Part shown: in pieces, positions 1 through 64,000 of the stretch | Numbering within the stretch: position 1 is the stretch's first letter | How the letters are laid out: every line of letters begins with the position of its first letter | Sequence record: NC_070650.1 | Reading direction: 5' to 3' (one strand) | Length of the DNA stretch: 64,000 bases | Position numbers and translations under genes: made by a program | The notes under the pieces: generated by a model | Database searches by the model: none | What the model was told of the DNA's origin: nothing | Seen by the model: only the letters and a program-made list of their open reading frames with translations

Positions 1-3
1 CTG

Positions 4-324
4 ATGGCAATCAAAACACAAGAGGAATTACTCAATGAATTTATGGATCAAATCCTACATCAACGGTTCCTTGCCTTGCGTCAGGCAGAAACCAAAGAAG
101 AAGCGGTCGACCAAATCATCATCGGCATCCTCTCGACCCTCGACGGCGTCAGTGGCCGCTGGCCCGACCCCATCACCCTGGTGGTTGAACCTACACCCGA
201 AGCCGAAATCGAAGAAATCCAAGCGGAAGGTCGTAGTTGGATAGAAGCACCAACCCCAATCAACCTCGGTTGTTATCTTCACGATCTTTACGGTGCCGAA
301 TTACGTAAACGTTTTAAATCTTAA
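4..324 (+). CDS. hypothetical protein
   Basis: 106-aa ORF in the + strand run, followed by an SD-led gene. Confidence 0.7.
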   Translation: MAIKTQEELLNEFMDQILHQRFLALRQAETKEEAVDQIIIGILSTLDGVSGRWPDPITLVVEPTPEAEIEEIQAEGRSWIEAPTPINLGCYLHDLYGAELRKRFKS

Positions 325-339
325 TAGGGAAGTCACCAT

Positions 340-741
340 ATGTTTTTAAGCAAAGATACCATCAAAAATGTCCAGCATTTAGTCGAAGCAAATACCTGCA
401 CCATTGAGTCCGTAACAGTGGAAGCCATTTATAGTCAGCGTGGCGAAACTTACGTGAAGATGGCTATTGATGGCTCGGGTGCGGTTGCTGTATTTACGGC
501 TAAGCCGGGTCAGAAATTGCATGACTACATACTGGACGCGGTAAGATGGAAATCGTATTACTTACTCAACGAAGTTTATGGTGGTCTAGAGTGTGACGAC
601 TCTGCTGAGAAAATCCTGGAGTTATGGCCCGCTGCCGATGGAAATGTTCGCGAAATAAAAAGTCCGCTGAGTGCGCCTATCGAACAGATAGACGATGCGC
701 GATTCAAACAACTCCAGAAAAAGTTTAATAAGCATTACTGA
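340..741 (+). CDS. hypothetical protein
   Basis: 133-aa ORF, GGGAAG SD, ends just before the repeat/terminator. Confidence 0.7.
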   Translation: MFLSKDTIKNVQHLVEANTCTIESVTVEAIYSQRGETYVKMAIDGSGAVAVFTAKPGQKLHDYILDAVRWKSYYLLNEVYGGLECDDSAEKILELWPAADGNVREIKSPLSAPIEQIDDARFKQLQKKFNKHY

Positions 742-744
742 TTG

Positions 745-796
745 ACGGCATAGGAGGAGGCGAAAGCCTCCTCCAGTTATGCTGTCTTTTTATTTT
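745..796. repeat. 52-bp repeat copy 1 / bidirectional terminator hairpin
   Basis: ACGGCATA-GGAGGAGGC-GAAA-GCCTCCTCC-AGTTATGCTGTCTTTTTATTTT; identical to 26113..26164 and 50/52 identical to 9278..9329; lies between convergent genes. Confidence 0.95.
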
Positions 797-1410
797 TTGC
801 GTTTAAACGCATAGGTGCCAATACCGTCGCGACCCAAATCAGTTTCAATGGTATTATACTCCACCAAATCAAAACCTTCGCCACCCATAAACCGAATAAG
901 GCCGGCATGAGTGAAATACCAGATATGTTCATCTTTGCGGTAATGGATGGATCTGGTGATGTGTTCTGCATCAGTAAAAATAGGGATGGATACGAATACC
1001 CAATCTGTTGCCTGGGCAAGCGCAACATCAGGTTCATCGATGTGCTCTAACGCATCCCAAAAGGTCAATGCACCAATAGGGGATTGATAGAAATCGTGAA
1101 ACTTATTCTGGTCAGCTAACCAGGCAATACCTGCTGGATTAACATCAAACCCAACGGCTCCTTCGCAGTTGTCTACGAATTGACCAGCTCCGATACCCAC
1201 ATCGCACACTGGACCGGACCAGTACTTCTTAACTAAATCCACCCGGGCTTTAGTTAGGGCGTCGCCCATCGGTGTAGCTGCGCGTTCACGATAGCGTGCG
1301 AAGTATTCTGCATCATAAGGGCGTGCATCTTTGGGTACCGGGTAATGTCCGATACCCAGCTCAGGAAAGAAAGAAAGTTCGGCGTTGAGTAACTCAGAGA
1401 CCTTGCGCAT
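790..1410 (-). CDS. class I SAM-dependent methyltransferase
   Basis: Motif I VCDVGIGAG, then GFDVNP and TFWDALEHI. Confidence 0.8.
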   Translation of the reverse strand: MRKVSELLNAELSFFPELGIGHYPVPKDARPYDAEYFARYRERAATPMGDALTKARVDLVKKYWSGPVCDVGIGAGQFVDNCEGAVGFDVNPAGIAWLADQNKFHDFYQSPIGALTFWDALEHIDEPDVALAQATDWVFVSIPIFTDAEHITRSIHYRKDEHIWYFTHAGLIRFMGGEGFDLVEYNTIETDLGRDGIGTYAFKRKK

Positions 1411-2284
1411 TTAACCACCCGTTAATTTTTCCAGTGACATTACTGATGTATTTGTTGCACGCATGCTTCATTTCATAACACATACAGTACTTGTCAGGAT
1501 AAACAAACAAGCAGTTGTGTAAGCTCATAATTCTCGGGTCGGTGATTTTAGTGTGATGGTTACACCCACCGTTACCACCCCCTAAGAAAATAGTGGGGCG
1601 GCGATAAGCGAAGGCGGCTTGAGATATTAAGCAAGGCCCGGTCACTACAATATCAGCACGTTCCACTAAGGCCATCAATTCCGTGATTGATAGCTCTCCT
1701 TTATGTATCTTTAAATGTGCGAATGGTTCCACATCCGGAATCCACTCTGCGCCAGGCTCTAAATCTGCCACGCTGATACAGAAATATCCCCGAGCCTGTA
1801 ATGCTTTGGAGACCTCATCGATATGTTTGTTTAACGGCCCTCTAGAAGCATTATGCCACTCTTTACGTTCGGTAGTCGGGCGTATCAGTGCAAGTTTCTT
1901 GATGTTGCCCGGAATGTATTTGTTGGGTAATTGAAAGTGAGGCATATCCAGTGCTACAGGCTCCACACCGAATTGGCGGCGACCGGCAGCGAACACAGAA
2001 CCATTCTCCAGATCTTTAATCCCATAAAAGATTTTCTTCGTGATAAGTTTCAGGTCACGGGGAACCTCTTCATATTTAACCTGCGTCCTGCTTTCATTTT
2101 TCTTTTGTGTACGCAGAGTAGTGTTCGCTCTAACAAAGTGAACATTAGGGATGTCCTGATAGAATTCTGGGATAGGAGTTTGAATCCAGACCTCATTGCC
2201 TGACATTACTAGCCGCTTAATAAATGGCCGCTGAAGTAGTTGATCGCCGATGCCCTGCATTCCATTGATTAGGTATCTTGCCAT
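1394..2284 (-). CDS. GT-B glycosyltransferase, GT9 (heptosyltransferase)-like
   Basis: N-terminal GIGDQLL motif, C-terminal LSITELMALVERADIVVT...PTIFLGG, Cys-rich tail. Confidence 0.72.
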   Translation of the reverse strand: MARYLINGMQGIGDQLLQRPFIKRLVMSGNEVWIQTPIPEFYQDIPNVHFVRANTTLRTQKKNESRTQVKYEEVPRDLKLITKKIFYGIKDLENGSVFAAGRRQFGVEPVALDMPHFQLPNKYIPGNIKKLALIRPTTERKEWHNASRGPLNKHIDEVSKALQARGYFCISVADLEPGAEWIPDVEPFAHLKIHKGELSITELMALVERADIVVTGPCLISQAAFAYRRPTIFLGGGNGGCNHHTKITDPRIMSLHNCLFVYPDKYCMCYEMKHACNKYISNVTGKINGWLNAQGL

Positions 2285-2302
2285 GGTAGTTACCCTCTAT
2301 TG

Positions 2303-2875
2303 TTATAATCGAATACTCGAGGACCATAACTCATCCTCTAATGTATTAGTTTTAAATGTTTTCAATTCCGTATATCGAGAACAGTTAATGACTGACATAG
2401 TTCCAATGATATCTGGGACTTGGTTAAAACAGCCATGCCATTTTTCGATATCGCTGTCTTTAGGATTCGAAAGGTCATCGATATGGGGTCCGTGCCAATG
2501 TAGCCCATTAGCCAGAGAACAATCATAACCCAATAACAATACTCTCTCAGCACCGAGATTGTGAGCCAAACAAATAGCGCGCATGCCTGAGTTGAATGGT
2601 CCTTTTGCGGGTATTGGCATGTACTGAATATCTGGGTAATCTTTTATTGTGGTTCTGATAGAAGTCCATTTCACCATCGTATTAGGTACCTCATCGTGAT
2701 ATTTGCGCCACCATGTTAAATCTCCGGCATAGATGTGGTCACAAGTAGGCACTTTACGCCAACTATTATTGACCGCGATAATCGGATAATTAGTTCGCAT
2801 GATGAGATGGCAGTCCTCATCAGTGAGTGATGGCCCTGAGGCTACACAAATGAACGTCTTTTTATCGAGTGGCAT
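2303..2875 (-). CDS. nucleotide-sugar transferase-like protein (Maf/MptE/sialyltransferase-like Rossmann fold)
   Basis: ICVASGPSL, IAVNN, NSG..AI.LA..LGA..VLLLGYD pattern. Confidence 0.6.
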   Translation of the reverse strand: MPLDKKTFICVASGPSLTDEDCHLIMRTNYPIIAVNNSWRKVPTCDHIYAGDLTWWRKYHDEVPNTMVKWTSIRTTIKDYPDIQYMPIPAKGPFNSGMRAICLAHNLGAERVLLLGYDCSLANGLHWHGPHIDDLSNPKDSDIEKWHGCFNQVPDIIGTMSVINCSRYTELKTFKTNTLEDELWSSSIRL

Positions 2876-2945
2876 GAGATAAGCCTTACAGTAGTGGACG
2901 TTAAAACCTATATCATTTTTCCATTAAACAAAACAAACATGGAAC

Positions 2946-2953
2946 TATATTAC
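2946..2953 (+). promoter_or_regulatory. phiKZ-type early promoter motif TATATTAC
   Basis: Exact match to the phiKZ early consensus in an AT-rich intergenic region upstream of a + run. Confidence 0.7.
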
Positions 2954-2993
2954 TGATTGGACGAATGTTGCGTATATTGGAGAGCATTTTATC

Positions 2994-3758
2994 ATGAGTA
3001 ATAACAACGTCATTCCTTTTACGGGTAAAAAATTAATGTCCAACTGTCCGGTTATGGTCATGGACTGTGAGACAACTGATCAGATGACTCGAGTATCTTT
3101 CAGTATGACCGCGATGCAATCTTCTTTACGACTACGACCGGCATCCTTGCAGACCGACGACTGGCTATCCACGATGTTCGGCTCAACCCCGACAGTCATG
3201 TCAGGCGTTCTCGATGTTCGTGTACGTAACCGATTTATTGATGCGTTTAAATGTGGCGGTTTGACGCTGTCTAGGTGGCTGAACGAGGTCCGATATCTCA
3301 GCCAGTTGCCGCTGTGTGATATCGTAGCGACCTACGACCACTACGAAGAATTCAATGGATGGGCCGATGTAGACCGACCAGCAATTCGATTTAATCTCGG
3401 TAAAGGGGTTTCCATCACTCAAGAGTCGTTCTTATTGGGTGAGGGGTCAGATTACCCGGAGACCGCCGTCGAGGACTATCGTAAGTCAAACGTAGGCTGT
3501 GTCGAGATTGATGAGATTTATGACCACTGCTCAGATGACGCCCTCAGGAAATTGACTGTCGAAGTTCAATTGGTGGAGCACTTAGCTGATTGTTTTTATC
3601 TGGATGCTTTAGCTTGGGGCGGTGGTTGGGAAGTAGAAATAACGGAGAAAGAAACTACATTCTGTTTCTTAGAGGCGGTAACCGCAAAACACATCAAACG
3701 TTGGGCGTTATCCATCAATAACGAGTATTATAGTGTTTTCTTAAATGGGGATATTTGA
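2994..3758 (+). CDS. hypothetical protein
   Basis: 254-aa ORF with GGAGAG SD. Confidence 0.75.
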   Translation: MSNNNVIPFTGKKLMSNCPVMVMDCETTDQMTRVSFSMTAMQSSLRLRPASLQTDDWLSTMFGSTPTVMSGVLDVRVRNRFIDAFKCGGLTLSRWLNEVRYLSQLPLCDIVATYDHYEEFNGWADVDRPAIRFNLGKGVSITQESFLLGEGSDYPETAVEDYRKSNVGCVEIDEIYDHCSDDALRKLTVEVQLVEHLADCFYLDALAWGGGWEVEITEKETTFCFLEAVTAKHIKRWALSINNEYYSVFLNGDI

Positions 3759-4266
3759 TATGAAAGTATCAAACTGGAATGCATCAAACTGGTCAGCGTA
3801 TATTCATAACGGCAGCGTTATCGTAGAATCGTCCATGGGTAGCGCCTCAGTATTTCCGGCAACCGATACCAAGTATACGTTGTCATTAGGGGATGGCGGA
3901 TATTATCTAACCACTAAACCAAGTTACACCACCTGTTTTTTATCTGAGCCGGGGGGCAGTCATAACCCATTCCAAAACACATTCGAATTGCAGGCCGCAT
4001 TAAATCAATATTTCATCAGTGATGACGTCGAGGTATTTACTACTCCCGTAGAGAAACCCAAGAAATACATGCGCCTCCCTAACAGCGGAACGTTGGTGTA
4101 TCTGGTGGACATTTTGTCTGCGTGTAGGTTGACTCACGGTGACCATAATGGGACCAGTTTATTTATTCAGTATCCCATTGGTGGTATTCACATTTCCTGC
4201 GGCACTATCGAAAACGCAATTGCCGATGAGCGAGCATTGACCGAATACTTACTTTCGCTGCGGTGA
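3745..4266 (+). CDS. hypothetical protein
   Basis: 173-aa ORF; C-terminal module resembles that of 5290..5745. Confidence 0.7.
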   Translation: MGIFDMKVSNWNASNWSAYIHNGSVIVESSMGSASVFPATDTKYTLSLGDGGYYLTTKPSYTTCFLSEPGGSHNPFQNTFELQAALNQYFISDDVEVFTTPVEKPKKYMRLPNSGTLVYLVDILSACRLTHGDHNGTSLFIQYPIGGIHISCGTIENAIADERALTEYLLSLR

Positions 4267-4718
4267 GGTCTGGCATGCCAATTACCATTAACGACGGGTC
4301 GGTATTTGATGTACCCGCACAGACGGTTATTAATACCGTCAACTGTGTTGGTGTCATGGGCAAAGGACTGGCCAAGGAATGTGCTATTCGTTTTCCAGAG
4401 ATGGAATCAATCTATAAAGATAAATGCCGGCGGCGTGTGTTATCCCCAGGTAAGTTATACCTGTATACTGCCGGTACGCCGTGGATACTGAACTTCCCAA
4501 CCAAAATACATTGGCGTAACCCTTCTCAGATAGAATGGATTGAATCTGGGTTAGCGACGTTACGTAGGGTTTACCCACAAATGGGACTAACCTCGCTGAA
4601 TGTTCCGCAGTTGGGTTGTGCTAACGGTGGGTTGGCATGGCCTGAGGTAAAAGACCTAATCTATCTATATCTAGATTTGCCTGATTTGCAAGTGAACATT
4701 TGTCTAAACAACCTTTAG
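4263..4718 (+). CDS. macrodomain ADP-ribose glycohydrolase (DarG/Poa1p-like)
   Basis: INTVNCVGVMGKGLA, ILNFPTK.HW, PQLGCANGGL.W motifs. Confidence 0.9.
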   Translation: MRSGMPITINDGSVFDVPAQTVINTVNCVGVMGKGLAKECAIRFPEMESIYKDKCRRRVLSPGKLYLYTAGTPWILNFPTKIHWRNPSQIEWIESGLATLRRVYPQMGLTSLNVPQLGCANGGLAWPEVKDLIYLYLDLPDLQVNICLNNL

Positions 4719-4726
4719 GGGCTGCA

Positions 4727-5287
4727 ATGAAAGAATATTTGGTTTATCGTGGGGAATATGGGGCGAGGGCGGTGTTGTCCACGCAGCTGGGTTCACTGAC
4801 ATTTGTCGATGAACGCACCGTAGCTGAGCATTATGCCAGGATGCCCAATCAATGGCACTACACAGGTCTCAAGGAACCTAAACTCATCGTGGCTAAAGTA
4901 GGTATCCATCGTCCATTTATTAACACCCCACGAGACCCATTCATTGAGTTCAAAGACATCCGTAACAGTTTAGGACCAACCCACGCAATTAGAATCGCCC
5001 GTAAGTTTGCTGATAGTATCGTGGAAACGGATGCTTGGGTCGCATTGGCCAAGAAACACCGGGTCAATACCTTGGATGAATATTTGGCTCTACCTGATGC
5101 AACTACCCAAAAACTGTGCATGCAGGCATATCGGTATTTTGATGACCCAGAGGAAGTAAAGGTGTTGGTAAAACACCATTTTGATGGTGCCATCTATCGC
5201 GGTTCCGGTGAAAGTATGAATTGCGTTGAATACCGGATATTTAATTGCGACAATATCATGGTGCTGGCGATAGCCCCAGTGAGGTGA
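4727..5287 (+). CDS. putative ADP-ribosyltransferase-fold protein (ART-PolyVal-like)
   Basis: LVYRG strand, SLTF....AEHYA, FDGAIY and C-terminal VEYRIF; ATG 4727 follows an AGGGG SD. Confidence 0.5.
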   Translation: MKEYLVYRGEYGARAVLSTQLGSLTFVDERTVAEHYARMPNQWHYTGLKEPKLIVAKVGIHRPFINTPRDPFIEFKDIRNSLGPTHAIRIARKFADSIVETDAWVALAKKHRVNTLDEYLALPDATTQKLCMQAYRYFDDPEEVKVLVKHHFDGAIYRGSGESMNCVEYRIFNCDNIMVLAIAPVR

Positions 5288-5289
5288 CT

Positions 5290-5745
5290 ATGTACGGTGT
5301 TATTGATGGTATCTTGGATGCCGGTAAAATCAAAGCTCGTCTTTACGATGAGCTTAATGGTCATGAATTTCATAGCGATGCCGTTATTGACAAAACAGCC
5401 TTTTCAGAAAAAGATTGGGGTGATATTACCCAAGCGCCAGATGCTGGATTTATTTTTCTGATAAATGATGATAAATGCATATTGAGGAGAGAGAACATGA
5501 ACGACGAAACTAAAGCCATCGAACCTAAATACATTACGCTCTCATCCGGAGCCACCGTATGTCTGGATAACATTTTGGTTGTTGGTGAAGTAAAGAAAAT
5601 AGAAGGACTCTGCACCGAGTCTTATATTTTCCACATTCACTATAGAGGGCAATCCTTGCCGGTAGTGATGCCATACGACGGTAATAATTACCTTGCCCGC
5701 AAAGACCATGCCGAACTGTGTCGCAAATTAACAGGGGTGAAATAA
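5290..5745 (+). CDS. hypothetical two-module protein
   Basis: GAGGTG SD; N-terminus resembles 6116..6523, C-terminus resembles 3745..4266. Confidence 0.7.
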   Translation: MYGVIDGILDAGKIKARLYDELNGHEFHSDAVIDKTAFSEKDWGDITQAPDAGFIFLINDDKCILRRENMNDETKAIEPKYITLSSGATVCLDNILVVGEVKKIEGLCTESYIFHIHYRGQSLPVVMPYDGNNYLARKDHAELCRKLTGVK

Positions 5746-6101
5746 TGACTGAATTAAAATTCATGGACCTGGCAATAAAGCCAATGGGATTTATTGATGA
5801 TGCTTTCCCTGGAGACAGCGTACTGTTCATTACATCCACTACACTCGAGGTATCTGGCGGGCATAAGCTATATTTTTGTCAATTACCGCCATGTGATTGG
5901 GGGTCTCGGATTGATGAGCTAAAAGCTTATTACCGTGAATTTACCTCTGCGGGAACTATGACGTTCGCTATTTTTGATGTATTGGCCATATCTGAGAATG
6001 TAGTCAGTCTCAAAGGGATATTTCCAACAAATACATCGATCAATTGCATTTATGACAAACAGGCAGCTTCATTGGAAATAATTCCAACGGTTATGCATTA
6101 G
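5745..6101 (+). CDS. hypothetical protein
   Basis: TAATG overlap with upstream stop; weak similarity to 6523..6858. Confidence 0.7.
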   Translation: MTELKFMDLAIKPMGFIDDAFPGDSVLFITSTTLEVSGGHKLYFCQLPPCDWGSRIDELKAYYREFTSAGTMTFAIFDVLAISENVVSLKGIFPTNTSINCIYDKQAASLEIIPTVMH

Positions 6102-6115
6102 TGAGGGCCCGATGA

Positions 6116-6523
6116 ATGAAACACTACGGGGTTGTCAACACCATAAATGGCGGCATAGTCACGTCCACCATCTATGACGGTTATAGTAACAAGCAGTACC
6201 GTTTTGAATGTCAGTTATCCCGATTCAAAGACCCCGCACAAGTAATGCCGGGTTATTTATTTGTGCGAATCCGAACCATTGAAACAGATTACTTTGAATG
6301 GTATTGGTCCTGGAGGGCAAGGGAGGTGAATGCCCCAATTAAAGCCGACGTCAGGGTATCCTCATTGGAAAACTACGTGATGACCAATGAAGTCATGGCC
6401 GATATCGATGTTTCACTAAAATCGGGTGAGGTGATGATTCCTGATGATTGTGACACCTTTGAAAAATTCGAGGCGTGGATTACCGGGTGGGTTGATGAAG
6501 AAAATAACGGGGGTGTAAAATAA
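6116..6523 (+). CDS. hypothetical protein
   Basis: 135-aa ORF with GAGGG SD. Confidence 0.7.
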   Translation: MKHYGVVNTINGGIVTSTIYDGYSNKQYRFECQLSRFKDPAQVMPGYLFVRIRTIETDYFEWYWSWRAREVNAPIKADVRVSSLENYVMTNEVMADIDVSLKSGEVMIPDDCDTFEKFEAWITGWVDEENNGGVK

Positions 6524-6858
6524 TGCGTGATGCTGCTGCGGCACCTGCGGGGAATTTCATACCTAACGCCAAAATAATATCCCAGTTACGTCAGGGTGTA
6601 GTATATTTGACTATAACGCCACTCTACACTAGCGAGGTGGTTTTCTATGAATGCGTTACCCAACCGACACTCGAAGAATTTATGAGTATTCTGAGAAAAG
6701 CATCCGTGTCTGGTTTTGTAACAAACGTGGCGTCTTGCGAATACATCGATGAAGATGTGGTTGTTTTAAAAAATGTCTTCATGGAAGGCAAAGAAAGTTA
6801 TAGGCGTTGGGTTAATTGCAAAAATGGATGTTGGGAATTATCTTACAATAATGCCTAA
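6523..6858 (+). CDS. hypothetical protein
   Basis: 111-aa ORF with TAATG coupling. Confidence 0.7.
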   Translation: MRDAAAAPAGNFIPNAKIISQLRQGVVYLTITPLYTSEVVFYECVTQPTLEEFMSILRKASVSGFVTNVASCEYIDEDVVVLKNVFMEGKESYRRWVNCKNGCWELSYNNA

Positions 6859-6976
6859 CGATGTAGAATAATTACTAGCCTTAATTATAATGCGATAAAA
6901 AGAAAAGTCGGCCCACGAGCCAGGCAGTTGTACGTCCCCAGGACGCTAAACACTCAATAATAAATAGTCTAAACCC

Positions 6977-8176
6977 ATGAGGATTACAAATATGTCATAC
7001 CAAAGTTATTTTCTATCAGAAGCAAAACTCGCAGGCATATCTAAAGAGGACCAAGAGTTGGTCTTGAAGATGCTAAAGCCTATTTCGGATGAAGGACATT
7101 CTGGCGGCAGCATGAGCGTTTTTATCCAGTGGTTGGAGGACTGGGCCAATAACCCACAAACCATCACCGATAAGCGCAGTATGCTCTACCCGGTACAAGA
7201 ATCCGTGAAGGGTTTATCCTACGACGATTTGAAGCGGATCGCCGGATACGTTTATAAGACCTGCGCTTTTGAGCCGTTTACCCCACTTACCGGTAAAGAC
7301 GATGAGTGGATTGAATGCCATGATGGCTGGTACCAAAACCGTCGATTTAGTAAAGTATTTAAAGAAGGGAAGGACGGAATTCCGTATTGTCTTGACCGCG
7401 TAATTTGGTGCTATCCCTACAATGATTTCTCTGGATGGGGTGCGGTTACCCGTGGCGGTGGATGGAGTAGCGAGGACATCACGTTTCCGTATGACCCGGC
7501 GGCCCCAGAGAACGCAACAGAATATCGGTATTTCTTAGCCGACGATTGGCGTGAAGAACTCCCCGCAGAAATACCACCAAAAATCTGGCTGCAATGGCAA
7601 CGTCGCCGATATCATGCAGGCACTGACCTCGCCACTGGGAAGCTAAGACTGGACGTCATTTGCTTAGGTGAAACACAGCTTAATGAAGTAATCGTCGCAT
7701 ACGCCGCGGTTAAAACACATATTGAGACAACGGAAGGTCTGACGTTGGAACGTGCGATTCGTAAGCTCGGATGGGTGTGGGACTGTGATGATGAAACTTG
7801 GTTGAATTGTGGGCATACCATCGTAAAAACTGCTGACCTGGCACAAAAAGTCAGTTACCTATTAACGACTGAGCCGAAAGATACTACCGGGTATGCGGTA
7901 CAACAAACCACCATGTTACAACCAGGGAAATTCTATCAGCGATGGAAGCATTATCGCGATGATTACTTTGGGTGGATGAGGACTTCAGATAAACCCGAAC
8001 CCATCTATGTAGACAATGATAGAATGGTAACTGGCGACCACGATGACTATCTATGGCAACAACGCCGTAAATATGGTTATGCGCATCCTAAACGTAAAGG
8101 GGCGGTGCATGCTTCAGAGAACATAGTGGCGTGTGATGGCGAACAGCCACCGTTGGATGGTGCTGAGCCGGCATAA
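6977..8176 (+). CDS. conserved phage hypothetical protein
   Basis: 399 aa; contains FTPLTGKDDEW...YQNRRFSKVFK, a motif of a common phage family of unknown function. Confidence 0.75.
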   Translation: MRITNMSYQSYFLSEAKLAGISKEDQELVLKMLKPISDEGHSGGSMSVFIQWLEDWANNPQTITDKRSMLYPVQESVKGLSYDDLKRIAGYVYKTCAFEPFTPLTGKDDEWIECHDGWYQNRRFSKVFKEGKDGIPYCLDRVIWCYPYNDFSGWGAVTRGGGWSSEDITFPYDPAAPENATEYRYFLADDWREELPAEIPPKIWLQWQRRRYHAGTDLATGKLRLDVICLGETQLNEVIVAYAAVKTHIETTEGLTLERAIRKLGWVWDCDDETWLNCGHTIVKTADLAQKVSYLLTTEPKDTTGYAVQQTTMLQPGKFYQRWKHYRDDYFGWMRTSDKPEPIYVDNDRMVTGDHDDYLWQQRRKYGYAHPKRKGAVHASENIVACDGEQPPLDGAEPA

Positions 8177-8190
8177 CAAATAACCCAATG

Positions 8191-8214
8191 GGGAGGGCAA
8201 ATGCCCTCCCTTTA
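8191..8214 (+). terminator. intrinsic terminator-like hairpin
   Basis: GGGAGGGC-AAAT-GCCCTCCC followed by TTT. Confidence 0.75.
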
Positions 8215-8233
8215 TATCCTGGAGATAACTATC

Positions 8234-8497
8234 ATGAATATTCGACAACGTCGTAAACGTATTGCCCGCTCACGTAAAGTCGGAGGGTTCGTACTGGACT
8301 TCGACGACGGCACCACATTACAGGTTCCCATCTTCGATTCGCGGATAGCCGAAGAAGGTTGTGATGTCGCCATCGCAAAAGCGGTTAAATCTGCGTTACT
8401 GCGGGATGCGCTACGTAAAGGCGCAACAGGCATTGTTGATGTCGAAGTGAACGTCCAAGGTAAGGACATCCAAATTGATTGGATAGGAGAAGTTTAA
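8234..8497 (+). CDS. hypothetical protein
   Basis: GGAG SD before ATG 8234; basic N-terminus. Confidence 0.7.
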   Translation: MNIRQRRKRIARSRKVGGFVLDFDDGTTLQVPIFDSRIAEEGCDVAIAKAVKSALLRDALRKGATGIVDVEVNVQGKDIQIDWIGEV

Positions 8498-8498
8498 T

Positions 8499-9278
8499 AT
8501 GCCCGATGTGATTGCCCACCCAAATAAAGGCACTGTTGAAATCTCAGCTGACGTCTATGAAGCTTTACGTGCGTACCATCAGGGTCGGGTCTTAGTACCT
8601 GAACGCCTGACCGACTATCGTAAACAAAATGGACTTAAAGTTGGGGAATTTAGTGAAGCGATTGGCTATAGTTGTGTATCTGCGATTGAGCGGCATGGCA
8701 CTCAACCTAGTGCGCCAGTCATGGACCGATTACAGGTCGCTTACCCTAAAGCGAAATTCGTGGTAGAGCTTCCAGAACTGACGCCGTCCAAAAATCAAAA
8801 ACCGTGCATTGATGTAAATAAAGTTGTACGACACATCAAACGCAAATATCCGGACAAAAGTAGAGTCGAATTGTGCGAGATTACTGGTTTGGCGATGTCT
8901 CAGTTATTTAAAGTATTGGCTGGTTCATATCGTGATTTCAAGCCTATCACGGCCGGGCGCATGTTCCGTAGTTTAGGTGTAGTCCCAGAACGTTATTTGC
9001 TTGGGGTAGTATTACCCGAGAAAATGTCGCAGGAATATGCCGACATTCTGGAAATGGCTGCCCAGAATAAAGTCACTATATTTAGCCAATTCATGTCTAC
9101 TGTTCCAGGGGTGATGGAAGACCTCACACGTGAACTTAACTTGTCAAACCAAATCATCAGAATGTATCAGTCGGGTAAATCATTTCCACTGTTAACCAAT
9201 TACTTGTTGATTTGTGAATATTACGGATTACCGTTTTATTATTTCGAACAAGACTGGTTGGCAAACGGCGAACACTAA
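8499..9278 (+). CDS. multi-HTH (XRE-like) DNA-binding protein
   Basis: LTDYRKQNGLKVGEFSEAIGYSCVSAIERHGTQP, plus two further HTH-like segments (ELCEITGLAMSQLFKV; LNLSNQIIRMYQSGKSFP). Confidence 0.6.
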   Translation: MPDVIAHPNKGTVEISADVYEALRAYHQGRVLVPERLTDYRKQNGLKVGEFSEAIGYSCVSAIERHGTQPSAPVMDRLQVAYPKAKFVVELPELTPSKNQKPCIDVNKVVRHIKRKYPDKSRVELCEITGLAMSQLFKVLAGSYRDFKPITAGRMFRSLGVVPERYLLGVVLPEKMSQEYADILEMAAQNKVTIFSQFMSTVPGVMEDLTRELNLSNQIIRMYQSGKSFPLLTNYLLICEYYGLPFYYFEQDWLANGEH

Positions 9279-9329
9279 CGGCATAGGAGGAGGCGTAAGC
9301 CTCCTCCAGTTATGTTGTCTTTTTATTTT
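9278..9329. repeat. 52-bp repeat copy 2 / bidirectional terminator
   Basis: Differs from copies 1 and 3 only at loop GTAA and TATGTTG. Confidence 0.95.
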
Positions 9330-10135
9330 GGGAAAAAACCAATTACTTCCCGGACTTTTTCCCTGGACTTGGCCCCGATGCTACGCTGTACCTGAATCAC
9401 CTCAAATTCCATGCCTTTGTATACCTCACGCGTCCCAACGGTATCAGACCCCGATACAATGACTTTATGGCCATCATTGGACAATTGACGCATGCAGGAC
9501 ATAAGTTGTTCATGGTCTCTAAAAGAGAACCCACTAGATTCATAGTTCGTGAAATTGGAAGTAGGATTCCACGGGACGTAAGGCGGGTCACAATAAATAG
9601 TACTTTCCTGAGGGAATGTCTGTTTGGTCAAAATAGAATCAAACGTACCACATAAAAACCGGGTATCGGTTCTACGGATTTTCTCGTGCATTTCCAGAAC
9701 AGCGGCTTTGGGGTAGAGTGGTTTAGTTCTACGACCGAATGGAACGTTGATTTCATTTTTGCGATTGTATCTACACAGCCCATTAAACCCATGGCGGTTT
9801 AAGTACATGAACATGGCAGACTGAATCACCCGGTCTTCGGTACGGGCATTGAACTTATCTTTAGTTTCCAGATAGGTGTCAAGGTTATTACCGGTGGCAA
9901 ATAAAGGTTCGGCGCACGCCAGTAAGTCATGCGGGTTCTCGTCGACAGTTTCATAGAAAGTGATTAAATCTTTATTGATGTCGGCTAGAATATAACTTGG
10001 ATAATCCGTATTAAGAAATACCGCGGCACTCCCGACAAAGGGTTCTACCAGACAGGACACCTCACCAAAGTGGGGTTTTAATGCATAGACTATTTTACTT
10101 TTACCGCCGGGCCATAATAACGGAGCTGTTTTCAT
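9323..10135 (-). CDS. dam: DNA adenine methyltransferase, Dam (D12 class)
   Basis: WPGGK, VEPFVGSAAV, YLNRHGFNGLCRYN, IYCDPPY motifs. Confidence 0.95.
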   Translation of the reverse strand: MKTAPLLWPGGKSKIVYALKPHFGEVSCLVEPFVGSAAVFLNTDYPSYILADINKDLITFYETVDENPHDLLACAEPLFATGNNLDTYLETKDKFNARTEDRVIQSAMFMYLNRHGFNGLCRYNRKNEINVPFGRRTKPLYPKAAVLEMHEKIRRTDTRFLCGTFDSILTKQTFPQESTIYCDPPYVPWNPTSNFTNYESSGFSFRDHEQLMSCMRQLSNDGHKVIVSGSDTVGTREVYKGMEFEVIQVQRSIGAKSREKVREVIGFFPK

Positions 10136-10161
10136 TCTATCATCCTAATATTTTTAAGGAA

Positions 10162-10169
10162 TATATTAC
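10162..10169 (+). promoter_or_regulatory. early promoter motif TATATTAC
   Basis: Exact match, divergent from dam. Confidence 0.7.
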
Positions 10170-10216
10170 TTTGGTGAATGTACTATATACGATCCATCTA
10201 TTGAAGGTAAAATAAA

Positions 10217-10795
10217 ATGACTGCAACTAAAGTATTTGACGATATTTATCTGGTTCGGGACTATAATGAATTTGTGGCGTTAGCTGAACAATTAAGCGTA
10301 CATGTTTTGTACCACCTGAATACCAATATAAGTGAGTACCCAGCTTTGGTAGATACCCGCGGCACCTGGGAAATCAAATCTCTCGGTGATGTAGTTGCAA
10401 CACAAAACGTAGAGGCTGAACCCACCCCAAGCAACATTCAAACCACCATCGTAGTAATGGAGGTAGGCGGTGGTTTGTTAGAAGGGGGGCGTTTGTTAAC
10501 GCAGGCACTTCCGGCTGGACACCACGTTGTTGGGGTTGATATAACTGGGATTGCTTCCGTGGGAGTTCCAACCAAACTTCCAATCAAGTGCCTTATCACA
10601 ACAGAAAACGAAGGTACTGCAGTGATGTCAGCAGTACGTGATATTCCGTGTGAAGACGGTGATTTCATTCCATTGTGGTTTAAGGCTACTTATGCCAATG
10701 GTAGATTCAAAGCAGCTAAACTCATGCATAGCGATTCGAATGGACATACATTCCGTTCCGTTACGCTGGCCATTCACACCTATAAACCATTTTAA
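10217..10795 (+). CDS. hypothetical protein
   Basis: 192-aa ORF with GAAGG SD. Confidence 0.75.
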   Translation: MTATKVFDDIYLVRDYNEFVALAEQLSVHVLYHLNTNISEYPALVDTRGTWEIKSLGDVVATQNVEAEPTPSNIQTTIVVMEVGGGLLEGGRLLTQALPAGHHVVGVDITGIASVGVPTKLPIKCLITTENEGTAVMSAVRDIPCEDGDFIPLWFKATYANGRFKAAKLMHSDSNGHTFRSVTLAIHTYKPF

Positions 10796-10830
10796 CTGAC
10801 GACCCACCCCATAAGCCTAGGACAATTATC

Positions 10831-12057
10831 ATGACCGTTAAATCCAAATTCAATCGATTTCTGATGCGCTCGATTTCCTGCGGTATTACCAACCAGCTCG
10901 GCAATAAAGTTTTATACCGCATCAAACTCAAAACCGACCTCGCAGCTTTATTTCTGGAATCCATCCCTGACGATAATTTACGTGAGGTATGTAAATGTAC
11001 CCGCTGCTTAGATAACTTACGTCAGTGGGGTAATACGGCGTATTTTGATGAAAGCCGCGGTACGTATAACAGTGTCTTTTTCGACATCACCGGCGATTAT
11101 GCCGAACGCACGGACCCGATCGATGATGAATTTTGGCCCTTCGCTAAGCAACTGCACGCGTTGCTAAACGACGATCCTGAAGTGACTGAGGTCATGGCTG
11201 CCCGCGTCGATGGTAAACACACTTTAAATAATGTTGGGTATGAGCATTTTCACATTAAACCAACGGATGGTTGGAAAGACTACGTACGGCGACCGGATAT
11301 GCCCCGCGTATTGAACATTCAATCGCGGTGGTTTGGTAAATGGGGTAATAATGACGCACTCATCCGAGAAGCTTCTGATGTGGTGGTCAAGGTAACCGAA
11401 GAACTGAAAAAACATACGGATATGCAAACAGCCGCTGCCCGTCTTTTGCGGCAATTTACGGGGTTTGAATCTATTTGGCGTAACCAGCAATTCGTCCGCA
11501 CCAAAGCCATGTCCGATGGTTCGGATTCCATGATGCTTCCGGTCAGGTATGCATTACATTACACGTATGCTGGAAATCGTTCACCCTACATTCTCAGTAT
11601 TTTGGATTCTCTTTATTCAGACCCCGAGGGTAAATATCGTGAAGGTTTGGTTGAACGGACAGTAAGCCGGATTTTATCGGATGTTGAGGCTGCCCAAGCT
11701 AAAGATACCGAAGAATATATTGCCCACCATCAAGCCATGTTTGATGATTGGGTGGTGTGGTTGGCGGCGGCTAAATTATCGGCTCCAACGCCGCATAGCT
11801 TAGCTAAGTTAATTACCATCATGGCTGACCTGGATTCCATGGAAGAGGAATCTTTGTTGTTGGTTCAAGAAGCATTTGGCGGTTTCGAGATCGGTGAGGT
11901 TGAAACCATCCCAGATTCGCTTCGCAACTCTGCCGCGATTCGATGGATGTTGAATGAAAAATATTTAAGTTCAACGTTTAAACCTGGATTACAGCCGGCG
12001 TTTACTTTAACTGAAAACGGGGTGCTTGCAAAACATCTGTTAGCCGCTAAGAAATAA
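10831..12057 (+). CDS. hypothetical protein; N-terminal domain paralogous to 12079..13719
   Basis: LFLESI...CKCTRC..NLRQWG aligns with YLDAF...CNTCAGFFRKYG. Confidence 0.75.
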   Translation: MTVKSKFNRFLMRSISCGITNQLGNKVLYRIKLKTDLAALFLESIPDDNLREVCKCTRCLDNLRQWGNTAYFDESRGTYNSVFFDITGDYAERTDPIDDEFWPFAKQLHALLNDDPEVTEVMAARVDGKHTLNNVGYEHFHIKPTDGWKDYVRRPDMPRVLNIQSRWFGKWGNNDALIREASDVVVKVTEELKKHTDMQTAAARLLRQFTGFESIWRNQQFVRTKAMSDGSDSMMLPVRYALHYTYAGNRSPYILSILDSLYSDPEGKYREGLVERTVSRILSDVEAAQAKDTEEYIAHHQAMFDDWVVWLAAAKLSAPTPHSLAKLITIMADLDSMEEESLLLVQEAFGGFEIGEVETIPDSLRNSAAIRWMLNEKYLSSTFKPGLQPAFTLTENGVLAKHLLAAKK

Positions 12058-12078
12058 ATTACAGCCGGTGGTCAGTTT

Positions 12079-13719
12079 ATGACCACCGTTTTAATAAAAC
12101 AACCACAAAGTAAGGATGTAATAATGAATGTTACCGTAGCCTTAGATTATACCAAACTGTTAGAACACGTAAAAGCAACCGCTGCCAAAAATCTCACCGA
12201 TCAATCCGTGGCGTTATTTGCGACTGCCCCCGAAACCAAACTCTACCAAACCTACCTGGATGCATTTGATACTGGCGATCGTCAATCTCATACCTGCAAT
12301 ACCTGTGCTGGGTTCTTCCGCAAATACGGCGGCCTGGTAACCATCCATCCCCTGACCGGCGAACAAAAATCTGTGCTGTGGGATGAAACCGATGCACCTG
12401 AAGGCTACGAAAGCGTAGTCGCAGCACTTCGCGCGGCGGTGGAAGCCGCACCGGTATCTTACCCGTTCTTTACCGATCGTGTTGCACTGGGCGATGTTGA
12501 GAAAGGTGGGTTCGGTCATTTCCATTTCGATGCACCGGCATCTGTAGTGAAAGACAGCGATTTTGATGCGCGTAAAGCGCTGGCTAAAGCGATTGAAAAC
12601 CGTGGGCTGTTTAAACGCAGCTTGGGTTTATTCAAATGCGCCCCCTTACAGCAGCTTTTGCACAAATTCACTTACGACTCCGCACTGCGTTTTCTGGAAG
12701 ATGAGCGTGAGCGGGTAGAAGCCTTCAGCGAATTCCTGACGTTCATTCGTAGCACGAGCAATCGCAAGGCACAAGAAAATCTCATTTGGCTGAAAGCGGC
12801 GACAGATGGCGGATATGTTACCGGGTTCAAAAATGATCTTATCGGTCAGTTGGCGCTTGATTTCTCTGAAGGCGATCCAAACGCAGTTTCTCAATACCTG
12901 CAACGTCGTAAGGGCGAAAACTACATGCGTCCTAAAGCGGAGGTTGACGACAACCAGCTGGACGTGGCGCAGAAGTTAATCGTGGATCTGAATCTCCAAA
13001 CAGCGTTACGGCGTAAAGCGGTTACTGCTGAAGACATTCCGGCCACAGCCGTTATCTGGTCGGCGGCGCCAGAATCTGAAACCCCGGTGGACACCACCGA
13101 TCTATTCAGCGAATTGCGGACTAACCAAAAAGCGCCGGATGCCGCCCCTACGGTTATGGGTCCTCAGGACTGGGGTACGGTAATGCGCGATTTACTGCCT
13201 AAAGCGACTCAGATCCGCTATTTTGTCCCCCAACAGGTAGTGTTGGGTGGTATGGTGACGGCAGAAGTGGAATCTGCTGAACCCATCATTAAGTGGGACG
13301 CACCCGAACAGCGCAATCCGGTATCCCCGTGGTCACACATTGATCGTAGTTTTCCACACATTTATGGTTTAAACCATACCTGGACCAATGTATCGTGCAT
13401 TGCGCGGCAGGTAGATGCCTGGGGTGTTGTTGATGCCGATCCCACCAGTGTTTTCCTACACCTGTCTGAAGCACGCATCACCGAAGAACACCTCGCGCCC
13501 GGGCTTGGGTTATTCCCCGAAATCCTTCGCTCCGAACTTTATCCCATCCGCGCGGTAATGGAACGTTACTCCAATGCCAAGCGGGCCACCAACTGGGAAC
13601 AAAGCGCATTGTTTGCGTCCTGGCATAAAGGGTTCAATCTGGCAAACGGCGCGGTTGCTCGTCTGTGGATGACTCTACCAACCGGCGATGTTATCGTCGA
13701 TATTTCTCGCTGGGAGTAA
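12079..13719 (+). CDS. conserved large-phage protein of unknown function
   Basis: 546 aa; HTCNTCAGFFRKYGGLVTI and HFH motifs; host-like codon usage. Confidence 0.8.
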   Translation: MTTVLIKQPQSKDVIMNVTVALDYTKLLEHVKATAAKNLTDQSVALFATAPETKLYQTYLDAFDTGDRQSHTCNTCAGFFRKYGGLVTIHPLTGEQKSVLWDETDAPEGYESVVAALRAAVEAAPVSYPFFTDRVALGDVEKGGFGHFHFDAPASVVKDSDFDARKALAKAIENRGLFKRSLGLFKCAPLQQLLHKFTYDSALRFLEDERERVEAFSEFLTFIRSTSNRKAQENLIWLKAATDGGYVTGFKNDLIGQLALDFSEGDPNAVSQYLQRRKGENYMRPKAEVDDNQLDVAQKLIVDLNLQTALRRKAVTAEDIPATAVIWSAAPESETPVDTTDLFSELRTNQKAPDAAPTVMGPQDWGTVMRDLLPKATQIRYFVPQQVVLGGMVTAEVESAEPIIKWDAPEQRNPVSPWSHIDRSFPHIYGLNHTWTNVSCIARQVDAWGVVDADPTSVFLHLSEARITEEHLAPGLGLFPEILRSELYPIRAVMERYSNAKRATNWEQSALFASWHKGFNLANGAVARLWMTLPTGDVIVDISRWE

Positions 13720-13728
13720 CAACATAAC

Positions 13729-13758
13729 GAGTAGGGTTTCGGCCCTACTCATTTTTTT
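13729..13758 (+). terminator. intrinsic terminator
   Basis: GAGTAGGG-TTTCGG-CCCTACTC followed by a T run. Confidence 0.8.
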
Positions 13759-13776
13759 TAATTAAAGGTAAACCCA

Positions 13777-14325
13777 ATGGCCACTGAGACTGAACGCGTA
13801 TATCGCGGTATTTTTTCTTCTATTCCCGAAGGGGGTAGCTTCACCATCATCCAACAATGGGAAGGTTTCGTACATCGCGATGATGGAATGATTACTAACC
13901 GTTGTCGTGCATGTTTGGCGGTTAATGACGGCGTGAAAGGTGAGAAGACCTTTAGCGCTTGCACCAAATATACCTATAGTCGGGATGACCTGGATAAGTC
14001 CGCGGTCGAGCTGGAAACCGATAACCTCACCGAAAGTCAAATTGAGATCATCTCCAGCATGCTGGATGTCTCAGTATTCAAAAAACGCTATGTGCTGCAA
14101 GGCGGTGGGTTGACTTTGGATGTGGACATCTTCTATGACCAAGTCCATAAAGAATGGCTGAATGCGTTTAAGGTCGATATAGAAGGGGGAGAAACACCCT
14201 CTGAAGAAGACGTCAAAAACATCCTGGCCGAACACGGGTTTGTGGTCGAAGCCTTCATCCCGGTACAAGAATTCGGTAAGCGGTTTAATGCCATCACCCG
14301 GATAGAGCAGTTTAAAGGTAATTAA
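13777..14325 (+). CDS. CYTH/TTM (triphosphate tunnel) domain-like protein
   Basis: N-terminal ETERVY (EXEXK-like), RCR, ELE, KKRY, LDVDIF pattern. Confidence 0.55.
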   Translation: MATETERVYRGIFSSIPEGGSFTIIQQWEGFVHRDDGMITNRCRACLAVNDGVKGEKTFSACTKYTYSRDDLDKSAVELETDNLTESQIEIISSMLDVSVFKKRYVLQGGGLTLDVDIFYDQVHKEWLNAFKVDIEGGETPSEEDVKNILAEHGFVVEAFIPVQEFGKRFNAITRIEQFKGN

Positions 14326-14331
14326 TTCAAT

Positions 14332-14354
14332 GGTGGGTGTATACCCACCTTTTT
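14332..14354 (+). terminator. intrinsic terminator
   Basis: GGTGGGT-GTAT-ACCCACC followed by TTTTT. Confidence 0.8.
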
Positions 14355-14373
14355 ATATCGTGGGGATAGAAAT

Positions 14374-14961
14374 ATGTTTGATTTTGATAAGCGAAAAAAT
14401 GCTGTGTCTGTCACGGATGCGATGGTCGCCGCATATGCGTCACTGACAACAAGTTTACAAAAAGAGCTTCTCCGCAGCCAAGAGATATGTCGTGAAATGT
14501 TGGAACGATCTAGTACGCAACCAAATGGCTGGCATAATTTTTTGGATGAAATTATATTCAGTCATCCGGTGGGTGTATGGACTTATGATTTTCAATATGG
14601 TGGTGAAGGTAATACCAGTAGGATTGTCGGCATACGTAGTCTGGCGACAGATTTGGTTTTTCCTGAATTCTATCCGTTTTACCAAATCGATCTATCGTCC
14701 AAACCTAAAACGGAGGATATAGTAACTCCATTTTATCCCGAACTGATAACCAGATACCGCACTATGGCCGAGTCCCGTGGCCCTAGCGATGAAACACTAC
14801 ATCTGTTGGATATGCTCAATACCCTAGAGCATTCAACGGAACAATCCCTGACTAAAAAGCATCGTTGGCTAGGGTGGATTCAAGGTGAGTTGATTCATCT
14901 TGGCGCCACTACTGTGGAAGCAGAACGTGATTTTACCCGGGATATATTTAAGGGGGCTTAA
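14374..14961 (+). CDS. hypothetical protein
   Basis: 195 aa; C-terminal KHRWLGWIQG motif seen in phage hypotheticals. Confidence 0.75.
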   Translation: MFDFDKRKNAVSVTDAMVAAYASLTTSLQKELLRSQEICREMLERSSTQPNGWHNFLDEIIFSHPVGVWTYDFQYGGEGNTSRIVGIRSLATDLVFPEFYPFYQIDLSSKPKTEDIVTPFYPELITRYRTMAESRGPSDETLHLLDMLNTLEHSTEQSLTKKHRWLGWIQGELIHLGATTVEAERDFTRDIFKGA

Positions 14962-15459
14962 ATGCTCATTAAAATTTTTGGTATTGTTATTGCGACCGGT
15001 GAAGACAAAGCGCTGCTGAGCGAGCCGTCAATGGCGACCGGTGCTCAAGAATCCATCCCATCCGCCTCTACCGGGCTGTGCGTTATTTCCGATATGCCGA
15101 AATCAGAAATACTGGCCAAAAAGAAAAATACGATTATGGGGATTAAAGTCAACCCATTGGTTGCAGCCATCCCATGGCCAGATGTCGGCGGTGACCCGTG
15201 GGACCAAACCTTTTTACTTAATGCGATCACTGAGTTCAATTCTCGGGAGTGGTTTGATATCTGTACGGTAGACCGCCTCAAGAAAAATTTAGGTCTTATG
15301 CTGGACCTATCCGCTCAGTTGGCTTACGATAAATTATATTTATTGCACTGTGTTAACTATTCAAAAATGCATCCCGATGTCTTACGTGAAATTCCACAAC
15401 TCATGGGGGATATTTTGAATTGCTATAACAACGGGCCATTTAGTCAAGCGGGGACATAA
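14962..15459 (+). CDS. hypothetical protein
   Basis: 165-aa ORF abutting the upstream stop. Confidence 0.7.
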   Translation: MLIKIFGIVIATGEDKALLSEPSMATGAQESIPSASTGLCVISDMPKSEILAKKKNTIMGIKVNPLVAAIPWPDVGGDPWDQTFLLNAITEFNSREWFDICTVDRLKKNLGLMLDLSAQLAYDKLYLLHCVNYSKMHPDVLREIPQLMGDILNCYNNGPFSQAGT

Positions 15460-15836
15460 TGCAAACTGCTGCCGAAAAACAAGAAATAATCGCTGGGTTA
15501 AACAAAACCATGGTGGCGATGGGGTTAAATCCTGAGATAGAAAATGAATGGAATTATGGTCTATCAATAATTCGTCTTGCCCGGGCGTGGTCATCTACGG
15601 AAAATACTCAAATCAAAAACACTTTAATTGCTATAGCCGAAACCGCCCCCATCGTAGAAGCGGATCTCTTGGCTACTTTTAAAGACCTGCAAGTTGAGAC
15701 TATGTACCAGTTAAAAGAACGGGGATTAACTGCACGTGTGGTTATTGGTTATCAACACCACTATTGGGCATGTACTCCTGAAGGGTTCGATGTTTATCGC
15801 GCCATAAAAATTGAAGAAAGGAAGGGTAGTATATGA
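15459..15836 (+). CDS. hypothetical protein
   Basis: 125-aa ORF with TAATG coupling. Confidence 0.7.
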   Translation: MQTAAEKQEIIAGLNKTMVAMGLNPEIENEWNYGLSIIRLARAWSSTENTQIKNTLIAIAETAPIVEADLLATFKDLQVETMYQLKERGLTARVVIGYQHHYWACTPEGFDVYRAIKIEERKGSI

Positions 15837-16288
15837 AATTATCAGATTGGTTACCTGGGGTTCCGGTAGAGTCCAACATAATGAACCATTGTCCGTGTTG
15901 TGGTTCTGAAAAAACAACCATAAGGCAGCGTCCAGATGGGCAGGCTGAAGGCGGCTGCCTATCTTGCGGATTAGCGATGTTTGCCCCTACGGTAAGTGAA
16001 GTTTTGGTCAAGTGGAATCGCCGCCACGTTCCGTGGATTTCACCAAAGCAGATGCTACCTCAGAAGCCCAGGCTGGGGAACGGGTTTATACCCGTAATGA
16101 TTTTACTGGAGGGTGAACTCAGCAGTGATTTTGCGTTCTACTCGGTGGAAGATTCCTTTTTCTCATGGGAACGCGGGGGCGAACGTATAGCTGACCCAAT
16201 CCTGGGGTGGATGTATCTACCACTTATCAATAACGTTCAAGCCCATTACGATAATTTGAAAAAGGCTGAAGAAGATGAATCAGAATAA
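15833..16288 (+). CDS. Lar (restriction alleviation)-like Zn ribbon fused to DUF551-like domain
   Basis: CPCCGS...CLSCG...VKWNRR followed by WISP...LP...WMYLP. Confidence 0.6.
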   Translation: MKLSDWLPGVPVESNIMNHCPCCGSEKTTIRQRPDGQAEGGCLSCGLAMFAPTVSEVLVKWNRRHVPWISPKQMLPQKPRLGNGFIPVMILLEGELSSDFAFYSVEDSFFSWERGGERIADPILGWMYLPLINNVQAHYDNLKKAEEDESE

Positions 16289-16391
16289 TCCCACATCACT
16301 GATAAGTTGTTTTGTTGGTGGTACGCTATTCGGCGTTGTGTTGACACTACTGATTGCGGTATTGAGTCAACTGCTTATTAGTTCGCTATGA
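16275..16391 (+). CDS. small membrane protein (38 aa, not in ORF track)
   Basis: MNQNNPTSLISCFVGGTLFGVVLTLLIAVLSQLLISSL; fills the gap, ATGA overlap with next gene. Confidence 0.6.
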   Translation: MNQNNPTSLISCFVGGTLFGVVLTLLIAVLSQLLISSL

Positions 16392-16648
16392 GTGCGTCCA
16401 CCGACCGCGAGGATGCTCGCGAAGCCATGCGACAAATAGCTAGGGTAGGTAGTCACGTCGAAATAAATCAATTCCTCACCGATCTTCGCAATGACCCAAC
16501 AAGAACAATTCGGGTGTTAACGGCGGTATTAAGATGCACTTTCCGCAGCAGAGATAAGCTGCCGGAATGGATACCTTTGTTTAATCACATCAAAACCACG
16601 TTCCCTGAATTGGCCGATGATTACCTTGTTGGGTTATCAGTAGATTAA
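16388..16648 (+). CDS. hypothetical protein
   Basis: 86-aa ORF. Confidence 0.65.
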   Translation: MSASTDREDAREAMRQIARVGSHVEINQFLTDLRNDPTRTIRVLTAVLRCTFRSRDKLPEWIPLFNHIKTTFPELADDYLVGLSVD

Positions 16649-16786
16649 AAACAACCTGCTTTAAATTGTATGAACACGCAGGGAAATCCCAAAACGGTGC
16701 GAGGCCCCAGAACCCCTCAAAGCCATCCTGCATGTTCCACCCCAGGTATGCATCTGGGACATAAAACTAACCATAAGGTATTTACT

Positions 16787-17551
16787 ATGGGTCGTCAAAA
16801 AGCTAAGGCTAACAACCGTCGTCGTGATAACAACAATGTGGTACATCTTGGGGCGCCATTTAGTCACCCTTCGGATGCGCTGTTGGAACAAACTCTGGGT
16901 ACGAAAGAACGACGTAATGATAGCCCTCTGGAAGCGCGTAATGAGAACCAGCAAATCTTTCTGGATCTCCTGGCTGGGAAAGACCTCGTATTTGCATCAG
17001 GTGCCGCGGGTTGCGGTAAAACGTACTTATCTGCGTCTTGGGCGGCTGAACGCCTGAAAGCCAAAGAAATCGATCGCATCATCGTAACACGACCGGTACT
17101 GCAATCAGGTGAAGACCTGGGCTTTCTGCCAGGAACCATTCACGAAAAATTCCTGCCTTTCTTCCGCCCGGTGTACGATGTACTGCGGGAGCGTCTGGGG
17201 GCTTCTTTCCTGGAATATTGCCTGAAGCCGGAGGTGGGTAAAGTCGAGATTGCGCCATTCGCCTACATGCGGGGTCGCAACTTCGATCGTGCAGTTGTGC
17301 TTTTGGACGAAGCACAAAACGCCACTGCAGCCCACATGAAGATGTTCCTCACCCGCATCGGTGAAGATACTCAAGTTATCGTCTCTGGTGACCACAATCA
17401 GATTGACCTGCCGGACCACGTAAAATCTGGCCTGGTTGACGCACTGCGGCGCTTCAAAGACGGTCCTTTAGTGGGTCGGGTTGCATTCACCATTGATGAC
17501 TGCGTCCGCTCAGCACTGTGCTCGGAAGCGCTGCTGGCGTACAAAGACTAA
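16787..17551 (+). CDS. phoH: PhoH family ATPase
   Basis: GAAGCGKT Walker A, GEDLGFLPG, AYMRGR, LDEAQN, GDHNQIDL; ATG 16787 has an AAGG SD. Confidence 0.95.
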   Translation: MGRQKAKANNRRRDNNNVVHLGAPFSHPSDALLEQTLGTKERRNDSPLEARNENQQIFLDLLAGKDLVFASGAAGCGKTYLSASWAAERLKAKEIDRIIVTRPVLQSGEDLGFLPGTIHEKFLPFFRPVYDVLRERLGASFLEYCLKPEVGKVEIAPFAYMRGRNFDRAVVLLDEAQNATAAHMKMFLTRIGEDTQVIVSGDHNQIDLPDHVKSGLVDALRRFKDGPLVGRVAFTIDDCVRSALCSEALLAYKD

Positions 17552-17567
17552 ATACCTTATGGTTCTG

Positions 17568-17592
17568 AGGGAGGCTTCGGCCTCCCTTTTTT
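17568..17592 (+). terminator. intrinsic terminator
   Basis: AGGGAGGC-TTCG-GCCTCCCT followed by a T run. Confidence 0.85.
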
Positions 17593-18036
17593 ATGTTGTT
17601 ATGGGGGATTATGGTATCCTTAAGTAAAAGTATTATGGAGCTTACTGATGTATTTCAGGCCCACGCGTTGGAGGTGGTGGCATATACCCACGGCAGCGGC
17701 AGCGTTTCTCCGCCTATTGCACAAATAATCAATTTCGGATTATGTCATGTTTTTGCTAAACTTGTGTTATTGCGGCATCCGGAGGTCCGACTAGTAGGTA
17801 GTCCGACTCATGTTTTTTTGGAATTAGACGGTTTGTATTATGATTCGGCACACCCCGCAGGAATAGATAGCTTAACTAGATATCCTCTACCGTTATTGGA
17901 TTATTCCTCCACAAAAAAACTAACGTATGAATTCCCCGATTATATAACCGCCCTAGCTGCTGTTTCATGGTTGCTGCAAACTTCCTGGAAAGCGCAATAC
18001 ATTCAGTTATGTCGTGAAGTCCACATCACTAATTAG
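17593..18036 (+). CDS. hypothetical protein
   Basis: ORF between terminators; start uncertain; HVFLELDGLYYDS motif. Confidence 0.65.
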   Translation: MLLWGIMVSLSKSIMELTDVFQAHALEVVAYTHGSGSVSPPIAQIINFGLCHVFAKLVLLRHPEVRLVGSPTHVFLELDGLYYDSAHPAGIDSLTRYPLPLLDYSSTKKLTYEFPDYITALAAVSWLLQTSWKAQYIQLCREVHITN

Positions 18037-18044
18037 AATATACT

Positions 18045-18080
18045 GGGGGGTATTACCCCCCCCCATATGCCGCTTTTTTT
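18045..18080 (+). terminator. terminator hairpin with TATGCCG
   Basis: G6-TATTA-C9, then ATATGCCGC and a T run. Confidence 0.65.
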
Positions 18081-18117
18081 ATTTTGCCAAAAACCACATA
18101 CTAAAAAAGCTCACACT

Positions 18118-18125
18118 TATATTAC
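18118..18125 (+). promoter_or_regulatory. early promoter motif TATATTAC
   Basis: Exact match upstream of ATG 18169. Confidence 0.7.
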
Positions 18126-18168
18126 TTTGGTGGTTAATGTGACCATCATCTTTCGTGAGGATTTTACT

Positions 18169-18882
18169 ATGGAACATTATATTTTTGATGCGGATGACTA
18201 TATTGAAATGTATAGTCATTACGGTATCTCGGTATACCGGTTTGATTACCCCGCTCTTTTGGAACGTTATAACGATATTCCTGCAGTTGTGGTGACCTAC
18301 AACAACGAATACTTCGGCGAGTTAAGTAACGTGCCGGCTTTCATGCGTAATGTTCGGGACATCTTATTGCATTTCTATAAGGGATTTGCCTACGAGTATT
18401 TTCAGAGAGGGGATACTTGGCGGGGTTCTATGTTGGAGCTGGTGACTCGGGAAGCATTTTCTACTCTCGTAGGTAGTGATATTTGGCATGTAGCGGCAGG
18501 TGGTAATTGGTACAGTCGCTGGAACGCCATTTCTCTGGACCAACTTGACCTGTTGTCTCAAAGCGAGCTAGAGCATGCCATGAGACTGTGCACCGATAAT
18601 GGCGAGGTTGCAGACGTCAAGCCCGCCATAACCGCGATGGGTACGTTACAGTTCATGGGTGGTACTGGGGCAGGTATGTCAAATTCCAGTTTATTGATGA
18701 CCATGACTATTTCGACCAATCTGACCGATATCCCATCAGTAGGTGGTCCTCGCGAATACAGCAAACATCGGTTGGTGTTATCTGATGCGGTTGCAATGGG
18801 TCATCGTCTACCTACCTGGAAAGAACTGTATTTGCGTAATCGTGATTTAATCGATGCGTTTTTGTCTGCGGCGAATAAATAA
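18169..18882 (+). CDS. hypothetical protein
   Basis: GAGG SD before ATG 18169. Confidence 0.75.
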   Translation: MEHYIFDADDYIEMYSHYGISVYRFDYPALLERYNDIPAVVVTYNNEYFGELSNVPAFMRNVRDILLHFYKGFAYEYFQRGDTWRGSMLELVTREAFSTLVGSDIWHVAAGGNWYSRWNAISLDQLDLLSQSELEHAMRLCTDNGEVADVKPAITAMGTLQFMGGTGAGMSNSSLLMTMTISTNLTDIPSVGGPREYSKHRLVLSDAVAMGHRLPTWKELYLRNRDLIDAFLSAANK

Positions 18883-18894
18883 AGGATATTGAAA

Positions 18895-19557
18895 ATGAAA
18901 TCATTTGTATTTCCAACTGAAGAACCTACGGTAGATGTCGTCGAATACCCTTTCCTGAAAACAATCGTCAATCAATTGGAAATGGCGGTTGGTAAACATT
19001 CCCCTTACGCGCGGGACATGTTGTTTCATAGTGGTAACTGCGATAGCAACATCGATACCGATGTATTCAAGCTACGGGCCCATGATTATTCTGCGGAAGG
19101 CGACGATAACACCTGGAACTTCATCTGGGGTGATTTCGCCATTCAGTGGTACAAACACAGCGGGCGTTGTTTGGTGTGTACTCGCAAACTGTCAGCCGTT
19201 GAATTCGTGCAAATGATCCGCGAGGTGCAGGCGGTACTCTGTACTTTGACCTTCACTCAGTATTCAAAACGTGATTCTCGAGGTGAGGAACTGCCTCCGA
19301 CCCCGGAAGATGTTGAACAAAGACTGTTATCGTTACAACTCAACGCCCGATATGGTGCTCACGGTACGGCGCCGGCTAATTCTGGGTCGAACTTAACCTC
19401 AGCATGCAAAATCACTGAACAGATGCGCGCATATTCCCAATCCCATCCCCGGGAGGTGGACTATCTAATCTCAACTCCCGTTAGTGCGGAAGACCCGACC
19501 CCAAATTTGATGTTGCGTTTACTTAAACGTAGAAAAGAGTTGAAACAACAACGATGA
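18895..19557 (+). CDS. hypothetical protein
   Basis: AAGGA SD; WNFIWGDFAIQWYKH motif. Confidence 0.75.
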   Translation: MKSFVFPTEEPTVDVVEYPFLKTIVNQLEMAVGKHSPYARDMLFHSGNCDSNIDTDVFKLRAHDYSAEGDDNTWNFIWGDFAIQWYKHSGRCLVCTRKLSAVEFVQMIREVQAVLCTLTFTQYSKRDSRGEELPPTPEDVEQRLLSLQLNARYGAHGTAPANSGSNLTSACKITEQMRAYSQSHPREVDYLISTPVSAEDPTPNLMLRLLKRRKELKQQR

Positions 19558-20096
19558 CCGATACTCATACTCCGCAGATATACTTCGTCGGTGATAATCA
19601 CATCGATGATAAAATCATGTTGAAATATCGACCTTATTTCAAAACCATGAAAGACCACAACAACGCCACCTGGGGGTTATTGGACCAGGTTACTGCTGAA
19701 GACGTTGTTTGTTTCATGGGTGATAATTTCTTAACACCTGAATCCCTAGAACGGTTGGCAACCTATCCGTTCAAGAAAATTCAATTGTTGGGGAACCACG
19801 AATTTGAAAAAGGCGTGACTATCCATCAGTTGGCTAAGGTCATGGATGAGATTCACGGTTGTTTAAAGTGGGAAGAGTTTTGGTTGTCTCACCTTCCCGT
19901 ACATAAACGTGTTCTGGGTCCTGGGATGTTTAATATCCACGGCCACTTTCATGAAAACGCCATCTCCATGGATAAACGATACATCAACGTCTCTATGGAG
20001 GCCACCTACTTTCGGTTAATATCCCTGGAAGATATCCGGACAGGCGCCTACACCCCATTCCAAAACCCATTTGAGGAAAGACATCATGGCAGTTAA
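19554..20096 (+). CDS. calcineurin-like metallophosphoesterase
   Basis: GDNH, MGD, LGNHE, LSHLP, NIHGHFH motifs. Confidence 0.9.
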   Translation: MTDTHTPQIYFVGDNHIDDKIMLKYRPYFKTMKDHNNATWGLLDQVTAEDVVCFMGDNFLTPESLERLATYPFKKIQLLGNHEFEKGVTIHQLAKVMDEIHGCLKWEEFWLSHLPVHKRVLGPGMFNIHGHFHENAISMDKRYINVSMEATYFRLISLEDIRTGAYTPFQNPFEERHHGS

Positions 20097-20724
20097 CGCT
20101 TTCAACTATTATGTTTATACGTCATACCCCGAATCAAAAACGACTCGGATTAGCGCTCGGTCAATTGGCAATTGTTTAATCGCCACCACCTTTAAATTCG
20201 ACGAAGAACCGGATAGTTACCTGACTGTTCTGGAAGTGCTCGGTATTCCAGGGCACGATGATGGCGTTGAACTCTTCCGGCACTACCATCAAGAACCAGA
20301 ACCAGACAAAGTTATCAGCGAACTGCTGACCTACGTATATCACGGTCTTTTAGACGCCATTAATTTTGGCACTAAACGCACCGATAAAAATCACATGCGG
20401 ATTGCGCAGCGCTGTGTTTTAGACCACTTCGATCAGCATTTGTCCCGGTATGACCTTAAGTTCCGAGTAGATCGTCAGGATAGTTTCGAGAGTTCTGATG
20501 GGTTCGTTTGTACCCAACGGGTCATTTCTGAACGTCGGCACGGGTGTTGCGAATACACCTATCAGATGGATGTAAAAAACAAATCGACGGGTGTCACTCG
20601 CAGTCTACGTTGGGATGCGGTAAATACCGACACACTCCCGATGTTTTCATGCAACGACATCCATCGGCGCCATACCAAAGAGATCGACCGACTGTTCCAG
20701 GACCTGGAAAAATCCACCGACTAA
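20086..20724 (+). CDS. hypothetical protein
   Basis: GAGG SD before ATG 20086. Confidence 0.75.
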   Translation: MAVNAFNYYVYTSYPESKTTRISARSIGNCLIATTFKFDEEPDSYLTVLEVLGIPGHDDGVELFRHYHQEPEPDKVISELLTYVYHGLLDAINFGTKRTDKNHMRIAQRCVLDHFDQHLSRYDLKFRVDRQDSFESSDGFVCTQRVISERRHGCCEYTYQMDVKNKSTGVTRSLRWDAVNTDTLPMFSCNDIHRRHTKEIDRLFQDLEKSTD

Positions 20725-20735
20725 AAGGTGACGCC

Positions 20736-20906
20736 ATGTTAGAAACACTCATGCCCTTCCTACCCGTGGTTTGGGTAGGAATGTTAATCTACGCCCTTGC
20801 TTCGGCAAGAGGGAACGCCGGTACAATCCATCTGGTCTTATCCATGATTGGATTGTGTTTTACCACCTACTGGATGATTTATCATTTCAGTGCTGATAAG
20901 TTATAG
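20736..20906 (+). CDS. small two-TM membrane protein
   Basis: AAGGTG SD; 56 aa with two hydrophobic stretches. Confidence 0.65.
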   Translation: MLETLMPFLPVVWVGMLIYALASARGNAGTIHLVLSMIGLCFTTYWMIYHFSADKL

Positions 20907-20919
20907 CGGGGTAATCTAA

Positions 20920-21522
20920 ATGTCCATCAGTCATCCTAATGGTAATTTCGACGTCAACAAACTGATTTATGTTGGCGTCGCCACGAACTCATGTGCGGCA
21001 ATCCAAGAAGGGATTATTACTTGGAGCAAAGCTCTGGATATCGACCCATCTGAAATTATCTATCTGGTCGAAGAAAATAGTTTAGGGAAAGCATTGCTGG
21101 ATTCGTTTCCCAAACGTCCTCAATATATCGCGTGGCGGGAACCCCCCGAAGATGTTGTAGGGGCGGTGGAGGCGGCCGTTTCCACCATACCTGATAAAGT
21201 TAAGATCGTGGTGGTAGCTCACCTGCACGGCGCTTTCACCACCGATGTAGATTTAAGGGTATTACGGCATTTAGCGCAACGCCGTAATTTACTTTTAGTG
21301 GTTCCTGCCATGCTGCGTGAAGACATATCGCTTGACAATGCCGGCATAGAAACACTGGGTGAATACGTTAAGGCTAACTTACCGTACAAATACTGTCGTG
21401 ACGTGATGGCAGCAGATGTGGGGATTGTTATGGCCAACGTAAATGGTTGGGTAAGCGCTGTGGCAAAACATCGCGGTGTCCTGAAAATCCCGGACTCTCA
21501 GCGGGTTACTCAATTATCGTAA
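20920..21522 (+). CDS. degenerate DnaB/RecA-fold protein lacking Walker motifs
   Basis: LRHLAQRRNLLLVVPAML, DVGIVM and VAKHRG follow the order of DnaB C-terminal motifs. Confidence 0.5.
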   Translation: MSISHPNGNFDVNKLIYVGVATNSCAAIQEGIITWSKALDIDPSEIIYLVEENSLGKALLDSFPKRPQYIAWREPPEDVVGAVEAAVSTIPDKVKIVVVAHLHGAFTTDVDLRVLRHLAQRRNLLLVVPAMLREDISLDNAGIETLGEYVKANLPYKYCRDVMAADVGIVMANVNGWVSAVAKHRGVLKIPDSQRVTQLS

Positions 21523-21549
21523 TTAATTTACAGGGTACCGTAAATGTAT

Positions 21550-21574
21550 TAGGTGGGCAGCCCCCACCTATTTT
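21550..21574 (+). terminator. terminator-like hairpin
   Basis: TAGGTGGG-CAGCC-CCCACCTA followed by TTTT. Confidence 0.7.
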
Positions 21575-21623
21575 ATCAACCACTCACAATCGATAGCAAT
21601 AGGTCTATTCGAAAGGAGCTAAT

Positions 21624-22307
21624 ATGTGTGAAGCAGTAAACTGCAAACTTATTGATATTACTTCAACTGGTTATTCCATGCGGTTTAACGCAGAAGAAGG
21701 CCTTACTTTCACAATAAAAGTGAACAACAACACCATTTCCAAACTTACTCACCTTTATGCCTTATTACACAAAACGGTAAATAGCCGCCATGAATTCTTA
21801 ATCGGGTGTCAATTACCGATAGATGCATCGCAGCGGGATGACGAAGATTCCTTCGATTTAAGTTCGAAGAATTTCTGGGTGGCGAAGAAAGGGCGCGATG
21901 AGGGCCTGATTAGCATTCCTGGATTTTCTCAGTCCATTTCAGTAAATTTAGCGGATTTATTTAAATCCATCGTTTATATTTACGACCAGATGTTCGGTTC
22001 AGTGCCGATGTCTGATGTCTCAGATGTACCCGCGATGAGTCTGGTAGATGGCTGTCCAGCCGCTTTTGATGTAACGTTGTTGCGCTTTCCTAAGGCGTAT
22101 GGGATAGTCAGTTTGTGCAGTAGCAGCAAACGCATGGTTATTCAACACGTGCATCCTGCTGGATACATAAACGAATATGCTAGGATGCCTAATTTTGGGG
22201 TAACGGAATACGAATTGGATGCCGACGATTGTTGGGTCAACTCGCCTTCTCGGTTTATCGGGGATACTAGGCTATTGAATAGCGTCCAACACTTTAAACT
22301 GTACTAA
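21624..22307 (+). CDS. hypothetical protein
   Basis: 227-aa ORF with AAGGAG SD. Confidence 0.8.
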   Translation: MCEAVNCKLIDITSTGYSMRFNAEEGLTFTIKVNNNTISKLTHLYALLHKTVNSRHEFLIGCQLPIDASQRDDEDSFDLSSKNFWVAKKGRDEGLISIPGFSQSISVNLADLFKSIVYIYDQMFGSVPMSDVSDVPAMSLVDGCPAAFDVTLLRFPKAYGIVSLCSSSKRMVIQHVHPAGYINEYARMPNFGVTEYELDADDCWVNSPSRFIGDTRLLNSVQHFKLY

Positions 22308-22373
22308 ATAGCCGGGTGGGTGACTTCAAGTCACCCACCTGAATTATTGCGTTTTTTATTGGGGATTACGCAC

Positions 22374-22907
22374 ATGAGCGATAACGTTGTATTTCGTAAT
22401 GCTGTCGAATTAAAAACCGCGATCGGTGAAAAAGCGCGACTGGGAAAAGGGAACATGTTTGGTATATCGGTCGAACAATCTCCCCGCAATACCGTTCTGA
22501 TTGCCACGCAGCTGGTTGCTAAAATCACAGACCCCAAGACCCCGGCGATTATCTATACCGATATTCCAGAGGATGTAAACGTCAGATTGACGATGCGGAA
22601 GGAACAAGCCATCATCGTCACTGATATGGGCGACTTGAAAAAAGAAGTTGTACGTATAGCTGAAGAAGAAAAAATAATCCCGACTGTACTGTTAGCCTGT
22701 TGTGACCGACCAAACCTTATCACTTATAATGAAGAAGTCGGGGATAACGTATTTACTTTTTTGGCGGTTCCTGGAAAACACCCTAATGGATTGGGTCTGG
22801 GTTCTAATTTGTATTTAACTGAGTATTTCATGGCCTATTTGCGGGGTGAGCGTTATTTGTTATGGCGCAACAGTACCGGCGCTAGTGGTGTAATTATCGA
22901 TTTTTAG
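22374..22907 (+). CDS. hypothetical protein
   Basis: ATG 22374 lies after a hairpin at about 22315-22339. Confidence 0.7.
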   Translation: MSDNVVFRNAVELKTAIGEKARLGKGNMFGISVEQSPRNTVLIATQLVAKITDPKTPAIIYTDIPEDVNVRLTMRKEQAIIVTDMGDLKKEVVRIAEEEKIIPTVLLACCDRPNLITYNEEVGDNVFTFLAVPGKHPNGLGLGSNLYLTEYFMAYLRGERYLLWRNSTGASGVIIDF

Positions 22908-22916
22908 GAGAAAACA

Positions 22917-23516
22917 ATGGGTTCGCTATATTTTTATTACGGGAGCATGAACTCCAGTAAAACGGCTCAATTGGCTATGGCTGCGCACAATTATGAAGAG
23001 GCGGGGATGCGGCCTCTTTGTTTTAAACCGAAACTGGATAATCGTGATGGGGATACCCCCATGATTGTCTCCAGAATAGGTTTGAAACGGGAAGCCCTGT
23101 GGTTTACTCCGGAAGATAACCTCGCACATAACTATCGGGCCTACTGCAACCATACCGGACACCACCACCATTGTATCCTGGTGGACGAAGCTCAATTCCT
23201 TACGGTAAAGCAGGTAAAGCAGTTAGCGTCACTCACTAACCAGTTTGGTGACTTGTCGATACTCTGTTATGGCCTAAGAACCGATTTCCAAGGAAAATTA
23301 TTCCCCGGTAGCGCTGAGCTATTAGCCCAGGCCGAACATATTGGTGAAATCAAAGGGATGTGTGTTAACGGGTGTGGAAAGAAAAGCACCCACGTTCTGC
23401 GTTATGATACCAATGGAGTATTGGTGCGGGAAGGTCCTCAGGTACAAGTCGGTGGCAACGATGTTTATCGTGCTGTTTGCCGTAAATGTTTTGCTAAGGC
23501 ATGGGGTGGGAATTGA
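22917..23516 (+). CDS. tdk: thymidine kinase
   Basis: YGSMNSSKT, VDEAQFL, YGLRTDF, C-terminal Zn cysteines. Confidence 0.97.
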   Translation: MGSLYFYYGSMNSSKTAQLAMAAHNYEEAGMRPLCFKPKLDNRDGDTPMIVSRIGLKREALWFTPEDNLAHNYRAYCNHTGHHHHCILVDEAQFLTVKQVKQLASLTNQFGDLSILCYGLRTDFQGKLFPGSAELLAQAEHIGEIKGMCVNGCGKKSTHVLRYDTNGVLVREGPQVQVGGNDVYRAVCRKCFAKAWGGN

Positions 23517-23518
23517 CT

Positions 23519-24058
23519 ATGAAAAAAGATTGGTTTTATTGGGCCATGCGTGTAGGTTTATACTCGGGGTACAGGAAAACCAGGCGGGATATGATGTTCA
23601 CTCGACTGCTGGACTTGAACATGTTTAATCGCAAGGTCTGGCAAGAACGTGGGAAGACAGAAACCCCGAAGCACCCCGGTAAGAAACTCAGGCAGATGTT
23701 TCTGGATTATAAAAAGACAGACGCCTGGAAATTACATCGGGTCGACCTAACGGTAACCCAGTCTCACCGGAGGGTAGTAGGTCTGAGATTGAAATCACCA
23801 GAAGGTATCGAAATAAGCTTTACGATGTATTACTGGGATATTGACCTCTTTTTACGTATCTGTGACGGATTCATCGGGATTGATAATGCGGAACTAAACT
23901 GGATGTTAAGGAAAATAAATAGGGAGGCCGCTATTGTGGGTCACCAACAAACCTATCAAGCAATAAAAGGGCGGGGTAAACGCAGCCCTCGGGATTATAC
24001 TCCAAAGCCGGGCATGACTGTCGATGAAATACTCGCGGACATTAATAATCGAACGTGA
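23519..24058 (+). CDS. hypothetical protein
   Basis: Basic ORF of about 180 aa. Confidence 0.7.
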   Translation: MKKDWFYWAMRVGLYSGYRKTRRDMMFTRLLDLNMFNRKVWQERGKTETPKHPGKKLRQMFLDYKKTDAWKLHRVDLTVTQSHRRVVGLRLKSPEGIEISFTMYYWDIDLFLRICDGFIGIDNAELNWMLRKINREAAIVGHQQTYQAIKGRGKRSPRDYTPKPGMTVDEILADINNRT

Positions 24059-24077
24059 TGCAAAATTTTTATAAATG

Positions 24078-24085
24078 CATATTAC
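24078..24085 (+). promoter_or_regulatory. early-promoter-like motif CATATTAC
   Basis: One mismatch to TATATTAC, upstream of the secreted-protein operon. Confidence 0.5.
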
Positions 24086-24124
24086 TTAGCTGACTATACC
24101 TCCACTCTATTCAGCTGAGGAACT

Positions 24125-24478
24125 ATGATGAAAAAGTTAGTGCTGTTGTGTTTTGCTTTATTTGCATCTATTGGGGTGCAGGCCCATAACTTTGGACCTG
24201 CCTCAATGCAGAACGCCCGCGGGGTTAATGAAACCATCGTGGTGATGAACTTAAAATCTACCTGGTCTGGTTTTTATTCATTTTCCGTGGGTGGCAAACC
24301 CCTGCGGGATAATGGCAATAAAATTATTCAAAAATTTGTTATTGAGGGAATGACCGCTCAGTTCCCATTCACAATCGATAACAAATATATCAAAAATGAC
24401 CACGTGATGATTTGCTCTTGGGAAAATCGTCCGGACGTTATGTTCAAACAAGAGGTATGCTTCAATGTCAAAGTGTAA
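24125..24478 (+). CDS. secreted protein, Ig/PapD-like beta fold (putative)
   Basis: Sec signal MMKKLVLLCFALFASIGVQA; beta-rich mature part with a Cys pair (ICSW...EVCF). Confidence 0.6.
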   Translation: MMKKLVLLCFALFASIGVQAHNFGPASMQNARGVNETIVVMNLKSTWSGFYSFSVGGKPLRDNGNKIIQKFVIEGMTAQFPFTIDNKYIKNDHVMICSWENRPDVMFKQEVCFNVKV

Positions 24479-24863
24479 ATTACTATTGAGCTGCCTCATC
24501 GGTATGCTGCTCAGCGCTGCCGCGTTTGCGGACATGCCCTACATCACGAACAACATTGCTGAATCGCGCGAGCGTGTGCAAAACGGCGATATGTCATGTG
24601 AAACAAGTCACCCCCAGGCAACTGTTAATGCTGGGGTCTACGGTAATAATGGACAGCAGTATCGCTATCAGGACGATGACAAAGGGGCATTCATCGCAAT
24701 CAGTATCCCCATTGGCGGTAATCAAAACAAAGTTGATTGCCAACCGATGTATGACCAAATGCTCCAACAGAAGGACTTGCAACTCAAACAACTGCAAGCC
24801 CAAAATGAAATGCTCATGAAAAACCTTCAACTTCAATCAGACCGTTCGTTAACTGCAAAATAA
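24465..24863 (+). CDS. secreted beta-hairpin plus coiled-coil protein
   Basis: Signal peptide ending AAFA; SC...GAFIAISIPIG...DC followed by a Gln/Leu coiled coil. Confidence 0.65.
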   Translation: MSKCKLLLSCLIGMLLSAAAFADMPYITNNIAESRERVQNGDMSCETSHPQATVNAGVYGNNGQQYRYQDDDKGAFIAISIPIGGNQNKVDCQPMYDQMLQQKDLQLKQLQAQNEMLMKNLQLQSDRSLTAK

Positions 24864-24874
24864 GGAACTTAGTA

Positions 24875-25378
24875 ATGAAATCACTTTATGCAATCATCGT
24901 GGTATTTATGATGACTCTGAGCACCAGTGTGCTTGCGGCATATCCGTCGGAGCAAGTGTGGAACGCCAGCATCACCAACAACCAAATCACCTGTGGCATC
25001 GACTACCCTAACGGCTCGCCAATCGAAGGCGGCATTCTGGTATCCGGTGAAAGCGGTACCGATGGCTCCAAAGCCATTACGTTTAATTTGCGCACCAATA
25101 CGCCGACCGTGGCCTGGAAACTAACCGAAGCGAAAATCGTGAACAACACGAACCGTTACAGCTTTGGTGATGACCTCACTCAGATCAGCAGCACCAGTGA
25201 TACCAGCGTGTACGTAAATAACACCGAATATTCCTGGGCTCAGGCGATGCAGGCGCATAACGTCAATTCCAATACTACCGTCGTCAAGCTGGCGCCGAAA
25301 ATCAACATGGACCAGGCGCTGCTGCCGACCGGGACTACTCGGATTCAGGGCAAGATCGTTGTGGTGTGCAGTAACTAA
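24875..25378 (+). CDS. secreted pilin/fimbrial-like beta protein (putative)
   Basis: Signal peptide ending VLA; Thr/Asn/Ser-rich; Cys near both ends; terminal strand GKIVVVCSN. Confidence 0.55.
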   Translation: MKSLYAIIVVFMMTLSTSVLAAYPSEQVWNASITNNQITCGIDYPNGSPIEGGILVSGESGTDGSKAITFNLRTNTPTVAWKLTEAKIVNNTNRYSFGDDLTQISSTSDTSVYVNNTEYSWAQAMQAHNVNSNTTVVKLAPKINMDQALLPTGTTRIQGKIVVVCSN

Positions 25379-25397
25379 TCAATACGGCAGAAAAAAT

Positions 25398-25428
25398 AGA
25401 GAGGGCAATTGCCCTCTCTTTTATGCAG
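25398..25428 (+). terminator. intrinsic terminator
   Basis: AGAGAGGGCA-AT-TGCCCTCTCT followed by TTTATGCAG. Confidence 0.8.
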
Positions 25429-25624
25429 TTTTCTTGAATAAACGGGATAAAAAATCACGACTAAATTACTCAATGATACTTTTTCTTCTTTCGCTGAAGC
25501 TATTGGAGCCTACCAGTCCATTACTGGAAGATTTGATAAGGCTGGCGTGGGTTACATTACCCACTAACTATCGGGGGGGGGAGGGTATTGCCCCCTTGTC
25601 TGATAATAACCTCGGAAAACCAAA

Positions 25625-26113
25625 ATGTCACTCATCATAAAACGAACCGAACACACTAAGTTGGTGGATTCTTTAAGGCTCCACCACACTAGGGCAAAAA
25701 TGGCGTTAAACGCCAACTCTCATTACACTTGGGAAGCACGGCGCCATAACCTGAGAGATATCATCACAATCTGTTTTCAGGCAGGCGATAGAAAGGTACG
25801 GATTGTCGACACCAATCTATCGATTGATACTCTCACGCCTTGGCCTGGATTTTATGAGTTGCCGGCCCTTTCTTTGGGTGTAGTCAAGGACGAAGAGTAT
25901 TACAACGGTTGGAACATAGCTGACCGATTGAGTGTTTTGTTGAATGTTCCGCTCCCCGGTCCAAGTGGTGGTGAGTACGCATTCAATGATACTCAATACC
26001 CCTACCTATTGACCCCGCGGGATGACTATACCGAACTCTGCATCACCGGTGCAATTGAATGCGCCAATGGAGATATCGGCATATATTTGCGGGATTTCCC
26101 ATATTCCCCGTAA
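25625..26113 (+). CDS. hypothetical protein
   Basis: 162-aa ORF whose stop overlaps repeat copy 3. Confidence 0.7.
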   Translation: MSLIIKRTEHTKLVDSLRLHHTRAKMALNANSHYTWEARRHNLRDIITICFQAGDRKVRIVDTNLSIDTLTPWPGFYELPALSLGVVKDEEYYNGWNIADRLSVLLNVPLPGPSGGEYAFNDTQYPYLLTPRDDYTELCITGAIECANGDIGIYLRDFPYSP

Positions 26114-26164
26114 CGGCATAGGAGGAGGCGAAAGCCTCCTCCAGTTATGCTGTCTTTTTATTTT
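26113..26164. repeat. 52-bp repeat copy 3 / bidirectional terminator
   Basis: Identical to 745..796. Confidence 0.95.
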
Positions 26165-26490
26165 ACTTCAGGTAAGTCTAAAGTCTGTCCAGCAAACCGA
26201 TGGGTGCAATCACCGAGATATTGAATTTTACCGTCGGTAATAAAACTATGGCACACTTTATTAATATCTTTTGCTGGGTTATCAAATTCATCCGGATTAT
26301 CTGACGGTTCCGTCCAGGTTACCAATACGGATGGCTGGAATGTTGGTTTGTCCACATCCCCATTAAACAACCATTGCGGCTGGGTAGTTCCACCGGCGCG
26401 CACTTGGTGGCGATAACCACAACCCACACACATAAAAGTATAACCCAGCATCTTACCTGTTGCATCACAAAACTCTTTTACTTTAGCCAT
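26158..26490 (-). CDS. DUF6527-like Cys/His metal-binding protein
   Basis: FMCVGCGYRH, WLFNGDVDKPTFQPSV, CHSFITDGKIQYLGDCTH. Confidence 0.75.
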   Translation of the reverse strand: MAKVKEFCDATGKMLGYTFMCVGCGYRHQVRAGGTTQPQWLFNGDVDKPTFQPSVLVTWTEPSDNPDEFDNPAKDINKVCHSFITDGKIQYLGDCTHRFAGQTLDLPEVK

Positions 26491-26511
26491 AAACCACCTC
26501 TGGAGTTAGCT

Positions 26512-26790
26512 ATGATAGAAAGAATAAAAACAATGCTATTCGGTCATAAGCTCGTCACATATTCCCCACCAAAATCCATTAGAATTATTACATTGGATGG
26601 GACTGACTTAGTTGTGGCGTTAGTCAGAATGAGATATGTTCGTTCTAGGAGATTCGGGGTCTATCGCAATGGGGATTGGTGGCTACAAGTCCATCCCATG
26701 AATATCCCCGGACCTAAGATAAACTATCCTGGCTACTGGAGCACCACCCAGGCTGCTTCCCAATACTATTCGGATTATCTGGCGGGGTAA
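26512..26790 (+). CDS. hypothetical protein
   Basis: GGAG SD before ATG 26512. Confidence 0.65.
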   Translation: MIERIKTMLFGHKLVTYSPPKSIRIITLDGTDLVVALVRMRYVRSRRFGVYRNGDWWLQVHPMNIPGPKINYPGYWSTTQAASQYYSDYLAG

Positions 26791-26795
26791 CCACC

Positions 26796-27110
26796 ATGAG
26801 CGAACGTACTAAAAACACCATAATTAATCTATCGTGCTTAATCTGGTTATTTGGTTTGTTATTAATTTCCATGATTTTGCAAAATATGATGGGGTTGATG
26901 ATATTTATTGTTGGGTACGGCTTACCATCGGTAGTACTATCCATCTTAGGATGGTTGTGGGGGGAAACCCTCGTGGATAAATTAGCGATGTCGGGTTATG
27001 GGTTTTTCTATATCGGTGATTCCGCAATCATTGCGTTAGAATCTATCCGATATGATATCGCGGATTGGCGCAGTACGCCTAAACCCAAACATAAAAATTT
27101 CAGGTATTAG
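26796..27110 (+). CDS. membrane protein
   Basis: Two hydrophobic helices. Confidence 0.7.
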   Translation: MSERTKNTIINLSCLIWLFGLLLISMILQNMMGLMIFIVGYGLPSVVLSILGWLWGETLVDKLAMSGYGFFYIGDSAIIALESIRYDIADWRSTPKPKHKNFRY

Positions 27111-27113
27111 CTT

Positions 27114-27689
27114 ATGAAGTATGTTACTGTCGTAGGCAGTCGTGAGGTGTCCGTAGAAGAATATCTTCTAATGGTAGAATTGGGGATGTGGTTATCTTAC
27201 TATTATGGTTTTTATGCTCGTTCCGGTAAAGCCACGGGTTCAGACCAAGCCTGGCAACGTGGATTCGAAATAGGGGATGCATTGCGGGGTCGCAAAGGTC
27301 ACCACCAGATATTTTTAGGGTGGCCTTCCTTCGAATGGAAAAATGGCAAGACTAGTGACCGATACGACATCGTGCCAGAAAAAGACGCACTCTGGGAGAA
27401 AGCAACGGAAATAGCATCACGCATACATCCGGCCTGGGATAAAGTTAAACCAGGAGGGAGGCTGCAGCATACTCGCAATGTATACCAGCAGTTGGGCCCC
27501 GAATTAAATAGCCCGTCTGAATTGTGTCTGTATTGTGCTGATGATGATAAGCACGGCGTCCCAAAAGGGGGTACCAGGACGGCAGTGATGTTGGCCCGTG
27601 AATATGGCATTCCTCTTTTAAATATCCGAGGTAAAACGCTCGATGAAGCAAAAGAGTGGGTATACAAACATCTTCTTTCAAACGCGTGA
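27114..27689 (+). CDS. DprA/Smf-like (SLOG superfamily) protein
   Basis: VTVVGSR, RSGKATGSD, GGTRTAV..AREYGIP motifs. Confidence 0.75.
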   Translation: MKYVTVVGSREVSVEEYLLMVELGMWLSYYYGFYARSGKATGSDQAWQRGFEIGDALRGRKGHHQIFLGWPSFEWKNGKTSDRYDIVPEKDALWEKATEIASRIHPAWDKVKPGGRLQHTRNVYQQLGPELNSPSELCLYCADDDKHGVPKGGTRTAVMLAREYGIPLLNIRGKTLDEAKEWVYKHLLSNA

Positions 27690-27694
27690 AAACC

Positions 27695-27738
27695 ATCAAA
27701 TAAAATAATTATAAACCTATATCACTTGGATGAATAGG
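27695..27738 (+). promoter_or_regulatory. 44-bp duplicated promoter element (TATATCAC core), copy 1
   Basis: Identical to 34377..34420; AT-rich, upstream of a + run. Confidence 0.75.
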
Positions 27739-27766
27739 TACCTTACTTTACTTTGAGGAGAGCATT

Positions 27767-28180
27767 ATGTTTTATATTTTAGGTTTGTTATCAATCTTCG
27801 GCCTCGGCGCTATCAGTGCGTACCCGTCGGGCAGCATCGTGGTGTGGTTGGTCATCGCCATGGCTGCGTTGGTTTGCGTCCTTTCTTTTATTCACGAAAG
27901 AAAAGAAACCGTGGCGGCAGTGTGGGCGGTACTGGATGTAGCCATGGAAAACGAAGACCATTATTGGGGTTTCACTGAATTTAATTTGGCACCCTATGTT
28001 ATCAACCAGCTGTCTGATTCTGAGGCCGGAGCTAATTTCTGGTTGATGAATTATGCCTTCAAATTGAAACCGGGCGCTAATGGTGATACCACTATTGTCG
28101 AATTGACTCTGGGCCGCAAAAAATACAGTCGGGAATATCCGAGTAATTTCTTCTTACCTACTGAACTGGCAAAAGCATAA
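27767..28180 (+). CDS. membrane protein
   Basis: Two N-terminal TM helices; GAGGAG SD. Confidence 0.75.
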   Translation: MFYILGLLSIFGLGAISAYPSGSIVVWLVIAMAALVCVLSFIHERKETVAAVWAVLDVAMENEDHYWGFTEFNLAPYVINQLSDSEAGANFWLMNYAFKLKPGANGDTTIVELTLGRKKYSREYPSNFFLPTELAKA

Positions 28181-28206
28181 ATCTCAGCAAAGTAAAGTAA
28201 GAAATC

Positions 28207-28234
28207 GGAGGGTGGGTAAAACCACCCTCCTTTA
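28207..28234 (+). terminator. terminator-like hairpin
   Basis: GGAGGGTGG-GTAAAA-CCACCCTCC followed by TTT. Confidence 0.7.
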
Positions 28235-28255
28235 TATCGTTATAGGAGGTTTATT

Positions 28256-28642
28256 ATGTTAGACAATCTGGTTATTGCGGGTGCGTTATCTCGTTTGGGG
28301 TTAACTGATTTTATTTCTAATTTGGGAGTAATGGCGGTACACCACAACGGCCCTACCGTCACGATATCACTCCCTGGCGAACAGACGGAAGTATTATCCA
28401 GCCGTCAGTTCGAGGCCCAAATCAATCAAACCCATCTGAAAGAAACAGGGAAGCCGATTGTATTTAAAGGCCCTTCGTCTTATCGTGATGGTTCTGATGA
28501 CCTGAAAGTCGTTATTTTTGAAAACACTTATGGTCATGCGCTATTGAACGAAACACTGGGGGTATGTACCGTATATATTCACAATACGCTGGCCCTGGCA
28601 CTCCATCGTAATAGTGATGGGTTCTGGGATATCATTGATTAA
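28256..28642 (+). CDS. hypothetical protein
   Basis: AGGAGG SD, 128 aa. Confidence 0.75.
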   Translation: MLDNLVIAGALSRLGLTDFISNLGVMAVHHNGPTVTISLPGEQTEVLSSRQFEAQINQTHLKETGKPIVFKGPSSYRDGSDDLKVVIFENTYGHALLNETLGVCTVYIHNTLALALHRNSDGFWDIID

Positions 28643-28659
28643 ATAAAGAGGGTAGCATT

Positions 28660-29007
28660 ATGGCAGAAGCCACCGTAAAAGAAATGAATAAAGAAACACT
28701 GGACATGTTGCGGGCAGTGTCAGTATTTCTGCAGAAAGGTTCCGATGACCCGGCCTCGATGCATAACGCGATAGCATTATTGGCGGCATCGGTGAGTAAT
28801 TTGTTTATGCTGGTTAATAAACAAACCGAGCAACATGATATCATGGTTGAAAACATCCGTTCAATGTCGAGCAACAATAAAATGATTGTTGACGGTTTGC
28901 AGTTACTGTCCAATAGCTTTATTCAGCTGGCTACAATCACGTTGCCTGAAAAACATGAAGAAGCTCCTGATTCAAAACCGGCATCAAATTTCGAAACTAA
29001 ATACTGA
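28660..29007 (+). CDS. hypothetical helical protein
   Basis: GAGGG SD, 115 aa. Confidence 0.7.
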   Translation: MAEATVKEMNKETLDMLRAVSVFLQKGSDDPASMHNAIALLAASVSNLFMLVNKQTEQHDIMVENIRSMSSNNKMIVDGLQLLSNSFIQLATITLPEKHEEAPDSKPASNFETKY

Positions 29008-29025
29008 GTACTGGAGAGATGGACC

Positions 29026-29604
29026 ATGGCTATTAGCGCAACAGCAATTGTAAAATCTAACGATAACGAATATCACTTGGATGTGCTTCCTTTTCTTTAT
29101 GTTGACGGATTAGAAACGGCTGAATTTCGCCGGGTGGTTAGACCTGAACCGGAGGGCTGCCGTTTAGATGTTATTAGAGCCTACATTAAAGGGATTACTG
29201 GGGTCGGTGACTCGGGTGATTTTACTATCGATATGGGGATGATTCATCAGGACGACATTGACGCCATGATGGTTACTGGGCTATCCCCGGATAAAGATAA
29301 GTATGTATTCAACCCCAATCCGCGAATCAAGAAGCTGATCTTAAAAGAATTGGCTTATACCGGCCGCCCAGACCCAATCGGTCTAAAACGCGAACTTTCG
29401 ACGGATGGTAAGCGGGTATTCACCTATGACCAGGATTTTACTGGATTGGAACACGTCGTTTCCGCTGAAGTAAACATCTGGTATAAAGATGGTCGTAGAC
29501 CGCAGGTCCACGTCATTCTAGCTAAAAGCGGTCTGCAAGCAACTCAACTGGTTGCCGCACACCTCTACCTGGCTTACGGCACTTATCGCGCTTACCCGTA
29601 TTAA
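29026..29604 (+). CDS. hypothetical protein
   Basis: 192-aa ORF. Confidence 0.75.
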   Translation: MAISATAIVKSNDNEYHLDVLPFLYVDGLETAEFRRVVRPEPEGCRLDVIRAYIKGITGVGDSGDFTIDMGMIHQDDIDAMMVTGLSPDKDKYVFNPNPRIKKLILKELAYTGRPDPIGLKRELSTDGKRVFTYDQDFTGLEHVVSAEVNIWYKDGRRPQVHVILAKSGLQATQLVAAHLYLAYGTYRAYPY

Positions 29605-29614
29605 GGAGCATGTC

Positions 29615-29866
29615 ATGTTTAATTGGTTCATTGCTTGGAAAGATAGTCAGTTATGGCGGTATATTTGTAAACACAAAGTGCTGGATGGTTTGAATTATGC
29701 TGGGGTGAAAAAACCTCTTCGCCTGCACACCACTTCTACCGTAGTTGATGGTATAGTAGCAGTGTGGCTAATGCGGCAATCTGCGTTTACGCGACGCTTC
29801 TACACCCCGCCCAAATTTAAGTATGTTACATCGGGCGATAAAGTCAGAACATGTATGTATCGTTAA
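29615..29866 (+). CDS. hypothetical protein
   Basis: AAGGAG SD before ATG 29615. Confidence 0.65.
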   Translation: MFNWFIAWKDSQLWRYICKHKVLDGLNYAGVKKPLRLHTTSTVVDGIVAVWLMRQSAFTRRFYTPPKFKYVTSGDKVRTCMYR

Positions 29867-29876
29867 AGCGTACATC

Positions 29877-29900
29877 GGGGAGGAGCCTAGGCTCCTCCCC
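29877..29900 (+). terminator. terminator-like hairpin
   Basis: GGGGAGGAGC-CTAG-GCTCCTCCCC. Confidence 0.7.
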
Positions 29901-29956
29901 ATGCGCTGCTCATTGATTTTATTTTTTGCCATAATAAGCAACGTAGGGGGTATACC

Positions 29957-30475
29957 GTGAGAGATAAGTTCTGGGTACCGGAAATCACCCGGGTAGTCAC
30001 CCTGGGCATTAACACTCCTACTCCGCAAATAAATAATGATGGTTCTTACGATGTCGTATTAGCTAACCTGAATGCGCAGTCTATAGATGGTCAGCTTGTT
30101 ATTATTGACGACGCACTGCTTAGAAATCAGATGGACTTTTTAACGGGACAACAATTAGGACAGTATAACTTTTCAGGAACGATTAACAATATCCCGTACG
30201 GGCCCACCGTAAAGAAGATGGAAGCACGTATACCCAACCCAATGTACACACTGAACGGTTATTCATTGCAGTATCACGATGATGGGCATGTTACTGTGAT
30301 GGGTAATGTCACCCCAACAAACCAAACTTTGTGGGATAAACTTGCAACAAATAATCGCGGACTTTTCTTTTCTATGCGTTCGCTGATTACCATCATGGGA
30401 GAAACCCGCAAAGTCCTAAGCATCATTTCTTTCGATATGGAAAGGCGAGTGGTGCTAAGGCGGTTCAAAGGATGA
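29957..30475 (+). CDS. prohead protease (phiKZ gp175/S80)-like paralogue, possibly inactive
   Basis: DGSYDVVLA, VMGNVTP, FFSMRSL and ISFD follow the order of S80 motifs; the catalytic His box is not evident. Confidence 0.5.
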   Translation: MRDKFWVPEITRVVTLGINTPTPQINNDGSYDVVLANLNAQSIDGQLVIIDDALLRNQMDFLTGQQLGQYNFSGTINNIPYGPTVKKMEARIPNPMYTLNGYSLQYHDDGHVTVMGNVTPTNQTLWDKLATNNRGLFFSMRSLITIMGETRKVLSIISFDMERRVVLRRFKG

Positions 30476-30768
30476 TGAGCAAACAAGAATATTGGATAAC
30501 GTGGTTTGTATTGGGTCTGGTTTTATTGTTTCTCGTCGGGGGGATGTGTTTGGTAGGCTATGTGGTTTATAATCGGTACGTTTCCGTGGGGTTGGCTTAT
30601 TTAATTCTGGGTTTGATGGTGTATACGGTGGACCCAGGTAAATATCTTTCTTTGGATGGGCGTATCGGTACCCAACCCAGTTTATGGCCTTTATTAGGGT
30701 GGGTGGTTTATTTACCGTGGATAATAGTGTTGTGGGTTTGTTCTCCATGGCATGTATTTAGACGTTAG
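30472..30768 (+). CDS. membrane protein
   Basis: Three hydrophobic segments. Confidence 0.7.
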   Translation: MMSKQEYWITWFVLGLVLLFLVGGMCLVGYVVYNRYVSVGLAYLILGLMVYTVDPGKYLSLDGRIGTQPSLWPLLGWVVYLPWIIVLWVCSPWHVFRR

Positions 30769-30828
30769 GTATGATACGGTGCCAAATAGCATCTTTTTTT
30801 CTAAAGATTGAGGCAAGAGGCTAACTCA

Positions 30829-31137
30829 ATGAAAATTACTTTCTCGGAACTGTTAATGAATTGGGCACTTACCCTGGTTATATTACTCACCATTCCTTTG
30901 AATGCCTACATGGCTTCTCGAGGATTGGGCGCAACCAGTCAAGTGTTTATCGTGTTGTTTTATCTGTGTGGAGTGTTATTTTCATTTACACTGTGTCGAA
31001 ACAAATATCGTCAGGAAACTTCATTCAGTGCGGCGATTTGGTTGTCGGTATTTTGGTTTATTGTCACAGTGATCACCACCATCAGTGCAACCCGTTTTTA
31101 TTTATATCCAGTCTCAACAACACAACAAATTCAGTAG
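30829..31137 (+). CDS. membrane protein
   Basis: Three hydrophobic segments. Confidence 0.7.
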   Translation: MKITFSELLMNWALTLVILLTIPLNAYMASRGLGATSQVFIVLFYLCGVLFSFTLCRNKYRQETSFSAAIWLSVFWFIVTVITTISATRFYLYPVSTTQQIQ

Positions 31138-31146
31138 TGACGAGTG

Positions 31147-31218
31147 GCTAGGTATTGGGTAATTCCGATACCTAGCTATTTATGCCGTCAACGGCATAAA
31201 GGGAGGCCGAAGCCTCCC
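31147..31218. terminator. back-to-back convergent terminators
   Basis: Hairpin 31147-31176, palindrome TTTATGCCGT-CA-ACGGCATAAA, hairpin GGGAGGC-CGAA-GCCTCCC. Confidence 0.8.
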
Positions 31219-31223
31219 AGATA

Positions 31224-31742
31224 TTACAGTGAACCCAGATCGGTTTCAGGCGCCACAGAGGCGACGGTAACTGCTTGGGTAATGGTGATTCCAACGGTAC
31301 CGCTGAAAGCGTAGTTGGTTTCTGTTGCAGCTACAGTGAGGGCATAAACTTCACCGGAAGTTACCGGGGTGGAAGTAATGACCACGTCATCTGCGGCAAG
31401 ACCCAGACCGAGGACCGAATTAATGACAGCCAGCAGGTCTTCAGCGCTAGAGGCATCGGTCAGTGCCGGGGTACCAGCCCACGCGAAGGTCGCATCGGCT
31501 ACTGCCAGTACGTCGCTAACATACGCAGCCAGGCCTTTACGTACATAGTTATACGTAGTCGGGTCTTTGTATTTGGTGGCATCCACCGGCGACAGTACGA
31601 CTGCAGCGTCGTGATTTTCGAGCGTAGAAGCTTGGACCGCGGACAGCGTAAACTGATCGCGCAACGCATCGTAATTCGGGTTTTTGGCCGCGATGAGGTC
31701 TTTGACGATTTCAATTGGAGATTTGGACCAGGTAATAGCCAT
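31224..31742 (-). CDS. putative virion structural protein (phiKZ-like tail-associated domain)
   Basis: Ala/Thr/Val-rich beta protein on the reverse strand; host-like codons; paralogous to 31788..32225. Confidence 0.55.
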   Translation of the reverse strand: MAITWSKSPIEIVKDLIAAKNPNYDALRDQFTLSAVQASTLENHDAAVVLSPVDATKYKDPTTYNYVRKGLAAYVSDVLAVADATFAWAGTPALTDASSAEDLLAVINSVLGLGLAADDVVITSTPVTSGEVYALTVAATETNYAFSGTVGITITQAVTVASVAPETDLGSL

Positions 31743-31787
31743 GATAATCCTCTTAGGGTTTATTGGTGTTACGTAAATATAATTCCA

Positions 31788-32225
31788 TTATTCTAATCTG
31801 CCGAGATCAGTACTCGGGAACAGAATTGGAATGGACTGAGCATGATTGTATTTGATATGTAAAATCCCAGCCCCATAAAAGACCGGGTGTTTCGAACCCA
31901 GAGAATATTTTAAATCAAAACCATCATCAGTTACGACCAATTGTCCAGATACAAAGTTATCTGGAATAAAAGCCACCCGGAGGTGGGAACTTAATAGCTG
32001 CGATATATCCTGCAGTGTGCTTGAAGCACTTAATTGGGTAACGTCACCGTTAACTGTCATGGTGGCGTTGTCCCATACTTTTAGGAAACGTGATAATTTT
32101 AATTTTCCTCTGGACTTGTCAATTAAATCCCCTACCGATATATTGACTCCGAAGAAAATGACCAGAAGTGTTAGTACGATGACGGCGATAGAGAGTGCCG
32201 TTACCGCGAGACTTACATCGACCAT
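31788..32225 (-). CDS. membrane-anchored paralogue of 31224..31742
   Basis: N-terminal TM helix; shared S..D....L...L block and P.TDLG.L terminus. Confidence 0.55.
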   Translation of the reverse strand: MVDVSLAVTALSIAVIVLTLLVIFFGVNISVGDLIDKSRGKLKLSRFLKVWDNATMTVNGDVTQLSASSTLQDISQLLSSHLRVAFIPDNFVSGQLVVTDDGFDLKYSLGSKHPVFYGAGILHIKYNHAQSIPILFPSTDLGRLE

Positions 32226-32229
32226 AACA

Positions 32230-34311
32230 TCACCATTCAGTTGAACGTGGGGTTGAGCGAGTTATAATCCCAGAGTATTCAGGCCCATCAATAAAGTTGT
32301 TGAATGTATTCAATACGATTTGCCAATCGTTGCCGCTGGTCATTTCGCATAATTCTTCCACTGTTGTATTTTCAATCTCCGGTAAATCATATCCCATGAT
32401 AGATGCAACTTGTTCTTTGGACCATTGAACAATTTCGGCTGCTCGGGTTGAAATATTCGGCATGCCTCCAGTATCTAGCAATATATTCCATACTTCCACT
32501 TGGGTATCTTGCCCGATTCTATCCGCGCGACTGATAGCTTGTTTGCGGTCATGTTCACGAAAAGGCTGGTTTAGTAAAATAACCGTATTAGCTACCGTCA
32601 AGGGTACTGCCGTGGATAGTGAGGGATAAGTTGCAATCAATGGGTTTGCTCTCGCATTACCTTCAAACAAATCCACTAATTTAGGTAGGTCTTTATTAGT
32701 ATCTCCGTAAACCAGGACTGGTTGGAATCCATTCTTTTTAAGGTAAGCATCTGCACGCTGCAGCACCTCCACATAACTGGTGAAGATGATAGTTTTTTTC
32801 TCCGAATTAGCGATAATCTTCGGCAGTCCTGCATACTCTACTAATGCCGCATTACATTCCGCACGACGTTTACCTAAAACCCTACCCAATGCTTCACCCG
32901 CAACTTTCAAGTTCATGTATTTCAATACCGACCGACAATCCTTAAACTCATTTCGAAGCGGCTGTTTGAGTACCGGCATAATAACCTGTCGTTCAAACTT
33001 ATTGCAGAGAATAGCTTCTGCCTGCATTGATTGGGGGTCGTATCCTTTTCTGATCATCGCAAAAGCTTTCTGGTACTCATTAAAAGCACGTTTCTGTTCT
33101 TGAGAACTGATGTGTTTTTTATATTCACTTAATCCTTGCTCGTACGTCTTTTCATACACCCTCATGTTCTTTTTGTAATAGGCCAAACGGTCATCAATGA
33201 ATTTGGTCATATCCTTGCGGACGTAATCTAGGGTATATTTAAGTCCCGTTGGAATTTTGACTTTGACCTCGTGTTCTTCAGGAACCATGTCAGTGAACCT
33301 GGATTTGGGTATGCGCATGGAAACTAAGCCGATACGATTACGAAGAATGTCAATAGCCTTGGTGCTAGATTTGCCGTATATTTTCTTGAACCTAACTTCA
33401 ACGTCCGGGGTAAAGAACGGGTCGATGGTACTGATAAGCGGGATAGTTTCATAGCCCATCGCTTTTATCGGTGTTCCAGATGCCCAGATGACGTGCTCGG
33501 CTTTTACATTACGGCAAAAATCCACGGTGAGTTGTGTGCGTTTAGCAGACGTTTCATTAAGGTTGTGTGATTCATCAATAATTACTGCGATTTTACGGCC
33601 GCCTAGCTTGGTGGCAAATTGGCGTAAGGGCTCTAAATTTTCATGATGAAAAATATAATATTTAAACTGGTTAATGTTGGTGGGGAGCTTTTGTTCTGCG
33701 TCCCACACAAAAGCCTGCTGCGGTTCTTTATATTCTTCTTGCAGTGTTTTTTCCCAAACTTTATACACCGCCTTCTTAGGCACCAACATGACCACAAAAT
33801 CAGCTTCTACGCATTCGGCCACATACAAGCTATTAAGTGTTTTTCCGGCTCCGGGTTCCGCTGCCAGCAGGTACCCACGAAGATGATACTTCGGCACCAT
33901 TTCGTTATACCGGTGAAGGAACTCAGTTTGATGCTCTAACGGGGTTTTCTTAAATACGCTGAGTTTACTGTAATTCAGAATATCTGGATGCTCTAAAGTG
34001 ATGTCTTTGAGCCATGATTCTTCCAATAGGGCGTTTATTGCTTTTTGTAATGCCCGTTTGTTAACTCCCAGACTAACTGGAGCTTCCATTAGTTGTTGGA
34101 GCATGTACAACACATCTACCGCAAAGAAGCTATTGAAACTTGCTTTCATTGTTGTCAGTTGCGTGAACATGTGGCTGGCTAATTTATTCGTACCCCACGT
34201 TTTGGTGATGTCCTTACCGAACGTATTGCCTGGCAGCCCTTCAATAGTAATTGTTGTTGGTGTTTCTTTGACTGCGACATTACCGAGTAATCGATTGAAT
34301 GCAGAGAACAT
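32230..34311 (-). CDS. SF2 (SNF2-like) helicase
   Basis: EPGAGKT Walker A, IIDESH Walker B, SGTP, QAISRADRIGQ motif VI. Confidence 0.9.
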   Translation of the reverse strand: MFSAFNRLLGNVAVKETPTTITIEGLPGNTFGKDITKTWGTNKLASHMFTQLTTMKASFNSFFAVDVLYMLQQLMEAPVSLGVNKRALQKAINALLEESWLKDITLEHPDILNYSKLSVFKKTPLEHQTEFLHRYNEMVPKYHLRGYLLAAEPGAGKTLNSLYVAECVEADFVVMLVPKKAVYKVWEKTLQEEYKEPQQAFVWDAEQKLPTNINQFKYYIFHHENLEPLRQFATKLGGRKIAVIIDESHNLNETSAKRTQLTVDFCRNVKAEHVIWASGTPIKAMGYETIPLISTIDPFFTPDVEVRFKKIYGKSSTKAIDILRNRIGLVSMRIPKSRFTDMVPEEHEVKVKIPTGLKYTLDYVRKDMTKFIDDRLAYYKKNMRVYEKTYEQGLSEYKKHISSQEQKRAFNEYQKAFAMIRKGYDPQSMQAEAILCNKFERQVIMPVLKQPLRNEFKDCRSVLKYMNLKVAGEALGRVLGKRRAECNAALVEYAGLPKIIANSEKKTIIFTSYVEVLQRADAYLKKNGFQPVLVYGDTNKDLPKLVDLFEGNARANPLIATYPSLSTAVPLTVANTVILLNQPFREHDRKQAISRADRIGQDTQVEVWNILLDTGGMPNISTRAAEIVQWSKEQVASIMGYDLPEIENTTVEELCEMTSGNDWQIVLNTFNNFIDGPEYSGIITRSTPRSTEW

Positions 34312-34376
34312 CGGGTGCTCCTTTTATCCGCAATAAATTAAAATAGATTCAAATCATAATCGTTTTTATAAAAACT

Positions 34377-34420
34377 ATCAAATAAAATAATTATAAACCT
34401 ATATCACTTGGATGAATAGG
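34377..34420 (+). promoter_or_regulatory. 44-bp duplicated promoter element, copy 2
   Basis: Identical to 27695..27738. Confidence 0.75.
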
Positions 34421-34456
34421 GACCACTAGACCATCTAACTTCCAGGAGTAATTACC

Positions 34457-34942
34457 ATGAGTATGATTGATTTTTTACTTGAGCAAAATTATCAGGTTAC
34501 CGTTACTAAAGATCAAGTGGTGTTAAAAACACCAGATGGAAAAAATAAAACCATCAAGCATGACGGGGACTATAATTCCGCCATTCGCGAATGGCTATCT
34601 ACCCACGAAGTCATGGGTCCGGAAATCGCAGCAATCGTCGACCATGTAAAGCACATGTTAGAAGATAGCGGGCATTCCTCGAGCGCCACATTCGAATATA
34701 AAGAGGCATTATGCCTAGTCAACATACCGACTACCCATAAACCGCGAGCTGTGGAAGACGGTATTAAAATTACCGTACAAACAAACATGCGGGTGTTAGA
34801 CGACACCATGTATGAACCACGTCTTGAGGAAATTATCTCGGCGATAAGTAACATGGCCTGCGATTATACCTGCGTGATTAACAAATTGCCTACCGTCGTA
34901 GGTGGTACGTATCGTTTCGAATGCATATTTAAGAAAAACTAA
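34457..34942 (+). CDS. hypothetical protein, paralogue family with shared N-terminal module
   Basis: LL...YQVT...GDYNSAI. Confidence 0.75.
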   Translation: MSMIDFLLEQNYQVTVTKDQVVLKTPDGKNKTIKHDGDYNSAIREWLSTHEVMGPEIAAIVDHVKHMLEDSGHSSSATFEYKEALCLVNIPTTHKPRAVEDGIKITVQTNMRVLDDTMYEPRLEEIISAISNMACDYTCVINKLPTVVGGTYRFECIFKKN

Positions 34943-34948
34943 CTAGTT

Positions 34949-35401
34949 ATGAGGATTAAAGAAATGACACTGCAAGATAAAATGAACAAACTGTTTGCTG
35001 CCGGTTTTACTGTCACCACTGATGGGAAGAAAACAACGTTTACCAAAACGGTGGAAGGTGACTTAAATGATGCGATCGACAATCTTCTGAATATGGGTTT
35101 CGTACAAACGAATTCTCCAATCCATGAGGTGCTTTGGGATAATTATTGTTCAGCATTAGTACCTTGCATAAAACAGTTGTTTGGTAGCAAACACGAGACA
35201 GCGCCAACGTTCGAGTTTACTTGTAAGTTTGGGTGTTACGAGGTCCTCCGTAGAGGTGATTTGGTTTACCTAATAAATAAATTTCCTACTGCTTACGACA
35301 GTGAAAAGCAATTTGCCGAGGAACTACACAGAGTGTTACCGTCAGAGTACTATATTGCTGATATTATCAATAACACCCTCCGTATTGCACAGGCGGCATA
35401 A
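34949..35401 (+). CDS. hypothetical protein, same family
   Basis: NKLFAAGFTVT...GDLNDAI. Confidence 0.75.
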   Translation: MRIKEMTLQDKMNKLFAAGFTVTTDGKKTTFTKTVEGDLNDAIDNLLNMGFVQTNSPIHEVLWDNYCSALVPCIKQLFGSKHETAPTFEFTCKFGCYEVLRRGDLVYLINKFPTAYDSEKQFAEELHRVLPSEYYIADIINNTLRIAQAA

Positions 35402-35403
35402 AA

Positions 35404-35426
35404 GGGAGGGGCTAACCACCCCTCCC
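35404..35426 (+). terminator. terminator-like hairpin
   Basis: GGGAGGGG-CTAACCA-CCCCTCCC. Confidence 0.65.
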
Positions 35427-35617
35427 GGTTTTACGCACGTTTCGCATCCCGACACATTAGTCGGCACCGCAGTTCCAGTTTCACGACAACCACGTACATT
35501 ACGCCAGAACAACAGCAATTTCGGTGAAAGCTAGGTTCGGCCAACTCACACCTCAGCATACTACTGCTGATTAGTGTATTTTTTAACAGATAATCTCAAC
35601 AATAGAGAGACATCAAG

Positions 35618-36112
35618 ATGAGTAATTCATTATTCAATCAACTGTTAGCCAAAGGCTATCGCATTACTTTCACGGAATCCCAGGTTATGTACTCCGCCCC
35701 GGACAGTGAGGTTAAAACAATTCAATATACCGGTGATTTTGATTCGGCGCTAGAAGCTATTAGCAATAATAAATCAATCACGCCCGATGACGACACAATC
35801 ACCAACCTGTGCGCGCGGATAGTAAATAATTTTCAAAATCCGTGGGAAGGGGTATTAATACTCACTTTGCCGTATGATGGTGGGTTGATAAAAATAGGTC
35901 CGGCTCAGGCACTTGGTCAAAACAAAGACATGCTACTTAGCTTTGAAGGGATTAAAGACGTCGAGGGGACTTGCACAAAAATTGCTCAGTTGTTACAGCC
36001 GTACGGATTGCACGGATCTTGGGTTATGTTCGCTAAGTACCCGACCATGATGATAACCCCAGGGTGGAGCACTCAAACCGCGTCCTCAGGACCAATGCCA
36101 TTTGGTGCGTGA
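35618..36112 (+). CDS. hypothetical protein, same family
   Basis: FNQLLAKGYRIT...GDFDSAL. Confidence 0.75.
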   Translation: MSNSLFNQLLAKGYRITFTESQVMYSAPDSEVKTIQYTGDFDSALEAISNNKSITPDDDTITNLCARIVNNFQNPWEGVLILTLPYDGGLIKIGPAQALGQNKDMLLSFEGIKDVEGTCTKIAQLLQPYGLHGSWVMFAKYPTMMITPGWSTQTASSGPMPFGA

Positions 36113-36131
36113 ATTTAAAGGGAATAAAATA

Positions 36132-36932
36132 ATGACTACTGAAATCTTCAACAAACTTATCGCCGCTGGTTTTGATGTTCAAACACAAAACCAGGGCACT
36201 ACCGTGACGGTAAGCTATACTCAGGTGGGTCCATCCTTCGATTCCAACCTAAAAGACATAGAAGAAAAATTCAAGTTGATCACCACTGGTGATAACCCCG
36301 TCGATTGGAACGCAGATGATTTTTATTCGGGTGTAACTTCAGTAATTAAAGAGATGCACGCCAACCCCGACTTAGCAAAGATTGTTCATGACCAAGCCCA
36401 TGAAGGGGCTATTGCTAGTGATTGCGGTAATGTAGTCACATTAATTCGTGCTGGCGTAGCCGCCAACTACGCCTTCCCCATCGGTCCCTGGCATTGGTAT
36501 ATATCCGGTGGAGATAACAGTTATCGATTGACCATAAACCCCGACTGCGCAATCTCAATTGAAGCAATGCGGGAGGTGTGTGGCTTTATTGAAGCCCAAT
36601 TAGGTAGCGAATGGGTAGTTGTTTTGGTCAACCGCACACGTGGCATCGAAATTGTCAAACCCGACTATAGCGTTACGTACTTCACTAATCTAATCAATGC
36701 ATCGCGTCAGGATGAAACGTTGAGGTTTACTTTGTTTGGGATGGGGTGGAGATTACATCAAGAAGCTGGGGCATATATGTTCCAGCCTACGCAATCCTTC
36801 GCGTTGGAACTAGGGGTATTGGAGGCAGGGTACGCCGCCATACTGCGCGAATTAGGACCAGGTGGGCAATACCAGATTAATCTCGTTGATGGTCCGAGTA
36901 TTGCCGTAGTCAAAAAAGAGGGTATTAAATGA
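36132..36932 (+). CDS. hypothetical protein, same family
   Basis: FNKLIAAGFDV...PSFDSNL. Confidence 0.75.
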   Translation: MTTEIFNKLIAAGFDVQTQNQGTTVTVSYTQVGPSFDSNLKDIEEKFKLITTGDNPVDWNADDFYSGVTSVIKEMHANPDLAKIVHDQAHEGAIASDCGNVVTLIRAGVAANYAFPIGPWHWYISGGDNSYRLTINPDCAISIEAMREVCGFIEAQLGSEWVVVLVNRTRGIEIVKPDYSVTYFTNLINASRQDETLRFTLFGMGWRLHQEAGAYMFQPTQSFALELGVLEAGYAAILRELGPGGQYQINLVDGPSIAVVKKEGIK

Positions 36933-37204
36933 AATCGATTAAAGTTACTCGTGGTGAATATCACAACGAAGGTAAGAATGCTGCGGCCATCGCTGAAATG
37001 TTTGGTGTATCGCCGGAACGTTTTGACGCGTTCTGTCGTCGCGGGCATTTCATTAAACCCTTCGGCATGCTGCCAGATACAGACATCCCGGGTTGGCGTA
37101 CCCTGGATGTGCTGAAATGGTCAGCCAATCAGGCCGGCGTTACACTGGGAACTGCAATCAAAAAATATGAGGCAGGTAAACTGCGTCAGCTCATCACTCT
37201 TTAA
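36929..37204 (+). CDS. AlpA/excisionase-like HTH protein
   Basis: AAAIAEMFGVSPERF...GHFIKP...WRTLDVLKW. Confidence 0.55.
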   Translation: MKSIKVTRGEYHNEGKNAAAIAEMFGVSPERFDAFCRRGHFIKPFGMLPDTDIPGWRTLDVLKWSANQAGVTLGTAIKKYEAGKLRQLITL

Positions 37205-37219
37205 CTGAAAAGGTAAACT

Positions 37220-37396
37220 ATGGAATCTTTGGATAAAATCACCATCAAGCAGTTAGCGACCCATCTGGGCATCAGTGTTTCCACCGTGCGTAATCGCCTG
37301 TCGAAGGGAAAACTCCCTAACCCAACCGAACGCCGCGGTGATCAGTTGTTCTGGAGCAAATATGATTTACTGGGTTGGGGGATTGACATCCAATGA
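37220..37396 (+). CDS. AlpA/excisionase-like HTH protein (58 aa, not in ORF track)
   Basis: ITIKQLATHLGISVSTVRNRLSKGKLPNP...LFWSKYDL; AAGG SD; ATGA overlap with next gene. Confidence 0.75.
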   Translation: MESLDKITIKQLATHLGISVSTVRNRLSKGKLPNPTERRGDQLFWSKYDLLGWGIDIQ

Positions 37397-37824
37397 CGCT
37401 TTTAATTAGGCAGGGTGCTGGTACCGATGTTGTATTAAGTTACAATACACCGGACCGGATGTTTCAAGCGGTCATGGAAGAATCTGATGTCGGTGATGTG
37501 GTTTTCAAAATCGATAATCGGCTGCGGTGCTATAATTACCCGGCGACTGTGTCTTTCGGTGAAAAGGCACTCATTGAACAAGCTTTGGATGAGTATGTTC
37601 ATTATGATGGATTGGATGTACCGCAGTTCATCTGTCATTCTCTCGATGCCGGTGGGATTAAACTTGAACGGTTCCCTTCGAGTCTTTTAACCGCGTATTG
37701 GTCAGTATTTGACGTGAACCTGGTGGTAATCGTCGATTATGGTCACTATGATGCATTGGAAGGTATCGTCGAATCGTCTCTGGTTTCTCGATTAAACACC
37801 CTACTTAAACCGCGTTTCATTTAA
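37393..37824 (+). CDS. hypothetical protein
   Basis: 143-aa ORF. Confidence 0.7.
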   Translation: MTLLIRQGAGTDVVLSYNTPDRMFQAVMEESDVGDVVFKIDNRLRCYNYPATVSFGEKALIEQALDEYVHYDGLDVPQFICHSLDAGGIKLERFPSSLLTAYWSVFDVNLVVIVDYGHYDALEGIVESSLVSRLNTLLKPRFI

Positions 37825-37830
37825 AATAAC

Positions 37831-37860
37831 GGGTGGGTATGTACCCACCCTCTTATGCCA
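37831..37860 (+). terminator. terminator hairpin with TATGCC
   Basis: GGGTGGGTA-TG-TACCCACCC followed by TCTTATGCCA. Confidence 0.7.
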
Positions 37861-37878
37861 TCAAAAGGAAATCTTACT

Positions 37879-38325
37879 ATGCACGTGAAACTTGTTGAAA
37901 AACCAGTAAGCGTTAAGAAAGCCTATTACGCCCTCATGGTCCGTAGCGCCAATAACCGTATTGCTAAACAACAATACGTGATTGTGCAAATTACCGATAT
38001 TCCAGCAAATGCCAATTTGGCATCAGTTTATCTTGAGTTTAACCGTCATCCGGATAAACCAAAAGGTTATACCACAGATGCGACTAAATTCGGTCTGGCA
38101 ACAGTCGTCCCAGTTGCTGAACATCAATGCGCTGCACTGTATATTGGGATGACCGAAGTGGCACGAATTTATGACCACCCAACTATCGGCTCAACCGCTG
38201 TGGACTTGGCAATAAAAACGTTATATATAACCCCAGCACCCAACATGGCGTTGAGACCAAATGCTATCGAACAGTTAGCTGCGTTGGGTACCTTGGTTGC
38301 TCCAGGTGCCGTGTGGCGTTTTTAA
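37879..38325 (+). CDS. hypothetical protein
   Basis: AAGGA SD before ATG 37879. Confidence 0.7.
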   Translation: MHVKLVEKPVSVKKAYYALMVRSANNRIAKQQYVIVQITDIPANANLASVYLEFNRHPDKPKGYTTDATKFGLATVVPVAEHQCAALYIGMTEVARIYDHPTIGSTAVDLAIKTLYITPAPNMALRPNAIEQLAALGTLVAPGAVWRF

Positions 38326-38351
38326 TATCTTACCTTACTGAGGACAGTACC

Positions 38352-38474
38352 ATGAATAAAGTTCAGAATATGTTTTTTTGGAATTTCGTAGCCTGGATTG
38401 TTTTGATTATTCTGGTGGTTGCGGGGTATAAAGTCTATCCCTACGTAGTTGCTGGATTAAAATACTTGTTCTAA
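38352..38474 (+). CDS. small membrane protein (40 aa, not in ORF track)
   Basis: GAGGA SD; MNKVQNMFFWNFVAWIVLIILVVAGYKVYPYVVAGLKYLF. Confidence 0.65.
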   Translation: MNKVQNMFFWNFVAWIVLIILVVAGYKVYPYVVAGLKYLF

Positions 38475-38490
38475 TAATACGAGATCCGTA

Positions 38491-38516
38491 AGGGGGTGGG
38501 CTAATGCCCACCCCCT
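38491..38516 (+). terminator. terminator-like hairpin
   Basis: AGGGGGTGGGC-TAAT-GCCCACCCCCT. Confidence 0.75.
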
Positions 38517-38554
38517 CGACCAGCGCTTTAATTTTTTATTTTTTGGAGCCTAAC

Positions 38555-39070
38555 ATGCACCAATTCGTATTAGTGGGCGGGCAATGGGTGCCAGTCAGAT
38601 CGGACGCCATGCAGGCCATGAATAACGCTTGCTCGACTACTGGGCAAATACTTAGAACCAGTACGTCAGCAACTCCCGTTAAATTTTCTGGTGGGTTTAT
38701 CGTAAATGGATTAAGTGTGGTAATCAATGCCACTGAGTTGTCTGCACAACAAACTGTTAACGCTGCCTCTGATTTAATTACACCGATTATTTATATCCCA
38801 ACAAACAGCATTTATAAATATAACACAACGACTTCAACCTGGGCGGTTGATGGCAGTGATTCCATCTCTAATTACCTTTCTCCAGGATTGCATTATTACA
38901 ATAATACAACGGGAAGGCTCTTTTTTGCTTTAGACAATACTAATCTGGTTTATATTGGTAATCGGGGGGTAGTAGCCGCAACCGATTCTGAAGCCATAGC
39001 GGGTACTCGAACTGATGTTGCTATCACTTCCACCCAAGCAAAATTGGCCTGGACTACCTGGGGGGTATAA
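38555..39070 (+). CDS. tail-fibre-like protein, paralogue 1
   Basis: C-terminal ATDSEAIAGTRTDVAIT resembles the T4 gp34/gp12-type repeat; GGAG SD. Confidence 0.55.
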   Translation: MHQFVLVGGQWVPVRSDAMQAMNNACSTTGQILRTSTSATPVKFSGGFIVNGLSVVINATELSAQQTVNAASDLITPIIYIPTNSIYKYNTTTSTWAVDGSDSISNYLSPGLHYYNNTTGRLFFALDNTNLVYIGNRGVVAATDSEAIAGTRTDVAITSTQAKLAWTTWGV

Positions 39071-39075
39071 TACTC

Positions 39076-39579
39076 ATGCCGGTTTATAAATCTATTAAAT
39101 ATGGATCTTCGTTTATTTCGGTCAGCTCAGATACGCTGGCGCCATTAAACGCCTTATACGCCACCAGAACCTACGGGTTGTTGTTTAAAGATGATAGCCT
39201 GTCTTTTTTACAATACACCCCAGAACGTCTGTATAACTCAGCACCGTACGTAATCGATACGTCAGCTGAACTGAGCGCGGTTCAAGCAGCAGCAACCACC
39301 GGATACATCGTCAACATGAACACTGCTGAAGTATACACTTATAGTGGTGGTGCGTGGGTATTATCCACCGATAATACGTTATACTTGACTTTGATTAAAC
39401 CTGGACGCCTGTACCGCAACACCGTGACCAAATTTACGTTCTACGCTGATGCAAACCAAACTTTATTCAAGATGTTGGGCGTAGACCGGGGTATGGCGAC
39501 TCAAACAGACGTAACCAATGGCACGGGTACTCAATGGGTATCACCACTTACGTTGGCCAATGCACATGGGAGTTGGTAA
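39076..39579 (+). CDS. tail-fibre-like protein, paralogue 2
   Basis: ATQTDVTNGTG...VSPLTL repeat; shared PG..Y core. Confidence 0.55.
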   Translation: MPVYKSIKYGSSFISVSSDTLAPLNALYATRTYGLLFKDDSLSFLQYTPERLYNSAPYVIDTSAELSAVQAAATTGYIVNMNTAEVYTYSGGAWVLSTDNTLYLTLIKPGRLYRNTVTKFTFYADANQTLFKMLGVDRGMATQTDVTNGTGTQWVSPLTLANAHGSW

Positions 39580-39582
39580 GTC

Positions 39583-40068
39583 ATGGCGGAAATTAATGAG
39601 TTTGTTAAATACGGCAGTGGTCGTCAGCAAGTTATCTCTCCGGATACGGCTGGTCTGAACGCTATTGCCACAACCAATAACGCTGCCGTTATAACCGGTA
39701 CTAGTAGCGGTAACCCCATAACGCTAACGGACATCGCTGACGATTTACTTATCGTCCCGGCGACTGGGGTTGCATCGGCGCAGGCTGGGAATGAAGATTT
39801 TGTCGACGCAGACAATCTTTTATTGTACGTTTATGCTAGTTCCGGTTGGAGTACGGTAGCATTGCCTACCGCATCTATTCGCCCAGGAAAACATTTTTAC
39901 AGCACCACTTCTAAAAATATTTATTATTACGACCCGGCAACCTCCGGCCTGATATTGATTGCCTCCATGGCCCCAGAGTTTGCAACAATTACGGATATCA
40001 CTGCAGGTACTGCGGGTAATTTACTTATTTCTCCATATCTGCTGCGTTATGCGTACGACCATCGTTAA
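39583..40068 (+). CDS. tail-fibre-like protein, paralogue 3
   Basis: ATITDITAGT...ISPYLL repeat. Confidence 0.55.
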   Translation: MAEINEFVKYGSGRQQVISPDTAGLNAIATTNNAAVITGTSSGNPITLTDIADDLLIVPATGVASAQAGNEDFVDADNLLLYVYASSGWSTVALPTASIRPGKHFYSTTSKNIYYYDPATSGLILIASMAPEFATITDITAGTAGNLLISPYLLRYAYDHR

Positions 40069-40088
40069 TCCCGTGTAGGAGTTATCCC

Positions 40089-40697
40089 ATGACTGACATC
40101 AGTAACCAATACAAACCTATGGGCGTGACTGTAATCAATCCACACACCGAGTATCGTTATTATGAGGTGGGTGGGTATCCACTAATGTTGGTTATGCGTG
40201 ACGGGATTGCCGTAGGGCAATTAGAATTTGATGTACTTCCCCCATTCGGGGAATATACGCGGGTGGTATTAGACCCTAGCGGTGAAGGGAACTTCACAAT
40301 CATGTTTATGTCGTGGATGCATCTTGATGAAGGTGCCCTGGATGAAGATGAGCTATGTGACGCTGAATTGCACTTCATGGATTTGCTGGGGTACCCTGAA
40401 GATGCACCAACACATGCTGGATATTTAGAATGGGCATTCAACTCACCCAGTGAAGCCATCATCTACGTCATTGAAAACCCTGATGACCCGGAATGTGTAG
40501 GCTCACTCATTATGAAGTATGAAGTTCAAAATACGGATACCCACATGTTCTATCAACCCGCTAAGAAGTGGATACCTTCATTCCTGATGGAAGTTAGGGC
40601 AACTAACACACTACGTGGGTGGTGTACTAATACTGCCAGTCAAATTCAAGATTTGGCCGTAATGCATTTTCCGGGTAGTGGGGAAACCATTCACTAA
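40089..40697 (+). CDS. hypothetical acidic protein
   Basis: AGGAG SD, 202 aa. Confidence 0.75.
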   Translation: MTDISNQYKPMGVTVINPHTEYRYYEVGGYPLMLVMRDGIAVGQLEFDVLPPFGEYTRVVLDPSGEGNFTIMFMSWMHLDEGALDEDELCDAELHFMDLLGYPEDAPTHAGYLEWAFNSPSEAIIYVIENPDDPECVGSLIMKYEVQNTDTHMFYQPAKKWIPSFLMEVRATNTLRGWCTNTASQIQDLAVMHFPGSGETIH

Positions 40698-40801
40698 ATC
40701 AGGCAGGCCGCGGGATATAACTGTGTGTAACGGATCTAAATGGGTAAACCTATAACGTGATTGTTTCTATGAAAAATGCGTTATGTCTTTTCTCAATTCT
40801 G

Positions 40802-40825
40802 AGGAGGGCTCTTGCCCTCCTTTTA
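40802..40825 (+). terminator. terminator
   Basis: AGGAGGGC-TCTT-GCCCTCCT followed by TTT. Confidence 0.75.
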
Positions 40826-41037
40826 ATTTGTCTTCCTTAAGTCATAAAAAAATACTTCGCTTATATATAGAGTGAGCTGCTATGCAAGCGAACGATAAAG
40901 ACCCTTAGAAATAAGGCCGTTATCCGAAAACACCCATAGGGTTTTCGGGGGAAAGGGGGTTTCGTAGATTGGAAGGGGAGAAGGATTGTCAAGGAAGAGG
41001 GGAAACTTTAAAAAAATAGCCTGAGAGGTAGAAGGTC

Positions 41038-41304
41038 ATGTATCTTGAATTAATCGCATCCGAAGACAAATGGGGGTATCTCAAAGGGTTATTCCCAGCC
41101 GCGGTATTATCACCAGACCAACGAGCGATGCTCTATACTGATTCCAAAAGGTTCATTTTCGATATAAGTCACGGTTATGTCGAAAACGCTTATCTATGCA
41201 TACCCGACGCGGAACTAAGTAGTGTTATCGAAAAAATCCCCGAAGTTAAAAAAACAATAATGGGTGTGGATGATTTATGCGTTATTAACGTTATTACTAG
41301 TTGA
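41038..41304 (+). CDS. hypothetical protein
   Basis: 88-aa ORF with GAAGG SD. Confidence 0.6.
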   Translation: MYLELIASEDKWGYLKGLFPAAVLSPDQRAMLYTDSKRFIFDISHGYVENAYLCIPDAELSSVIEKIPEVKKTIMGVDDLCVINVITS

Positions 41305-41323
41305 TGTTTTATCGCATAAAAAA

Positions 41324-41358
41324 GAGGGAGGCCCCAAAGCCTCCCTCGATATGCCGGC
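41324..41358. terminator. bidirectional terminator
   Basis: GAGGGAGGC-CCCAAA-GCCTCCCTC, flanked by GCATA and TATGCCG. Confidence 0.8.
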
Positions 41359-42200
41359 TATCGTTGAGTGCCCAGAAAATTGCGGATATGTTTGACGTGA
41401 GCAGATTGAGATTGCATCATGGCAACTTTGTACCAGGTATTTTTGAGGAAGTCTTTGTAATTCTGGTTAGCGTCACTATAACCCTCAATGACACTTTTAA
41501 AAATACCAAAATCAAAACCGCCGACGATTTCACCCTCATTCAGTTTGACGATAAGGTGTTTGTAGATATACGCTTTAGCCGCATATTCAACTAATTGGGC
41601 GAATTCACCGTATACCGCGGGCCGAAGAGTGGATAGTTCGTCATCATAAGTCAGCCAGCACGATAACCAACACCGATCGGGAATACGTACTTGGTCTTCA
41701 ACCAATACCGTGTTGACGTTTACTAGAGATACGCGCGCAGAACCCACGATGGGCATGTTGGCGTAGGCGTTCCATAGTGCGGCTCCGGTAACCAATACCC
41801 CAGCATTGCCGGAACCCTTTTGTTGCATCTGGTCAAACCACGGGTTGTAGTTAGAATACGCAATGGAATAACCATATCCGTAAGACACCCATTCTGGAGA
41901 GATGATTTGACGGCCTTGGAGGTATTCTGACGGGATGATGTATAAACTGCTACGTTCGTCAGGGATCTCTCTTGGAATCGATGTGAGATTGATTAATGCC
42001 CGCTCAGAGTACTTTAAGTTAATATCTCGCATGACCCTCGAACGAATCACTTTATTTTCGATAAAATGATCGATGTCTGGGACTACGTGGGAAAACAACC
42101 GAACGTTATCCAGGAAAGCACGCTCCAGGATTTCCTCGGGGATGTCTGAATTATGTAAGCTATTTAAGGCGTAGCTGATCGCCGACGAAGTGGCTGGCAT
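41358..42200 (-). CDS. conserved chimallivirus protein, probably virion structural
   Basis: 280-aa reverse gene divergent from phuZ with a good SD; call rests on position. Confidence 0.55.
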   Translation of the reverse strand: MPATSSAISYALNSLHNSDIPEEILERAFLDNVRLFSHVVPDIDHFIENKVIRSRVMRDINLKYSERALINLTSIPREIPDERSSLYIIPSEYLQGRQIISPEWVSYGYGYSIAYSNYNPWFDQMQQKGSGNAGVLVTGAALWNAYANMPIVGSARVSLVNVNTVLVEDQVRIPDRCWLSCWLTYDDELSTLRPAVYGEFAQLVEYAAKAYIYKHLIVKLNEGEIVGGFDFGIFKSVIEGYSDANQNYKDFLKNTWYKVAMMQSQSAHVKHIRNFLGTQR

Positions 42201-42293
42201 AGAAGCCTCCTGGCGTTGGTAAAAAAATTACGTGGTAAAGTGACAGTATGTCGTTGTACCACATTTTAACTAGACTATTAGGGACCACTACAA

Positions 42294-43265
42294 ATGACTG
42301 ACCGCACTCTTTCTTTATACGGCGCCGGTGGCGCTGGCAGTAATCAGGTTAAACCATTTATTGGTGTAAGTACTCTCCCAGGCTATGCTAAAATGGCCTG
42401 TACGCTTATCGACACCAGTGATAGCAACATCACCGATGGCGTACCGGAAGAGAACGTATTTATCCTGGACGGCGTGGATGGTTCCGGTAAAGTCCGCGCC
42501 CAGAACTATGAGGTCATCCTCAACACTACCCGTCAAATTCTTCTTCAACATCCCTTCGGTGACGTCGCGGTCATCGTGTTTTCTGCAAGCGGCGGTTCCG
42601 GTTCGGTGTTCGCCCCGATCATCATGCAGGAAGCTATCGCCAAAGGCGTGCCGATCATCGGTATCGTTATTGGTACCCACGGCACCGCTAAAGAAGCGGA
42701 AAACACAGTTAATACACTGAAGTCCATGGACAACATGGCACGTAAGAACGGCGTCCCGTTTGTTATCATCTATGAACGCAACCGTCGCGATTACGGCCGC
42801 AAAAAGGTGGACGAAGCAATCCGCGCAGCCATCCTGCAAATTTCACTGCTGGTTGGTACCATGAACAACAACTCCGGCCTGGACAGCGCCGACATCAAAA
42901 ACTGGGTCTATTTCCAGTCGGTGACGGATGTTCCACCACAATTGGCTTTGCTGGATATTATCCTTAATGAAGAATGTTCTAAGGATATCAGTGATCCTAT
43001 TTCGGTGGCCAGCATCTATGAAGAAGGGCACGATGCTGAGTTTCCTTTTGCTTCTGACTACGGTTGCGAAGGGTTTAAAGCCAGTGGAATTGCCCCGGAA
43101 CATAAAGAAGTTCATTTCGTCATTTCTATCAGTGATGTGCCTCAGCTCTTCAGTATGGAAAAAGAGCAGGTCGACCGGTATCGTGAGGTTAAAAACTCAC
43201 GAGTAGTCCAATCGTCCCTCGTGGATAAAAACGACAAAACTACCGACGACGGCATGGTTCTTTAA
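42294..43265 (+). CDS. phuZ: PhuZ/TubZ phage tubulin
   Basis: YGAGGAGSN, IDTSDSN, GSGK.R, tubulin signature SASGGSGS, LDSADI, acidic C-tail DDGMVL. Confidence 0.96.
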   Translation: MTDRTLSLYGAGGAGSNQVKPFIGVSTLPGYAKMACTLIDTSDSNITDGVPEENVFILDGVDGSGKVRAQNYEVILNTTRQILLQHPFGDVAVIVFSASGGSGSVFAPIIMQEAIAKGVPIIGIVIGTHGTAKEAENTVNTLKSMDNMARKNGVPFVIIYERNRRDYGRKKVDEAIRAAILQISLLVGTMNNNSGLDSADIKNWVYFQSVTDVPPQLALLDIILNEECSKDISDPISVASIYEEGHDAEFPFASDYGCEGFKASGIAPEHKEVHFVISISDVPQLFSMEKEQVDRYREVKNSRVVQSSLVDKNDKTTDDGMVL

Positions 43266-43283
43266 AACGCAACATAAACCACA

Positions 43284-43316
43284 GGGAGAGGCTATTAGCC
43301 TCTCCCCATATGCCGC
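43284..43316 (+). terminator. terminator with TATGCCG
   Basis: GGGAGAGGCT-ATT-AGCCTCTCCC followed by CATATGCCGC. Confidence 0.8.
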
Positions 43317-43414
43317 TTTATCAAAATACCAACAATTAACTAGAACGCGTTTTAGGCTGGTTAAAAAAGACATCTTCGATTAATGGTAGGACGGATACAA
43401 AAACTCTTTACATT

Positions 43415-43422
43415 TATATTAC
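43415..43422 (+). promoter_or_regulatory. early promoter motif TATATTAC
   Basis: Exact match upstream of the 43460 gene run. Confidence 0.7.
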
Positions 43423-43459
43423 TACATTGACTACCAGCCACAAATTCCTGGAGTACGTA

Positions 43460-43855
43460 ATGTACAAAACTGATAATAAAAGTTATCGGGCAGTTTATTT
43501 GTTTGATGTGAGTGAATCATTGCGGGACCTCGATGATATCATCGCCACCAACTTTCAAATGCCTGATGACCGAATGCGCGGACAAATCATAATTTTGGGT
43601 ATTGTCCAAGCAATGAAGCAATGGGGATTGCCTGGTCTGAAAATAAACCCATCAACATATATCCAAGGAGAGGAATGGTTTCATTGGGAAACTCTCGGTG
43701 AATCTATTATGGATTTACTAAACGATATGGCCCTTTATTTTCGAACTCGACATGGCCAAACATTATATCGATATTGTTCCTCCATCCCGACTTTAGAAAT
43801 TGATGATATTATTCTGGATGAAGGAAACATCTTCTTCTGCTTTGAGGCAATATAA
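43460..43855 (+). CDS. hypothetical protein
   Basis: GGAG SD before ATG 43460. Confidence 0.7.
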   Translation: MYKTDNKSYRAVYLFDVSESLRDLDDIIATNFQMPDDRMRGQIIILGIVQAMKQWGLPGLKINPSTYIQGEEWFHWETLGESIMDLLNDMALYFRTRHGQTLYRYCSSIPTLEIDDIILDEGNIFFCFEAI

Positions 43856-44418
43856 TGGAAAACACCAATGTATTACTCGCAACAGGCGTCGTTGCTGACA
43901 ATATTCGATATCAATCAGAACTCTTATTTCAACCGGTAGGTCTGACGCCACTAACTCAACAAGAAGCTATTGCTATTGTGCATCGAATGATGAGTGAACT
44001 CATCGAAGTTACACAAGCATGGAGCCGCCGTCAGATGATATCCTGGCCTACCATATTAGAAGTTTGCCGACCAGAATTACTGCACACGCATTTAGAAATC
44101 CTCTGGCCAACTAATTGGACCCCAACGAACGAAGACGATGAGCCGCCGTACTGTCCTTTGGCGGATGTATTCGTGTCGGAGATATTGGGAGCTGCGGTTA
44201 ATGTCCTGGATCATCGAATTTTGCGTGCTATTGTGCGGGATACAAAGAGCTGGGATGTATTCACTTTAATCCCTATCGGCGATACCGGGGACCTCATTTT
44301 AAAAAATGAGGGCGATTACCGCATCATGGATTGGATGCAGCGATATCAAAATATTGAAGATGAAAAAGCCCGTAGAGAGGCATTGGCCTGGAGTAAACGT
44401 AATGGGTATGGATTATGA
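43855..44418 (+). CDS. hypothetical protein (chimallivirus conserved-type)
   Basis: 187 aa; TAATG coupling. Confidence 0.75.
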   Translation: MENTNVLLATGVVADNIRYQSELLFQPVGLTPLTQQEAIAIVHRMMSELIEVTQAWSRRQMISWPTILEVCRPELLHTHLEILWPTNWTPTNEDDEPPYCPLADVFVSEILGAAVNVLDHRILRAIVRDTKSWDVFTLIPIGDTGDLILKNEGDYRIMDWMQRYQNIEDEKARREALAWSKRNGYGL

Positions 44419-44863
44419 TGATTATGGTGAGTTGTTGGATAAATTGACCCAACCCCCTGTTAACTCGGAACCAGAACCACCCAAACCCCCATCGATTTGT
44501 TTGTCGTTTGAAGATGTTATTGAGTACGCCAATCTGGAATTGGAACAACTTAATGACGTAGCCGCAATTGCATTCAATGCTCAATCAATGCTCCTACCTA
44601 TCCTGACCGAAGTATTTTATCAAGAAAAAACGCGGATGGCCGGTAGGATGAGAACGATCACTGAACTTGAGTATTATGGTATCCCCACTCTAGTTGCTGA
44701 ATCGTTTTATAATGATATCCGCGACCGAGTGTTAAATAAAGTATTGAGGCATTATCCGAACGGGGTGCATCAGGTGGATACGGGATTTTCGTTCATGACT
44801 CCCATGGATGTTTTATTTATGCCGGTGAGGTTATCGGAGGTAAAGCATGGTCGTTGGGGATAA
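44408..44863 (+). CDS. hypothetical protein
   Basis: Start uncertain (44402 or 44408). Confidence 0.7.
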   Translation: MDYDDYGELLDKLTQPPVNSEPEPPKPPSICLSFEDVIEYANLELEQLNDVAAIAFNAQSMLLPILTEVFYQEKTRMAGRMRTITELEYYGIPTLVAESFYNDIRDRVLNKVLRHYPNGVHQVDTGFSFMTPMDVLFMPVRLSEVKHGRWG

Positions 44864-45329
44864 ACCACATTGTTGGATCACTACAATACAGCCCACGGAT
44901 GGGCTGTTTGATTACCATTGTCTACTTGCACTTACGGGCTTCGCCATCGGTTCTACGGAACTCATGGCTGAAGCCTTGCGTTATGCCCTCGCTATGGTGA
45001 ATCCAAAGGAAGATGACCCGGTTGACGCTGAGATGCTTTGGGAAAATATCGTTGAATATATTCGAGAACTCCCAGCAGAAATGCTAGAACAGTATTTATA
45101 TTTACGGCGTTGTAACTGGGCGGATTTCATGCAACTTGAAGCGGATGCTATTACGCAGGCGGTGGTCTCAGTGGCTCAAGAATACAGTGAAATTATTAGG
45201 CCAATGATTCGTTGTGGGATCACGCCTAGAAGCATCACCGATATTGTTGTTATTGATGATGCCGCGTATATTTATTATTACCCAGAGGTAATCTCTAGAG
45301 AACATAATCGCTGGATGCTAACCTCATGA
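44847..45329 (+). CDS. hypothetical protein
   Basis: GGAGG SD. Confidence 0.75.
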   Translation: MVVGDKPHCWITTIQPTDGLFDYHCLLALTGFAIGSTELMAEALRYALAMVNPKEDDPVDAEMLWENIVEYIRELPAEMLEQYLYLRRCNWADFMQLEADAITQAVVSVAQEYSEIIRPMIRCGITPRSITDIVVIDDAAYIYYYPEVISREHNRWMLTS

Positions 45330-45694
45330 AACCAAATGTCGTTATCTTAAATGCTATCTTTATACCTGGTATGGTAACCCACATGAACGTAGACACTAAA
45401 CTTTACGTTCAAGAGTTATTCCGCGTGGTCAATATGGCTGACCAACAACACCAGTGTTGGGACCAATGGGATTCAGTAAATCAGGTATTTGAAGAACAAT
45501 ACCCCAATTTACATTTTGACATTGTTGGAGATATCACCAACACGACCATTCAAGAAGCCATGTCCAACTTTGACCAAACCAAAGCCATAATGCGCGAAAT
45601 AGAGGTAAAGGAAGGTGGGTATTGTGATTTCGTTGTATTGGGGGTTGATGTTGACTGTATAGCCGTTGAGGTCACCATGTATGAACCGTTTTAA
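45326..45694 (+). CDS. hypothetical protein
   Basis: ATGA overlap. Confidence 0.7.
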   Translation: MKPNVVILNAIFIPGMVTHMNVDTKLYVQELFRVVNMADQQHQCWDQWDSVNQVFEEQYPNLHFDIVGDITNTTIQEAMSNFDQTKAIMREIEVKEGGYCDFVVLGVDVDCIAVEVTMYEPF

Positions 45695-46037
45695 TGTCGT
45701 TTATCCCTCAACACTCGAACTGTTGGAGTATTACCCCAATTTAGGATCTAAAACAGCATTCATTAATATCGTATTTTGGATTATTCAAGACCCCACCTTA
45801 GAGAGGGTAGAATGCATAGATAAGCAGGATATTATCGATATCCTGGATTGGGATAATCCGAATCTAACCCCAAATCAAATAAATACATTAGCCAATTGTG
45901 TTTACCACGCCGTCAGTATTTATTGGCGCAAGTATCGACCGTGGTTTGTTGAAATAGGAAGAATCCATCGTGATGGTATCGTCAAACTCAACGAAGTTAA
46001 TCGCCACGCCACCATTTTCTCGATCACCCCAATATGA
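45681..46037 (+). CDS. hypothetical protein
   Basis: GAGG SD. Confidence 0.7.
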   Translation: MNRFNVVYPSTLELLEYYPNLGSKTAFINIVFWIIQDPTLERVECIDKQDIIDILDWDNPNLTPNQINTLANCVYHAVSIYWRKYRPWFVEIGRIHRDGIVKLNEVNRHATIFSITPI

Positions 46038-46398
46038 CAAGGTAATCATCAATACACCAGCTGAAATGGTATTTGATTGCCCGAACGGGATTGCCTTTAA
46101 CAAATTCATTGATATGGTGTTAGTGATTATTCAGCTTGCTAAAAATAAGCATGTGTTAAATACCCATCCGGAGAAAATTACGGCACTTATTCTTACGACG
46201 TATCCTGAATTCGGCACCCATTACTGCGAAATGGTCAGTCGGCGAGTATTGGCGGCGGCATTAGTACATTACTCGGCGCTTAAACCGGCGTTGCCTGCCG
46301 ATACAACAGCAGATACCATATATCGGGTAGTTGCGATGGATAAGTATGCCACCGTATTAATGCCAAGAGGACTTCAAAATGACTACTTACGTCTTTGA
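45970..46398 (+). CDS. hypothetical protein
   Basis: Start uncertain (possibly 46066). Confidence 0.6.
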   Translation: MMVSSNSTKLIATPPFSRSPQYDKVIINTPAEMVFDCPNGIAFNKFIDMVLVIIQLAKNKHVLNTHPEKITALILTTYPEFGTHYCEMVSRRVLAAALVHYSALKPALPADTTADTIYRVVAMDKYATVLMPRGLQNDYLRL

Positions 46399-46822
46399 GT
46401 TACACCCATTTGTGGAAGCCAACCCCGATGTAGCCATTGGGGTCTATCCATACAACGTATTCTTGAGGGACGTTATTTGGGTAGCCCATCGAGGGCATCG
46501 CAAAGCTGCCGACCTCTACGAGTCCATTTTCGATATACTGGAAACAGTAGACCCCGAGGCCAAGTTACATACAGTGGGAGACATACTTAAATGTATTTGT
46601 CAGACAGCAGAGAAATTAAAACCGTGGCTAGCCCCAACGCTAAAAACATTCGGGACAGAACCAATTCAGCTATCTCAGCTCGAAGTGGTATCGGTATCCA
46701 TGATGGGGGGCGTGGTATTAAAAGTAATGACCACTCCTGGATTATCCTATCAGTCGGAGAAAAAATGGACGCCCTGCGAGCCATCCTCAATCTCCCGGCC
46801 CTGTATTTCGACGACGCGCTAA
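46379..46822 (+). CDS. hypothetical protein
   Basis: GAGGA SD. Confidence 0.7.
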   Translation: MTTYVFELHPFVEANPDVAIGVYPYNVFLRDVIWVAHRGHRKAADLYESIFDILETVDPEAKLHTVGDILKCICQTAEKLKPWLAPTLKTFGTEPIQLSQLEVVSVSMMGGVVLKVMTTPGLSYQSEKKWTPCEPSSISRPCISTTR

Positions 46823-47166
46823 CCTTAACCTGCACTGGCTGGGAAAATTATTATGTCCAGCACCGCCAGGAAACAAAACAGTTTCTCTTTTATGACGTGG
46901 AAGAATTATTGTCTGCCGCGATAGAAGAGTGCTTCATGAACCAGGCGGAGTATGATACAAATAGCGCCGCGTTTAATACAATAAGTCAAGTGCAATTCAT
47001 CACGGATCATCTGTATGAAGCGATGCAGTTACTCGATGATATACTTACCATCAATCTTATCGCACGACTGGACGATCAGCATCAGATAGGGCTCGTGCGA
47101 ACGATCGGCGAAGATATAGCCATAAGGATAGACCGTGCTTGCTACTTTGACAAAAACAGAAAATAA
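46765..47166 (+). CDS. hypothetical protein
   Basis: GGAG SD before ATG 46765. Confidence 0.65.
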   Translation: MDALRAILNLPALYFDDALTLTCTGWENYYVQHRQETKQFLFYDVEELLSAAIEECFMNQAEYDTNSAAFNTISQVQFITDHLYEAMQLLDDILTINLIARLDDQHQIGLVRTIGEDIAIRIDRACYFDKNRK

Positions 47167-47485
47167 ATGGTTGATTATAGACCTCTGCGGGCTCATTCAA
47201 GAAATAGCTGACAGGGTCCAACGTTTTAGATTGGACCCAGATAAACTTATTTCCATCGCGGTATTTCATCTTAATTCCAGAGAAAGCCCAATTGTGGTGG
47301 ACCCAGTATTCGAGAATTTAGAAGATGACATCCGTGACAATGATGCTGCATGGGACTTGGTAGAACAACAAATTACTTTATTGATTAAACAATTGGAACT
47401 CAAAGTGTCCGCGGACATTTCCAGTATACTGCAATATGAGTACTTGGAAGATGGCTTGGCCTTAAAGTACTGCTGCGAGAATTAA
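47135..47485 (+). CDS. hypothetical protein
   Basis: GTG start after AAGGA. Confidence 0.65.
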   Translation: MLATLTKTENKWLIIDLCGLIQEIADRVQRFRLDPDKLISIAVFHLNSRESPIVVDPVFENLEDDIRDNDAAWDLVEQQITLLIKQLELKVSADISSILQYEYLEDGLALKYCCEN

Positions 47486-47487
47486 CT

Positions 47488-47859
47488 ATGACTACATATG
47501 TCGTCGATGAAGCATCTTCCCGAGATGTTATTGAAAAAACAATGGCATTGTTGTTTGAACCTGACGAATGCCTGGCGTGGGAGCACATTAATTTAGCTAT
47601 AAAGACAGCCAATAATGTTATCCGCGCTTTTTTTACTGACCCTGGCGACATATTGAGTGTAGTTAAAGGGGCTGTCGGCATCTATGATGATTGCGATGAT
47701 TGGTTAACTGAAGACCACCCTCTGTTTATTGATTTGATAGAGGCATGTGACGAATTAGTTATGGCGGTTGATGTTCTGGTCGATGACTTGCATTTACCCA
47801 ACCATGTTAGCAAAGTCAAGATAGGTGATAATGAAGGCACGGTACTCATTATTGTTTGA
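47488..47859 (+). CDS. hypothetical acidic protein
   Basis: 123-aa ORF. Confidence 0.7.
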   Translation: MTTYVVDEASSRDVIEKTMALLFEPDECLAWEHINLAIKTANNVIRAFFTDPGDILSVVKGAVGIYDDCDDWLTEDHPLFIDLIEACDELVMAVDVLVDDLHLPNHVSKVKIGDNEGTVLIIV

Positions 47860-47889
47860 TGATATAACCCTTCCCCGGAGCTAATTCCC

Positions 47890-48318
47890 ATGCCGCAAAT
47901 TCTTAATAAAATGGATATTGGCGATACCGTCACTTTCGACGTATATCCATCGCCCATTCTAGGCACCCAGTTTAAAAACTGTACCATCTTAGCGATTCTC
48001 GATTACGATACCGTTAAGCTGATGAATATCGACCCCGACGCGATGCATGCAAAAGTGGTGGGGTATCTACCCGCCGCACAAAAACAGGGCAGTTGGGCGA
48101 AGGCCAGTGGCTACCCCTGGATTCGCATTCGTTTGGCAAACGGCACGATAACGGCCATCGGGCAAACCTGGATTAATGCAGACACTATCGTAATTAATGA
48201 TTCCCTGACAATTACGCTTGTTTTGACCGACGCCAATCAAACGGATATTGATAAACTCTCGGTTATGATGGCTGCTAATGGCTACGACGCCACCAAGTAC
48301 TCAATTACCAGTAGTTAA
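47890..48318 (+). CDS. conserved chimallivirus protein upstream of DNA polymerase (phiKZ gp49-like)
   Basis: IGDTVTFDVYPSPILG motif and syntenic position. Confidence 0.6.
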   Translation: MPQILNKMDIGDTVTFDVYPSPILGTQFKNCTILAILDYDTVKLMNIDPDAMHAKVVGYLPAAQKQGSWAKASGYPWIRIRLANGTITAIGQTWINADTIVINDSLTITLVLTDANQTDIDKLSVMMAANGYDATKYSITSS

Positions 48319-48405
48319 AAAATACTGGACTACCCTATTGTTTAGTAGGTCCCAGGAAACAGTACTCACATGTAGTGCACCATTTTTTATCCCCTAAACT
48401 TATTT

Positions 48406-48434
48406 GCCTCTCCTTCGGGAGAGGCTCTTTTTTT
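48406..48434 (+). terminator. intrinsic terminator
   Basis: GCCTCTCC-TTCG-GGAGAGGC followed by a T run. Confidence 0.85.
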
Positions 48435-48502
48435 CGCCTTTTTATTTTTTTACTTCGGACGTACATCGTGTACTAGATAACAAAAATATAGGATTGTAAA
48501 CC

Positions 48503-50737
48503 ATGCGCTCGCCATTTCTTTATCCTGAAGATGCGGATTACAAACGTGATTTTGCTATCTTTGGTAGATATATTAAAGATGCTGCTTTTTTACTACACAA
48601 GCAAACGGGATATGACTTAGAATACTGCACAGACTGGGTACGTAAGTCTATCAATAAAGGTGGGAAGCACGAAGCGAAAAACCCTAAGGCGTTTATACTC
48701 AACTCTGAGAATAATGGTAACCGTAAACGCCAAGTAACGACCGTCACCGAATACATTGCAAATATCGTCAAAAACAATAAGATTGTTGCGCCCTCCATGA
48801 CGGTGTATTCTCATCCGAAACAGAAAAAGTCATTACTTGCTGAATTTATTTTGCATAAATTGGATATGCGTAAGAAAGCTAAGAAAGAAATGTTCTTAGC
48901 TGAAAAACAAATGAACGAAGCAAACCGTCTTGTAAAAGAAGCTACGGCGAATAATGACCAAACCATGGCATCACAGCAAGCTATAGTAGCTGCGACCATG
49001 TCCACCGAAAAAGCATACTTTAACTGCTTACAGACATCTGCAAAAATTGCGGCAAACAGTTTATCCGGAACGTTCGGTTTTGCGGGAACGGTACTCTTTA
49101 ATAAAACAGCACACTCATCGTTAACTTCTATTTGCCGTTGCGCTGCGAGTAATGCAAATGCGAATAATGAAAGATTCCTGTCGGGGAATCGACATTATTG
49201 GTCCCTCGAAGTAACGTTGAATAATATTGTTAATATCTTAACCACGGTAGACTGCAATCGGGTTCGTGAAGTTGTGGAACGTTACGGTCTGGTTTATCCT
49301 ACCGTTGAACAAGTTGTAGAAGCGGTTCGGGGATGCACCGATTACTATTGGAGTAAAAGCAGCCCAGCACTATTTCAAAAAGTCGTGGACTTCATACACA
49401 CCCTGACCCCAGAAGAGCGGGCCGGGTATCTGTATAACCAGGATGCCTACCATGTAATGAAATGTAATGATCATTTCTTTAGAGTACTTGTTAAGAAAAT
49501 GATCACCATACCCGATGAATTACCGGATGACCCAGACCACTGGATGAAACTAATGGATGAAGATATCCTGATGTTTGCATCGAGACTATGTAGCCCTTTC
49601 ATGTCTGGTAAATCAGTAAAAGATTTAGAGAACGCTTATAAGGAAGGAAAAAATAAAGATTATTTGCGTTTTGTGGCCGTCGTTAAAAACGTACTGGTAA
49701 ACCTGCAAGATTATGCTGATTTCATTCAAACATTTTGGGCTACCTCGAACCCACCTATGAGTTTGGCCATGATACCGACCATGATGCGGCGTTGCGCAGT
49801 ACTGTCGGATACAGACTCCACTATTTTCACTACTCAAGATTGGACTACATGGTATCAAGGAAAACTTGATTTTACTTATGAGTCAGAATCCGTATCGGCA
49901 TTGATGGTTTATTTTACCAGTTGCATGACTACACATCTCCTGGCAATGCATTCCGCTCAAATGGGTGTGGACCGAGAACAGATGTATACGTTAGCAATGA
50001 AATCAGAATTTGCCAACCCTCTATTAGGACTAACTACTCGAGGAAAACATTATTACTCTTACGTCAGTGCTAAAGAGGGCAACGTATATAGTGAATACGT
50101 TCTGGATATTAAGGGCGTAGGGTTACGTAACTCAAAATTACCACCAAATATCCGAGAATCGAGCGATAACTTTATTCGTCACGTAATGGATACTATCATG
50201 AAAGGCGAGAAACTGTCCGTACATGAAGTACTTACGCGGGTTGCCGATGAAGAACGAGAAATTATCCGTTCTATTCATGCTGGCGAACCAACTTACTTAT
50301 CCGTAGCAAAAATCAACACAGCTGATGCCTACAAACAAAAAGAACTGAACCCCACATATCAACTATACGGATTATGGGAACAGGTGTTCGCACCCAAGTA
50401 TGGACATGCCCCATTACCACCGTTTGATTGCGTAGCAGTAAATATCGATGCTAACAATAAAAGCGACATGGCGGCTTGGTTGGATAATTCCGGGGACGAG
50501 CAGTTCGCTCAACGTTTCAGAAATTGGTTGGCGGCAACCGGCAAAGATAAAATAACGCGTATTTTACTACCTACCGAAATACTGCGGGTACATGGGTTAC
50601 CTAAAGAAATTATTAATGCGTTAGATCTACGTAAAGTTTTGATGAATCTGATGGATGCACACTACCTGATTTTAGAATCATTGGGTGTCTTTATTCGCAA
50701 CCAACGTATCTCCCACCTCGTCTCTGATACCTATTGA
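48503..50737 (+). CDS. family B DNA polymerase, polymerase-domain subunit (phiKZ gp50-like)
   Basis: KIAANSLSG (motif B-like), LSDTDSTIF (motif C), GKHYY, IKGV; no exonuclease domain (split polymerase). Confidence 0.88.
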   Translation: MRSPFLYPEDADYKRDFAIFGRYIKDAAFLLHKQTGYDLEYCTDWVRKSINKGGKHEAKNPKAFILNSENNGNRKRQVTTVTEYIANIVKNNKIVAPSMTVYSHPKQKKSLLAEFILHKLDMRKKAKKEMFLAEKQMNEANRLVKEATANNDQTMASQQAIVAATMSTEKAYFNCLQTSAKIAANSLSGTFGFAGTVLFNKTAHSSLTSICRCAASNANANNERFLSGNRHYWSLEVTLNNIVNILTTVDCNRVREVVERYGLVYPTVEQVVEAVRGCTDYYWSKSSPALFQKVVDFIHTLTPEERAGYLYNQDAYHVMKCNDHFFRVLVKKMITIPDELPDDPDHWMKLMDEDILMFASRLCSPFMSGKSVKDLENAYKEGKNKDYLRFVAVVKNVLVNLQDYADFIQTFWATSNPPMSLAMIPTMMRRCAVLSDTDSTIFTTQDWTTWYQGKLDFTYESESVSALMVYFTSCMTTHLLAMHSAQMGVDREQMYTLAMKSEFANPLLGLTTRGKHYYSYVSAKEGNVYSEYVLDIKGVGLRNSKLPPNIRESSDNFIRHVMDTIMKGEKLSVHEVLTRVADEEREIIRSIHAGEPTYLSVAKINTADAYKQKELNPTYQLYGLWEQVFAPKYGHAPLPPFDCVAVNIDANNKSDMAAWLDNSGDEQFAQRFRNWLAATGKDKITRILLPTEILRVHGLPKEIINALDLRKVLMNLMDAHYLILESLGVFIRNQRISHLVSDTY

Positions 50738-50792
50738 CGGCATAGATGGAGAGGCTTTTTCGGCCTCTCCATCTTAGGGGGCTTTATGCCGC
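50737..50792. terminator. bidirectional terminator with CGGCATA/TATGCCG flanks
   Basis: ACGGCAT-AGATGGAGAGGC-TTTTTCG-GCCTCTCCATCT...TTTATGCCGC. Confidence 0.85.
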
Positions 50793-51869
50793 GGAAAAAT
50801 ACGGTGAGATATGCTCCAACAAATCTTGGTTAACATACCCTGAATCATCTCCACGAATACCAGTAAGTAATCGTTCTTGACTAATCCGTTTTAGTGCAAT
50901 CTGAATATCTACTTCAGCATGTTTGTTGGCTACATGCCCGGTACTCATGTCAAGGACCAATAGCGTTTCCAATAATGGAATTTCGGCAAATGTCGTTACC
51001 CATTTATCTTGGGTAGTGGGAAGAACCCCAGTCAGTACCGTTTTTCTAACGTTCTGAGAAAACACTTGCGGGAATGTGTCCAGTAATCCAGAAAAACTTC
51101 TAGGTTTGACTGTGGCCCAATCCACGTAAGTGGAAATAACTTTATCTACGAACGTATATGGAGTAGCTAAATTGACGATTTGTTTCTTTTGGATGGGTAA
51201 GGTATCGATACCCACAACTTGCTTTCGTACTAAATTAATAAGTGCAACGTCACACTGAGACGGAAGCATGCCTGGAAGTACGTACTGATAAATAAAGTTA
51301 GCTGGAGTCCCTCGCATCCCTTCAGGGCGCTGTAATTGCTCACGTAACCACATCCGGTACATCAAACCTAACACCGGGACGTCGATACTGAATACAGCAT
51401 ATCCGGTAGAGTATCCGTGGTTATCCGGGAGATGTAAGTCTAGTGAAGTATAATCGTTACGAATAACTTTCACTGGGGATTGTGTTTTCCAATCCAGACT
51501 TAATCTATTCGGATCTACGAATGACTCAACGGCAATGTAGGCCTCTTTGGATGAACGCCCATAAAAACTTCCAGTGGGTGGAATATAGCCTCGGTTCGTC
51601 GGTGTGGTAATGCCTACGGCCCGGCAGGCAGCATCGTAACGATCGGTAATTAAATCATAATAAACAGATGCTGGATGATACCACCCATCGGATAGGTTAT
51701 CCAACAATTTAATTAGAATGTGTCTGCTATCTACCCAACCGCCTGATTGTTGATAATATTCCCGCATGCGCACGAAGTTGTTATTCAATCTTTCTTTTAT
51801 ATATCGCATAGGGGTTAGGGTGGGTCCGCCCACCTGTGGGCCTTGTACCGCCAAGACGTCCGTAAACAT
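50784..51869 (-). CDS. conserved chimallivirus virion protein (phiKZ gp52-like)
   Basis: Reverse gene between polymerase and chimallin; call rests on synteny. Confidence 0.6.
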   Translation of the reverse strand: MFTDVLAVQGPQVGGPTLTPMRYIKERLNNNFVRMREYYQQSGGWVDSRHILIKLLDNLSDGWYHPASVYYDLITDRYDAACRAVGITTPTNRGYIPPTGSFYGRSSKEAYIAVESFVDPNRLSLDWKTQSPVKVIRNDYTSLDLHLPDNHGYSTGYAVFSIDVPVLGLMYRMWLREQLQRPEGMRGTPANFIYQYVLPGMLPSQCDVALINLVRKQVVGIDTLPIQKKQIVNLATPYTFVDKVISTYVDWATVKPRSFSGLLDTFPQVFSQNVRKTVLTGVLPTTQDKWVTTFAEIPLLETLLVLDMSTGHVANKHAEVDIQIALKRISQERLLTGIRGDDSGYVNQDLLEHISPYFSAA

Positions 51870-52107
51870 GGGTCGGCTCCAATTAATGTAAAAAAATACA
51901 CGGTTATACATATACTGTAGAGGAAGTACCAACGACCTCTACGATTCCACACGGAGTCGGAAAGGGTTGTGATGTCGTTTGGTTATCTTGGCACTGGTAC
52001 GGGCTAAACCAATCCAAAATAATTAAACACCTATATCATTTTTACGCATATCTATCGTGATGACAAAACGCATTCCAAAAAACCGTGATTGTAAATTTAC
52101 ATAAACG

Positions 52108-52115
52108 TATATTAC
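52108..52115 (+). promoter_or_regulatory. early promoter motif TATATTAC for chimallin
   Basis: Exact match 130 bp upstream of chmA. Confidence 0.75.
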
Positions 52116-52244
52116 TTAGGTGATGGGAGTGCAGTAGATTTTCTACAGCTCATCCGAACATTGTGTTCCAAACCGTCAATGGCGTCTTGGCCCGACGCAG
52201 ACCAACATTGACTTTATCTACTCCTTATAAGGGAAAATTAAACT

Positions 52245-54131
52245 ATGAGTATTAACGACGCTCGCAATCCTGGTAACAACGACGCTGCTCAAGAACGTGC
52301 TCACACTGCGGCGCCGCAGTTTGATGAGTCTCAAGTGCGCCAGGCTGCTCCGCATCGCAAAACCATTACCGGTAAAGGCGGTGTGAACGCACTCCTGTCC
52401 CGTCGTCTCAACCGCGTAGGCGGTAACGAAGACATCAGCAAAATCGCTGAAATGATGCGCGGCTATCTGCGCAGCCAACTGGATGAGGGCTATGTTCCGA
52501 CTTTCGTCATTGTTGACGGCGCTACTTACGAACTGGCGGTATCCGCCATCGTCCCGACCGTGCTGCTGACCGTGCGTGGTGTTAAAACGGTGCTGGCTTA
52601 TCCGATTCTCGTCGAGCCGCGCGATCGCTCCATGGACACTGTCCGTACCGTCCGTGAAAACAACCGCGAACTGTCTCTGCCGGTAGTGACCTCCGATTTC
52701 TACGACGCACGTACTGAAGCACAGATCCGTAACGCCATCGCTCGTCAGTTCAGCCTGAACCCGGCCGATAGCGACATCAAACTGGTCGGTTATTGCACCC
52801 TGCCGGTTGAAGTATCTTCCGACGACAAATCCGAAATCGAAGACCTGGCCGCCAACGTATTCTCGGCGCTGGAATCCTGGGTTCGTGAACAACCAGGTTC
52901 TGAAGAACCGCGTTTCAACCTGGCAGAAATCGACAATACCCAAACTCGCTTCACCGGCAAACTGGACTTCTCTCCGGCGCCGATCAAAACTCTGACTGGC
53001 CTGCCGATCCGTAACGACGTGACCATCACCACCAAAATGCGTGATATCACGGTCGACAGTCTGCACAGCCAATCCGGCGTTCTGTCCGAAGTGAGCGGTT
53101 ATGTGGACCTGATCTATGTCGACCCGCAACCCGAACAACATCCGTACACCCGCCAGATGTATCTGAACCCGGCGTGCTACCTCCCGAACTTCGTGATTTC
53201 CCATCAGGAAATTCTGGTTAACGCCGTGACTCCGGAACTGGTTCTGTTCGGCCTGGCATCTGCACGCCTGATGCAGCAGCCGAACAACGCATTCTACAAT
53301 GCGTTCAAACCACGCCACGGCGTCAAAAACGATACCCGTGATATCGGGGCTATCGGTTACGAGTTCGATCCGACTGGCGAAGGCAAAGGCCTCAAAGCAC
53401 CTATCGATACCGCAGACTCCACTTTCAACCTGCAGACTCTTCTGAGCACTGCATTCCGCCCGGGCATGCTGTATAGCCTGGATGTGGTAGATGGTGGTGA
53501 GTATTCCTGGGTATACGAGGCGCTGGTGTATGCTGCGAATGGCGATGCCGCCGCAGAAAACGATGTAATTCAGTATGCAGATAACCTGACCAACGGCCAT
53601 TTCCGTGCGCTGTGGAACCCGGTTGAAAACCGCGTTGCGGTAGATTCCGGCGACCTGATTCCGATCGGTTATTACATCGATCCGGAAGGCCAACGTAAAG
53701 ACCTGCGTGACATCGACTATCTGGCGCTGCTGAACATGTTCGGTGGTAGTGACATGGACCTGGTTTATCGCTGGTCTGAAACCTTCGGTAATGCAAGTCA
53801 ATCTCCGCAGCAACGTCTGGATGCACGTGTACGTATCCTGAAATCGCTGCTGAACAACAACCTGTTCATCAAACGTATCGCCCATCGCATCACCCTGACC
53901 CCGGCGTTCATCGACGTGCTGGCTACCGCTATCTCCAAAGCGGGCATCACGATCGTTCCGGAAACCGTGTTCAGCGAACAGCAGACCTATACCCGTGGGT
54001 CTACTACCCTGGCTAACTACGCGCTTACTGGCGGCCAGTCCCCGCTGTTCGCGGGTACCCAGCAGCCGTCCGTAGCCGGTTACAGTTCTGTATACCAGCC
54101 GCGTGGCGCAGGCGGCCGTTTCGGCGGTTAA
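52245..54131 (+). CDS. chmA: chimallin, phage nucleus shell protein
   Basis: 628 aa; LLSRRL, PIRNDVTIT, SGYVDLIY, GEYSW, IPIGYY...GQRKDLRDID motifs; directly upstream of nvRNAP beta'. Confidence 0.92.
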   Translation: MSINDARNPGNNDAAQERAHTAAPQFDESQVRQAAPHRKTITGKGGVNALLSRRLNRVGGNEDISKIAEMMRGYLRSQLDEGYVPTFVIVDGATYELAVSAIVPTVLLTVRGVKTVLAYPILVEPRDRSMDTVRTVRENNRELSLPVVTSDFYDARTEAQIRNAIARQFSLNPADSDIKLVGYCTLPVEVSSDDKSEIEDLAANVFSALESWVREQPGSEEPRFNLAEIDNTQTRFTGKLDFSPAPIKTLTGLPIRNDVTITTKMRDITVDSLHSQSGVLSEVSGYVDLIYVDPQPEQHPYTRQMYLNPACYLPNFVISHQEILVNAVTPELVLFGLASARLMQQPNNAFYNAFKPRHGVKNDTRDIGAIGYEFDPTGEGKGLKAPIDTADSTFNLQTLLSTAFRPGMLYSLDVVDGGEYSWVYEALVYAANGDAAAENDVIQYADNLTNGHFRALWNPVENRVAVDSGDLIPIGYYIDPEGQRKDLRDIDYLALLNMFGGSDMDLVYRWSETFGNASQSPQQRLDARVRILKSLLNNNLFIKRIAHRITLTPAFIDVLATAISKAGITIVPETVFSEQQTYTRGSTTLANYALTGGQSPLFAGTQQPSVAGYSSVYQPRGAGGRFGG

Positions 54132-54151
54132 GTCTGAAGTAACGTCATAAT

Positions 54152-54181
54152 AGCGGGAGGGGTAAAACCCTCCCGCTTTAT
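54152..54181 (+). terminator. intrinsic terminator
   Basis: AGCGGGAGGG-GTAAAA-CCCTCCCGCT. Confidence 0.8.
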
Positions 54182-54224
54182 TTCCCACAGCTTCTTTTTT
54201 TAGTTAAGCAAACAAAGGGTAATC

Positions 54225-55784
54225 ATGGAAATAAAAGAATTCATCCCTACGAAACGCGCCCCGTATGGGTATGCGGCTTCGACCGGATGCGATATCTATT
54301 ATGACCCCAGAAGGAAAGGTGTTTATCCGGAAATAGCGAATCATGAAGCAACCTTAGCTCGGTTACGCGGCACCCCTATTTTCATCAATGATATCGACAC
54401 CTCCACTGCTGAAGGTCAGGATAAACTTGATTCTCTTCTTTATACCAAATACGACGGCGGGAGCATCAGCATCCTCCCTAGTTGTGAATGTGGGGAAACT
54501 ACTACTGTATCCAAACTAAATACGTATTGCCCTAACTGCTCGACAATTGTAGTCCCTCCATCCGAACGCCCAATAGAATCCAACCTCTGGATTCGGGCCC
54601 CAGAAGGAGTAAAAGCATTAATCAATCCCCAAATGCTTATCATTTTATCGAAAGCATTTACCATCAATGGTTGTAACTTTCTGGAATGGTTGCTAAATCC
54701 CACTTATAAAAATGGGACTCACAACAACTTAAAGTTAGAACTTTTCAAAGCGTATAACTTCCCAAGAGGCATCAATGCTTTCTATGACAATTTCGACGAC
54801 ATAGTCACTGCGCTATTGGACCGGTCCATTTTCAATGGCAACAACTCCAAGCGATTAGAAGTGAAAATGTTCATCGAACAAAACAGGGATCGAGTATTTA
54901 CTCGGTATATTCCAATACCCAACCGCATTCTGTTCATTACGGAAAAGGCGATCACTGCAACCTATGCCGACAAACACATGGCCTCGGCACTTGATGCGGT
55001 ACGCACTATCTCCGATCTAAATCAACACATGGAACCCCCGTCAATCCGTAGACGCGAATATGCCGCAGCAAAAGCATGCCTGCAACTAGCGTCGTATTAC
55101 GTGATGCAGTATAAAAAGATTATCGGGGGTAAGTATGGGTTCTTGCGAAAACACTTGTTTGGTACTCGACAAGCGTATAGTTTCCGTGCAGTTATTAGTA
55201 GTTTGCACGAAGCACATCGCATGGATGAACTACATATTCCGTGGGGGGTAGCGGTAGGGGTATTCAGGAAACATCTGGAGAGCAAACTGTTAAGGCGGGG
55301 GTATACTCCGAATGAAGCAGTAAAACTTTTGTTCGACCATACCCTAACGTACCATCCACTGTTGGACACGCTGTTCAAAGAAATCATTGGCGACCACCCA
55401 TCTGGGAAAGGGTTTCCATGTTATTTCTTGCGTAACCCGACTCTGGACAGATTGTCAGGACAACTATTCCACATTACGTTAGTTAAACCAGATCCAAACA
55501 TCAAAACGGTAAGTCTATCACTAAACGTCATAGCGCCAATGAATGCTGATTTTGACGGCGATGCGCTTGGCGGATTACTCATACTCGACAAAAAGATGTA
55601 TGAGCGTTTTGAGAGAACTTCTCAACACACTGGGGTTCTAGACTTACAGAAAGCCAGAACACTATCCGGTAAAATAACTTTACCGAAACCTGTATTGGCA
55701 ATTTATGCGAGTTGGATGCATGAACCCCCAGCTGACGTAGAAGAAGCCAAGCTGTTCAAAAAGCTATTAGGACAGCATGATTAA
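54225..55784 (+). CDS. non-virion RNA polymerase beta' N-terminal subunit (phiKZ gp55-like)
   Basis: Zn finger CECG...CPNC, RAVISS, RNPTL and catalytic NADFDGD. Confidence 0.93.
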   Translation: MEIKEFIPTKRAPYGYAASTGCDIYYDPRRKGVYPEIANHEATLARLRGTPIFINDIDTSTAEGQDKLDSLLYTKYDGGSISILPSCECGETTTVSKLNTYCPNCSTIVVPPSERPIESNLWIRAPEGVKALINPQMLIILSKAFTINGCNFLEWLLNPTYKNGTHNNLKLELFKAYNFPRGINAFYDNFDDIVTALLDRSIFNGNNSKRLEVKMFIEQNRDRVFTRYIPIPNRILFITEKAITATYADKHMASALDAVRTISDLNQHMEPPSIRRREYAAAKACLQLASYYVMQYKKIIGGKYGFLRKHLFGTRQAYSFRAVISSLHEAHRMDELHIPWGVAVGVFRKHLESKLLRRGYTPNEAVKLLFDHTLTYHPLLDTLFKEIIGDHPSGKGFPCYFLRNPTLDRLSGQLFHITLVKPDPNIKTVSLSLNVIAPMNADFDGDALGGLLILDKKMYERFERTSQHTGVLDLQKARTLSGKITLPKPVLAIYASWMHEPPADVEEAKLFKKLLGQHD

Positions 55785-55793
55785 GGAGACAAC

Positions 55794-56441
55794 ATGGCAC
55801 AACTGATATCGGGTGGTCCGAGCACGATGGCGGCTTACCTGTTCGGTGAAAACCATCCCAATGTACAAAACTATCTGGAAACGGCGTATCAGCAAGCTCA
55901 AGAATCTATTACTGATATCGGCCAAGCAATGATCCAGGCCGGGCGGCAGTTGGCTGAGCGCACAATAAATACGGGCGCTTTCCGACTGGCTCGTGCAGCA
56001 CTACGCAAAGTGGGTTCTCTCGGGGTGCAGGATATTATCCAACCACTCGAGACCATCGGTGCGTTGCAGCACGCCCCTACGGCCATGATTCCCGTCATCA
56101 TGAGTCATCCCGAAATTAAATCTCGGTATTTGATGGGGCGGTGTGAAGGGTACGGAGATGAGTGGGTTAACCCAACAGGGTCCGCAGTTGCTGGGGACGA
56201 TCCGCTATATCGGGCAGTTATGCATACTGCCGTAATCGAACCTGATTCGGAATATGCTAAGTATGACCCTATTTTAGCAGAAGAAACTAACTGGGGGGCA
56301 TGGCAATACTGGGACGATGCATCTGAAGATATAGGACTGACGGAAAACAACCGTCTGGACAGTCAGATTACCTATGACGCATTATGGTTAGCGGTAAAAG
56401 GTATCGACGATCCGACCTCACGTTGGAATGCTTCACTGTAA
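55794..56441 (+). CDS. conserved chimallivirus hypothetical protein
   Basis: AAGGAG SD; DPTS..N..L C-terminus. Confidence 0.75.
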   Translation: MAQLISGGPSTMAAYLFGENHPNVQNYLETAYQQAQESITDIGQAMIQAGRQLAERTINTGAFRLARAALRKVGSLGVQDIIQPLETIGALQHAPTAMIPVIMSHPEIKSRYLMGRCEGYGDEWVNPTGSAVAGDDPLYRAVMHTAVIEPDSEYAKYDPILAEETNWGAWQYWDDASEDIGLTENNRLDSQITYDALWLAVKGIDDPTSRWNASL

Positions 56442-56453
56442 TGGTGTGTCTGG

Positions 56454-56484
56454 GAGGAGGGGCTTAGGCTCCTCCTCTTTTTTT
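56454..56484 (+). terminator. terminator
   Basis: GAGGAG...CTCCTC hairpin followed by a T run. Confidence 0.75.
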
Positions 56485-56521
56485 ACGGATTACCTTTATT
56501 TTTTGTCTGTGGAGCGTACTT

Positions 56522-56923
56522 ATGGCTAAAACAATACCTGTCCCTAGTTTATCCGTAGATGGTTGGATTATAACCCCTACTAAAAAAGTAGATAAATTGT
56601 TATGTTATTATTTTTTATCTGAGCCATCACAAAGTCAACTATACACTGTGATCTCACTACCCTCAGAAATTGCAAAGAAAGGAAACTGGCCGAATCAACT
56701 TAAAGAGTTGGTTAGCAACGATTTACAAACCTTTTTTAGTGCCTATTTCACAGAAGGCGTAAGTGTATATGTTGAAATAAAAGACACTGATGATAATGGA
56801 AACCAAATATCACAATACAAAATTTATAGTCAAGTTATCGTCACCATTGCTGGACAAAAATATTCTGTGGCAAAAATGGCTACAGTATTAAATTCTCAGA
56901 TTGTTAATCTCGCAGATGCATAG
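56522..56923 (+). CDS. conserved chimallivirus hypothetical protein
   Basis: PVPSLSVDGW, YFLSEPSQS. Confidence 0.75.
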   Translation: MAKTIPVPSLSVDGWIITPTKKVDKLLCYYFLSEPSQSQLYTVISLPSEIAKKGNWPNQLKELVSNDLQTFFSAYFTEGVSVYVEIKDTDDNGNQISQYKIYSQVIVTIAGQKYSVAKMATVLNSQIVNLADA

Positions 56924-56934
56924 AGGTAATCAAA

Positions 56935-57528
56935 ATGGCAAGTAAAGAAGATATCAAAATGGCAGTGGATTTAGGACTCAAGGCTGCTAACGCTTTGATT
57001 GGTTCTGCCGAAGAAATGCGTCGGGGTATCTACATCGATGAATTTCGCCAGATGTACTTGCCTATTTTGGCCACCCCAGGTTCAGATTGGTCTCCATGGT
57101 TCAGATTCGTAACTGACCCCCGTGCCGTCACTGATGTTTATGACCGCTCGGGTAAGTTGATGTATACCGTTCCGGCGATGGCGGTGCCTATCGGCACCCA
57201 GGTTAGTGGTGACCGGGGTGAATCCTACTACGATAAAATCCAAAGGGTAATGTTAGTTGCCAGAAATAACCCCAAGGCAGCCAGCGCGATGCAGGAACAA
57301 GCCATGCATGATGCGGTAGTTGGTGGTGGGGGCAATAAACATATTCTGGATAATCGAATTAAACTCAACAAAATCCTGGTAGCTGAAGGGTACCCCCCAT
57401 TACCGATTCCAGGGACCAATGGGTTTACTGGAATTACTGAAAAAGATACTCAACCCAACACCGAAAACCAGACAAAAAACGAAACTTTAGCGAAGGCCAA
57501 ATACACCGATGAGTACGACGAACTCTGA
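56935..57528 (+). CDS. conserved chimallivirus hypothetical protein
   Basis: 197 aa; acidic C-terminus YDEL. Confidence 0.75.
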   Translation: MASKEDIKMAVDLGLKAANALIGSAEEMRRGIYIDEFRQMYLPILATPGSDWSPWFRFVTDPRAVTDVYDRSGKLMYTVPAMAVPIGTQVSGDRGESYYDKIQRVMLVARNNPKAASAMQEQAMHDAVVGGGGNKHILDNRIKLNKILVAEGYPPLPIPGTNGFTGITEKDTQPNTENQTKNETLAKAKYTDEYDEL

Positions 57529-58642
57529 TACAACAATAGCTTCATTTCACGATGTTCATTTTGGGCATCCAAATACGCGCTATGATAACATTATTCGTGG
57601 GATGGAAAAAGACATTTGTGCATCAGATCCGTTTATTCGTAACCTGACCTATTTGTTTTATCCTGGCGATGTTTTTGACCGGTTATTAATTTTACCGGAA
57701 CAGGGAATCCCGGCGATCCGCCGGGAGTTCAGACGCCAACTAGAAATATGTCAAGCTTACGGTATTTCTGTTCGTGTATTAGAAGGTACCCCGTCCCACG
57801 ACTGGCATCAATCTAAATTGATATTAAGTGTCGCTGAAGAAATGGGGTTTACTGGTGATTTAAAGTACGTCGATACTTTGTGTGTCGAAATCACGCCCAA
57901 AGGCCACAGCATTTTGTATGTTCCTGACGAGTGGCGTACCGATCTCCAACAAACCTATCTGGAAGCCCTGGAGGCGATTAAAGCTGCTGGATTAGAACAG
58001 GTGGATTATTGTTTATTCCACGGTCAATTTACCCATCAGTTTCCTCCGGAGTGGCAGGTAGGGTGCCATGATGTCGATGCCTGGCAGTTATTGGTAAAGC
58101 ATTATCTTTTTGCAGGGCATATCCACACACCATCTAAAAAAGGAAAGATTATTGTTGCGGGGTCCTATGACCGACTGCGACATGGTGAGGAACACCCAAA
58201 AGGACATTACCGGGTAACGGTAAAAAGGGATGGGGATGACGTTATTGAATTTATTGAGAATAAAGAGGCAAAAACTTATTTGACTCTTGATGTCAGTGGA
58301 CAAAGCGTCGAATCCATTTATGGTTATGTTGAATCGAAAATACATGGGCTTCCGGTTAATTCTTTTATTCGGATAAGCGGCAATCGAGACCAAAGTCTAA
58401 GAATGGTCAAGAAGGCACTTACTGATAATTATCCCGAATATAGATGGGATATTATGTTTGAAAAAACAAAAAAGCAACCGAAAACAGTAAGTCTAGATTC
58501 CACACCCATACAAAAAACTACTGTGACCCTAGGGGCGTTAGAAGATGCAATCCTGCAACGTTTAGAACAATCTGGCCTGTCTCCTAATGTGATAGACCAC
58601 GCCAAACAACTATATAAGGACAGCAAACATGAGTTTGCGTGA
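57509..58642 (+). CDS. SbcD/Mre11-like metallophosphoesterase nuclease
   Basis: DVH, GDVFD, GTPSHD, HGQF, GHIH motifs. Confidence 0.85.
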   Translation: MSTTNSDTTIASFHDVHFGHPNTRYDNIIRGMEKDICASDPFIRNLTYLFYPGDVFDRLLILPEQGIPAIRREFRRQLEICQAYGISVRVLEGTPSHDWHQSKLILSVAEEMGFTGDLKYVDTLCVEITPKGHSILYVPDEWRTDLQQTYLEALEAIKAAGLEQVDYCLFHGQFTHQFPPEWQVGCHDVDAWQLLVKHYLFAGHIHTPSKKGKIIVAGSYDRLRHGEEHPKGHYRVTVKRDGDDVIEFIENKEAKTYLTLDVSGQSVESIYGYVESKIHGLPVNSFIRISGNRDQSLRMVKKALTDNYPEYRWDIMFEKTKKQPKTVSLDSTPIQKTTVTLGALEDAILQRLEQSGLSPNVIDHAKQLYKDSKHEFA

Positions 58643-59447
58643 TTTTTCTTTACGGGAGATGGGTGCAATACCCATCTCCATTGGGACGAGCTTGGCTATA
58701 GAAGCATTACGTCAACCCAACGTACCCAACTACGACGCACTCTGGGTAAATTTAAGAACGCTGTTTCGCAATCTAATGTCATGTGTTCCTACTCATGTCC
58801 GTGACGGTGCCAACGATAGAGATGTATCTACCGTACTCGAAGAAGAGATGGGGCATATCGCTGAAGCAGTAGCTATACTCAGTAATGGCACCAAAGCCGT
58901 TAAGTGGTACATGAGTAAACCAGAAACGTTGGTCAAAATACTGCCCGATGCCATTATAAGGGCACCCAAAACAAATCTACAAAAGTCTCAGGCCGCCTTA
59001 TGCGATGCTGCGTTAGGTAGGCTGATTGCAAAATATCAGAAAGATATTCAGGTATTTTCTCCGATTATGTATGGGCAAGGGAAAGCCATGGTACTTACTC
59101 ATTTCCCCGAAGACCTGTTGAGTCGCAAGCATTTCTCTGAAATGTATTTATTAGAGTCCCACACAGGTAAAATAAAAGGACATGATGAATTCAATACAAA
59201 ACTCGGAGATATCGATCAATACCCTAAACTCCCATTTAATGGATTTACGCTAACAATATTTGGTGATAAGCAAGTATTGATTTATCAGATGCCAAATAAA
59301 ATCAGGACCATGGTGTTAGAGGCAGCTAAGAAAGCTGGCTGGACCCCAATGACCACCAAGGATAGAATGTTGTTAACGTTAAACACCATAAAAAATCAGT
59401 ACGACCGTGAAGTACTTAAAAGTATTTTAATGAAATGCAAGTATTGA
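58629..59447 (+). CDS. conserved chimallivirus protein (possibly FEN/PIN-like)
   Basis: PISIGTSLA, WVNLRTLFRN; core-block synteny. Confidence 0.6.
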   Translation: MSLRDFSLREMGAIPISIGTSLAIEALRQPNVPNYDALWVNLRTLFRNLMSCVPTHVRDGANDRDVSTVLEEEMGHIAEAVAILSNGTKAVKWYMSKPETLVKILPDAIIRAPKTNLQKSQAALCDAALGRLIAKYQKDIQVFSPIMYGQGKAMVLTHFPEDLLSRKHFSEMYLLESHTGKIKGHDEFNTKLGDIDQYPKLPFNGFTLTIFGDKQVLIYQMPNKIRTMVLEAAKKAGWTPMTTKDRMLLTLNTIKNQYDREVLKSILMKCKY

Positions 59448-59509
59448 TTTTTTACCGTAGATAACCATCATTTGTACTGTTATCACTATAACTAAGGAAT
59501 CACACCACC

Positions 59510-60205
59510 ATGGCCGACCAACCAATTAAACGTCAAACGTACCTCGATGACCTGCGAGCTAAGCTGTTCGCTAAGCCACTGCAGGGAGGTACTAAACGTC
59601 CTATTCTGACTTTTGGTTATGTTACTCGGAAGTACGATACCAACTGCGCAGAAATCAAAATCAAAACTAACGTCCCGAACGATGCAGATAACGGGCAGAT
59701 TAAAGTGGTCGTACCCATGCCGGATCTGTTTGGTTATTTCCGGGCAATCCAAAACATGGCGACCCAGTCCGGGAAACAGGAACGTAGTTTCCGGGTGTAT
59801 TCTACCTTCGCAAAAGGCGGTAAAGTAGATCCGTATCCGTCGGCCATGATTCACCTGGGCAAAGAAGACGACGGTCGCATGTATATTGCGGTGACTAAAA
59901 AGAATCGGCCGAACATTAAGTTCTACATGTGCCCGGACGAAATGTATCGCCTGGTTGTAAATGGCGAAGAAATGACCACCGAACAAACTTACGCCGAATA
60001 CGCGCTGGGTTATATTGACATGATTCGCGGTATTTATCGGACCATCATGGACCATGATTACGTGCCGTGGGAAAACCCGCATAACAACGGCGGTGGCAGT
60101 CAACGCGGCAATGGTGGAAATGGCGGTAACTGGAATGGGGGTGGTAACTCCAATTCGGGTGGCAGTCAATCAAACAACAGTTACGATGATGATGTTTGGG
60201 GTTGA
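59510..60205 (+). CDS. chmC: ChmC-like nucleus-associated RNA-binding protein
   Basis: Immediately upstream of the gp68-like gene; beta-rich core plus Gly/Asn low-complexity tail ending YDDDVWG. Confidence 0.72.
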   Translation: MADQPIKRQTYLDDLRAKLFAKPLQGGTKRPILTFGYVTRKYDTNCAEIKIKTNVPNDADNGQIKVVVPMPDLFGYFRAIQNMATQSGKQERSFRVYSTFAKGGKVDPYPSAMIHLGKEDDGRMYIAVTKKNRPNIKFYMCPDEMYRLVVNGEEMTTEQTYAEYALGYIDMIRGIYRTIMDHDYVPWENPHNNGGGSQRGNGGNGGNWNGGGNSNSGGSQSNNSYDDDVWG

Positions 60206-60215
60206 CGTCATATAC

Positions 60216-60245
60216 GGGAGGGCTTTTGCCCTCCCTTTATGCCGT
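60216..60245 (+). terminator. terminator with TATGCCG
   Basis: GGGAGGGC-TTTT-GCCCTCCC followed by TTTATGCCGT. Confidence 0.8.
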
Positions 60246-60324
60246 ATTACCTAAAAGGTAGTTTCTTACAGACGGCCGCCATGTTATACGTAGTAAAAGG
60301 ATGCATTCAAAAAACTTAAACACC

Positions 60325-60332
60325 TATATTAC
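60325..60332 (+). promoter_or_regulatory. early promoter motif TATATTAC
   Basis: Exact match upstream of 60363. Confidence 0.7.
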
Positions 60333-60362
60333 TATTGGGATTATCTGTATAAGGGGATATCC

Positions 60363-61910
60363 ATGCAAATGACACTAGCTCCGTATTCTAACGGAGTGTC
60401 TGAAATCACAGTCAGTCATAGGCAGCAATCCATTACGTTTAAAGGTACGACGTATAATCGTACCATCCTCAAAGAAAAAGAAGCATTCTTTCAGGACATT
60501 AATGCGTATTGGGATAGTTTGCCCATGTCGACCCAGGATGCCATATGGGCCACGTATTTGGAATTGGACCGTGCATTTGTTTCAGAAGAAGGTACCAACA
60601 GTGTACACAAAACACTCCATCAATTACTCCTGCAATTGTATCAGTACCACAGCATGGACAGCTTTCGGTATTGGATACGTTTCAAATCCCGTGTCAAATA
60701 TCCCCCCGATTTAAAAGAAAAATACAGTCCAGAATACCCCAAAGAAATGACCTATCTGCTAGAAGACTATCGCGGTCTATTGGCATTGACTTTGGGTTTG
60801 CGGATCGTGCTACCAATTGTGTTACGTTATACCCTGGCGGTAGAGCGCGAACAAAAAGGGAAGTATAAAGAGTTCATGTGTCTCAAGTTGCTCGAGGGTA
60901 CTGAGTTAATGAATTCACCGGAAATGGCACAGATCAAAGGTTACGTTACCGCGGCCGCTAACGTCAATGAGAAACCACCATCAATGTCGGCGATACTGGG
61001 TGGGTTGGGGTCTACACAAATCCCAATGTTCTTCCTGGCGCACGCCATCATTCGGCGGGTTATCGTTAGTGAGCTGAAAACCGAAGGGGACCCAGTTAAC
61101 ATAGTTTCGAATGTGTGGAACTTTGTTTCTCAAATGGATTTGGATAAACGTTTCGGTGGGGCTACAAAGGATAAGAACCCGACTGGCGCAGTGGCTGAGG
61201 ATGATAAACAATCGGTCGCTGAGATTTATAAGAATAAGGAACGTATCTCCGCGTCTTCACCCGTGACGGAAACTGTGTTTGTTGGTATGTATCTAAGTGC
61301 CAAGAAATACATCGATCCTACCATGGATGATGATCTAGCCGAAATGCTTTGGGCCCACCATAAACAACTGAAATCGTTCGACCCTGAACCTTGGCAGTTG
61401 GTGTTGATGGGTTGGGTGTTGGCACCACAAGTAACGTTTAAAACCAGGGACTATTTAGAACCTGAGGATCGCAATCGGGGGATTGCTATCGCACAAGCGT
61501 TATTGTGGCATTGGGGATTCCCGCAGCTGGCTGCGTTACTGACCGCTACAAGAGCAGTGCCCATCCACTTCGAAGGCGCGTCGCAATCCAGTGCACAGCT
61601 TTCCATCATGAAGCGAGCCTGGCGCGGACCTACCGAAGAAATGGTGCGTGAAATTAATGAACAATACCCACATCACAAGTTGATACGCAATAAGTTCGAT
61701 CCAAATCAATCGAACTATGCGGTGGTAGCTATCAATGAGTTGTTCTCCATGGTGGTCTCAGGGGATTGGGATTTGAATTGTCCTCGGTCGTTGATTGATG
61801 TTTGTGGAATGTCTGAAGATTTATCGGGATATGCCCCACCGACCGATCTGAAATATCAGCTGTATGATTTTGTTATAAAGAACAACCGCCGTAAAAGCGG
61901 AAAACAGTAA
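60363..61910 (+). CDS. non-virion RNAP sigma-like subunit (phiKZ gp68-like)
   Basis: 515 aa (similar size to gp68), helical, syntenic position. Confidence 0.7.
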   Translation: MQMTLAPYSNGVSEITVSHRQQSITFKGTTYNRTILKEKEAFFQDINAYWDSLPMSTQDAIWATYLELDRAFVSEEGTNSVHKTLHQLLLQLYQYHSMDSFRYWIRFKSRVKYPPDLKEKYSPEYPKEMTYLLEDYRGLLALTLGLRIVLPIVLRYTLAVEREQKGKYKEFMCLKLLEGTELMNSPEMAQIKGYVTAAANVNEKPPSMSAILGGLGSTQIPMFFLAHAIIRRVIVSELKTEGDPVNIVSNVWNFVSQMDLDKRFGGATKDKNPTGAVAEDDKQSVAEIYKNKERISASSPVTETVFVGMYLSAKKYIDPTMDDDLAEMLWAHHKQLKSFDPEPWQLVLMGWVLAPQVTFKTRDYLEPEDRNRGIAIAQALLWHWGFPQLAALLTATRAVPIHFEGASQSSAQLSIMKRAWRGPTEEMVREINEQYPHHKLIRNKFDPNQSNYAVVAINELFSMVVSGDWDLNCPRSLIDVCGMSEDLSGYAPPTDLKYQLYDFVIKNNRRKSGKQ

Positions 61911-61935
61911 AAATACTGATCCTGGAGCTATAAAA

Positions 61936-63453
61936 ATGAGAGTACTGAATTTCTTCCTGACGCATACTGGTACGCACTCTGACGCAATGCTGCGTTCCTA
62001 CGACGTGTCGGTGTCTCAACAAAACATCGACGCCGTAAGGGAAACAACCTTGCGAGGTGCGGTAACCGACATGCGAACTATTGCAATGGGGGTGACTGAA
62101 ATAGCATCTTCGGTGATGCGTCAGAAAACGACTCCAGATGCAGTGGTTTCAATCCCCAACGGGATGGGCGAACAGCGATTACGTTTCTATCTGGAAATAG
62201 AAACGGATCGCACTAGTCTCACAGTGAACCGTCAAATTATCACCGGATTCACCGATCACCTTGGTTATCACGACCATATGGGGCGGGTTAGTATTGACCC
62301 TAACATGCAATACTACCCTAATAACATCATTTGTCTTAGGGACCAAATTACTTTCGACCATACACGGGGTATCAATACCACCACCACCGTGGTGAGTGAT
62401 AGCTCTCAGATTCTTCGCGGGGATTGCCTGGTCGTAAATCCGGGGGTAGTGCAACCTCCAGTTCACGACGTCTGGGGACATCAAACGCCGGTCAGACCAA
62501 TTGTGGCCGGAACGGTGAATGCAAATGACGTCTATGCAGTTCGTCCGCAGGATGTATTTCGTCATAAAGCAGCTACCGAAATGGTCCGTCAACATGGAGG
62601 TGGCGCTACTACCGATAAGCGCTTAAGTTTCATGGACGGGGTTCGTAAAAGTCATCGCGATAACGCCAATGGTACTCGGTATCTGGCCAAGACGTTGGCG
62701 GCAATGAACCAGGCGTACACCATGGATGACGCCGACAGTAACTACATCACTACCCTGTATAATCAGGCTGGGGGGTTAATCGGTGAGGCTACTATCGCCC
62801 AAGACCGCTTTCTGGGGATGTTAAACTCCGGGGGTGGATTTACTCAGCGGGGGTTCTTCACACACCAAGAACTACTCAACCACGTACCTGACGCGGAAAA
62901 TATCGCCGTCATTATTAAACCAACAACGCCCACCGAAATCAACGAGCTTTGCAACCGTGGCAACACCGATGGTTGGGGTGGTGGTGATTGGGAAACTTTG
63001 ATTGCTACGCGTCTAAGTTCAGCAACCCCGGGCATCATGATGGAATCCTCCATTTCCAGGATCTGGTTTGAAGGCACCAACATGACCCACAACGGTCGTT
63101 TCCAAATTAACATCATGCCCGATCATTTCGCAATGATGACACAAGTGGCGGATGTAGAGTCCATGATTACCCGCTTTAAAATTAACATGGAAACGCAAGT
63201 GCTGCCAGGCATGCTACCCAATAGCCAAATGCCGGTAACCGTAACCGCGGTAATGGACTGGGCTGGCGAATCGCGGATTTGGGTAAGTGTGGATGGTCGC
63301 CCACCGGTACCATTCGAGCACGCCAATTTCTGCGATGGTTTAAGCTCTCCGGTTATCTGTGCAAACCCGGAAGCAGCATCACACATCTCTAACGACCTGG
63401 TCAACCTGGCCGAATTAGCACGTTTACCTTACCATAATGCAATGGGGAATTAA
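61936..63453 (+). CDS. picA: PicA/Imp1 nuclear import factor (phiKZ gp69-like)
   Basis: 505 aa directly after the gp68-like gene; R.YDV, FTDH.G, DPNM.YY.N, RPQDVF motifs. Confidence 0.72.
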   Translation: MRVLNFFLTHTGTHSDAMLRSYDVSVSQQNIDAVRETTLRGAVTDMRTIAMGVTEIASSVMRQKTTPDAVVSIPNGMGEQRLRFYLEIETDRTSLTVNRQIITGFTDHLGYHDHMGRVSIDPNMQYYPNNIICLRDQITFDHTRGINTTTTVVSDSSQILRGDCLVVNPGVVQPPVHDVWGHQTPVRPIVAGTVNANDVYAVRPQDVFRHKAATEMVRQHGGGATTDKRLSFMDGVRKSHRDNANGTRYLAKTLAAMNQAYTMDDADSNYITTLYNQAGGLIGEATIAQDRFLGMLNSGGGFTQRGFFTHQELLNHVPDAENIAVIIKPTTPTEINELCNRGNTDGWGGGDWETLIATRLSSATPGIMMESSISRIWFEGTNMTHNGRFQINIMPDHFAMMTQVADVESMITRFKINMETQVLPGMLPNSQMPVTVTAVMDWAGESRIWVSVDGRPPVPFEHANFCDGLSSPVICANPEAASHISNDLVNLAELARLPYHNAMGN

Positions 63454-63455
63454 TA

Positions 63456-64000
63456 ATGAGCTTACACACTGAGTTAGTCGAAAAGTATCAGGACCTGCTA
63501 ACCAGCATGGGACTAACTGTCGACCTCCCCTACGTGCGTTTGGCTGAAAGCAACGGCGTTGAAACACCGGTTACGGTGCATGATAAACCGCTGGTTTTAC
63601 CGACGCTCGATCTTCTGAAAGAAAACAACTGGGATAGCCTGCAGCCATTCCATCCGCTGGCGGAAAACCCGCTGCGGGGAGAATCGGTTATTCTCAAGAA
63701 ACTTCGGGTTCTGGTGGCATTTCATGCGACTAGCGTTATCCTGACCCTGGCCGAAGAACTGCTGACCATTGCGTCAGATGGCGCGCTACAAGCTAAGTTA
63801 TCTCCGAAGGCCAGTGAGTTTCTTTCTCACGTAGGTGACGTCGATGCGAAAACTCTGAAAGCAATGGACTCGGTACGGAAGAAAGTTACCGTACTTGGTG
63901 ACCATCGTTTAGTTGGGTTCTATTTTAGTCGTCCCGGCGACCAACGTAAAGACAGTTACACTCGCCTGTGTCGCGTAGACTTTCCAATCTTCGATGCGCT
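63456..64000 (+). CDS. phiKZ gp70-like conserved protein, truncated by window end
   Basis: ATG 63456, open to the end: MSLHTELVEKYQDLLTSMG...PLVLPT...PFHPLAENPLRGESVILKKL. Confidence 0.7.
   Translation, partial: MSLHTELVEKYQDLLTSMGLTVDLPYVRLAESNGVETPVTVHDKPLVLPTLDLLKENNWDSLQPFHPLAENPLRGESVILKKLRVLVAFHATSVILTLAEELLTIASDGALQAKLSPKASEFLSHVGDVDAKTLKAMDSVRKKVTVLGDHRLVGFYFSRPGDQRKDSYTRLCRVDFPIFDA

Follow-up and report, generated by a model that had tools for sequence, protein, structure and literature searches.

A 52-nt sequence that recurs in the window analyzed here, the 64,000 nt comprising bases 1–64,000 of the Klebsiella jumbo phage vB_KvM-Eowyn (NC_070650.1), is very probably a bidirectional intrinsic terminator of the phiKZ-like jumbo phage type, located at junctions between a + strand transcription unit and a reverse one. 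We define its anatomy, its predicted fold, the genome-wide family to which it belongs, the strand and junction rules that this family follows, and its positional conservation. Eowyn is a nucleus-forming, phiKZ-like phage with multisubunit RNA polymerases of its own, as expected of a phage with phiKZ-type terminators; genes for a nuclear shell protein, PhuZ, RpoBC, and split RNA polymerase β subunits are annotated in it.

Position and anatomy of the 52-nt element

A preliminary description of the window had reported three near-identical 52-mers on the + strand, and we find them at 745–796, 9278–9329, and 26113–26164 (0, 2, and 0 mismatches, respectively). None of 100 shuffles contained a match, and the 52-mer is the sole strong repeat family within positions 1–30000. 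At every window copy a + strand gene and a reverse gene come to their stops from opposite sides, in the following arrangement.

340–741, + strand: gp002, the gene that copy 1 would terminate; no family match
745–796, no strand assigned: copy 1, putative bidirectional terminator (repeat search and fold)
790–2875, - strand: reverse island 1 (gp003, gp004, and gp005)
2946–2953, + strand: candidate phage promoter (TATATTAC motif) 41 nt before the gp006 ATG, from which + strand transcription could resume past island 1
8499–9278, + strand: gp016, HTH_3-containing, the gene that copy 2 would terminate
9278–9329, no strand assigned: copy 2, with GTAA loop and TATGTTGT box
9323–10135, - strand: reverse island 2 (gp017, Dam-type N6-adenine DNA methyltransferase)
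10162–10169, + strand: second TATATTAC motif, a candidate restart promoter lying upstream of gp018
25625–26113, + strand: gp042, the gene that copy 3 would terminate
26113–26164, no strand assigned: copy 3, identical to copy 1
26158–26490, - strand: reverse island 3 (gp043, DUF6527 protein)

Copy 1 consists of an outer arm (745–752), an inner 9-bp stem closed by a GAAA loop (753–774), a 3-nt bulge, the TATGCTGT box that forms the other outer arm (778–785), and a C followed by a T5AT4 tract (786–796). The elements start at or near a + strand stop, as first described: the gp002 stop at 741 precedes copy 1 by 3 nt, and gp016 and gp042 end in TAA, the last A of which is base 1 of copies 2 and 3. 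The reverse genes likewise end inside the element, where TTA at element positions 46–48 provides the stops of gp003, gp017, and gp043; the KRKK, FPK, and EVK endings read from the DNA are correct because the preceding Lys codon is also contained in the element. A search of the whole genome returned two more core copies outside the window, at 129119 and 135212, so that the subfamily has 5 copies per genome, all of them at convergent junctions in each genome compared. At the fourth site (129119) the T-tract is absent and the 3′ box (TATGCGG) is off consensus, departures that count against the terminator reading.

gp003–gp005, gp017, and gp043 are indeed the sole minus-strand genes annotated in 1–31 kb, and thus the only reverse islands in ∼30 kb. 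gp003 is a SAM methyltransferase, gp005 a sialyltransferase-like/MptE-like protein, and gp004 a GT9/GT-B glycosyltransferase by annotation in relatives. This three-gene glycosylation module also occurs in D3/PAJU2-like Pseudomonas phages and, since the island genes at large belong to phage-wide families, they are plausibly acquired accessory genes. The divergent TATATTAC promoter proposed for the far side of two islands was half right: the motif is present at 2946 and 10162 but on the + strand only, which suggests a restart signal for the next + gene and not a divergent promoter. The far side of island 3 is a mere 21-nt gap. Within the 52-mer itself we found neither a TATATTAC motif nor a sigma-70-like promoter site.

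Predicted folds and a genome-wide hairpin family

The predicted fold of each copy is an interrupted 17-bp hairpin capped by a GNRA loop, after which come TTATGYTGT and a T-run; the opposite strand presents the same hairpin plus TATGCCGT. Fold energies range from -26.6 to -32.5 kcal/mol for the + RNA and from -21.4 to -27.9 kcal/mol for the - RNA, with z-scores between -4.0 and -7.3, and no shuffle folded as well (copy 1 scores -32.5 kcal/mol with z = -7.3 for the + RNA and -27.9 kcal/mol for the - RNA). The element thus has the stable, GC-rich stem-loop of a phiKZ-type terminator, and a TTATGCTGT or TTATGTTGT box, conforming to TTATKYYGT, comes right after the hairpin, 2 nt past the inner stem. 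The box on the opposite strand, CTATGCCGT, carries one mismatch to TTATKYYGT. Bidirectional intrinsic terminators between convergent genes are well known in bacteria, and the 52-mer has their sequence features, namely convergent genes, a symmetric hairpin, and a signal on each strand. A long U-tract is absent from the reverse-direction signal, a point against the terminator reading.

Mapping in phiKZ yielded 61 intrinsic terminators in which TTATKYYGT comes after a hairpin (Putzeys et al. 2024, PMC10914365); six bidirectional terminator regions lie between convergent genes (PMC10914365). In 201phi2-1, 132 termination sites are known, 15 of them bidirectional, with a main phiKZ-like motif and a second one that elongates the hairpin; eight of these terminators were validated by reporter (PMC11512511). 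The phiKZ motif and motif A and A/B of 201phi2-1 are the nearest known counterparts of the Eowyn element. Eowyn shares with both phages the GC-rich stem-loop with the box directly after it, dozens of intergenic copies per genome just past stop codons, the elongation of the hairpin by an outer arm, and the type of host genome, a nucleus-forming jumbo phage transcribing with its own polymerases. Again as in both, a single symmetric hairpin sits between convergent stops and carries signals on both strands. Double-boxed palindromes at convergent junctions are also a feature of phiKZ: its junctions at 25214, 34917, and 43768 hold the same CGGCATA-hairpin-TATG palindromes, and the arm and stem recur at two convergent junctions of a metagenomic chimallivirus (∼30% protein identity).

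The Eowyn terminators differ in several respects. In the published phiKZ consensus the 5′ arm is C-rich and the 3′ arm G-rich, whereas Eowyn places the G/A-rich arm first (GGAGGAGGC, GGGAGGGC) and so departs from the consensus stem, a further point against the terminator reading; because the C-rich 5′ arm describes that consensus and does not define function, we regard Eowyn as a variant. Its loops are GNRA or UUCG tetraloops and many copies have a second T5–7ATTT tract after the box. Unlike other bidirectional terminators, the element uses a phage-type box and not a U-tract in the reverse direction, and the stop of the reverse gene lies inside its T/A tract. That transcripts end at the 52-mer sites in Eowyn we infer from the 3′ ends mapped in these two relatives, phiKZ and 201phi2-1, and such ends may reflect RNA processing as well as termination.

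The preliminary description had noted that other terminators in the window share only short flanks with the 52-mer. This is correct, and the flanks became the key clue to a larger family: Eowyn has 94 GC-rich hairpins, 41 of them with the box, and the 52-mer is one subfamily. Three further convergent junctions in the window illustrate this.

31155–31218, no strand assigned: gp054/gp055 junction, family hairpins with TATGCCG / CGGCATAA arms
41324–41347, no strand assigned: gp071/gp072 junction, different inner stem, TATGCCG box
50737–50783, no strand assigned: gp086/gp087 junction, ACGGCATA…TATGCCG outer arms, different inner stem

Of 188 hairpin sides, 53 have a TATGYYG box within 6 nt. Double-boxed hairpins account for 10 of 23 at convergent junctions versus 2 of 71 elsewhere (Fisher p = 6e-6), so that convergent junctions hold 10 of the 12. 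Among hairpins in + co-directional context, 15 are boxed on the + side alone and 4 on the - side alone. The family thus resembles phiKZ-type terminators in its many copies, its intergenic position after stops, and its box on the downstream side. Pairs that are just as near-identical but have other inner stems occupy other convergent junctions (e.g. 72399/117012 and 77916/107220). The GGAGGAGGC stem is kept at the five 52-mer sites, with GGGAGGGC or GGGAGAGGC used at others; function alone does not explain this site-specific choice of stem, which also counts against the terminator reading.

Conservation among relatives and alternative readings

We compared Eowyn with the sequenced phages KpHz_2 and KpGz_1 and with the metagenomic OGVK01 contigs. 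Across the four genomes and five orthologous sites the stems do not vary at all; variation is confined to the loop, the bulge, and a few positions of the box. Ordinary terminators could be held near-identical by ongoing gene conversion instead of selection at each site, an explanation that we consider unlikely. Copies 1 and 3 of Eowyn are identical at 52/52 positions, and their box C (TATGCTGT) is absent from the orthologues in the other three genomes. An ATT bulge variant is seen at several sites but confined to KpGz_1 and the metagenomic genome, and loop orientation flips at orthologous sites (GTAA versus TTAC, GCAA versus TTGC), as would result from hairpin-mediated inversion or from exchange with a copy in inverted orientation. 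Orthologues, however, differ by 1.2 nt over the 37 non-loop positions, compared with 2.7 nt for paralogues within and 2.8 nt for paralogues between genomes, and paralogues are not significantly more similar within than between genomes (permutation p = 0.14). The copies thus track the locus and not the genome and, with few positions free to vary, the identity of two copies is not improbable.

The element might mainly be an RNA processing or stability element, or a binding site for a phage protein, and not a stop point for polymerase. The CGGCATA / TATGYYG arm and box and the purine-rich stem are kept as sequence and not just as structure from phiKZ to Eowyn, and none of the 20 copies shows compensatory stem changes, observations that speak for such a role. 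We nevertheless judge it quite improbable: the + strand form is a textbook intrinsic terminator with hairpin and U-tract, the eight validated 201phi2-1 terminators halted transcription in the reporter without phage factors (PMC11512511), and the strand and convergent-junction rules fit termination.

The preliminary description had read the 52-mer as a portable terminator/recombination module by which accessory genes are gained or swapped, comparable to the promoter stem-loop cassettes of T4-like phages; reverse-oriented cassettes would then be inserted, excised, or exchanged at it. Its terminator half is supported. In favor of shuffling, the families of the island genes are widespread among phages whereas their + strand neighbors are clade-specific, the island 1 module recurs in D3-like Pseudomonas phages, and at Eowyn 212596 a double-boxed hairpin stands where relatives have a reverse tailspike-like gene. 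In addition gp028, a gene unrelated to the three islands, is lost in one relative, KpHz_2, with the junction within the TATG box of two successive family terminators.

17567–17597, + strand: co-directional family terminator (hairpin and TTTTATGTTG) upstream of gp028; left deletion junction in KpHz_2
18045–18085, + strand: terminator downstream of gp028 (hairpin, TATGCCG, and T-tract); right deletion junction in KpHz_2

The islands themselves show no sign of movement, however. KpHz_2, KpGz_1, and OGVK01 keep all three islands and the five copies orthologously, with alignments continuous across the repeats, which is the outcome that the preliminary description had named as contradicting its own proposal. 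The element borders each island on a single side, and we found no second copy or other repeat at the far borders (2876–2993, 10136–10216, and 26491–26511). Because the three window copies are direct repeats, a crossover from one to another would remove 8.5 or 16.8 kb of essential-looking + strand genes and not swap an island. Indel breakpoints are not concentrated at hairpins: of the 35–44 indel events per genome pair, about 70% lack a hairpin within 40 nt of either end and ∼5% have one near both, no more than the share of intergenic regions with a hairpin would predict. Concerted evolution is not significant, orthologous copies being more alike than paralogous ones; the ordinary GC content of the islands also speaks against shuffling, and the 212.6-kb case is accompanied by a serine recombinase, a different mechanism. 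Taken together, shuffling appears very improbable and is already largely refuted for the sampled relatives. The relatives in collections are 80–97% identical, so the comparison reaches events of that age and older ones lie beyond it.

The T4 analogy fails as well. T4-type phages reportedly harbor mobile regulatory cassettes, the PeSLs (promoter-early stem-loops) that Arbiol et al. are said to have described in 2010, with a promoter inside, variable ORFs flanked on both sides, and gene content that differs between relatives at the repeats. The Eowyn element resembles them as a repeated stem-loop regulatory sequence bordering small accessory genes in a large lytic phage; unlike them it lacks a promoter, occurs once per island, and sits at sites where the relatives do not differ in gene content.

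A selfish miniature element (MITE/REP-like) spreading in the genome could leave multiple near-identical palindromic intergenic copies, but is almost certainly not the explanation, given positions fixed in four genomes, copies that lack target-site duplications, and stop codons of flanking genes overlapped in fixed register. No match to the element was found among 185,579 bacterial and archaeal genomes, nor to any Rfam family.

A model for two-way termination

If the 52-mer is a bidirectional terminator, a polymerase leaving the + gene would transcribe the 17-bp interrupted hairpin with its GNRA tetraloop, then C-U5-A-U4, and the transcript would be released. A polymerase leaving the reverse gene would pass the stop codon in the A-tract, then the same palindromic hairpin, and then UAUGCCGU, which would act as the phiKZ-type box in the reverse direction. 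Termination in both directions would insulate the convergent units from each other, and + strand transcription would restart at the promoter beyond the island. All three copies would derive from an old duplication, older than the four known Eowyn-like genomes, and would have stayed near-identical because almost every position is constrained (stems, boxes, T-tract, reverse stop, and last codon).

This terminator type is already known in phiKZ-like phages, and the Eowyn 52-mer adds a member. Its value is in annotation and engineering, and it does not reveal a new gene-shuffling mechanism. We regard as doubtful a further proposal in which the boxed hairpin is a sequence-specific stop read by chimallivirus RNA polymerases or a phage factor, and successive boxes act as occasional microhomology sites and module boundaries. 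Such recognition would explain why arm and stem sequences are conserved from phiKZ to Eowyn without compensatory changes; a gene and its terminator might then be lost or gained at successive boxes, as for gp028, and the terminator family would double as module boundaries. In practical terms, a hairpin with a TATGYYG box downstream of it, or with a box at either end where genes converge, lets the transcription units of Eowyn-like and other phiKZ-like phages be delimited from sequence alone, and the element offers a compact two-way insulator for constructs in phages or Klebsiella. Phages of Pseudomonas, Erwinia, and Klebsiella hosts appear to share a conserved phiKZ terminator signal, which points to its recognition by the phage transcription machinery.

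Position and anatomy of the repeated hairpin

With 100% identity, the window corresponds to positions 1-64000 of the genome of Klebsiella phage vB_KvM-Eowyn (NC_070650.1; 265,389 bp; genus Eowynvirus), below Eowyn. Its annotation, with a nuclear shell protein, the tubulin PhuZ, RpoBC and split RNA polymerase beta subunits, marks Eowyn as a phiKZ-like jumbo phage that forms a nucleus and uses polymerases of its own for transcription. The 52-bp element of the preliminary description was borne out in every detail: three near-identical copies are present, each abutting the stop of a + strand gene and holding the end of a reverse-strand gene. The copies and the reverse-strand genes next to them (islands 1-3) are:

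745-796, + strand, copy 1, abutting island 1 (gp003-gp005: SAM methyltransferase, GT9-like glycosyltransferase, sialyltransferase-like protein)
9278-9329, + strand, copy 2 (2 mismatches), abutting island 2 (gp017, Dam methylase)
26113-26164, + strand, copy 3, abutting island 3 (gp043, DUF6527 protein)

The stop of gp002 lies 3 nt ahead of copy 1, and base 1 of copies 2 and 3 is the end of the TAA stops of gp016 and gp042. The stop and last Lys codons of gp003, gp017 and gp043 fall inside the 3′ T-tract of the element in one fixed register. Annotation places no minus-strand genes other than those of the islands in the first 31 kb, and the 52-mer is the sole strong repeat within the first 30 kb. 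Shuffled sequences returned no 52-mer match; the repeat is real and non-random.

The element consists of an outer arm (ACGGCATA), an inner stem (GGAGGAGGC), a GAAA or GTAA tetraloop, the complementary stem, a 3-nt bulge and a box, TATG(C/T)TGT, that base-pairs with the outer arm; its 3′ end reads C-T5-A-T4. In the predicted fold, the + strand RNA folds into an interrupted hairpin of 17 bp (-26.6 to -32.5 kcal/mol) with a U-tract directly behind it, and this form is by prediction a canonical intrinsic terminator. On the − strand, the palindrome is predicted to give the same hairpin in RNA (-21.4 to -27.9 kcal/mol), with UAUGCCGU after it. A search of Rfam with the element and a search of a bacterial and archaeal genome collection with its core pattern gave no match. 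As the exact GGAGGAGGC stem also turns up in 27 unrelated IMG/VR contigs, a match to the stem by itself is not diagnostic; only matches that carry the CGGCATA/TATG arms as well are informative.

The 52-mer is one subfamily of a genome-wide hairpin family. Hairpins of the same design, (C)GGCATA(A), a purine-rich GC stem (GGGAGGGC, GGGAGAGGC or GGAGGAGGC), a tetraloop, the complementary stem and NN-TATGYYG, occupy nearly all of the ~25 convergent junctions of the Eowyn genome and many co-directional gaps. Within other subfamilies, too, pairs of nearly identical hairpins are shared between different convergent junctions (72399/117012, 77916/107220 and 82953/143767). The GGAGGAGGC subfamily has five copies in Eowyn by blastn-short, the three in the window and those at 129119 and 135212 (the latter inverted), all at convergent junctions. 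A TATGYYG box lies within 6 nt of the hairpin on 53 of 188 hairpin sides. Boxes on both sides were found for 10 of 23 hairpins at convergent junctions versus 2 of 71 elsewhere (Fisher p = 6e-6), and in + co-directional contexts the box was restricted to the downstream (+) side in 15 cases and to the − side in 4. A stop signal that acts on one strand, and is present twice where transcription comes from both sides, would be expected to show this distribution.

A phiKZ-type late promoter was entertained as a reading of the TATG in the arms and rejected, as at these junctions it would direct antisense transcription into the neighboring gene. A separate promoter candidate, TATATTAC, occurs seven times in the window (2946, 10162, 18118, 30879, 43415, 52108 and 60325), always on the + strand, with 3.1 copies expected for both strands together; six of the seven are intergenic and upstream of + strand genes, that of the nuclear shell protein among them.

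The repeat and the islands among relatives

In the phage collection, Eowyn has no close relatives other than the 'Serratia' phages KpHz_2 and KpGz_1, both isolated on K. pneumoniae; a fourth Eowyn-like genome, the metagenomic OGVK01 contigs, was recovered by scanning metagenome contigs with the arm-plus-stem pattern. IMG/VR protein-based searches with gp019, gp006 and gp046 yielded no relatives, tblastn of the phage collection with gp018 and gp016 matched the Eowyn clade only, and neither search uncovered distant relatives with recognizable island flanks.

The preliminary description had regarded the 52-mer as a portable terminator or recombination module through which accessory genes are gained or swapped. 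The island genes do look accessory: the three-gene module of island 1 is common to D3/PAJU2-like Pseudomonas phages (~35% identity), and the + strand neighbors of the islands are clade-specific. The genome comparison, which covers all available relatives, does not support such shuffling and shows the outcome that the preliminary description had itself named as contrary to it. KpHz_2 and KpGz_1 carry exactly five copies each, at orthologous sites, and their alignments run unbroken through the three repeats and islands (window 1-5746, 6867-14379 and 25544-32000); in OGVK01, each of the five sites is covered by one contig, and the islands are retained there too. The far sides of the three islands contain neither a second copy nor any other repeat. 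The window copies all lie in direct orientation; a crossover joining two of them would thus excise 8.5 or 16.8 kb of + strand genes, with no island exchanged. Recent acquisition was not apparent from base composition either, the islands (GC 0.42-0.47) matching the genome (0.452).

We further compared the three complete genomes for breakpoints (35-44 indel or replacement events per pair), scoring an end as near when it lay within 40 nt of a GC-rich hairpin. About 70% of events had no end near any such hairpin and ~5% had both ends near one. Breakpoints near hairpins were no more frequent than expected if about a quarter of intergenic gaps hold a hairpin, and we dropped the idea that indels concentrate there. 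Concerted evolution was assessed by permutation over 37 non-loop positions in the 20 copies (five sites in four genomes). Orthologous copies differ by 1.2 nt, and paralogous copies by 2.7 nt within and 2.8 nt between genomes, which is not significant (p = 0.14). Each copy thus evolves with its own fixed locus, and no clear gene conversion is seen.

A single case among dozens of events, the loss of gp028 (17611-18036), has its junction in a terminator, without involvement of the 52-mer. The gene is cleanly absent from KpHz_2 and present in KpGz_1, and the deletion junction lies inside the TATG box common to the preceding and following terminators (window 17590-18066; hairpins at 17568-17587 and 18045-18061).

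Several other differences were seen. In place of gp039-gp041 (window 24086-25544), KpHz_2, KpGz_1 and the metagenomic relative have ~1.4 kb of different DNA encoding a 443-aa AAA ATPase-domain protein (L053:4424-5755). A segment of the same contig (L053:7002-8006, OGVK01000301.1) holds a 263-aa Cys-rich ORF without Pfam match, adjoining a thymidine kinase homologue and followed by 216 bp that match Eowyn 2282-2497 (start of gp004 and end of gp005, island 1) at 99% identity; either duplication of a homing-endonuclease-like gene or chimeric assembly may account for this. KpHz_2 is ~97% identical to Eowyn over 36.9-200 kb and only 80-87% over 1-36.7 kb, where it resembles KpGz_1, a mosaicism that points to large-scale exchange of the early-gene region by recombination. 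In the tail-fiber region outside the window, a hairpin boxed on both sides lies at a co-directional junction (Eowyn 212596-212615). In both relatives, the same hairpin is immediately followed by a reverse-strand beta-helix (pectate-lyase-like) tailspike-type gene and a serine recombinase (Resolvase and HTH_7):

KpGz_1 123457-125570 (L015:23457-25570), tailspike/recombinase segment
KpHz_2 190110-192514 (L010:40110-42514), tailspike/recombinase segment

The tailspike gene is not the same in the two phages, and the segment, missing in Eowyn, resembles the invertible or exchangeable host-range segments of Gin/Cin type. Lastly, a 127-bp identical direct repeat is found at both record ends (window 1-127 and Eowyn 265263-265389). 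A metagenome contig (L054) reads through this junction without a break, so the ends of the record do not correspond to physical ends and copy 1 does not lie close to a terminus of the genome.

Relation to phiKZ-type terminators

Both stems of the 52-mer are invariant in all 20 copies, sites 1-4 (window copies and 129119) have ACGGCATA as the 5′ outer arm and site 5 (135212) has GCAGCATA, and the tetraloop is always GNAA or its complement TTNC. The loop differs between orthologous sites and includes orientation flips (GTAA/TTAC, GCAA/TTGC); a CGTA/TACG flip separates two copies in a distant metagenomic chimallivirus (L048, L051). Judged from the sequences, the simplest account of these flips would be inversion inside the palindrome. 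That sequence is conserved, and not structure alone, is a hint that the phage transcription machinery may recognize it.

In phiKZ, 133 termination regions were mapped by ONT-cappable-seq, and 61 of these are intrinsic terminators with a common stem-loop followed by TTATKYYGT; six bidirectional terminator regions were also placed between convergent genes (PMC10914365). In 201phi2-1, 15 of 132 mapped termination sites are bidirectional; the main motif is phiKZ-like, a second one lengthens the hairpin, and a reporter confirmed eight of the terminators (PMC11512511). The TTATGCTGT or TTATGTTGT of the 52-mer fits the published TTATKYYGT box exactly, and our scan of phiKZ 1-50 kb located CGGCATA-hairpin-TATG palindromes at its convergent junctions 25214, 34917 and 43768. 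The metagenomic chimallivirus (~30% protein identity to Eowyn) has ACGGCATA-GGAGGAGGC hairpins at two convergent junctions, and Erwinia phage Ea35-70 has a related hairpin with TTATGCCGA in a co-directional gap. Eowyn departs clearly from the phiKZ consensus in one respect only, the polarity of the stem: its purine-rich arm comes first. Taken together, the best explanation of the 52-mer is that it represents the known phiKZ-type terminator in bidirectional form, described here for the first time in an Eowynvirus.

What the first reader, a model, noticed from the sequence alone, without database searches (positions are those of the whole stretch)
790..2875. Three-gene glyco-modification operon (Maf/MptE-like transferase, GT9-like glycosyltransferase, SAM methyltransferase)
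Seen: a tightly packed reverse-strand operon with recognisable motifs, bounded by the 52-bp element. Established: GT9 enzymes transfer heptose to LPS, Maf-type enzymes transfer nonulosonic sugars to proteins, and virion glycosylation is known in some mycobacteriophages. Inference: a pathway that builds a methylated glycan on virion proteins, or modifies host LPS or phage DNA, which would be unexpected in a nucleus-forming jumbo phage.
Basis: partly seen in the sequence, partly recalled or inferred. Interest (0 to 1): 0.8.

Follow-up and report, generated by a model that had tools for sequence, protein, structure and literature searches.

The report
Mobile phage two-glycosyltransferase plus methyltransferase cassette
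A real three-gene enzyme cassette (two sugar-transferase-like proteins and a methyltransferase) that this nucleus-forming Klebsiella jumbo phage picked up from temperate phages; it is widespread and uncharacterised, and it most likely adds a small methylated sugar chain, though what it modifies is not settled.

Summary
The window is Klebsiella phage vB_KvM-Eowyn. The three minus-strand genes are real: gp005 at 2303-2875, gp004 at 1394-2284 and gp003 at 790-1410. They are tightly packed and under strong purifying selection (pN/pS 0.02-0.06).

- **gp005** is a 190-aa single-domain DUF115/MptE-like protein, the family of P1 PmgO. A family profile hits the GT42 sialyltransferase CstII (E 2e-5).
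- **gp004** is a GT-B enzyme. Its closest solved structure is TibC, the protein O-heptosyltransferase, followed by WaaF and WaaC (GT9). It has an invariant CxCx4HxC knuckle.
- **gp003** is a class I SAM methyltransferase.

The same gene order recurs in 77 of 80 viral loci, including phages D3 and PAJU2. Natural fusions (gp005+gp004 types, gp004+gp003 types) tie the three together. In other phages the cassette nearly always lies in late regions: connector, baseplate or the lysis-terminase slot. Eowyn acquired it from enterobacterial prophages.

I found no functional study. The best reading is a methylated glycan built from host nucleotide sugars, most likely on virion protein. LPS, DNA and other acceptors are not excluded.

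The 52-bp element bounds only the 3' end.

The parts
2876..2993 (.). 5' intergenic region between the cassette (leftward) and divergent gp006 (rightward). The cassette promoter must lie here but was not identified.
   Evidence: Sequence read. The only sigma-70-like match is weak. A phiKZ-early-like TATATTAC motif at 2946-2953 is on the + strand and serves gp006, not the cassette.
2303..2875 (-). gp005: 190-aa single-domain DUF115/MptE-like transferase of the PmgO family, a remote relative of GT42 sialyltransferases.
   Evidence: - Family hits: phrog_4603 E 3.7e-52; Pfam MptE-like 30.1 bits, below the curated cutoff; 33 of 34 relatives hit PF01973.
- Structure: AF2 model pLDDT 91.6.
- Remote homology: family profile hits CstII 1ro7/1ro8/2drj at E 2-5e-5, aligning the G-P-S-L and N-S-G...L-G-x-D motifs.
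- Relatives: P1 PmgO, P7 HdmB, D3 orf7 and PAJU2 ORF010.
2285..2302 (-). 18-nt spacer with a GAGGG Shine-Dalgarno-like site ahead of gp004.
   Evidence: Sequence read.
1394..2284 (-). gp004: 296-aa GT-B glycosyltransferase, GT9-like (heptosyltransferase-like), with an invariant N-terminal G-x-G-D14 and a C-terminal C267-x-C269-x4-H274-x-C276 knuckle.
   Evidence: - Family hit: phrog_6804 E 5.8e-68.
- Structure: AF2 model pLDDT 94.8. Foldseek ranks 1-18 and 20-21 are TibC (best E 5e-10, TMq up to 0.66), with WaaF at rank 19, then a GT9 enzyme (3tov) and WaaC.
- Sequence: family profile hits WaaF 1psw at E 4-5e-4.
- Invariant residues come from alignments A2 and A7.
790..1410 (-). gp003: 206-aa class I SAM-dependent methyltransferase. 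Its start overlaps the end of gp004 by 17 nt.
   Evidence: - Pfam Methyltransf_23 36.5 bits, above the cutoff of 27.
- phrog_6564 E 4.2e-78.
- Invariant D70-x-G-x-G-x-G76 and D89.
- Weak similarity to UbiG-type O-methyltransferases.
745..796 (.). 52-bp repeated hairpin element between convergent gp002 and gp003. It is a rho-independent-type terminator for the + strand and marks the 3' boundary of the cassette.
   Evidence: Three copies in the window. The + strand RNA folds at -28.5 kcal/mol (z -7.5) and is followed by a U-tract. The minus-strand RNA folds at -23.9 kcal/mol without a U-tract. The gp003 stop codon lies inside the element.

Best explanation
The region is an intact accessory cassette acquired by horizontal transfer. 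It has three soluble cytoplasmic enzymes that work as one pathway.

1. **gp005.** A minimal DUF115/GT42-like transferase. It binds a nucleotide-activated sugar, probably CMP-linked. CMP-Kdo is the only such donor that, to my knowledge, all known hosts of cassette-bearing phages make.
2. **gp004.** A GT9-type GT-B enzyme closest in fold to TibC. It transfers a second sugar, most plausibly heptose from host ADP-heptose, using Asp14 as the base. A Cys3His knuckle sits in the same C-terminal part of the catalytic domain as TibC's iron finger.
3. **gp003.** It methylates the product with SAM.

The phage carries no recognisable nucleotide-sugar biosynthesis genes, so the donors come from the host. 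The acceptor is most likely one or more virion proteins made at the same time, such as tail fibre or spike, connector or capsid proteins. The product would be a short methylated O-glycan on the particle.

**Shown:** the genes, their folds, their conserved motifs, their coupling, their genomic context and their horizontal origin.

**Inferred:** the donors, the order of reactions and the acceptor.

**Sub-confidences:**
- Co-functional cassette of two glycosyltransferases and a methyltransferase: about 0.8.
- Heptose donor for gp004: about 0.5.
- CMP-ulosonic acid donor for gp005: about 0.4.
- Virion protein as the acceptor: about 0.4.
For: **Enzyme identities**
- Supported (details in the parts list).

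**Functional coupling**
- The order gp005-type, gp004-type, gp003-type on one strand recurs in 77 of 80 IMG/VR loci, and in PAJU2 ORF010-012 and loci L005 and L006.
- Natural fusions exist. The gp005 and gp004 types are fused in P0363 and P0473 and in four loci. The gp004 and gp003 types are fused in P0172. A gp005 type is fused to a TylF-like sugar O-methyltransferase in P0497.
- All three genes are under strong purifying selection.

**Late or virion-linked context in other phages**
- D3, PAJU2, Mulvp2, the contig of P0363 and a T4-like cyanophage: between head-tail connector or neck genes.
- E217-like prophages: between Baseplate_J and the wedge and tail-fibre genes, with overlapping reading frames.
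- Lambdoid prophages: between the lysis genes and terminase.

**Other pointers**
- The best structural match of gp004 is a protein-acting heptosyltransferase. TibC's metal finger recognises beta-helical substrates (PMC4358343).
- PAJU2 ORF010 was deposited as a 'structural protein'.
- None of the three has a transmembrane segment.
- No convincingly annotated nucleotide-sugar gene appears in the parts of the Eowyn genome I read. The one such label is doubtful (see evidence against).
- Phage glycosyltransferases are known to draw on the E. coli Kdo and heptose pools (bioRxiv 10.1101/2023.12.21.572611).
Against: - No glycan, donor or acceptor has been demonstrated for any member, and I found no functional paper.
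- In Eowyn itself the cassette is not in a structural module. It is a lone minus-strand island among + strand genes that carry early-type promoter motifs, so its timing there is unknown.
- The cassette moves between siphoviruses, myoviruses, lambdoid phages and a jumbo phage. That argues for a universal acceptor (host LPS, DNA or a host protein) or a very loose sequon.
- The nearest sequence-level relatives, CstII and WaaF, act on lipooligosaccharide and LPS.
- The GT9 motif that aligns to WaaF's N-D-S-G is not conserved in gp004, so ADP-heptose is not assured.
- The fold search for gp005 is weak. Its top hit is a pyrophosphokinase (MptE, 8sd5) at TM 0.39.
- The P1 homologue pmgO is dispensable for plaque formation, so any virion role is not essential.
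- gp004 is basic (pI 9.2), which also fits an anionic lipid or nucleic-acid acceptor.
- One Eowyn gene, gp124, is labelled phosphoheptose isomerase. The label is unsupported but has not been disproved.
Confidence: 0.42

Rival explanations
1. Envelope glycolipid modification. The enzymes act at the cytoplasmic face of the inner membrane on nascent LPS or LOS core, adding an extra ulosonic acid, a heptose and a methyl group. This would change the receptor surface, to exclude other phages or to stop progeny sticking to debris.
For: - The closest sequence-level relatives of both transferases act on LOS or LPS: CstII and CstI and WaaF.
- WaaC and WaaF are also strong fold matches.
- gp004 has a basic N-terminal domain (pI 9.7), as I would expect for binding an anionic lipid A-Kdo acceptor.
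- A host acceptor would explain why the cassette works in phages of very different architecture.
Against: - In most phages the cassette sits in late operons, often translationally coupled to structural genes. New LPS made shortly before lysis would change little of the cell surface (inference).
- It is not placed like classical lysogenic-conversion genes with their own promoter.
- The best fold match is the protein-acting TibC rather than WaaC or WaaF.
- The enzymes have no membrane anchor.
Confidence: 0.2
2. DNA hypermodification. The cassette decorates phage DNA bases with a methylated glycan to evade restriction, as known phage DNA glycosyltransferases do.
For: - Phage glycosyltransferases can put Kdo and heptose on 5hmC using E. 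coli metabolites.
- In some lambdoid prophages the cassette sits beside a ParB_N protein and a TET-associated glycosyltransferase, just upstream of terminase.
- gp004 is basic.
Against: - gp003 is a small-molecule or O-methyltransferase-type enzyme, not a DNA methyltransferase.
- No TET/JBP or hydroxymethylase is linked to the cassette in the loci read.
- To my knowledge, neither D3 nor P1 (which has only the gp005 type) is known to carry hypermodified DNA.
- The DNA glycosyltransferases in that study are T4 beta-GT-like or GT-A enzymes, not GT9-like or GT42-like.
- In Eowyn the DNA lies inside a protein shell, so all three enzymes would need import.
Confidence: 0.08
3. The target is neither virion, LPS nor DNA. 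The cassette glycosylates and methylates a host protein or a small molecule, for example to disable a host factor or defence. Alternatively, gp005 is a pyrophosphokinase like MptE rather than a glycosyltransferase.
For: - The top PDB fold hits of gp005 are MptE HPPK (E 2.7e-4) and thiamine pyrophosphokinases, and its Pfam family is named after MptE.
- gp005-type genes occur alone in P1 and in Caulobacter and Xanthomonas jumbo phages.
- In Eowyn the neighbours are small accessory genes, including a macro-domain protein.
- The P1 homologue is non-essential.
Against: - The family profile hits GT42 sialyltransferases significantly, but finds no pyrophosphokinase at E <= 10.
- The fold-search TM-scores to MptE are low (0.39).
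- A gp005 type is fused to a TylF-like sugar O-methyltransferase, and gp005 types are fused or linked to a GT-B enzyme, both of which point to sugar chemistry.
- There is no match to known defence or counter-defence models in PADLOC, although that library does not cover anti-defence genes well.
Confidence: 0.25

Closest known systems
TibC / AAH bacterial autotransporter heptosyltransferases (BAHT family)
   Same: - TibC is the best structural match of gp004: ranks 1-18 and 20-21, E down to 5e-10, TMq 0.58-0.66.
- Both have a GT-B catalytic core.
- In both, an Asp about a dozen residues into the catalytic domain acts as base (TibC Asp110 after a 97-residue barrel; gp004 invariant Asp14).
- Both have a Cys-rich metal motif near the C-terminal end of the C-lobe (TibC Cys339/342/358/370; gp004 C267/C269/H274/C276).
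   Different: - gp004 has no N-terminal beta-barrel (296 aa, shorter than the roughly 390-residue TibC chains listed).
- The metal motif is Cys3His with different spacing, and it was not superposed on TibC's.
- No autotransporter substrate gene is linked.
- There is no sequence-level hit to TibC.
- Dodecamer formation is unknown.
LPS heptosyltransferases WaaC / WaaF (CAZy GT9, Pfam PF01075)
   Same: - WaaF is the only significant sequence-profile hit (1psw, E 4-5e-4), aligned over the nucleotide-binding C-domain including the G-E motif.
- Both are strong fold matches.
- gp004 has an N-terminal G-D motif like WaaC Asp13 (residue number from memory).
- Some homologues pass the Pfam GT9 cutoff (P0172 at 22.9 bits).
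   Different: - gp004 itself scores 12.9 bits against a cutoff of 22.
- The segment aligned to WaaF's N-D-S-G donor-contact motif is G/T-G-x-x in the phage family.
- gp004 has an extra Cys/His knuckle.
- It is encoded in phage late regions rather than in waa clusters.
GT42 sialyltransferases CstII / CstI of Campylobacter jejuni; Maf flagellin glycosyltransferases and MptE (Pfam PF01973, DUF115)
   Same: - The gp005 family profile hits CstII at E 2-5e-5 and CstI at 0.013. The G-P-S-L loop and the S-G...L-G...L-x-G-x-D motif align.
- 33 of 34 family members hit PF01973.
- Maf 5mu5 appears only weakly (E 0.9).
- MptE is the top fold hit.
   Different: - gp005 is a bare 190-aa domain.
- The CstII lid and catalytic His188 region lies outside the alignment (His188 cited from memory).
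- It has none of Maf's flanking domains.
- It is not linked to sialic, pseudaminic or legionaminic acid biosynthesis genes or to flagellin.
- No family member hits Pfam CST-I.
The same cassette in classical phages: D3 orf7 + orf12 + orf13, PAJU2 ORF010-012, and P1 PmgO / P7 HdmB (first gene only)
   Same: These are direct homologues, with 34-47% identity, and PAJU2 has the same gene order. All are uncharacterised, with names that mean only 'putative morphogenetic function'.
   Different: - In those phages the genes sit inside structural or late operons. In Eowyn they form an isolated minus-strand island.
- P1 lacks the GT9-like and methyltransferase genes.
- P1 pmgO is non-essential.
Virion glycosylation of mycobacteriophages (capsid and tail-tube O-glycans; recalled from memory, and cited by papers listed)
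   Same: Phage-encoded glycosyltransferases placed next to structural genes decorate virion proteins using host nucleotide sugars. This is the process proposed here.
   Different: - From memory, they belong to different enzyme families, not GT9/TibC-like or GT42/DUF115-like, and I recall no dedicated methyltransferase.
- The hosts are Gram-positive-type actinobacteria.
- No glycan has been shown for the present cassette.
Phage DNA sugar hypermodification clusters (bioRxiv 10.1101/2023.12.21.572611)
   Same: They show that phage glycosyltransferases co-opt the host Kdo and heptose donor pools and build mono- to trisaccharides.
   Different: - Those clusters carry a cytosine methyltransferase and a 5mC dioxygenase.
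- Their glycosyltransferases are GT-A or T4 beta-GT-like GT-B enzymes.
- None of these features is present here.

Membership tests
CAZy GT9 / Pfam PF01075 heptosyltransferases (gp004) | GT-B fold with two Rossmann-like domains | tested here: met
   AF2 model pLDDT 94.8, pTM 0.92. The top Foldseek hits are all GT9-type enzymes, and other GT-B enzymes rank below them.
CAZy GT9 / Pfam PF01075 heptosyltransferases (gp004) | Score above the Pfam gathering threshold | tested here: not met
   12.9 bits against 22 for gp004. A minority of homologues do pass (P0172 at 22.9 bits; precomputed PF01075 hits).
CAZy GT9 / Pfam PF01075 heptosyltransferases (gp004) | N-terminal catalytic Asp and C-domain nucleotide-binding motifs (basic-x-W, G-E) | tested here: met
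   Invariant G11-x-G13-D14, R140/E142/W143 and G196-E197. The G-E region aligns to WaaF. Mapping of Asp14 onto WaaC Asp13 is by position and from memory.
CAZy GT9 / Pfam PF01075 heptosyltransferases (gp004) | D-S/T-G sugar-contact motif in the C-domain | tested here: not met
   The WaaF segment T-N-D-S-G-L-M-H aligns to g-g-v-g in the profile (T-G-P-C in gp004).
CAZy GT9 / Pfam PF01075 heptosyltransferases (gp004) | Uses ADP-heptose as donor | not testable with these tools
   Needs an enzyme assay or a ligand-bound structure.
BAHT protein heptosyltransferases (TibC/AAH) (gp004) | Closest structural neighbour | tested here: met
   Foldseek ranks 1-18 and 20-21 are TibC chains, E 5e-10 to 3e-8.
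BAHT protein heptosyltransferases (TibC/AAH) (gp004) | Four-Cys iron finger inserted in the C-lobe | tested here: inconclusive
   gp004 has an invariant C-x-C-x4-H-x-C near its C-terminus. Spacing and ligands differ from TibC Cys339/342/358/370. No superposition or metal data.
BAHT protein heptosyltransferases (TibC/AAH) (gp004) | N-terminal beta-barrel, dodecamer, and a linked autotransporter substrate gene | tested here: not met
   gp004 starts directly with the catalytic domain (strand 3-7, G-D at 13-14). No autotransporter is adjacent in Eowyn or in the loci read. Oligomeric state was not testable.
GT42 sialyltransferases (CstII/CstI) (gp005; the RefSeq and PHROG label) | Sequence homology over the CMP-sugar-binding Rossmann core | tested here: met
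   Profile A6 hits 1ro7, 1ro8, 2drj and 2x61 at E 2-5e-5, over positions 5-133 against CstII 2-173.
GT42 sialyltransferases (CstII/CstI) (gp005; the RefSeq and PHROG label) | Catalytic His and lid region; Pfam CST-I membership | tested here: not met
   The alignment stops before CstII residue about 173. None of 34 members hits Pfam CST-I. No CstII chain is in the top 50 Foldseek hits. His188 is cited from memory.
Maf flagellin glycosyltransferases / DUF115 (PF01973) (gp005) | PF01973 domain | tested here: inconclusive
   gp005 scores 30.1 bits, below the cutoff of 34.6. 33 of 34 relatives hit it, with best E 8.5e-9, and tandem-domain relatives pass (44.6 bits).
Maf flagellin glycosyltransferases / DUF115 (PF01973) (gp005) | Multi-domain protein of about 600 aa, linked to flagellin and nonulosonic-acid biosynthesis genes | tested here: not met
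   gp005 is a single 190-aa domain. No such neighbours occur in Eowyn or in related loci. Maf 5mu5 scores only E 0.9.
MptE-type pyrophosphokinases (gp005) | Closest fold; ATP-dependent pyrophosphoryl transfer | tested here: inconclusive
   8sd5 is the top PDB fold hit, but at TM 0.39. It does not appear among the sequence-profile hits at E <= 10. Activity was not testable.
Class I SAM-dependent methyltransferases (gp003) | Pfam hit above threshold, and motif I (D-x-G-x-G-x-G) with a downstream acidic residue | tested here: met
   Methyltransf_23 at 36.5 bits against 27. D70, G72, G74, G76 and D89 are invariant.
Phage virion-glycosylation systems | A cassette-dependent glycan on a virion protein | not testable with these tools
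   Only context evidence is available.

The most novel reading that the evidence does not exclude
The cassette is the first viral protein-heptosylation system. gp005 would start an O-glycan with Kdo taken from host CMP-Kdo. The TibC/WaaC-like gp004 would add heptose from ADP-heptose, as WaaC does on Kdo in LPS. gp003 would cap the glycan with a methyl group. The result would be an 'LPS-inner-core-like' glycan on beta-helical tail spikes or fibres, or on connector or capsid proteins. The system would be widespread in phages of Gram-negative bacteria, including D3. In Eowyn it would act in the cytoplasm, outside the phage nucleus.
Probability: 0.12. Interest if true: 0.8.

Novelty: new variant of a known kind. 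Interest (0 to 1): 0.55.

Why it matters
Phage-encoded glycosylation is established for DNA (T4 and relatives), for O-antigen conversion and, from memory, for mycobacteriophage virions.

This cassette combines enzyme types not described in any of those systems: a TibC/GT9-like GT-B, a minimal GT42/DUF115-like transferase and a dedicated methyltransferase.

It is also very common. More than 570 viral contigs carry the GT9-like gene, and more than 6,000 sequence clusters at 50% identity match the DUF115-like family. It has sat unrecognised in textbook phages (D3, and partly P1) under names such as 'putative morphogenetic function' or 'alpha-2,3-sialyltransferase'.

If it glycosylates virions, that would bear on three things:
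- particle stability and receptor binding;
- antibody recognition of therapeutic Klebsiella, Pseudomonas and E. coli phages;
- whether phages tap the host ADP-heptose and CMP-Kdo pools for protein modification.

If the target is instead LPS or DNA, it would be a new conversion or anti-restriction module. Either way it is directly testable in laboratory phage-host pairs.

Tried and rejected
- **Single-sequence PDB searches** of all three proteins gave nothing meaningful. A narrow gp005 profile (A1) also found nothing. Only the broader profile A6 reached CstII.
- **NCBIfam** gave no hits. **PADLOC** defence models gave no hits.
- **Literature searches** found no functional work. Terms tried were pmgO, virion glycosylation, heptosyltransferase with phage, DUF115 with phage, GT9 with prophage, and heptose with tail and O-glycosylation. 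They returned only annotation tables and the P1 essentiality screen. The PAJU2 paper behind the 'structural protein' label is not in the library.
- **Empty-site comparison.** I looked for one using the flanking genes. gp006 is confined to Eowyn-like phages, and gp002 relatives are too distant. This was dropped.
- **Co-transferred acceptor.** I searched with the tail-collar fibre that sits next to the cassette in a donor-like prophage. That domain is ubiquitous and uninformative.
- **'Phosphoheptose isomerase' lead.** RefSeq gives this label to gp124 elsewhere in the genome (95485-96348). It has no Pfam support, and its C-terminal half is HAD-like (PDB 2obb). I rejected it as evidence for phage heptose synthesis.
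- **Ig-like fusion.** The gp005-type protein fused to Ig-like domains (P0373) sits in an IS-rich contig beside an invasin-like gene and may be a chimera. I did not use it as evidence.
- **BFVD fold search** returned only uncharacterised viral DUF115 proteins.
- **Promoter and terminator scan** found no convincing promoter for the cassette.


Full report
**Identity of the window and of the genes**

The window is the first 64 kb of Klebsiella phage vB_KvM-Eowyn (265,389 bp, genus Eowynvirus). It matches at 100% identity, and both the GenBank and RefSeq records annotate the same genes.

- gp005 at 2303-2875 (190 aa)
- gp004 at 1394-2284 (296 aa)
- gp003 at 790-1410 (206 aa)

An 18-nt spacer with a GAGGG ribosome-binding site separates gp005 from gp004. 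gp004 overlaps gp003 by 17 nt.

The ORFs are real genes. PHROG profiles match at E 3.7e-52, 5.8e-68 and 4.2e-78. Against the related phages KpGz_1 and KpHz_2 all three reading frames are intact. pN/pS is 0.02-0.06 for the four gp004 and gp003 comparisons. gp005 differs from KpHz_2 by one synonymous change, and its KpGz_1 alignment was gapped and not scored.

The phage encodes a PhuZ tubulin (42294-43265) and a nuclear-shell protein (52245-54131) inside this window. A sister phage of the same genus is described with both (PMC13757433). So 'nucleus-forming jumbo phage' is correct.

**Boundaries**

The 52-bp element sits at 745-796, between convergent gp002 and gp003, and it contains the gp003 stop codon. 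Two further copies lie at 9278-9329 and 26113-26164.

On the + strand the element folds into a 17-bp interrupted hairpin (-28.5 kcal/mol, z -7.5) followed by a U-tract. On the minus strand the hairpin has no U-tract. It is therefore a + strand terminator that also marks the 3' end of the cassette. No copy lies at the 5' end.

The 5' intergenic region (2876-2993) holds a TATATTAC motif on the + strand. That motif serves gp006, and I found no promoter for the cassette.

**gp004**

Pfam GT9 is only a whisper at 12.9 bits. A family profile, however, hits E. coli WaaF at E 4-5e-4 over the nucleotide-binding C-domain.

The AlphaFold model is confident (pLDDT 94.8). Its Foldseek ranks 1-18 and 20-21 are chains of TibC, the iron-containing protein O-heptosyltransferase that modifies autotransporter adhesins (best E 5e-10, TMq up to 0.66). 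WaaF is at rank 19, followed by a Veillonella GT9 enzyme and WaaC.

Invariant residues:
- G-x-G-D14 at the N-terminus. This is the position of the catalytic Asp in TibC (Asp110, after a 97-residue barrel) and in WaaC (Asp13, from memory).
- A basic-x-W motif and a G-E motif.
- A C267-x-C269-x4-H274-x-C276 knuckle near the C-terminus.

TibC has a four-Cys iron finger inserted in the same part of its C-lobe. It is needed for assembly and for gripping the beta-helical substrate. I could not superpose the two.

The segment that aligns to WaaF's N-D-S-G motif is not conserved. gp004 is therefore a divergent GT9-type enzyme and its donor is not assured.

**gp005**

Pfam MptE-like (DUF115) scores 30.1 bits, just under the threshold, and 33 of 34 relatives hit it.

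The model is good (pLDDT 91.6), but the PDB fold matches are weak. The archaeal pyrophosphokinase MptE is first (E 2.7e-4, TM 0.39), followed by thiamine pyrophosphokinases. A human GT29 sialyltransferase gives the best TM-scores, 0.44-0.45. BFVD returns only uncharacterised viral DUF115 proteins.

The decisive result came from a broader family profile of 65 sequences. It hits the Campylobacter GT42 sialyltransferase CstII at E 2-5e-5 and CstI at 0.013. The G-P-S-L loop and the S-G...L-G...L-x-G-x-D motif align. Maf scores only 0.9, and no pyrophosphokinase appears.

The RefSeq label 'alpha-2,3-sialyltransferase' therefore reflects real remote homology of the CMP-sugar-binding core, not a demonstrated activity. 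The catalytic His and lid region of CstII lies outside the alignment.

The family is huge: 6,074 clusters at 50% identity with E <= 0.001. It includes P1 PmgO, P7 HdmB, D3 orf7 and PAJU2 ORF010. P1 pmgO is dispensable for plaque formation (PMC10695390).

**gp003**

gp003 is a class I SAM methyltransferase. Methyltransf_23 scores above threshold, the D-x-G-x-G-x-G motif is invariant, and it is faintly UbiG-like.

None of the three proteins has a transmembrane segment. gp004 is basic, with pI 9.2.

**The three act together**

The gene order gp005-type, gp004-type, gp003-type on one strand is found in 77 of 80 IMG/VR loci fetched with the gp004 profile, and at least 570 viral stretches encode a gp004 relative. 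The same order occurs in PAJU2 and in two prophage loci.

Natural fusions link all pairs:
- gp005 type with gp004 type: P0363 and P0473, and loci L064, L072, L077 and L082.
- gp004 type with gp003 type: P0172.
- gp005 type with a TylF-like sugar O-methyltransferase: P0497.

Some of these fusions could be frameshift artefacts, because the genes normally overlap. Their recurrence in several contigs argues against that.

**Where the cassette sits in other phages**

- D3, PAJU2, Mulvp2, the contig of P0363 and a T4-like cyanophage: among head-tail connector or neck genes.
- E217-like enterobacterial prophages: between Baseplate_J and the wedge and tail-fibre genes, with overlapping frames.
- Lambdoid prophages: between the lysis genes and terminase, sometimes followed by a ParB_N protein and a TET-associated glycosyltransferase.

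The common denominator is the late transcription unit, and often the structural module itself.

A maximum-likelihood tree nests Eowyn gp004 (support 99/90) within the clade of enterobacterial prophage copies of the baseplate-embedded type. Among jumbo phages in the collection, only Eowyn-like genomes carry the full cassette. The jumbo phage therefore acquired it horizontally.

In Eowyn it is a lone minus-strand island among + strand genes that carry an early-type motif. Its timing there is unknown.

**Donors**

I read the RefSeq annotation of the genome up to 257 kb. I saw no other glycosyltransferase and no convincing nucleotide-sugar gene. One 'phosphoheptose isomerase' label is unsupported.

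The neighbour families listed in 25 dereplicated loci also lack such genes, though only the 25 most frequent families per flank are shown.

The donors must therefore be common host metabolites. For a GT9-type enzyme, ADP-heptose is the obvious candidate. For a CMP-ulosonic-acid-type enzyme, CMP-Kdo is the only donor that, to my knowledge, all known hosts make. This is inference.

Other phage glycosyltransferases are known to use the E. coli Kdo and heptose pools.

**Target**

Late-operon embedding, translational coupling to structural genes, the TibC-like fold and the deposited 'structural protein' label of PAJU2 ORF010 favour a virion protein.

Three points weigh against this. The cassette works in very different phage architectures. 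Its sequence-level relatives CstII and WaaF act on LOS and LPS. The P1 homologue is non-essential.

My probabilities are virion protein about 0.4, LPS about 0.2, DNA under 0.1, and other or unknown about 0.25.

**Novelty**

The genes are already annotated, and the cassette is common. I found no functional characterisation in the searchable literature. The enzyme combination differs from every characterised phage glycosylation system.

I rate it a new variant of a known kind, of moderate interest. The jumbo-phage setting is incidental.

Noticed in passing
window 745-796, 9278-9329, 26113-26164: The 52-bp hairpin element always lies between a + strand gene and a convergent minus-strand gene or island: gp003-005, the Dam methylase gp017 (9323-10135) and gp043 (26158-26490). 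Each minus-strand gene ends 7 nt inside the element. This may mark a shared way of insulating, or inserting, minus-strand islands.
   Followed up: partly
window 2946-2953, 10162, 18118, 20336, 27718, 30879, 34400, 43415, 52108, 60325: All 10 matches to TATATYAC are on the + strand, mostly just upstream of + strand genes, including the nuclear-shell gene. From memory, this resembles phiKZ early promoters. The count alone is not significant against shuffles (10 against 5.8), but the strand bias is striking. Longer promoter-like repeats lie at 27689-27742 and 34371-34424.
   Followed up: partly
window 4275-4718: gp008 is annotated as an Appr-1-p processing (macro domain) protein, a possible ADP-ribose-removing counter-defence enzyme, about 1.4 kb from the cassette on the other strand.
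   Followed up: no
window 42294-43265 and 52245-54131: The PhuZ tubulin and nuclear-shell (chimallin-type) genes are inside the window, confirming the nucleus-forming lifestyle.
   Followed up: partly
outside the window: Eowyn genome 95485-96348 (L094:37485-38345): The RefSeq label 'phosphoheptose isomerase' for gp124, in a virion-gene cluster, has no Pfam support. Residues 165-273 match PDB 2obb and carry a HAD-type D-F-D-G-T motif. The label is doubtful and the protein's function is open.
   Followed up: partly
L014:7604-9125 (also L024, L025): In lambdoid enterobacterial prophages the cassette is followed directly by a ParB_N protein and a TET-associated glycosyltransferase (Pfam TAGT, E 3e-47), then the small terminase. 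No TET enzyme is visible in the 12.8 kb read.
   Followed up: partly
L091:2029-5871: This is a variant cassette. A gp005-type domain is fused to Ig-like (Big_1, Big_13) domains and is followed by a GT2 glycosyltransferase and a 210-aa unknown protein. It lies between a holin and a lysozyme gene, in an IS-rich contig next to an invasin-like gene.
   Followed up: no
L032:5980-6902 and L050:6827-7440: In two viral loci one cassette gene is split into two ORFs: gp004 type in L032 and gp003 type in L050. These are either decaying copies or sequencing errors.
   Followed up: no

Follow-up and report, generated by a model that had tools for sequence, protein, structure and literature searches.

Klebsiella jumbo phage vB_KvM-Eowyn (NC_070650.1) carries GC-rich hairpins followed by a conserved TATG box, and these hairpin-box elements are very probably factor-independent transcription terminators of a chimallivirus. 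This bidirectional module corresponds to the transcription-stop signal known from phage phiKZ, not to a new kind of promoter. The window analyzed comprises nt 1–64000 of the phage, which infects Klebsiella, has 45% GC, and encodes chimallin (only ~27% identical to other genera), PhuZ, and RpoBC, i.e., its own multisubunit RNA polymerases. Genome-scale counts cover 264 kb of the Eowyn genome, with an approximate gene map for 64–264 kb based on the longest ORFs and annotated minus-strand genes.

The module consists of a GC-rich hairpin and, after a gap of usually 2–3 nt, the box (T)TTATG-Y-Y-G-T. Many hairpins carry a box on both strands, and roughly half of the elements are one-sided, with a box on a single flank. 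All sites listed in an earlier note exist, and the hairpin–TATG pattern it described holds genome-wide: the 15 nt 3′ of 108 hairpins hold 57 of the 240 TATGYYG copies in 264 kb (1.6 expected), with a spacing of 2–3 nt in 41 of the 57. Enrichment over a composition-matched background, also raised there, is borne out by 59 TATGYYG copies in the 64-kb window versus 36.6 ± 5.7 in dinucleotide shuffles, none of 100 reaching 59. Eighteen of these 59 copies fall within −2 to 15 nt 3′ of 30 perfect hairpins, where ~0.5 would be expected because the hairpin-flank zones cover 0.84% of positions per strand. When k-mers in the 14 nt 3′ of intergenic hairpins were tested without bias, TATG was the 4-mer with the strongest enrichment, occurring in 76 of 156 flanks versus 6.1 expected.

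Conservation extends beyond the TATG-N-Y-G core proposed earlier, to T(−1) T A T G Y Y G T, and a TATATCG variant exists. Over 81 Eowyn flanks, the positions from the first G onward are G in 70/81, Y in 77/81, Y in 70/81, G in 64/81, and T in 47/81. The stems, previously regarded as unrelated, mostly belong to one purine-arm/pyrimidine-arm family of the GGGAGG(G)C...G(C)CCTCCC type, and of the 52 loops of four nt, 31 read GNRA or UUCG on one strand. The statement that many hairpins lack a U-tract is half true: the proximal U-run is short (2–4 U), but U residues are also frequent within the box (UUUAUGYYGU), and a displaced T5AT6 run occurs at some sites. The sites are listed below in window coordinates; strong sites are exact TATGYYG copies 0–4 nt from a strong hairpin, and 50738-50744(−) is counted with them despite a 1-nt stem overlap.

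746..798: two-sided cassette 1, between gp002(+) and gp003(−); rc-box 746-752(−), hairpin 753-774, box 778-784(+), T5AT6 run 787-798; outer ACGGCATA/TATGCTGT pairing lengthens the stem as far as the U-run (−31.3 kcal/mol)
8169..8219: hairpin 8191-8210, 3′ of gp014; TATATCC variant on the + flank, 8213-8219; rc TATGCCG 8169-8175(−), rated weak because it lies 15 nt from the hairpin and overlaps the 3′ end of gp014 (last codons plus stop)
9279..9329: two-sided cassette 2, between gp016(+) and gp017(−); rc-box 9279-9285(−), hairpin 9286-9307, box 9311-9317(+), T-run 9320-9329
13720..13759: hairpin 13729-13750, 3′ of gp020; plain T8 run on the + side, TTATGTTGT on the − side, 13720-13726(−)
14332..14360 (+): hairpin 14332-14349, 3′ of gp021, then TATATCG variant box 14354-14360
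17568..17599 (+): hairpin 17568-17587 with UUCG loop, 3′ of gp027, then TTTTTATGTTGT; box 17592-17598(+)
18045..18085 (+): hairpin 18045-18061, 3′ of gp028; box 18066-18072(+), T7AT4 run 18074-18085; an early-promoter-like box lies downstream of the element, at 18118-18126
25398..25428 (+): hairpin 25398-25419, 3′ of gp041, then degenerate box TATGCAG (25422)
26114..26164: two-sided cassette 3, between gp042(+) and gp043(−); boxes 26114-26120(−) and 26146-26152(+)
28207..28239 (+): hairpin 28207-28230, 3′ of gp047, then TATATCG variant box
31143..31218: hairpin pair, ~31143-31180 and 31201-31218, between gp054(+) and gp055(−); boxes 31181-31187(+) and 31192-31198(−) face each other and form palindrome 31179-31200
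35394..35426: hairpin 35404-35426, 3′ of gp059; GGTTTTACG on the + flank; rc-box 35394-35400(−) containing the gp059 stop codon
37831..37860 (+): hairpin 37831-37850, 3′ of gp064, then weaker TATGCCA (37854)
41312..41356: hairpin 41324-41347, between gp071(+) and gp072(−); box 41350-41356(+), degenerate rc-box TATGCGA 41312-41318(−)
43270..43315: hairpin 43284-43306, 3′ of PhuZ gp073; box 43309-43315(+); weaker rc TATGTTG 43270-43276(−), 7 nt from the hairpin
48406..48451 (+): plain terminator without box, for comparison; hairpin 48406-48425, T7 run, then T5AT7 run
50738..50791: long hairpin 50744-50774, between gp086(+) and gp087(−); rc-box 50738-50744(−), weaker + box 50785-50791, 10 nt away
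54143..54190: hairpin 54152-54177, 3′ of the chimallin gene gp088; + flank TTATTTCC (the K=T form of the phiKZ consensus), weaker rc TATGACG 54143(−)
60206..60245: hairpin 60216-60235, 3′ of gp095; box TTTATGCCGT 60237-60245(+) with TATGYYG 60238-60244(+); weaker rc TATGACG 60206-60212(−)

Hairpins across Eowyn follow the stop codon at a median distance of 10.5 nt, and the next ORF begins at widely varying distances of up to 299 nt. The 25 convergent junctions hold 24 hairpins, 21 of them with a box, but only 1 hairpin lies at the 25 divergent junctions, where phiKZ-early-like CTATATTACT boxes and middle-like AAAAATTAC..TATG boxes are found instead. The box is missing from 26 of 30 intragenic hairpins. 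At 17 hairpins at co-directional junctions, a box lies on the strand without any gene to terminate, so the terminator reading needs the extra assumption of antisense transcription.

The anatomy, enrichment, and placement of the module are established in this analysis, and the RNA 3′ ends at such elements are taken from experiments on phiKZ and 201phi2-1. In phiKZ, 61 terminators share the consensus 5'-BCCYCCCCHWWDGGGRRGGBYTTATKYYGT-3', a stem-loop followed by YTTATKYYGT (Putzeys et al. 2024, microLife, PMC10914365). Motif A of 201phi2-1 resembles it, and a second motif is reported to elongate the terminator hairpin; to validate the 201phi2-1 terminators, the authors placed eight of them in an in vivo terminator-trap reporter and state that several were confirmed as functional (PMC11512511). 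Between 100 and 150 kb of phiKZ, we recovered the same module with the same two-sidedness, and the published RNA 3′ ends map at −1 to +2 nt relative to the box G in 6 of 6 box-bearing terminators; these ONT-cappable-seq ends carry an uncertainty of ~±2 nt and do not separate termination from processing. By analogy, RNA 3′ ends would fall at the Eowyn boxes likewise, and the phage polymerases themselves probably read the box. The earlier note had offered two interpretations, a termination signal that the phage RNA polymerase recognizes by its sequence or hairpin-coupled late promoters; the match to the phiKZ consensus, the stop-codon and convergent placement, and the phiKZ 3′ ends support the former and not the latter.

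The phiKZ and 201phi2-1 terminators resemble those of Eowyn in having a polypurine and polypyrimidine stem-loop directly followed by (Y)TTATKYYGT, in their intergenic and convergent positions and bidirectional pairs, and in belonging to phages with their own multisubunit RNA polymerases. The arm polarity is reversed, G-rich 5′ and C-rich 3′ in Eowyn versus CCYCCCC 5′ and GGGRRGG 3′ in the phiKZ consensus; both polarities occur in RAY and LucasX. As judged from sequence alone, Eowyn also departs from the consensus in favoring G at the K position (70/81) and in its TATATCG variant.

Several chimallivirus genera possess the module, which was also detected directly in phiKZ, RAY, annotated Goslar terminators, and LucasX. 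TATGYYG copies with a top-1% upstream hairpin number 60/240 in Eowyn, 11/40 in phiKZ, 7/35 in Goslar, 9/25 in RAY, and 8/11 in LucasX. By this measure, no coupling was found in samples of AR9 (0/13) or T4 (1/16). A 31-kb sample of a chimallin-encoding Vibrio phage showed none either (0/19), so not every member of the family has the module. Comparing Eowyn with KpGz_1 (79–91% identical) revealed purifying selection on the box module: at 24 sites, 96/96 of the leading four box positions (TATG, or TATA at variant sites) are identical, substitutions at the two Y positions usually exchange one pyrimidine for the other, and stems are 94% identical, with compensatory changes, versus 75% for loops. 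TATGCCA at 37854 reads TATGCTG in KpGz_1, with compensatory changes in the stem; the 13720-13726(−) box changes TT to CC beside a compensatorily changed hairpin stem; and the weaker 43270-43276(−) site is not kept.

In the proposed mechanism, the nascent RNA would fold into the hairpin, with a purine 5′ arm, a pyrimidine 3′ arm, and often a GNRA or UUCG tetraloop, directly followed by (U)UUAUGYYGU. The U/A-rich start of the box would give a weak RNA:DNA hybrid, and the transcript would be released ~6–8 nt past the stem, at the box G or 1–2 nt beyond. With a box on both sides of many elements, transcription may be stopped from either direction, which would suit convergent genes and also halt stray antisense transcripts. 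Paired boxes (ACRRCAUA with UAUGYYGU) could lengthen the stem up to a following U-run. The GC hairpin, U-rich stretch, and release 6–8 nt after the stem recall canonical bacterial rho-independent terminators, and A/T-rich flanks permit action on both strands as in bidirectional bacterial ones; 13729+ and 48406 are of the plain rho-independent type. The boxed elements differ from this type in that a fixed AUGYYGU interrupts the U-run after 2–4 U; phage genera infecting different hosts share this sequence, which the T4 sample lacks. The class II signal of T7 RNA polymerase is a stop or pause of a phage polymerase set by a conserved short DNA sequence and not by RNA structure alone. The Eowyn box can be likened to such a stop (see also bioRxiv 10.64898/2026.02.12.705533), but as an analogy only: the T7 signal needs no hairpin, has another sequence, and serves a single-subunit polymerase.

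It is improbable that the conserved sequence serves RNA pairing or cleavage instead of polymerase release, with paired boxes making a 17–18 bp stem that is cut by a double-strand-specific or phage RNase or shields the 3′ end from exonucleases. In its favor, five two-sided sites have outer pairing of −27 to −31 kcal/mol, Eowyn encodes a ribonuclease (gp168), the second 201phi2-1 motif elongates the hairpin, and 3′-end mapping is compatible with processing. Against it, about half of the elements are one-sided, the spacer never pairs, and sense-strand pairing of two-sided elements often contains A–C mismatches (e.g., 43284, 60216, 172067), so that pairing outside CAUA/UAUG is kept at some sites and lost at others. 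The TT to CC change at 13720-13726(−) occurred despite there being no + side box to pair with, and the reporter results for 201phi2-1 terminators (PMC11512511) also count against it.

A late-promoter function is quite improbable. The hairpin-adjacent TATG would then be a start site of the non-virion RNA polymerase, with G as +1, making each hairpin a terminator–promoter cassette whose minus-strand copies produce antisense RNA. The promoters of the N4 virion RNA polymerase, a DNA hairpin plus a phage polymerase signal, are a precedent; N4 hairpins differ in having 5–7 bp and a 3-nt loop, lying upstream of early genes, and serving a single-subunit enzyme. As the earlier note correctly stated, TATG is the core of the phiKZ late promoter; its G is +1, and transcription requires it (PMC4666361, PMC12809450). 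The box shares these four bases, and the TATG-binding pocket of phiKZ GP123 is largely conserved in Eowyn gp145 (10/14 residues identical; 33% overall identity). Candidate late promoters upstream of Eowyn structural genes also read TATG followed by C or T, and sense-strand boxes leave space for a short 5′ UTR and ribosome-binding site (e.g., 17592-17613). The phiKZ late start sites P049 and P075 each map to a second TATG, 5–10 nt past a terminator hairpin. However, the hairpin-adjacent box holds none of the 119 published phiKZ start sites P008–P126 (checked by eye, 13 also by coordinate), yet it holds 3′ ends, and promoter P119L has no hairpin and reads TATGTAGA. In phiKZ late promoters, nothing is conserved downstream of TATG and each TATG substitution strongly lowers activity (PMC4666361, PMC12809450), whereas the module conserves YYGT and tolerates TATA variants. 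A GC-rich stem would also fill −5 to −25, which must melt in a promoter, in place of easily melted DNA, and the module sits after genes, anchored to the upstream stop codon rather than a downstream start codon, as the rule at convergent junctions and at only 1/25 divergent ones.

A DNA-level element without a direct role in transcription (a palindromic repeat binding a dimeric phage protein, a cruciform, or a small mobile repeat) is very improbable: near-identical 55-bp copies at 746-798, 9279-9329, and 26114-26164, a GGGAGGGC subfamily of ~10 copies genome-wide, and GCGAAAGC-type loops, which are very stable as DNA hairpins too, would fit it, but the cassette copies occupy orthologous positions in KpGz_1 and so have not recently moved, similarity ends at the cassette edges, one-sided boxes are common, the box is fixed while stems vary with compensatory changes, and gene ends and orientation govern placement.

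Read as a terminator module, the phiKZ RNA 3′ end falls where a late-promoter start site would be, and the pocket with which the phage polymerase binds the late-promoter TATG may also be linked to the terminator TATG, an idea that can be tested. What this analysis adds is that the known phiKZ signal is found in a distantly related Klebsiella jumbo phage.

In the window, the heptamer TATGYYG occurs 59 times on the two strands against 36.6 ± 5.7 expected, a count that none of 100 dinucleotide shuffles reached, so the enrichment over a composition-matched background that the earlier note's reading presupposes is borne out. A search for perfect hairpins (stem of at least 7 bp with at least five G-C pairs, loop of 3–8 nt) found 30 in the window, and 18 of the 59 copies lie at −2 to 15 nt from a hairpin 3′ edge, a zone that makes up 0.84% of window positions per strand and would hold about 0.5 copies by chance. 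Thus, the entire excess of TATGYYG over chance consists of hairpin-linked copies. Across 264 kb of the genome of the Klebsiella jumbo phage vB_KvM-Eowyn (hereafter Eowyn), 57 of 240 copies adjoin one of 108 hairpins, where 1.6 are expected, and in 41 of these 57 a spacer of 2 or 3 nt separates stem and TATG. By itself, the exact pattern TTATKYYGT shows no significant excess in the window (10 versus 6.7 ± 2.7); the signal is the hairpin coupling, not the raw box count.

In a motif-free k-mer test, TATG was the top 4-mer in the 14-nt 3′ flanks of intergenic hairpins (76/156 versus 6.1 expected), and the top 6-mers were TTATGC, TTTATG, and TATGCC. Alignment of 81 flanks on TAT[G/A] gave position counts of T(−1) 52, G 70, Y 77, Y 70, G 64, and T 47, which define the conserved unit as (T)TTATGYYGT, hereafter the box, with a minor form, TATATCG. 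Eowyn stems are 7–12 bp long with loops mostly of 4 nt, and YTTATKYYGT stands directly 3′ of the stem. Most sites carry just 2–4 T before the ATG of the box, compared with the unbroken run of about 5 or more U immediately 3′ of the stem in a canonical rho-independent terminator, and a minority have true T-runs (13752, 48427). All sites listed in the earlier note are present in the window; a few of them are weak, as 8169 lies 15 nt from its hairpin and 25422, 37854, 41312, 54143, and 60206 deviate from YYG. The stems, which the note had called unrelated, proved mostly to be one family in which the 5′ arm is rich in purines and the 3′ arm in pyrimidines (e.g., GGGAGGGC/GCCCTCCC and GGAGGAGGC/GCCTCCTCC), largely of the polypurine/polypyrimidine type GGGAGG(G)C/G(C)CCTCCC. 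Rfam gave no match in the window at the gathering score.

The pattern is real and strongly non-random, and its kind has already been described for phages phiKZ and 201phi2-1. Transcript ends of phiKZ were mapped by ONT-cappable-seq (Putzeys et al. 2024, PMC10914365), and most of its intrinsic terminators share 5′-BCCYCCCCHWWDGGGRRGGBYTTATKYYGT-3′, a stem-loop followed by a TTAT region, based on 61 terminators; six bidirectional terminator regions were also reported (PMC10914365). A very similar motif A occurs in 59 terminators of 201phi2-1, together with a second, hairpin-lengthening motif (PMC11512511). Our own hairpin search of phiKZ 100–150 kb recovered hairpins followed by TTTATGYYGT, often on both strands. 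Judged by its sequence, the Eowyn box is the phiKZ and 201phi2-1 terminator motif. The arm polarity differs, with Eowyn showing the reverse of the phiKZ consensus and phages RAY and LucasX showing both orders. The 5′ arms of Eowyn resemble Shine-Dalgarno sequences (GGAGG, GGGAGG) and the 3′ arms anti-Shine-Dalgarno sequences, the arm order being opposite in phiKZ.

The placement of the module relative to genes points to a terminator, not a promoter. A gene map built from annotated minus-strand genes and the longest plus-strand ORFs contains 267 co-directional plus-strand junctions, 25 convergent, 25 divergent, and 11 co-directional minus-strand junctions. The hairpins fall 51, 24, 1, and 2 times at these four kinds of junction, respectively, with 30 more being intragenic, 26 of which have no box. 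Scored with one deviation allowed, a box accompanies 21 of the 24 convergent hairpins (both strands 12, plus strand only 4, minus strand only 5), while the plus-strand co-directional hairpins carry it on the sense strand only (14), on both strands (12), on the antisense strand only (5), or not at all (20). Modules follow the upstream stop codon closely (median 10.5 nt), and the next ORF lies at widely varying distances, up to 299 nt; for the annotated genes of the window, the distances are 3–27 nt on the upstream side and 24–206 nt on the downstream side. The module therefore lies downstream of genes, including as bidirectional pairs between convergent genes. The annotated start of gp015 (8201) is an ATG in the loop of a terminator hairpin (8191–8210); a start at the ATG at about 8233, after GGAG, looks more plausible.

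The earlier note had offered two readings, sequence-specific termination and late promoters coupled to hairpins. The second has in its favor that the TATG core of the phiKZ late promoter is present in the Eowyn boxes. However, late promoters belong upstream of late genes, including in divergent regions, and hairpin plus box is found at only 1 of 25 divergent junctions, while the module is anchored to stop codons. In addition, YYGT is conserved after TATG in Eowyn, whereas the sequence downstream of TATG is not conserved in phiKZ late promoters (PMC4666361). The N4-type hairpin promoter, with a stem of 5–7 bp, a 3-nt loop, and a position upstream of early genes, does not fit the 7–12 bp stems, mostly 4-nt loops, and downstream position in Eowyn.

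Published phiKZ transcript ends separate the two readings further. Start sites and 3′ ends with coordinates are available in the bioRxiv supplement of Putzeys et al., and we placed the 21 published 3′ ends within phiKZ 100–150 kb on the sequence. For all six box-bearing terminators there (T046, T051, T057, T059, T060, T065), the 3′ end is 5–8 nt past the stem, at −1 to +2 nt relative to the G in TATG. Conversely, none of the 119 start sites P008–P126 falls on a hairpin-adjacent box. Some starts follow a box by 20–40 nt (early promoters P017, P028, and P099; late promoter P054), the late start sites P049 and P075 use a second TATG located 5–10 nt after the hairpin, and P119L (P063), the classic late promoter, lacks a hairpin, its sequence being TATGTAGA. 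In phiKZ, RNA 3′ ends fall at the box, with promoters forming distinct elements that often lie close behind. The match to the phiKZ consensus, the terminator-type placement, and the phiKZ 3′ ends at the box favor sequence-specific termination in Eowyn, by analogy as far as RNA ends are concerned, and speak against hairpin-coupled late promoters.

Eowyn has other elements that resemble promoters. Its 25 divergent regions, in which promoters have to be located, contain a recurrent A-rich stretch followed by CTATATTACT, closely like the early (virion RNAP) promoters listed for phiKZ. The box takes the form (A-rich, about 12 nt)-C-TATAT[T/C]A[C/T]T, is found near-exclusively on the plus strand (16 of 17 strict matches genome-wide), and is mostly intergenic, upstream of gene blocks that include the chimallin and RNA polymerase genes. 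The early-promoter-like boxes in the window are as follows.

2909–2917, early-promoter-like box
2946–2954, early-promoter-like box
10162–10170, early-promoter-like box
18118–18126, early-promoter-like box
27718–27726, early-promoter-like box
34400–34408, early-promoter-like box
43415–43423, early-promoter-like box
52032–52040, early-promoter-like box
52108–52116, early-promoter-like box
60325–60333, early-promoter-like box

Divergent regions also contain AAAAATTAC followed about 16–20 nt on by TATG, like the phiKZ middle-promoter element AAanTTACc plus TATG. For instance, the region upstream of PhuZ (42223–42253) has AAAAATTAC and then TATGTCG, and a similar arrangement is seen at genome positions 75037–75125. 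Candidate late promoters upstream of Eowyn structural genes have TATG with neither hairpin nor YYGT. As a test of early- versus late-class terminators, the first hairpins after early-like boxes were heterogeneous, with TATATCG, T-runs, and TATGTTG all seen. The sole hairpin with a box in a divergent region lies in the 301-nt gp163/gp164 intergenic region (genome 136443–136480; about 22443–22480 of stretch L004, beyond the window), with an early-promoter-like CCCTATTACTT box some 100 nt upstream, and might indicate a small non-coding RNA. Two non-coding stretches in the window are unusually long: 40697–41038 (340 nt), which contains a box-less hairpin (40802–40821), and 51869–52245 (375 nt), upstream of the chimallin gene, which contains two early-promoter-like boxes.

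Conservation was assessed by aligning KpGz_1, a DNA-level relative, to Eowyn 1–88 kb (79–91% identity) and comparing 27 orthologous elements. Identity is 94.3% in stems, 92.2% at box positions, 88.7% in flanks, and 74.6% in loops. The first four box positions (TATG, or TATA at variant sites) are identical in 96 of 96 cases over 24 boxes, and of the 10 changes at the two Y positions, 7 swap C and T. At the 13729 element, the minus-strand box changes from TATGTTG to TATGCCG in KpGz_1, with compensatory stem pairs; at 37831 and 43284, stem or box is altered with the consensus retained; and at 18045, the hairpin is largely rebuilt and TTTATGCCGT is unchanged. The copy at 43270, which is out of register at 7 nt from its stem, has G changed to A, which fits a non-functional status. 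Among four-nucleotide loops, 31 of 52 are GNRA or UUCG on one strand, a bias suggesting that selection acts on a folded nucleic acid, with RNA as the simplest candidate.

A box on each strand at convergent junctions is what a bidirectional terminator would require. At plus-strand co-directional junctions, 17 hairpins also carry an antisense-strand box, and such boxes are conserved in KpGz_1 (e.g., 13720 and 35394). Most simply, these boxes would insulate against putative antisense transcription, which a polymerase with a four-base promoter core might plausibly produce. At a subset of sites, the two boxes can pair with each other, ACGGCAUA with UAUGYUGU, using G-U pairs (window 787, 9320, and 26155; genome 72435 and 117048); the extended stem comes within 0–2 nt of a T5AT6 run situated 12 nt past the inner hairpin, with a folding energy of −27 to −31 kcal/mol. 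These five two-sided sites have 17–18 bp with an internal loop, versus the approximately 20 bp of near-continuous dsRNA of an RNase III-type site, and one-sided sites have no such stem. As a general cause of two-sidedness, pairing was rejected: roughly half of the elements have a box on one side only, and sense-strand A-C mismatches are common among the two-sided ones.

A second box, T(3–7)-A-T(4–7), follows hairpins at 11–16 nt (mode 12) on the plus strand only, with 17 cases genome-wide versus about 1 expected. It abuts the extended stem at some sites; others are 18074, 38532, and 48439. Its occurrences in the window are as follows.

787–798, plus strand, second T-A-T box
9320–9329, plus strand, second T-A-T box
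18074–18085, plus strand, second T-A-T box
26155–26164, plus strand, second T-A-T box
29917–29927, plus strand, second T-A-T box
38532–38544, plus strand, second T-A-T box
48439–48451, plus strand, second T-A-T box

Three near-identical 55-bp cassettes (746–798, 9279–9329, and 26114–26164) each face a minus-strand gene, namely those for the methyltransferase gp003, the Dam methylase gp017, and gp043, whose last Lys codons and TAA stop lie within the complement of the cassette T-run. A mobile element was rejected, as the three window copies share no similarity beyond the 55-bp cassette and their sites have orthologs in KpGz_1. Between two hairpins, at 31179–31200, head-to-head boxes form a perfect palindrome with 9-bp arms, TTTATGCCG-N4-CGGCATAAA, which is itself called as a hairpin; another such palindrome lies at about genome 191440–191462.

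An 8-kb test stretch of the window aligned to Eowyn (LR881104.1/NC_070650.1) with 100% identity and the same coordinates, which makes the window the initial 64 kb of a 265-kb genome. Eowyn is annotated as a nucleus-forming jumbo phage, with the nuclear shell protein chimallin (gp088, 52245–54131), the tubulin PhuZ (gp073), RpoBC (gp089), and further RNA polymerase subunits downstream. A tblastn search with chimallin matched 127 phage records, including many nucleus-forming jumbo phages. Only two close DNA-level relatives were found, KpHz_2 (98%) and KpGz_1 (about 85%), and chimallin identity to RAY, LucasX, PhiPA3, and Goslar is about 23–27%, which makes Eowyn a deep branch of the group. To gauge how widely the coupling is shared, we dropped an RNAfold hairpin caller (36-nt windows, threshold −11 kcal/mol) that over-calls hairpins in genomes of 45–50% GC and under-counts modules by absorbing the box into the predicted stem. 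Instead, each TATGYYG was scored by the folding energy of its upstream 32 nt relative to the background of the same genome, and the share in the best 1% was recorded.

TATGYYG copies with an upstream 32-nt folding energy in the best 1% of the genome's background
Eowyn: 60 of 240 (p = 4e-64)
phiKZ, sample: 11 of 40
Goslar, sample: 7 of 35
RAY, sample: 9 of 25
LucasX, sample: 8 of 11
RSL2, 18 kb sampled: 1 of 3
Vibrio phage vB_VmeM-Yong MS32, encodes chimallin, 31 kb around the chimallin gene: 0 of 19
AR9, sample, own RNA polymerases and a different late promoter: 0 of 13
T4, sample, uses the host polymerase: 1 of 16

A perfect-stem search missed terminators in Goslar, whose stems contain mismatches; its annotated terminators are followed by TTTTATGCCGT. 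Phages infecting Pseudomonas, Klebsiella, Erwinia, Escherichia, and Xanthomonas, with chimallins sharing only about 25% identity, all retain the 9-nt box. Missing from the T4 and AR9 samples, the coupling is a trait of several chimallivirus genera across hosts, not one of hairpin terminators generally. In the Yong MS32 lineage, terminators or polymerase specificity may differ.

In the most likely mechanism, the hairpin would fold in the nascent transcript, the first box residues (UUUAU) would give a weak hybrid, and the transcript would be released about 6–8 nt past the stem, around the box G. This much would be an ordinary intrinsic terminator, whereas the fixed AUGYYGU is not ordinary. Its retention across genera with otherwise unrelated intergenic sequence, and its absence from the T4 and AR9 samples, argue that the box is not just a weak hybrid and is probably read by the phage polymerases or a conserved phage factor.

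A 2026 structure of the phiKZ non-virion RNA polymerase (nvRNAP) on an open P119L analogue places the non-template T(−3)A(−2)T(−1)G(+1) in a pocket of the beta-like subunit GP123, under the beta-lobe (PMC12809450). With the active site at the terminator-box G, an elongating enzyme would have TATG in the promoter register. In gp145, the Eowyn homologue of GP123, encoded outside the window (genome 112940–114565; from 48940 of stretch L003 to 565 of L004), 10 of the 14 named TATG-pocket side chains are identical at an overall identity of 33%, and Tyr406 is replaced by Trp. Given the conserved pocket and shared register, capture of TATG could pause the enzyme where the hairpin acts. That one DNA-reading pocket of the phage polymerase both starts and stops transcription in this way is a rather unlikely idea, and the TATG pocket being incomplete in the transcribing complex (PMC12809450) counts against it. 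If true, the box would be a polymerase-specific stop codeword common to chimallivirus genera.

As far as the searched literature shows, what is new here is the module in Eowyn and in the chimalliviruses of enterobacteria and Xanthomonas, the inverted order of the arms, how extensive two-sidedness is, and the exact register of 3′ ends relative to a promoter-type TATG. The short bidirectional cassettes could act as insulators in jumbo-phage engineering. The overlap with the late-promoter core raises the question of whether promoter-type DNA recognition also drives termination in sigma-less polymerases. For chimallivirus genomes without RNA data, the box offers a simple sequence mark of transcription-unit ends, and it cautions that not every TATG is a late promoter.
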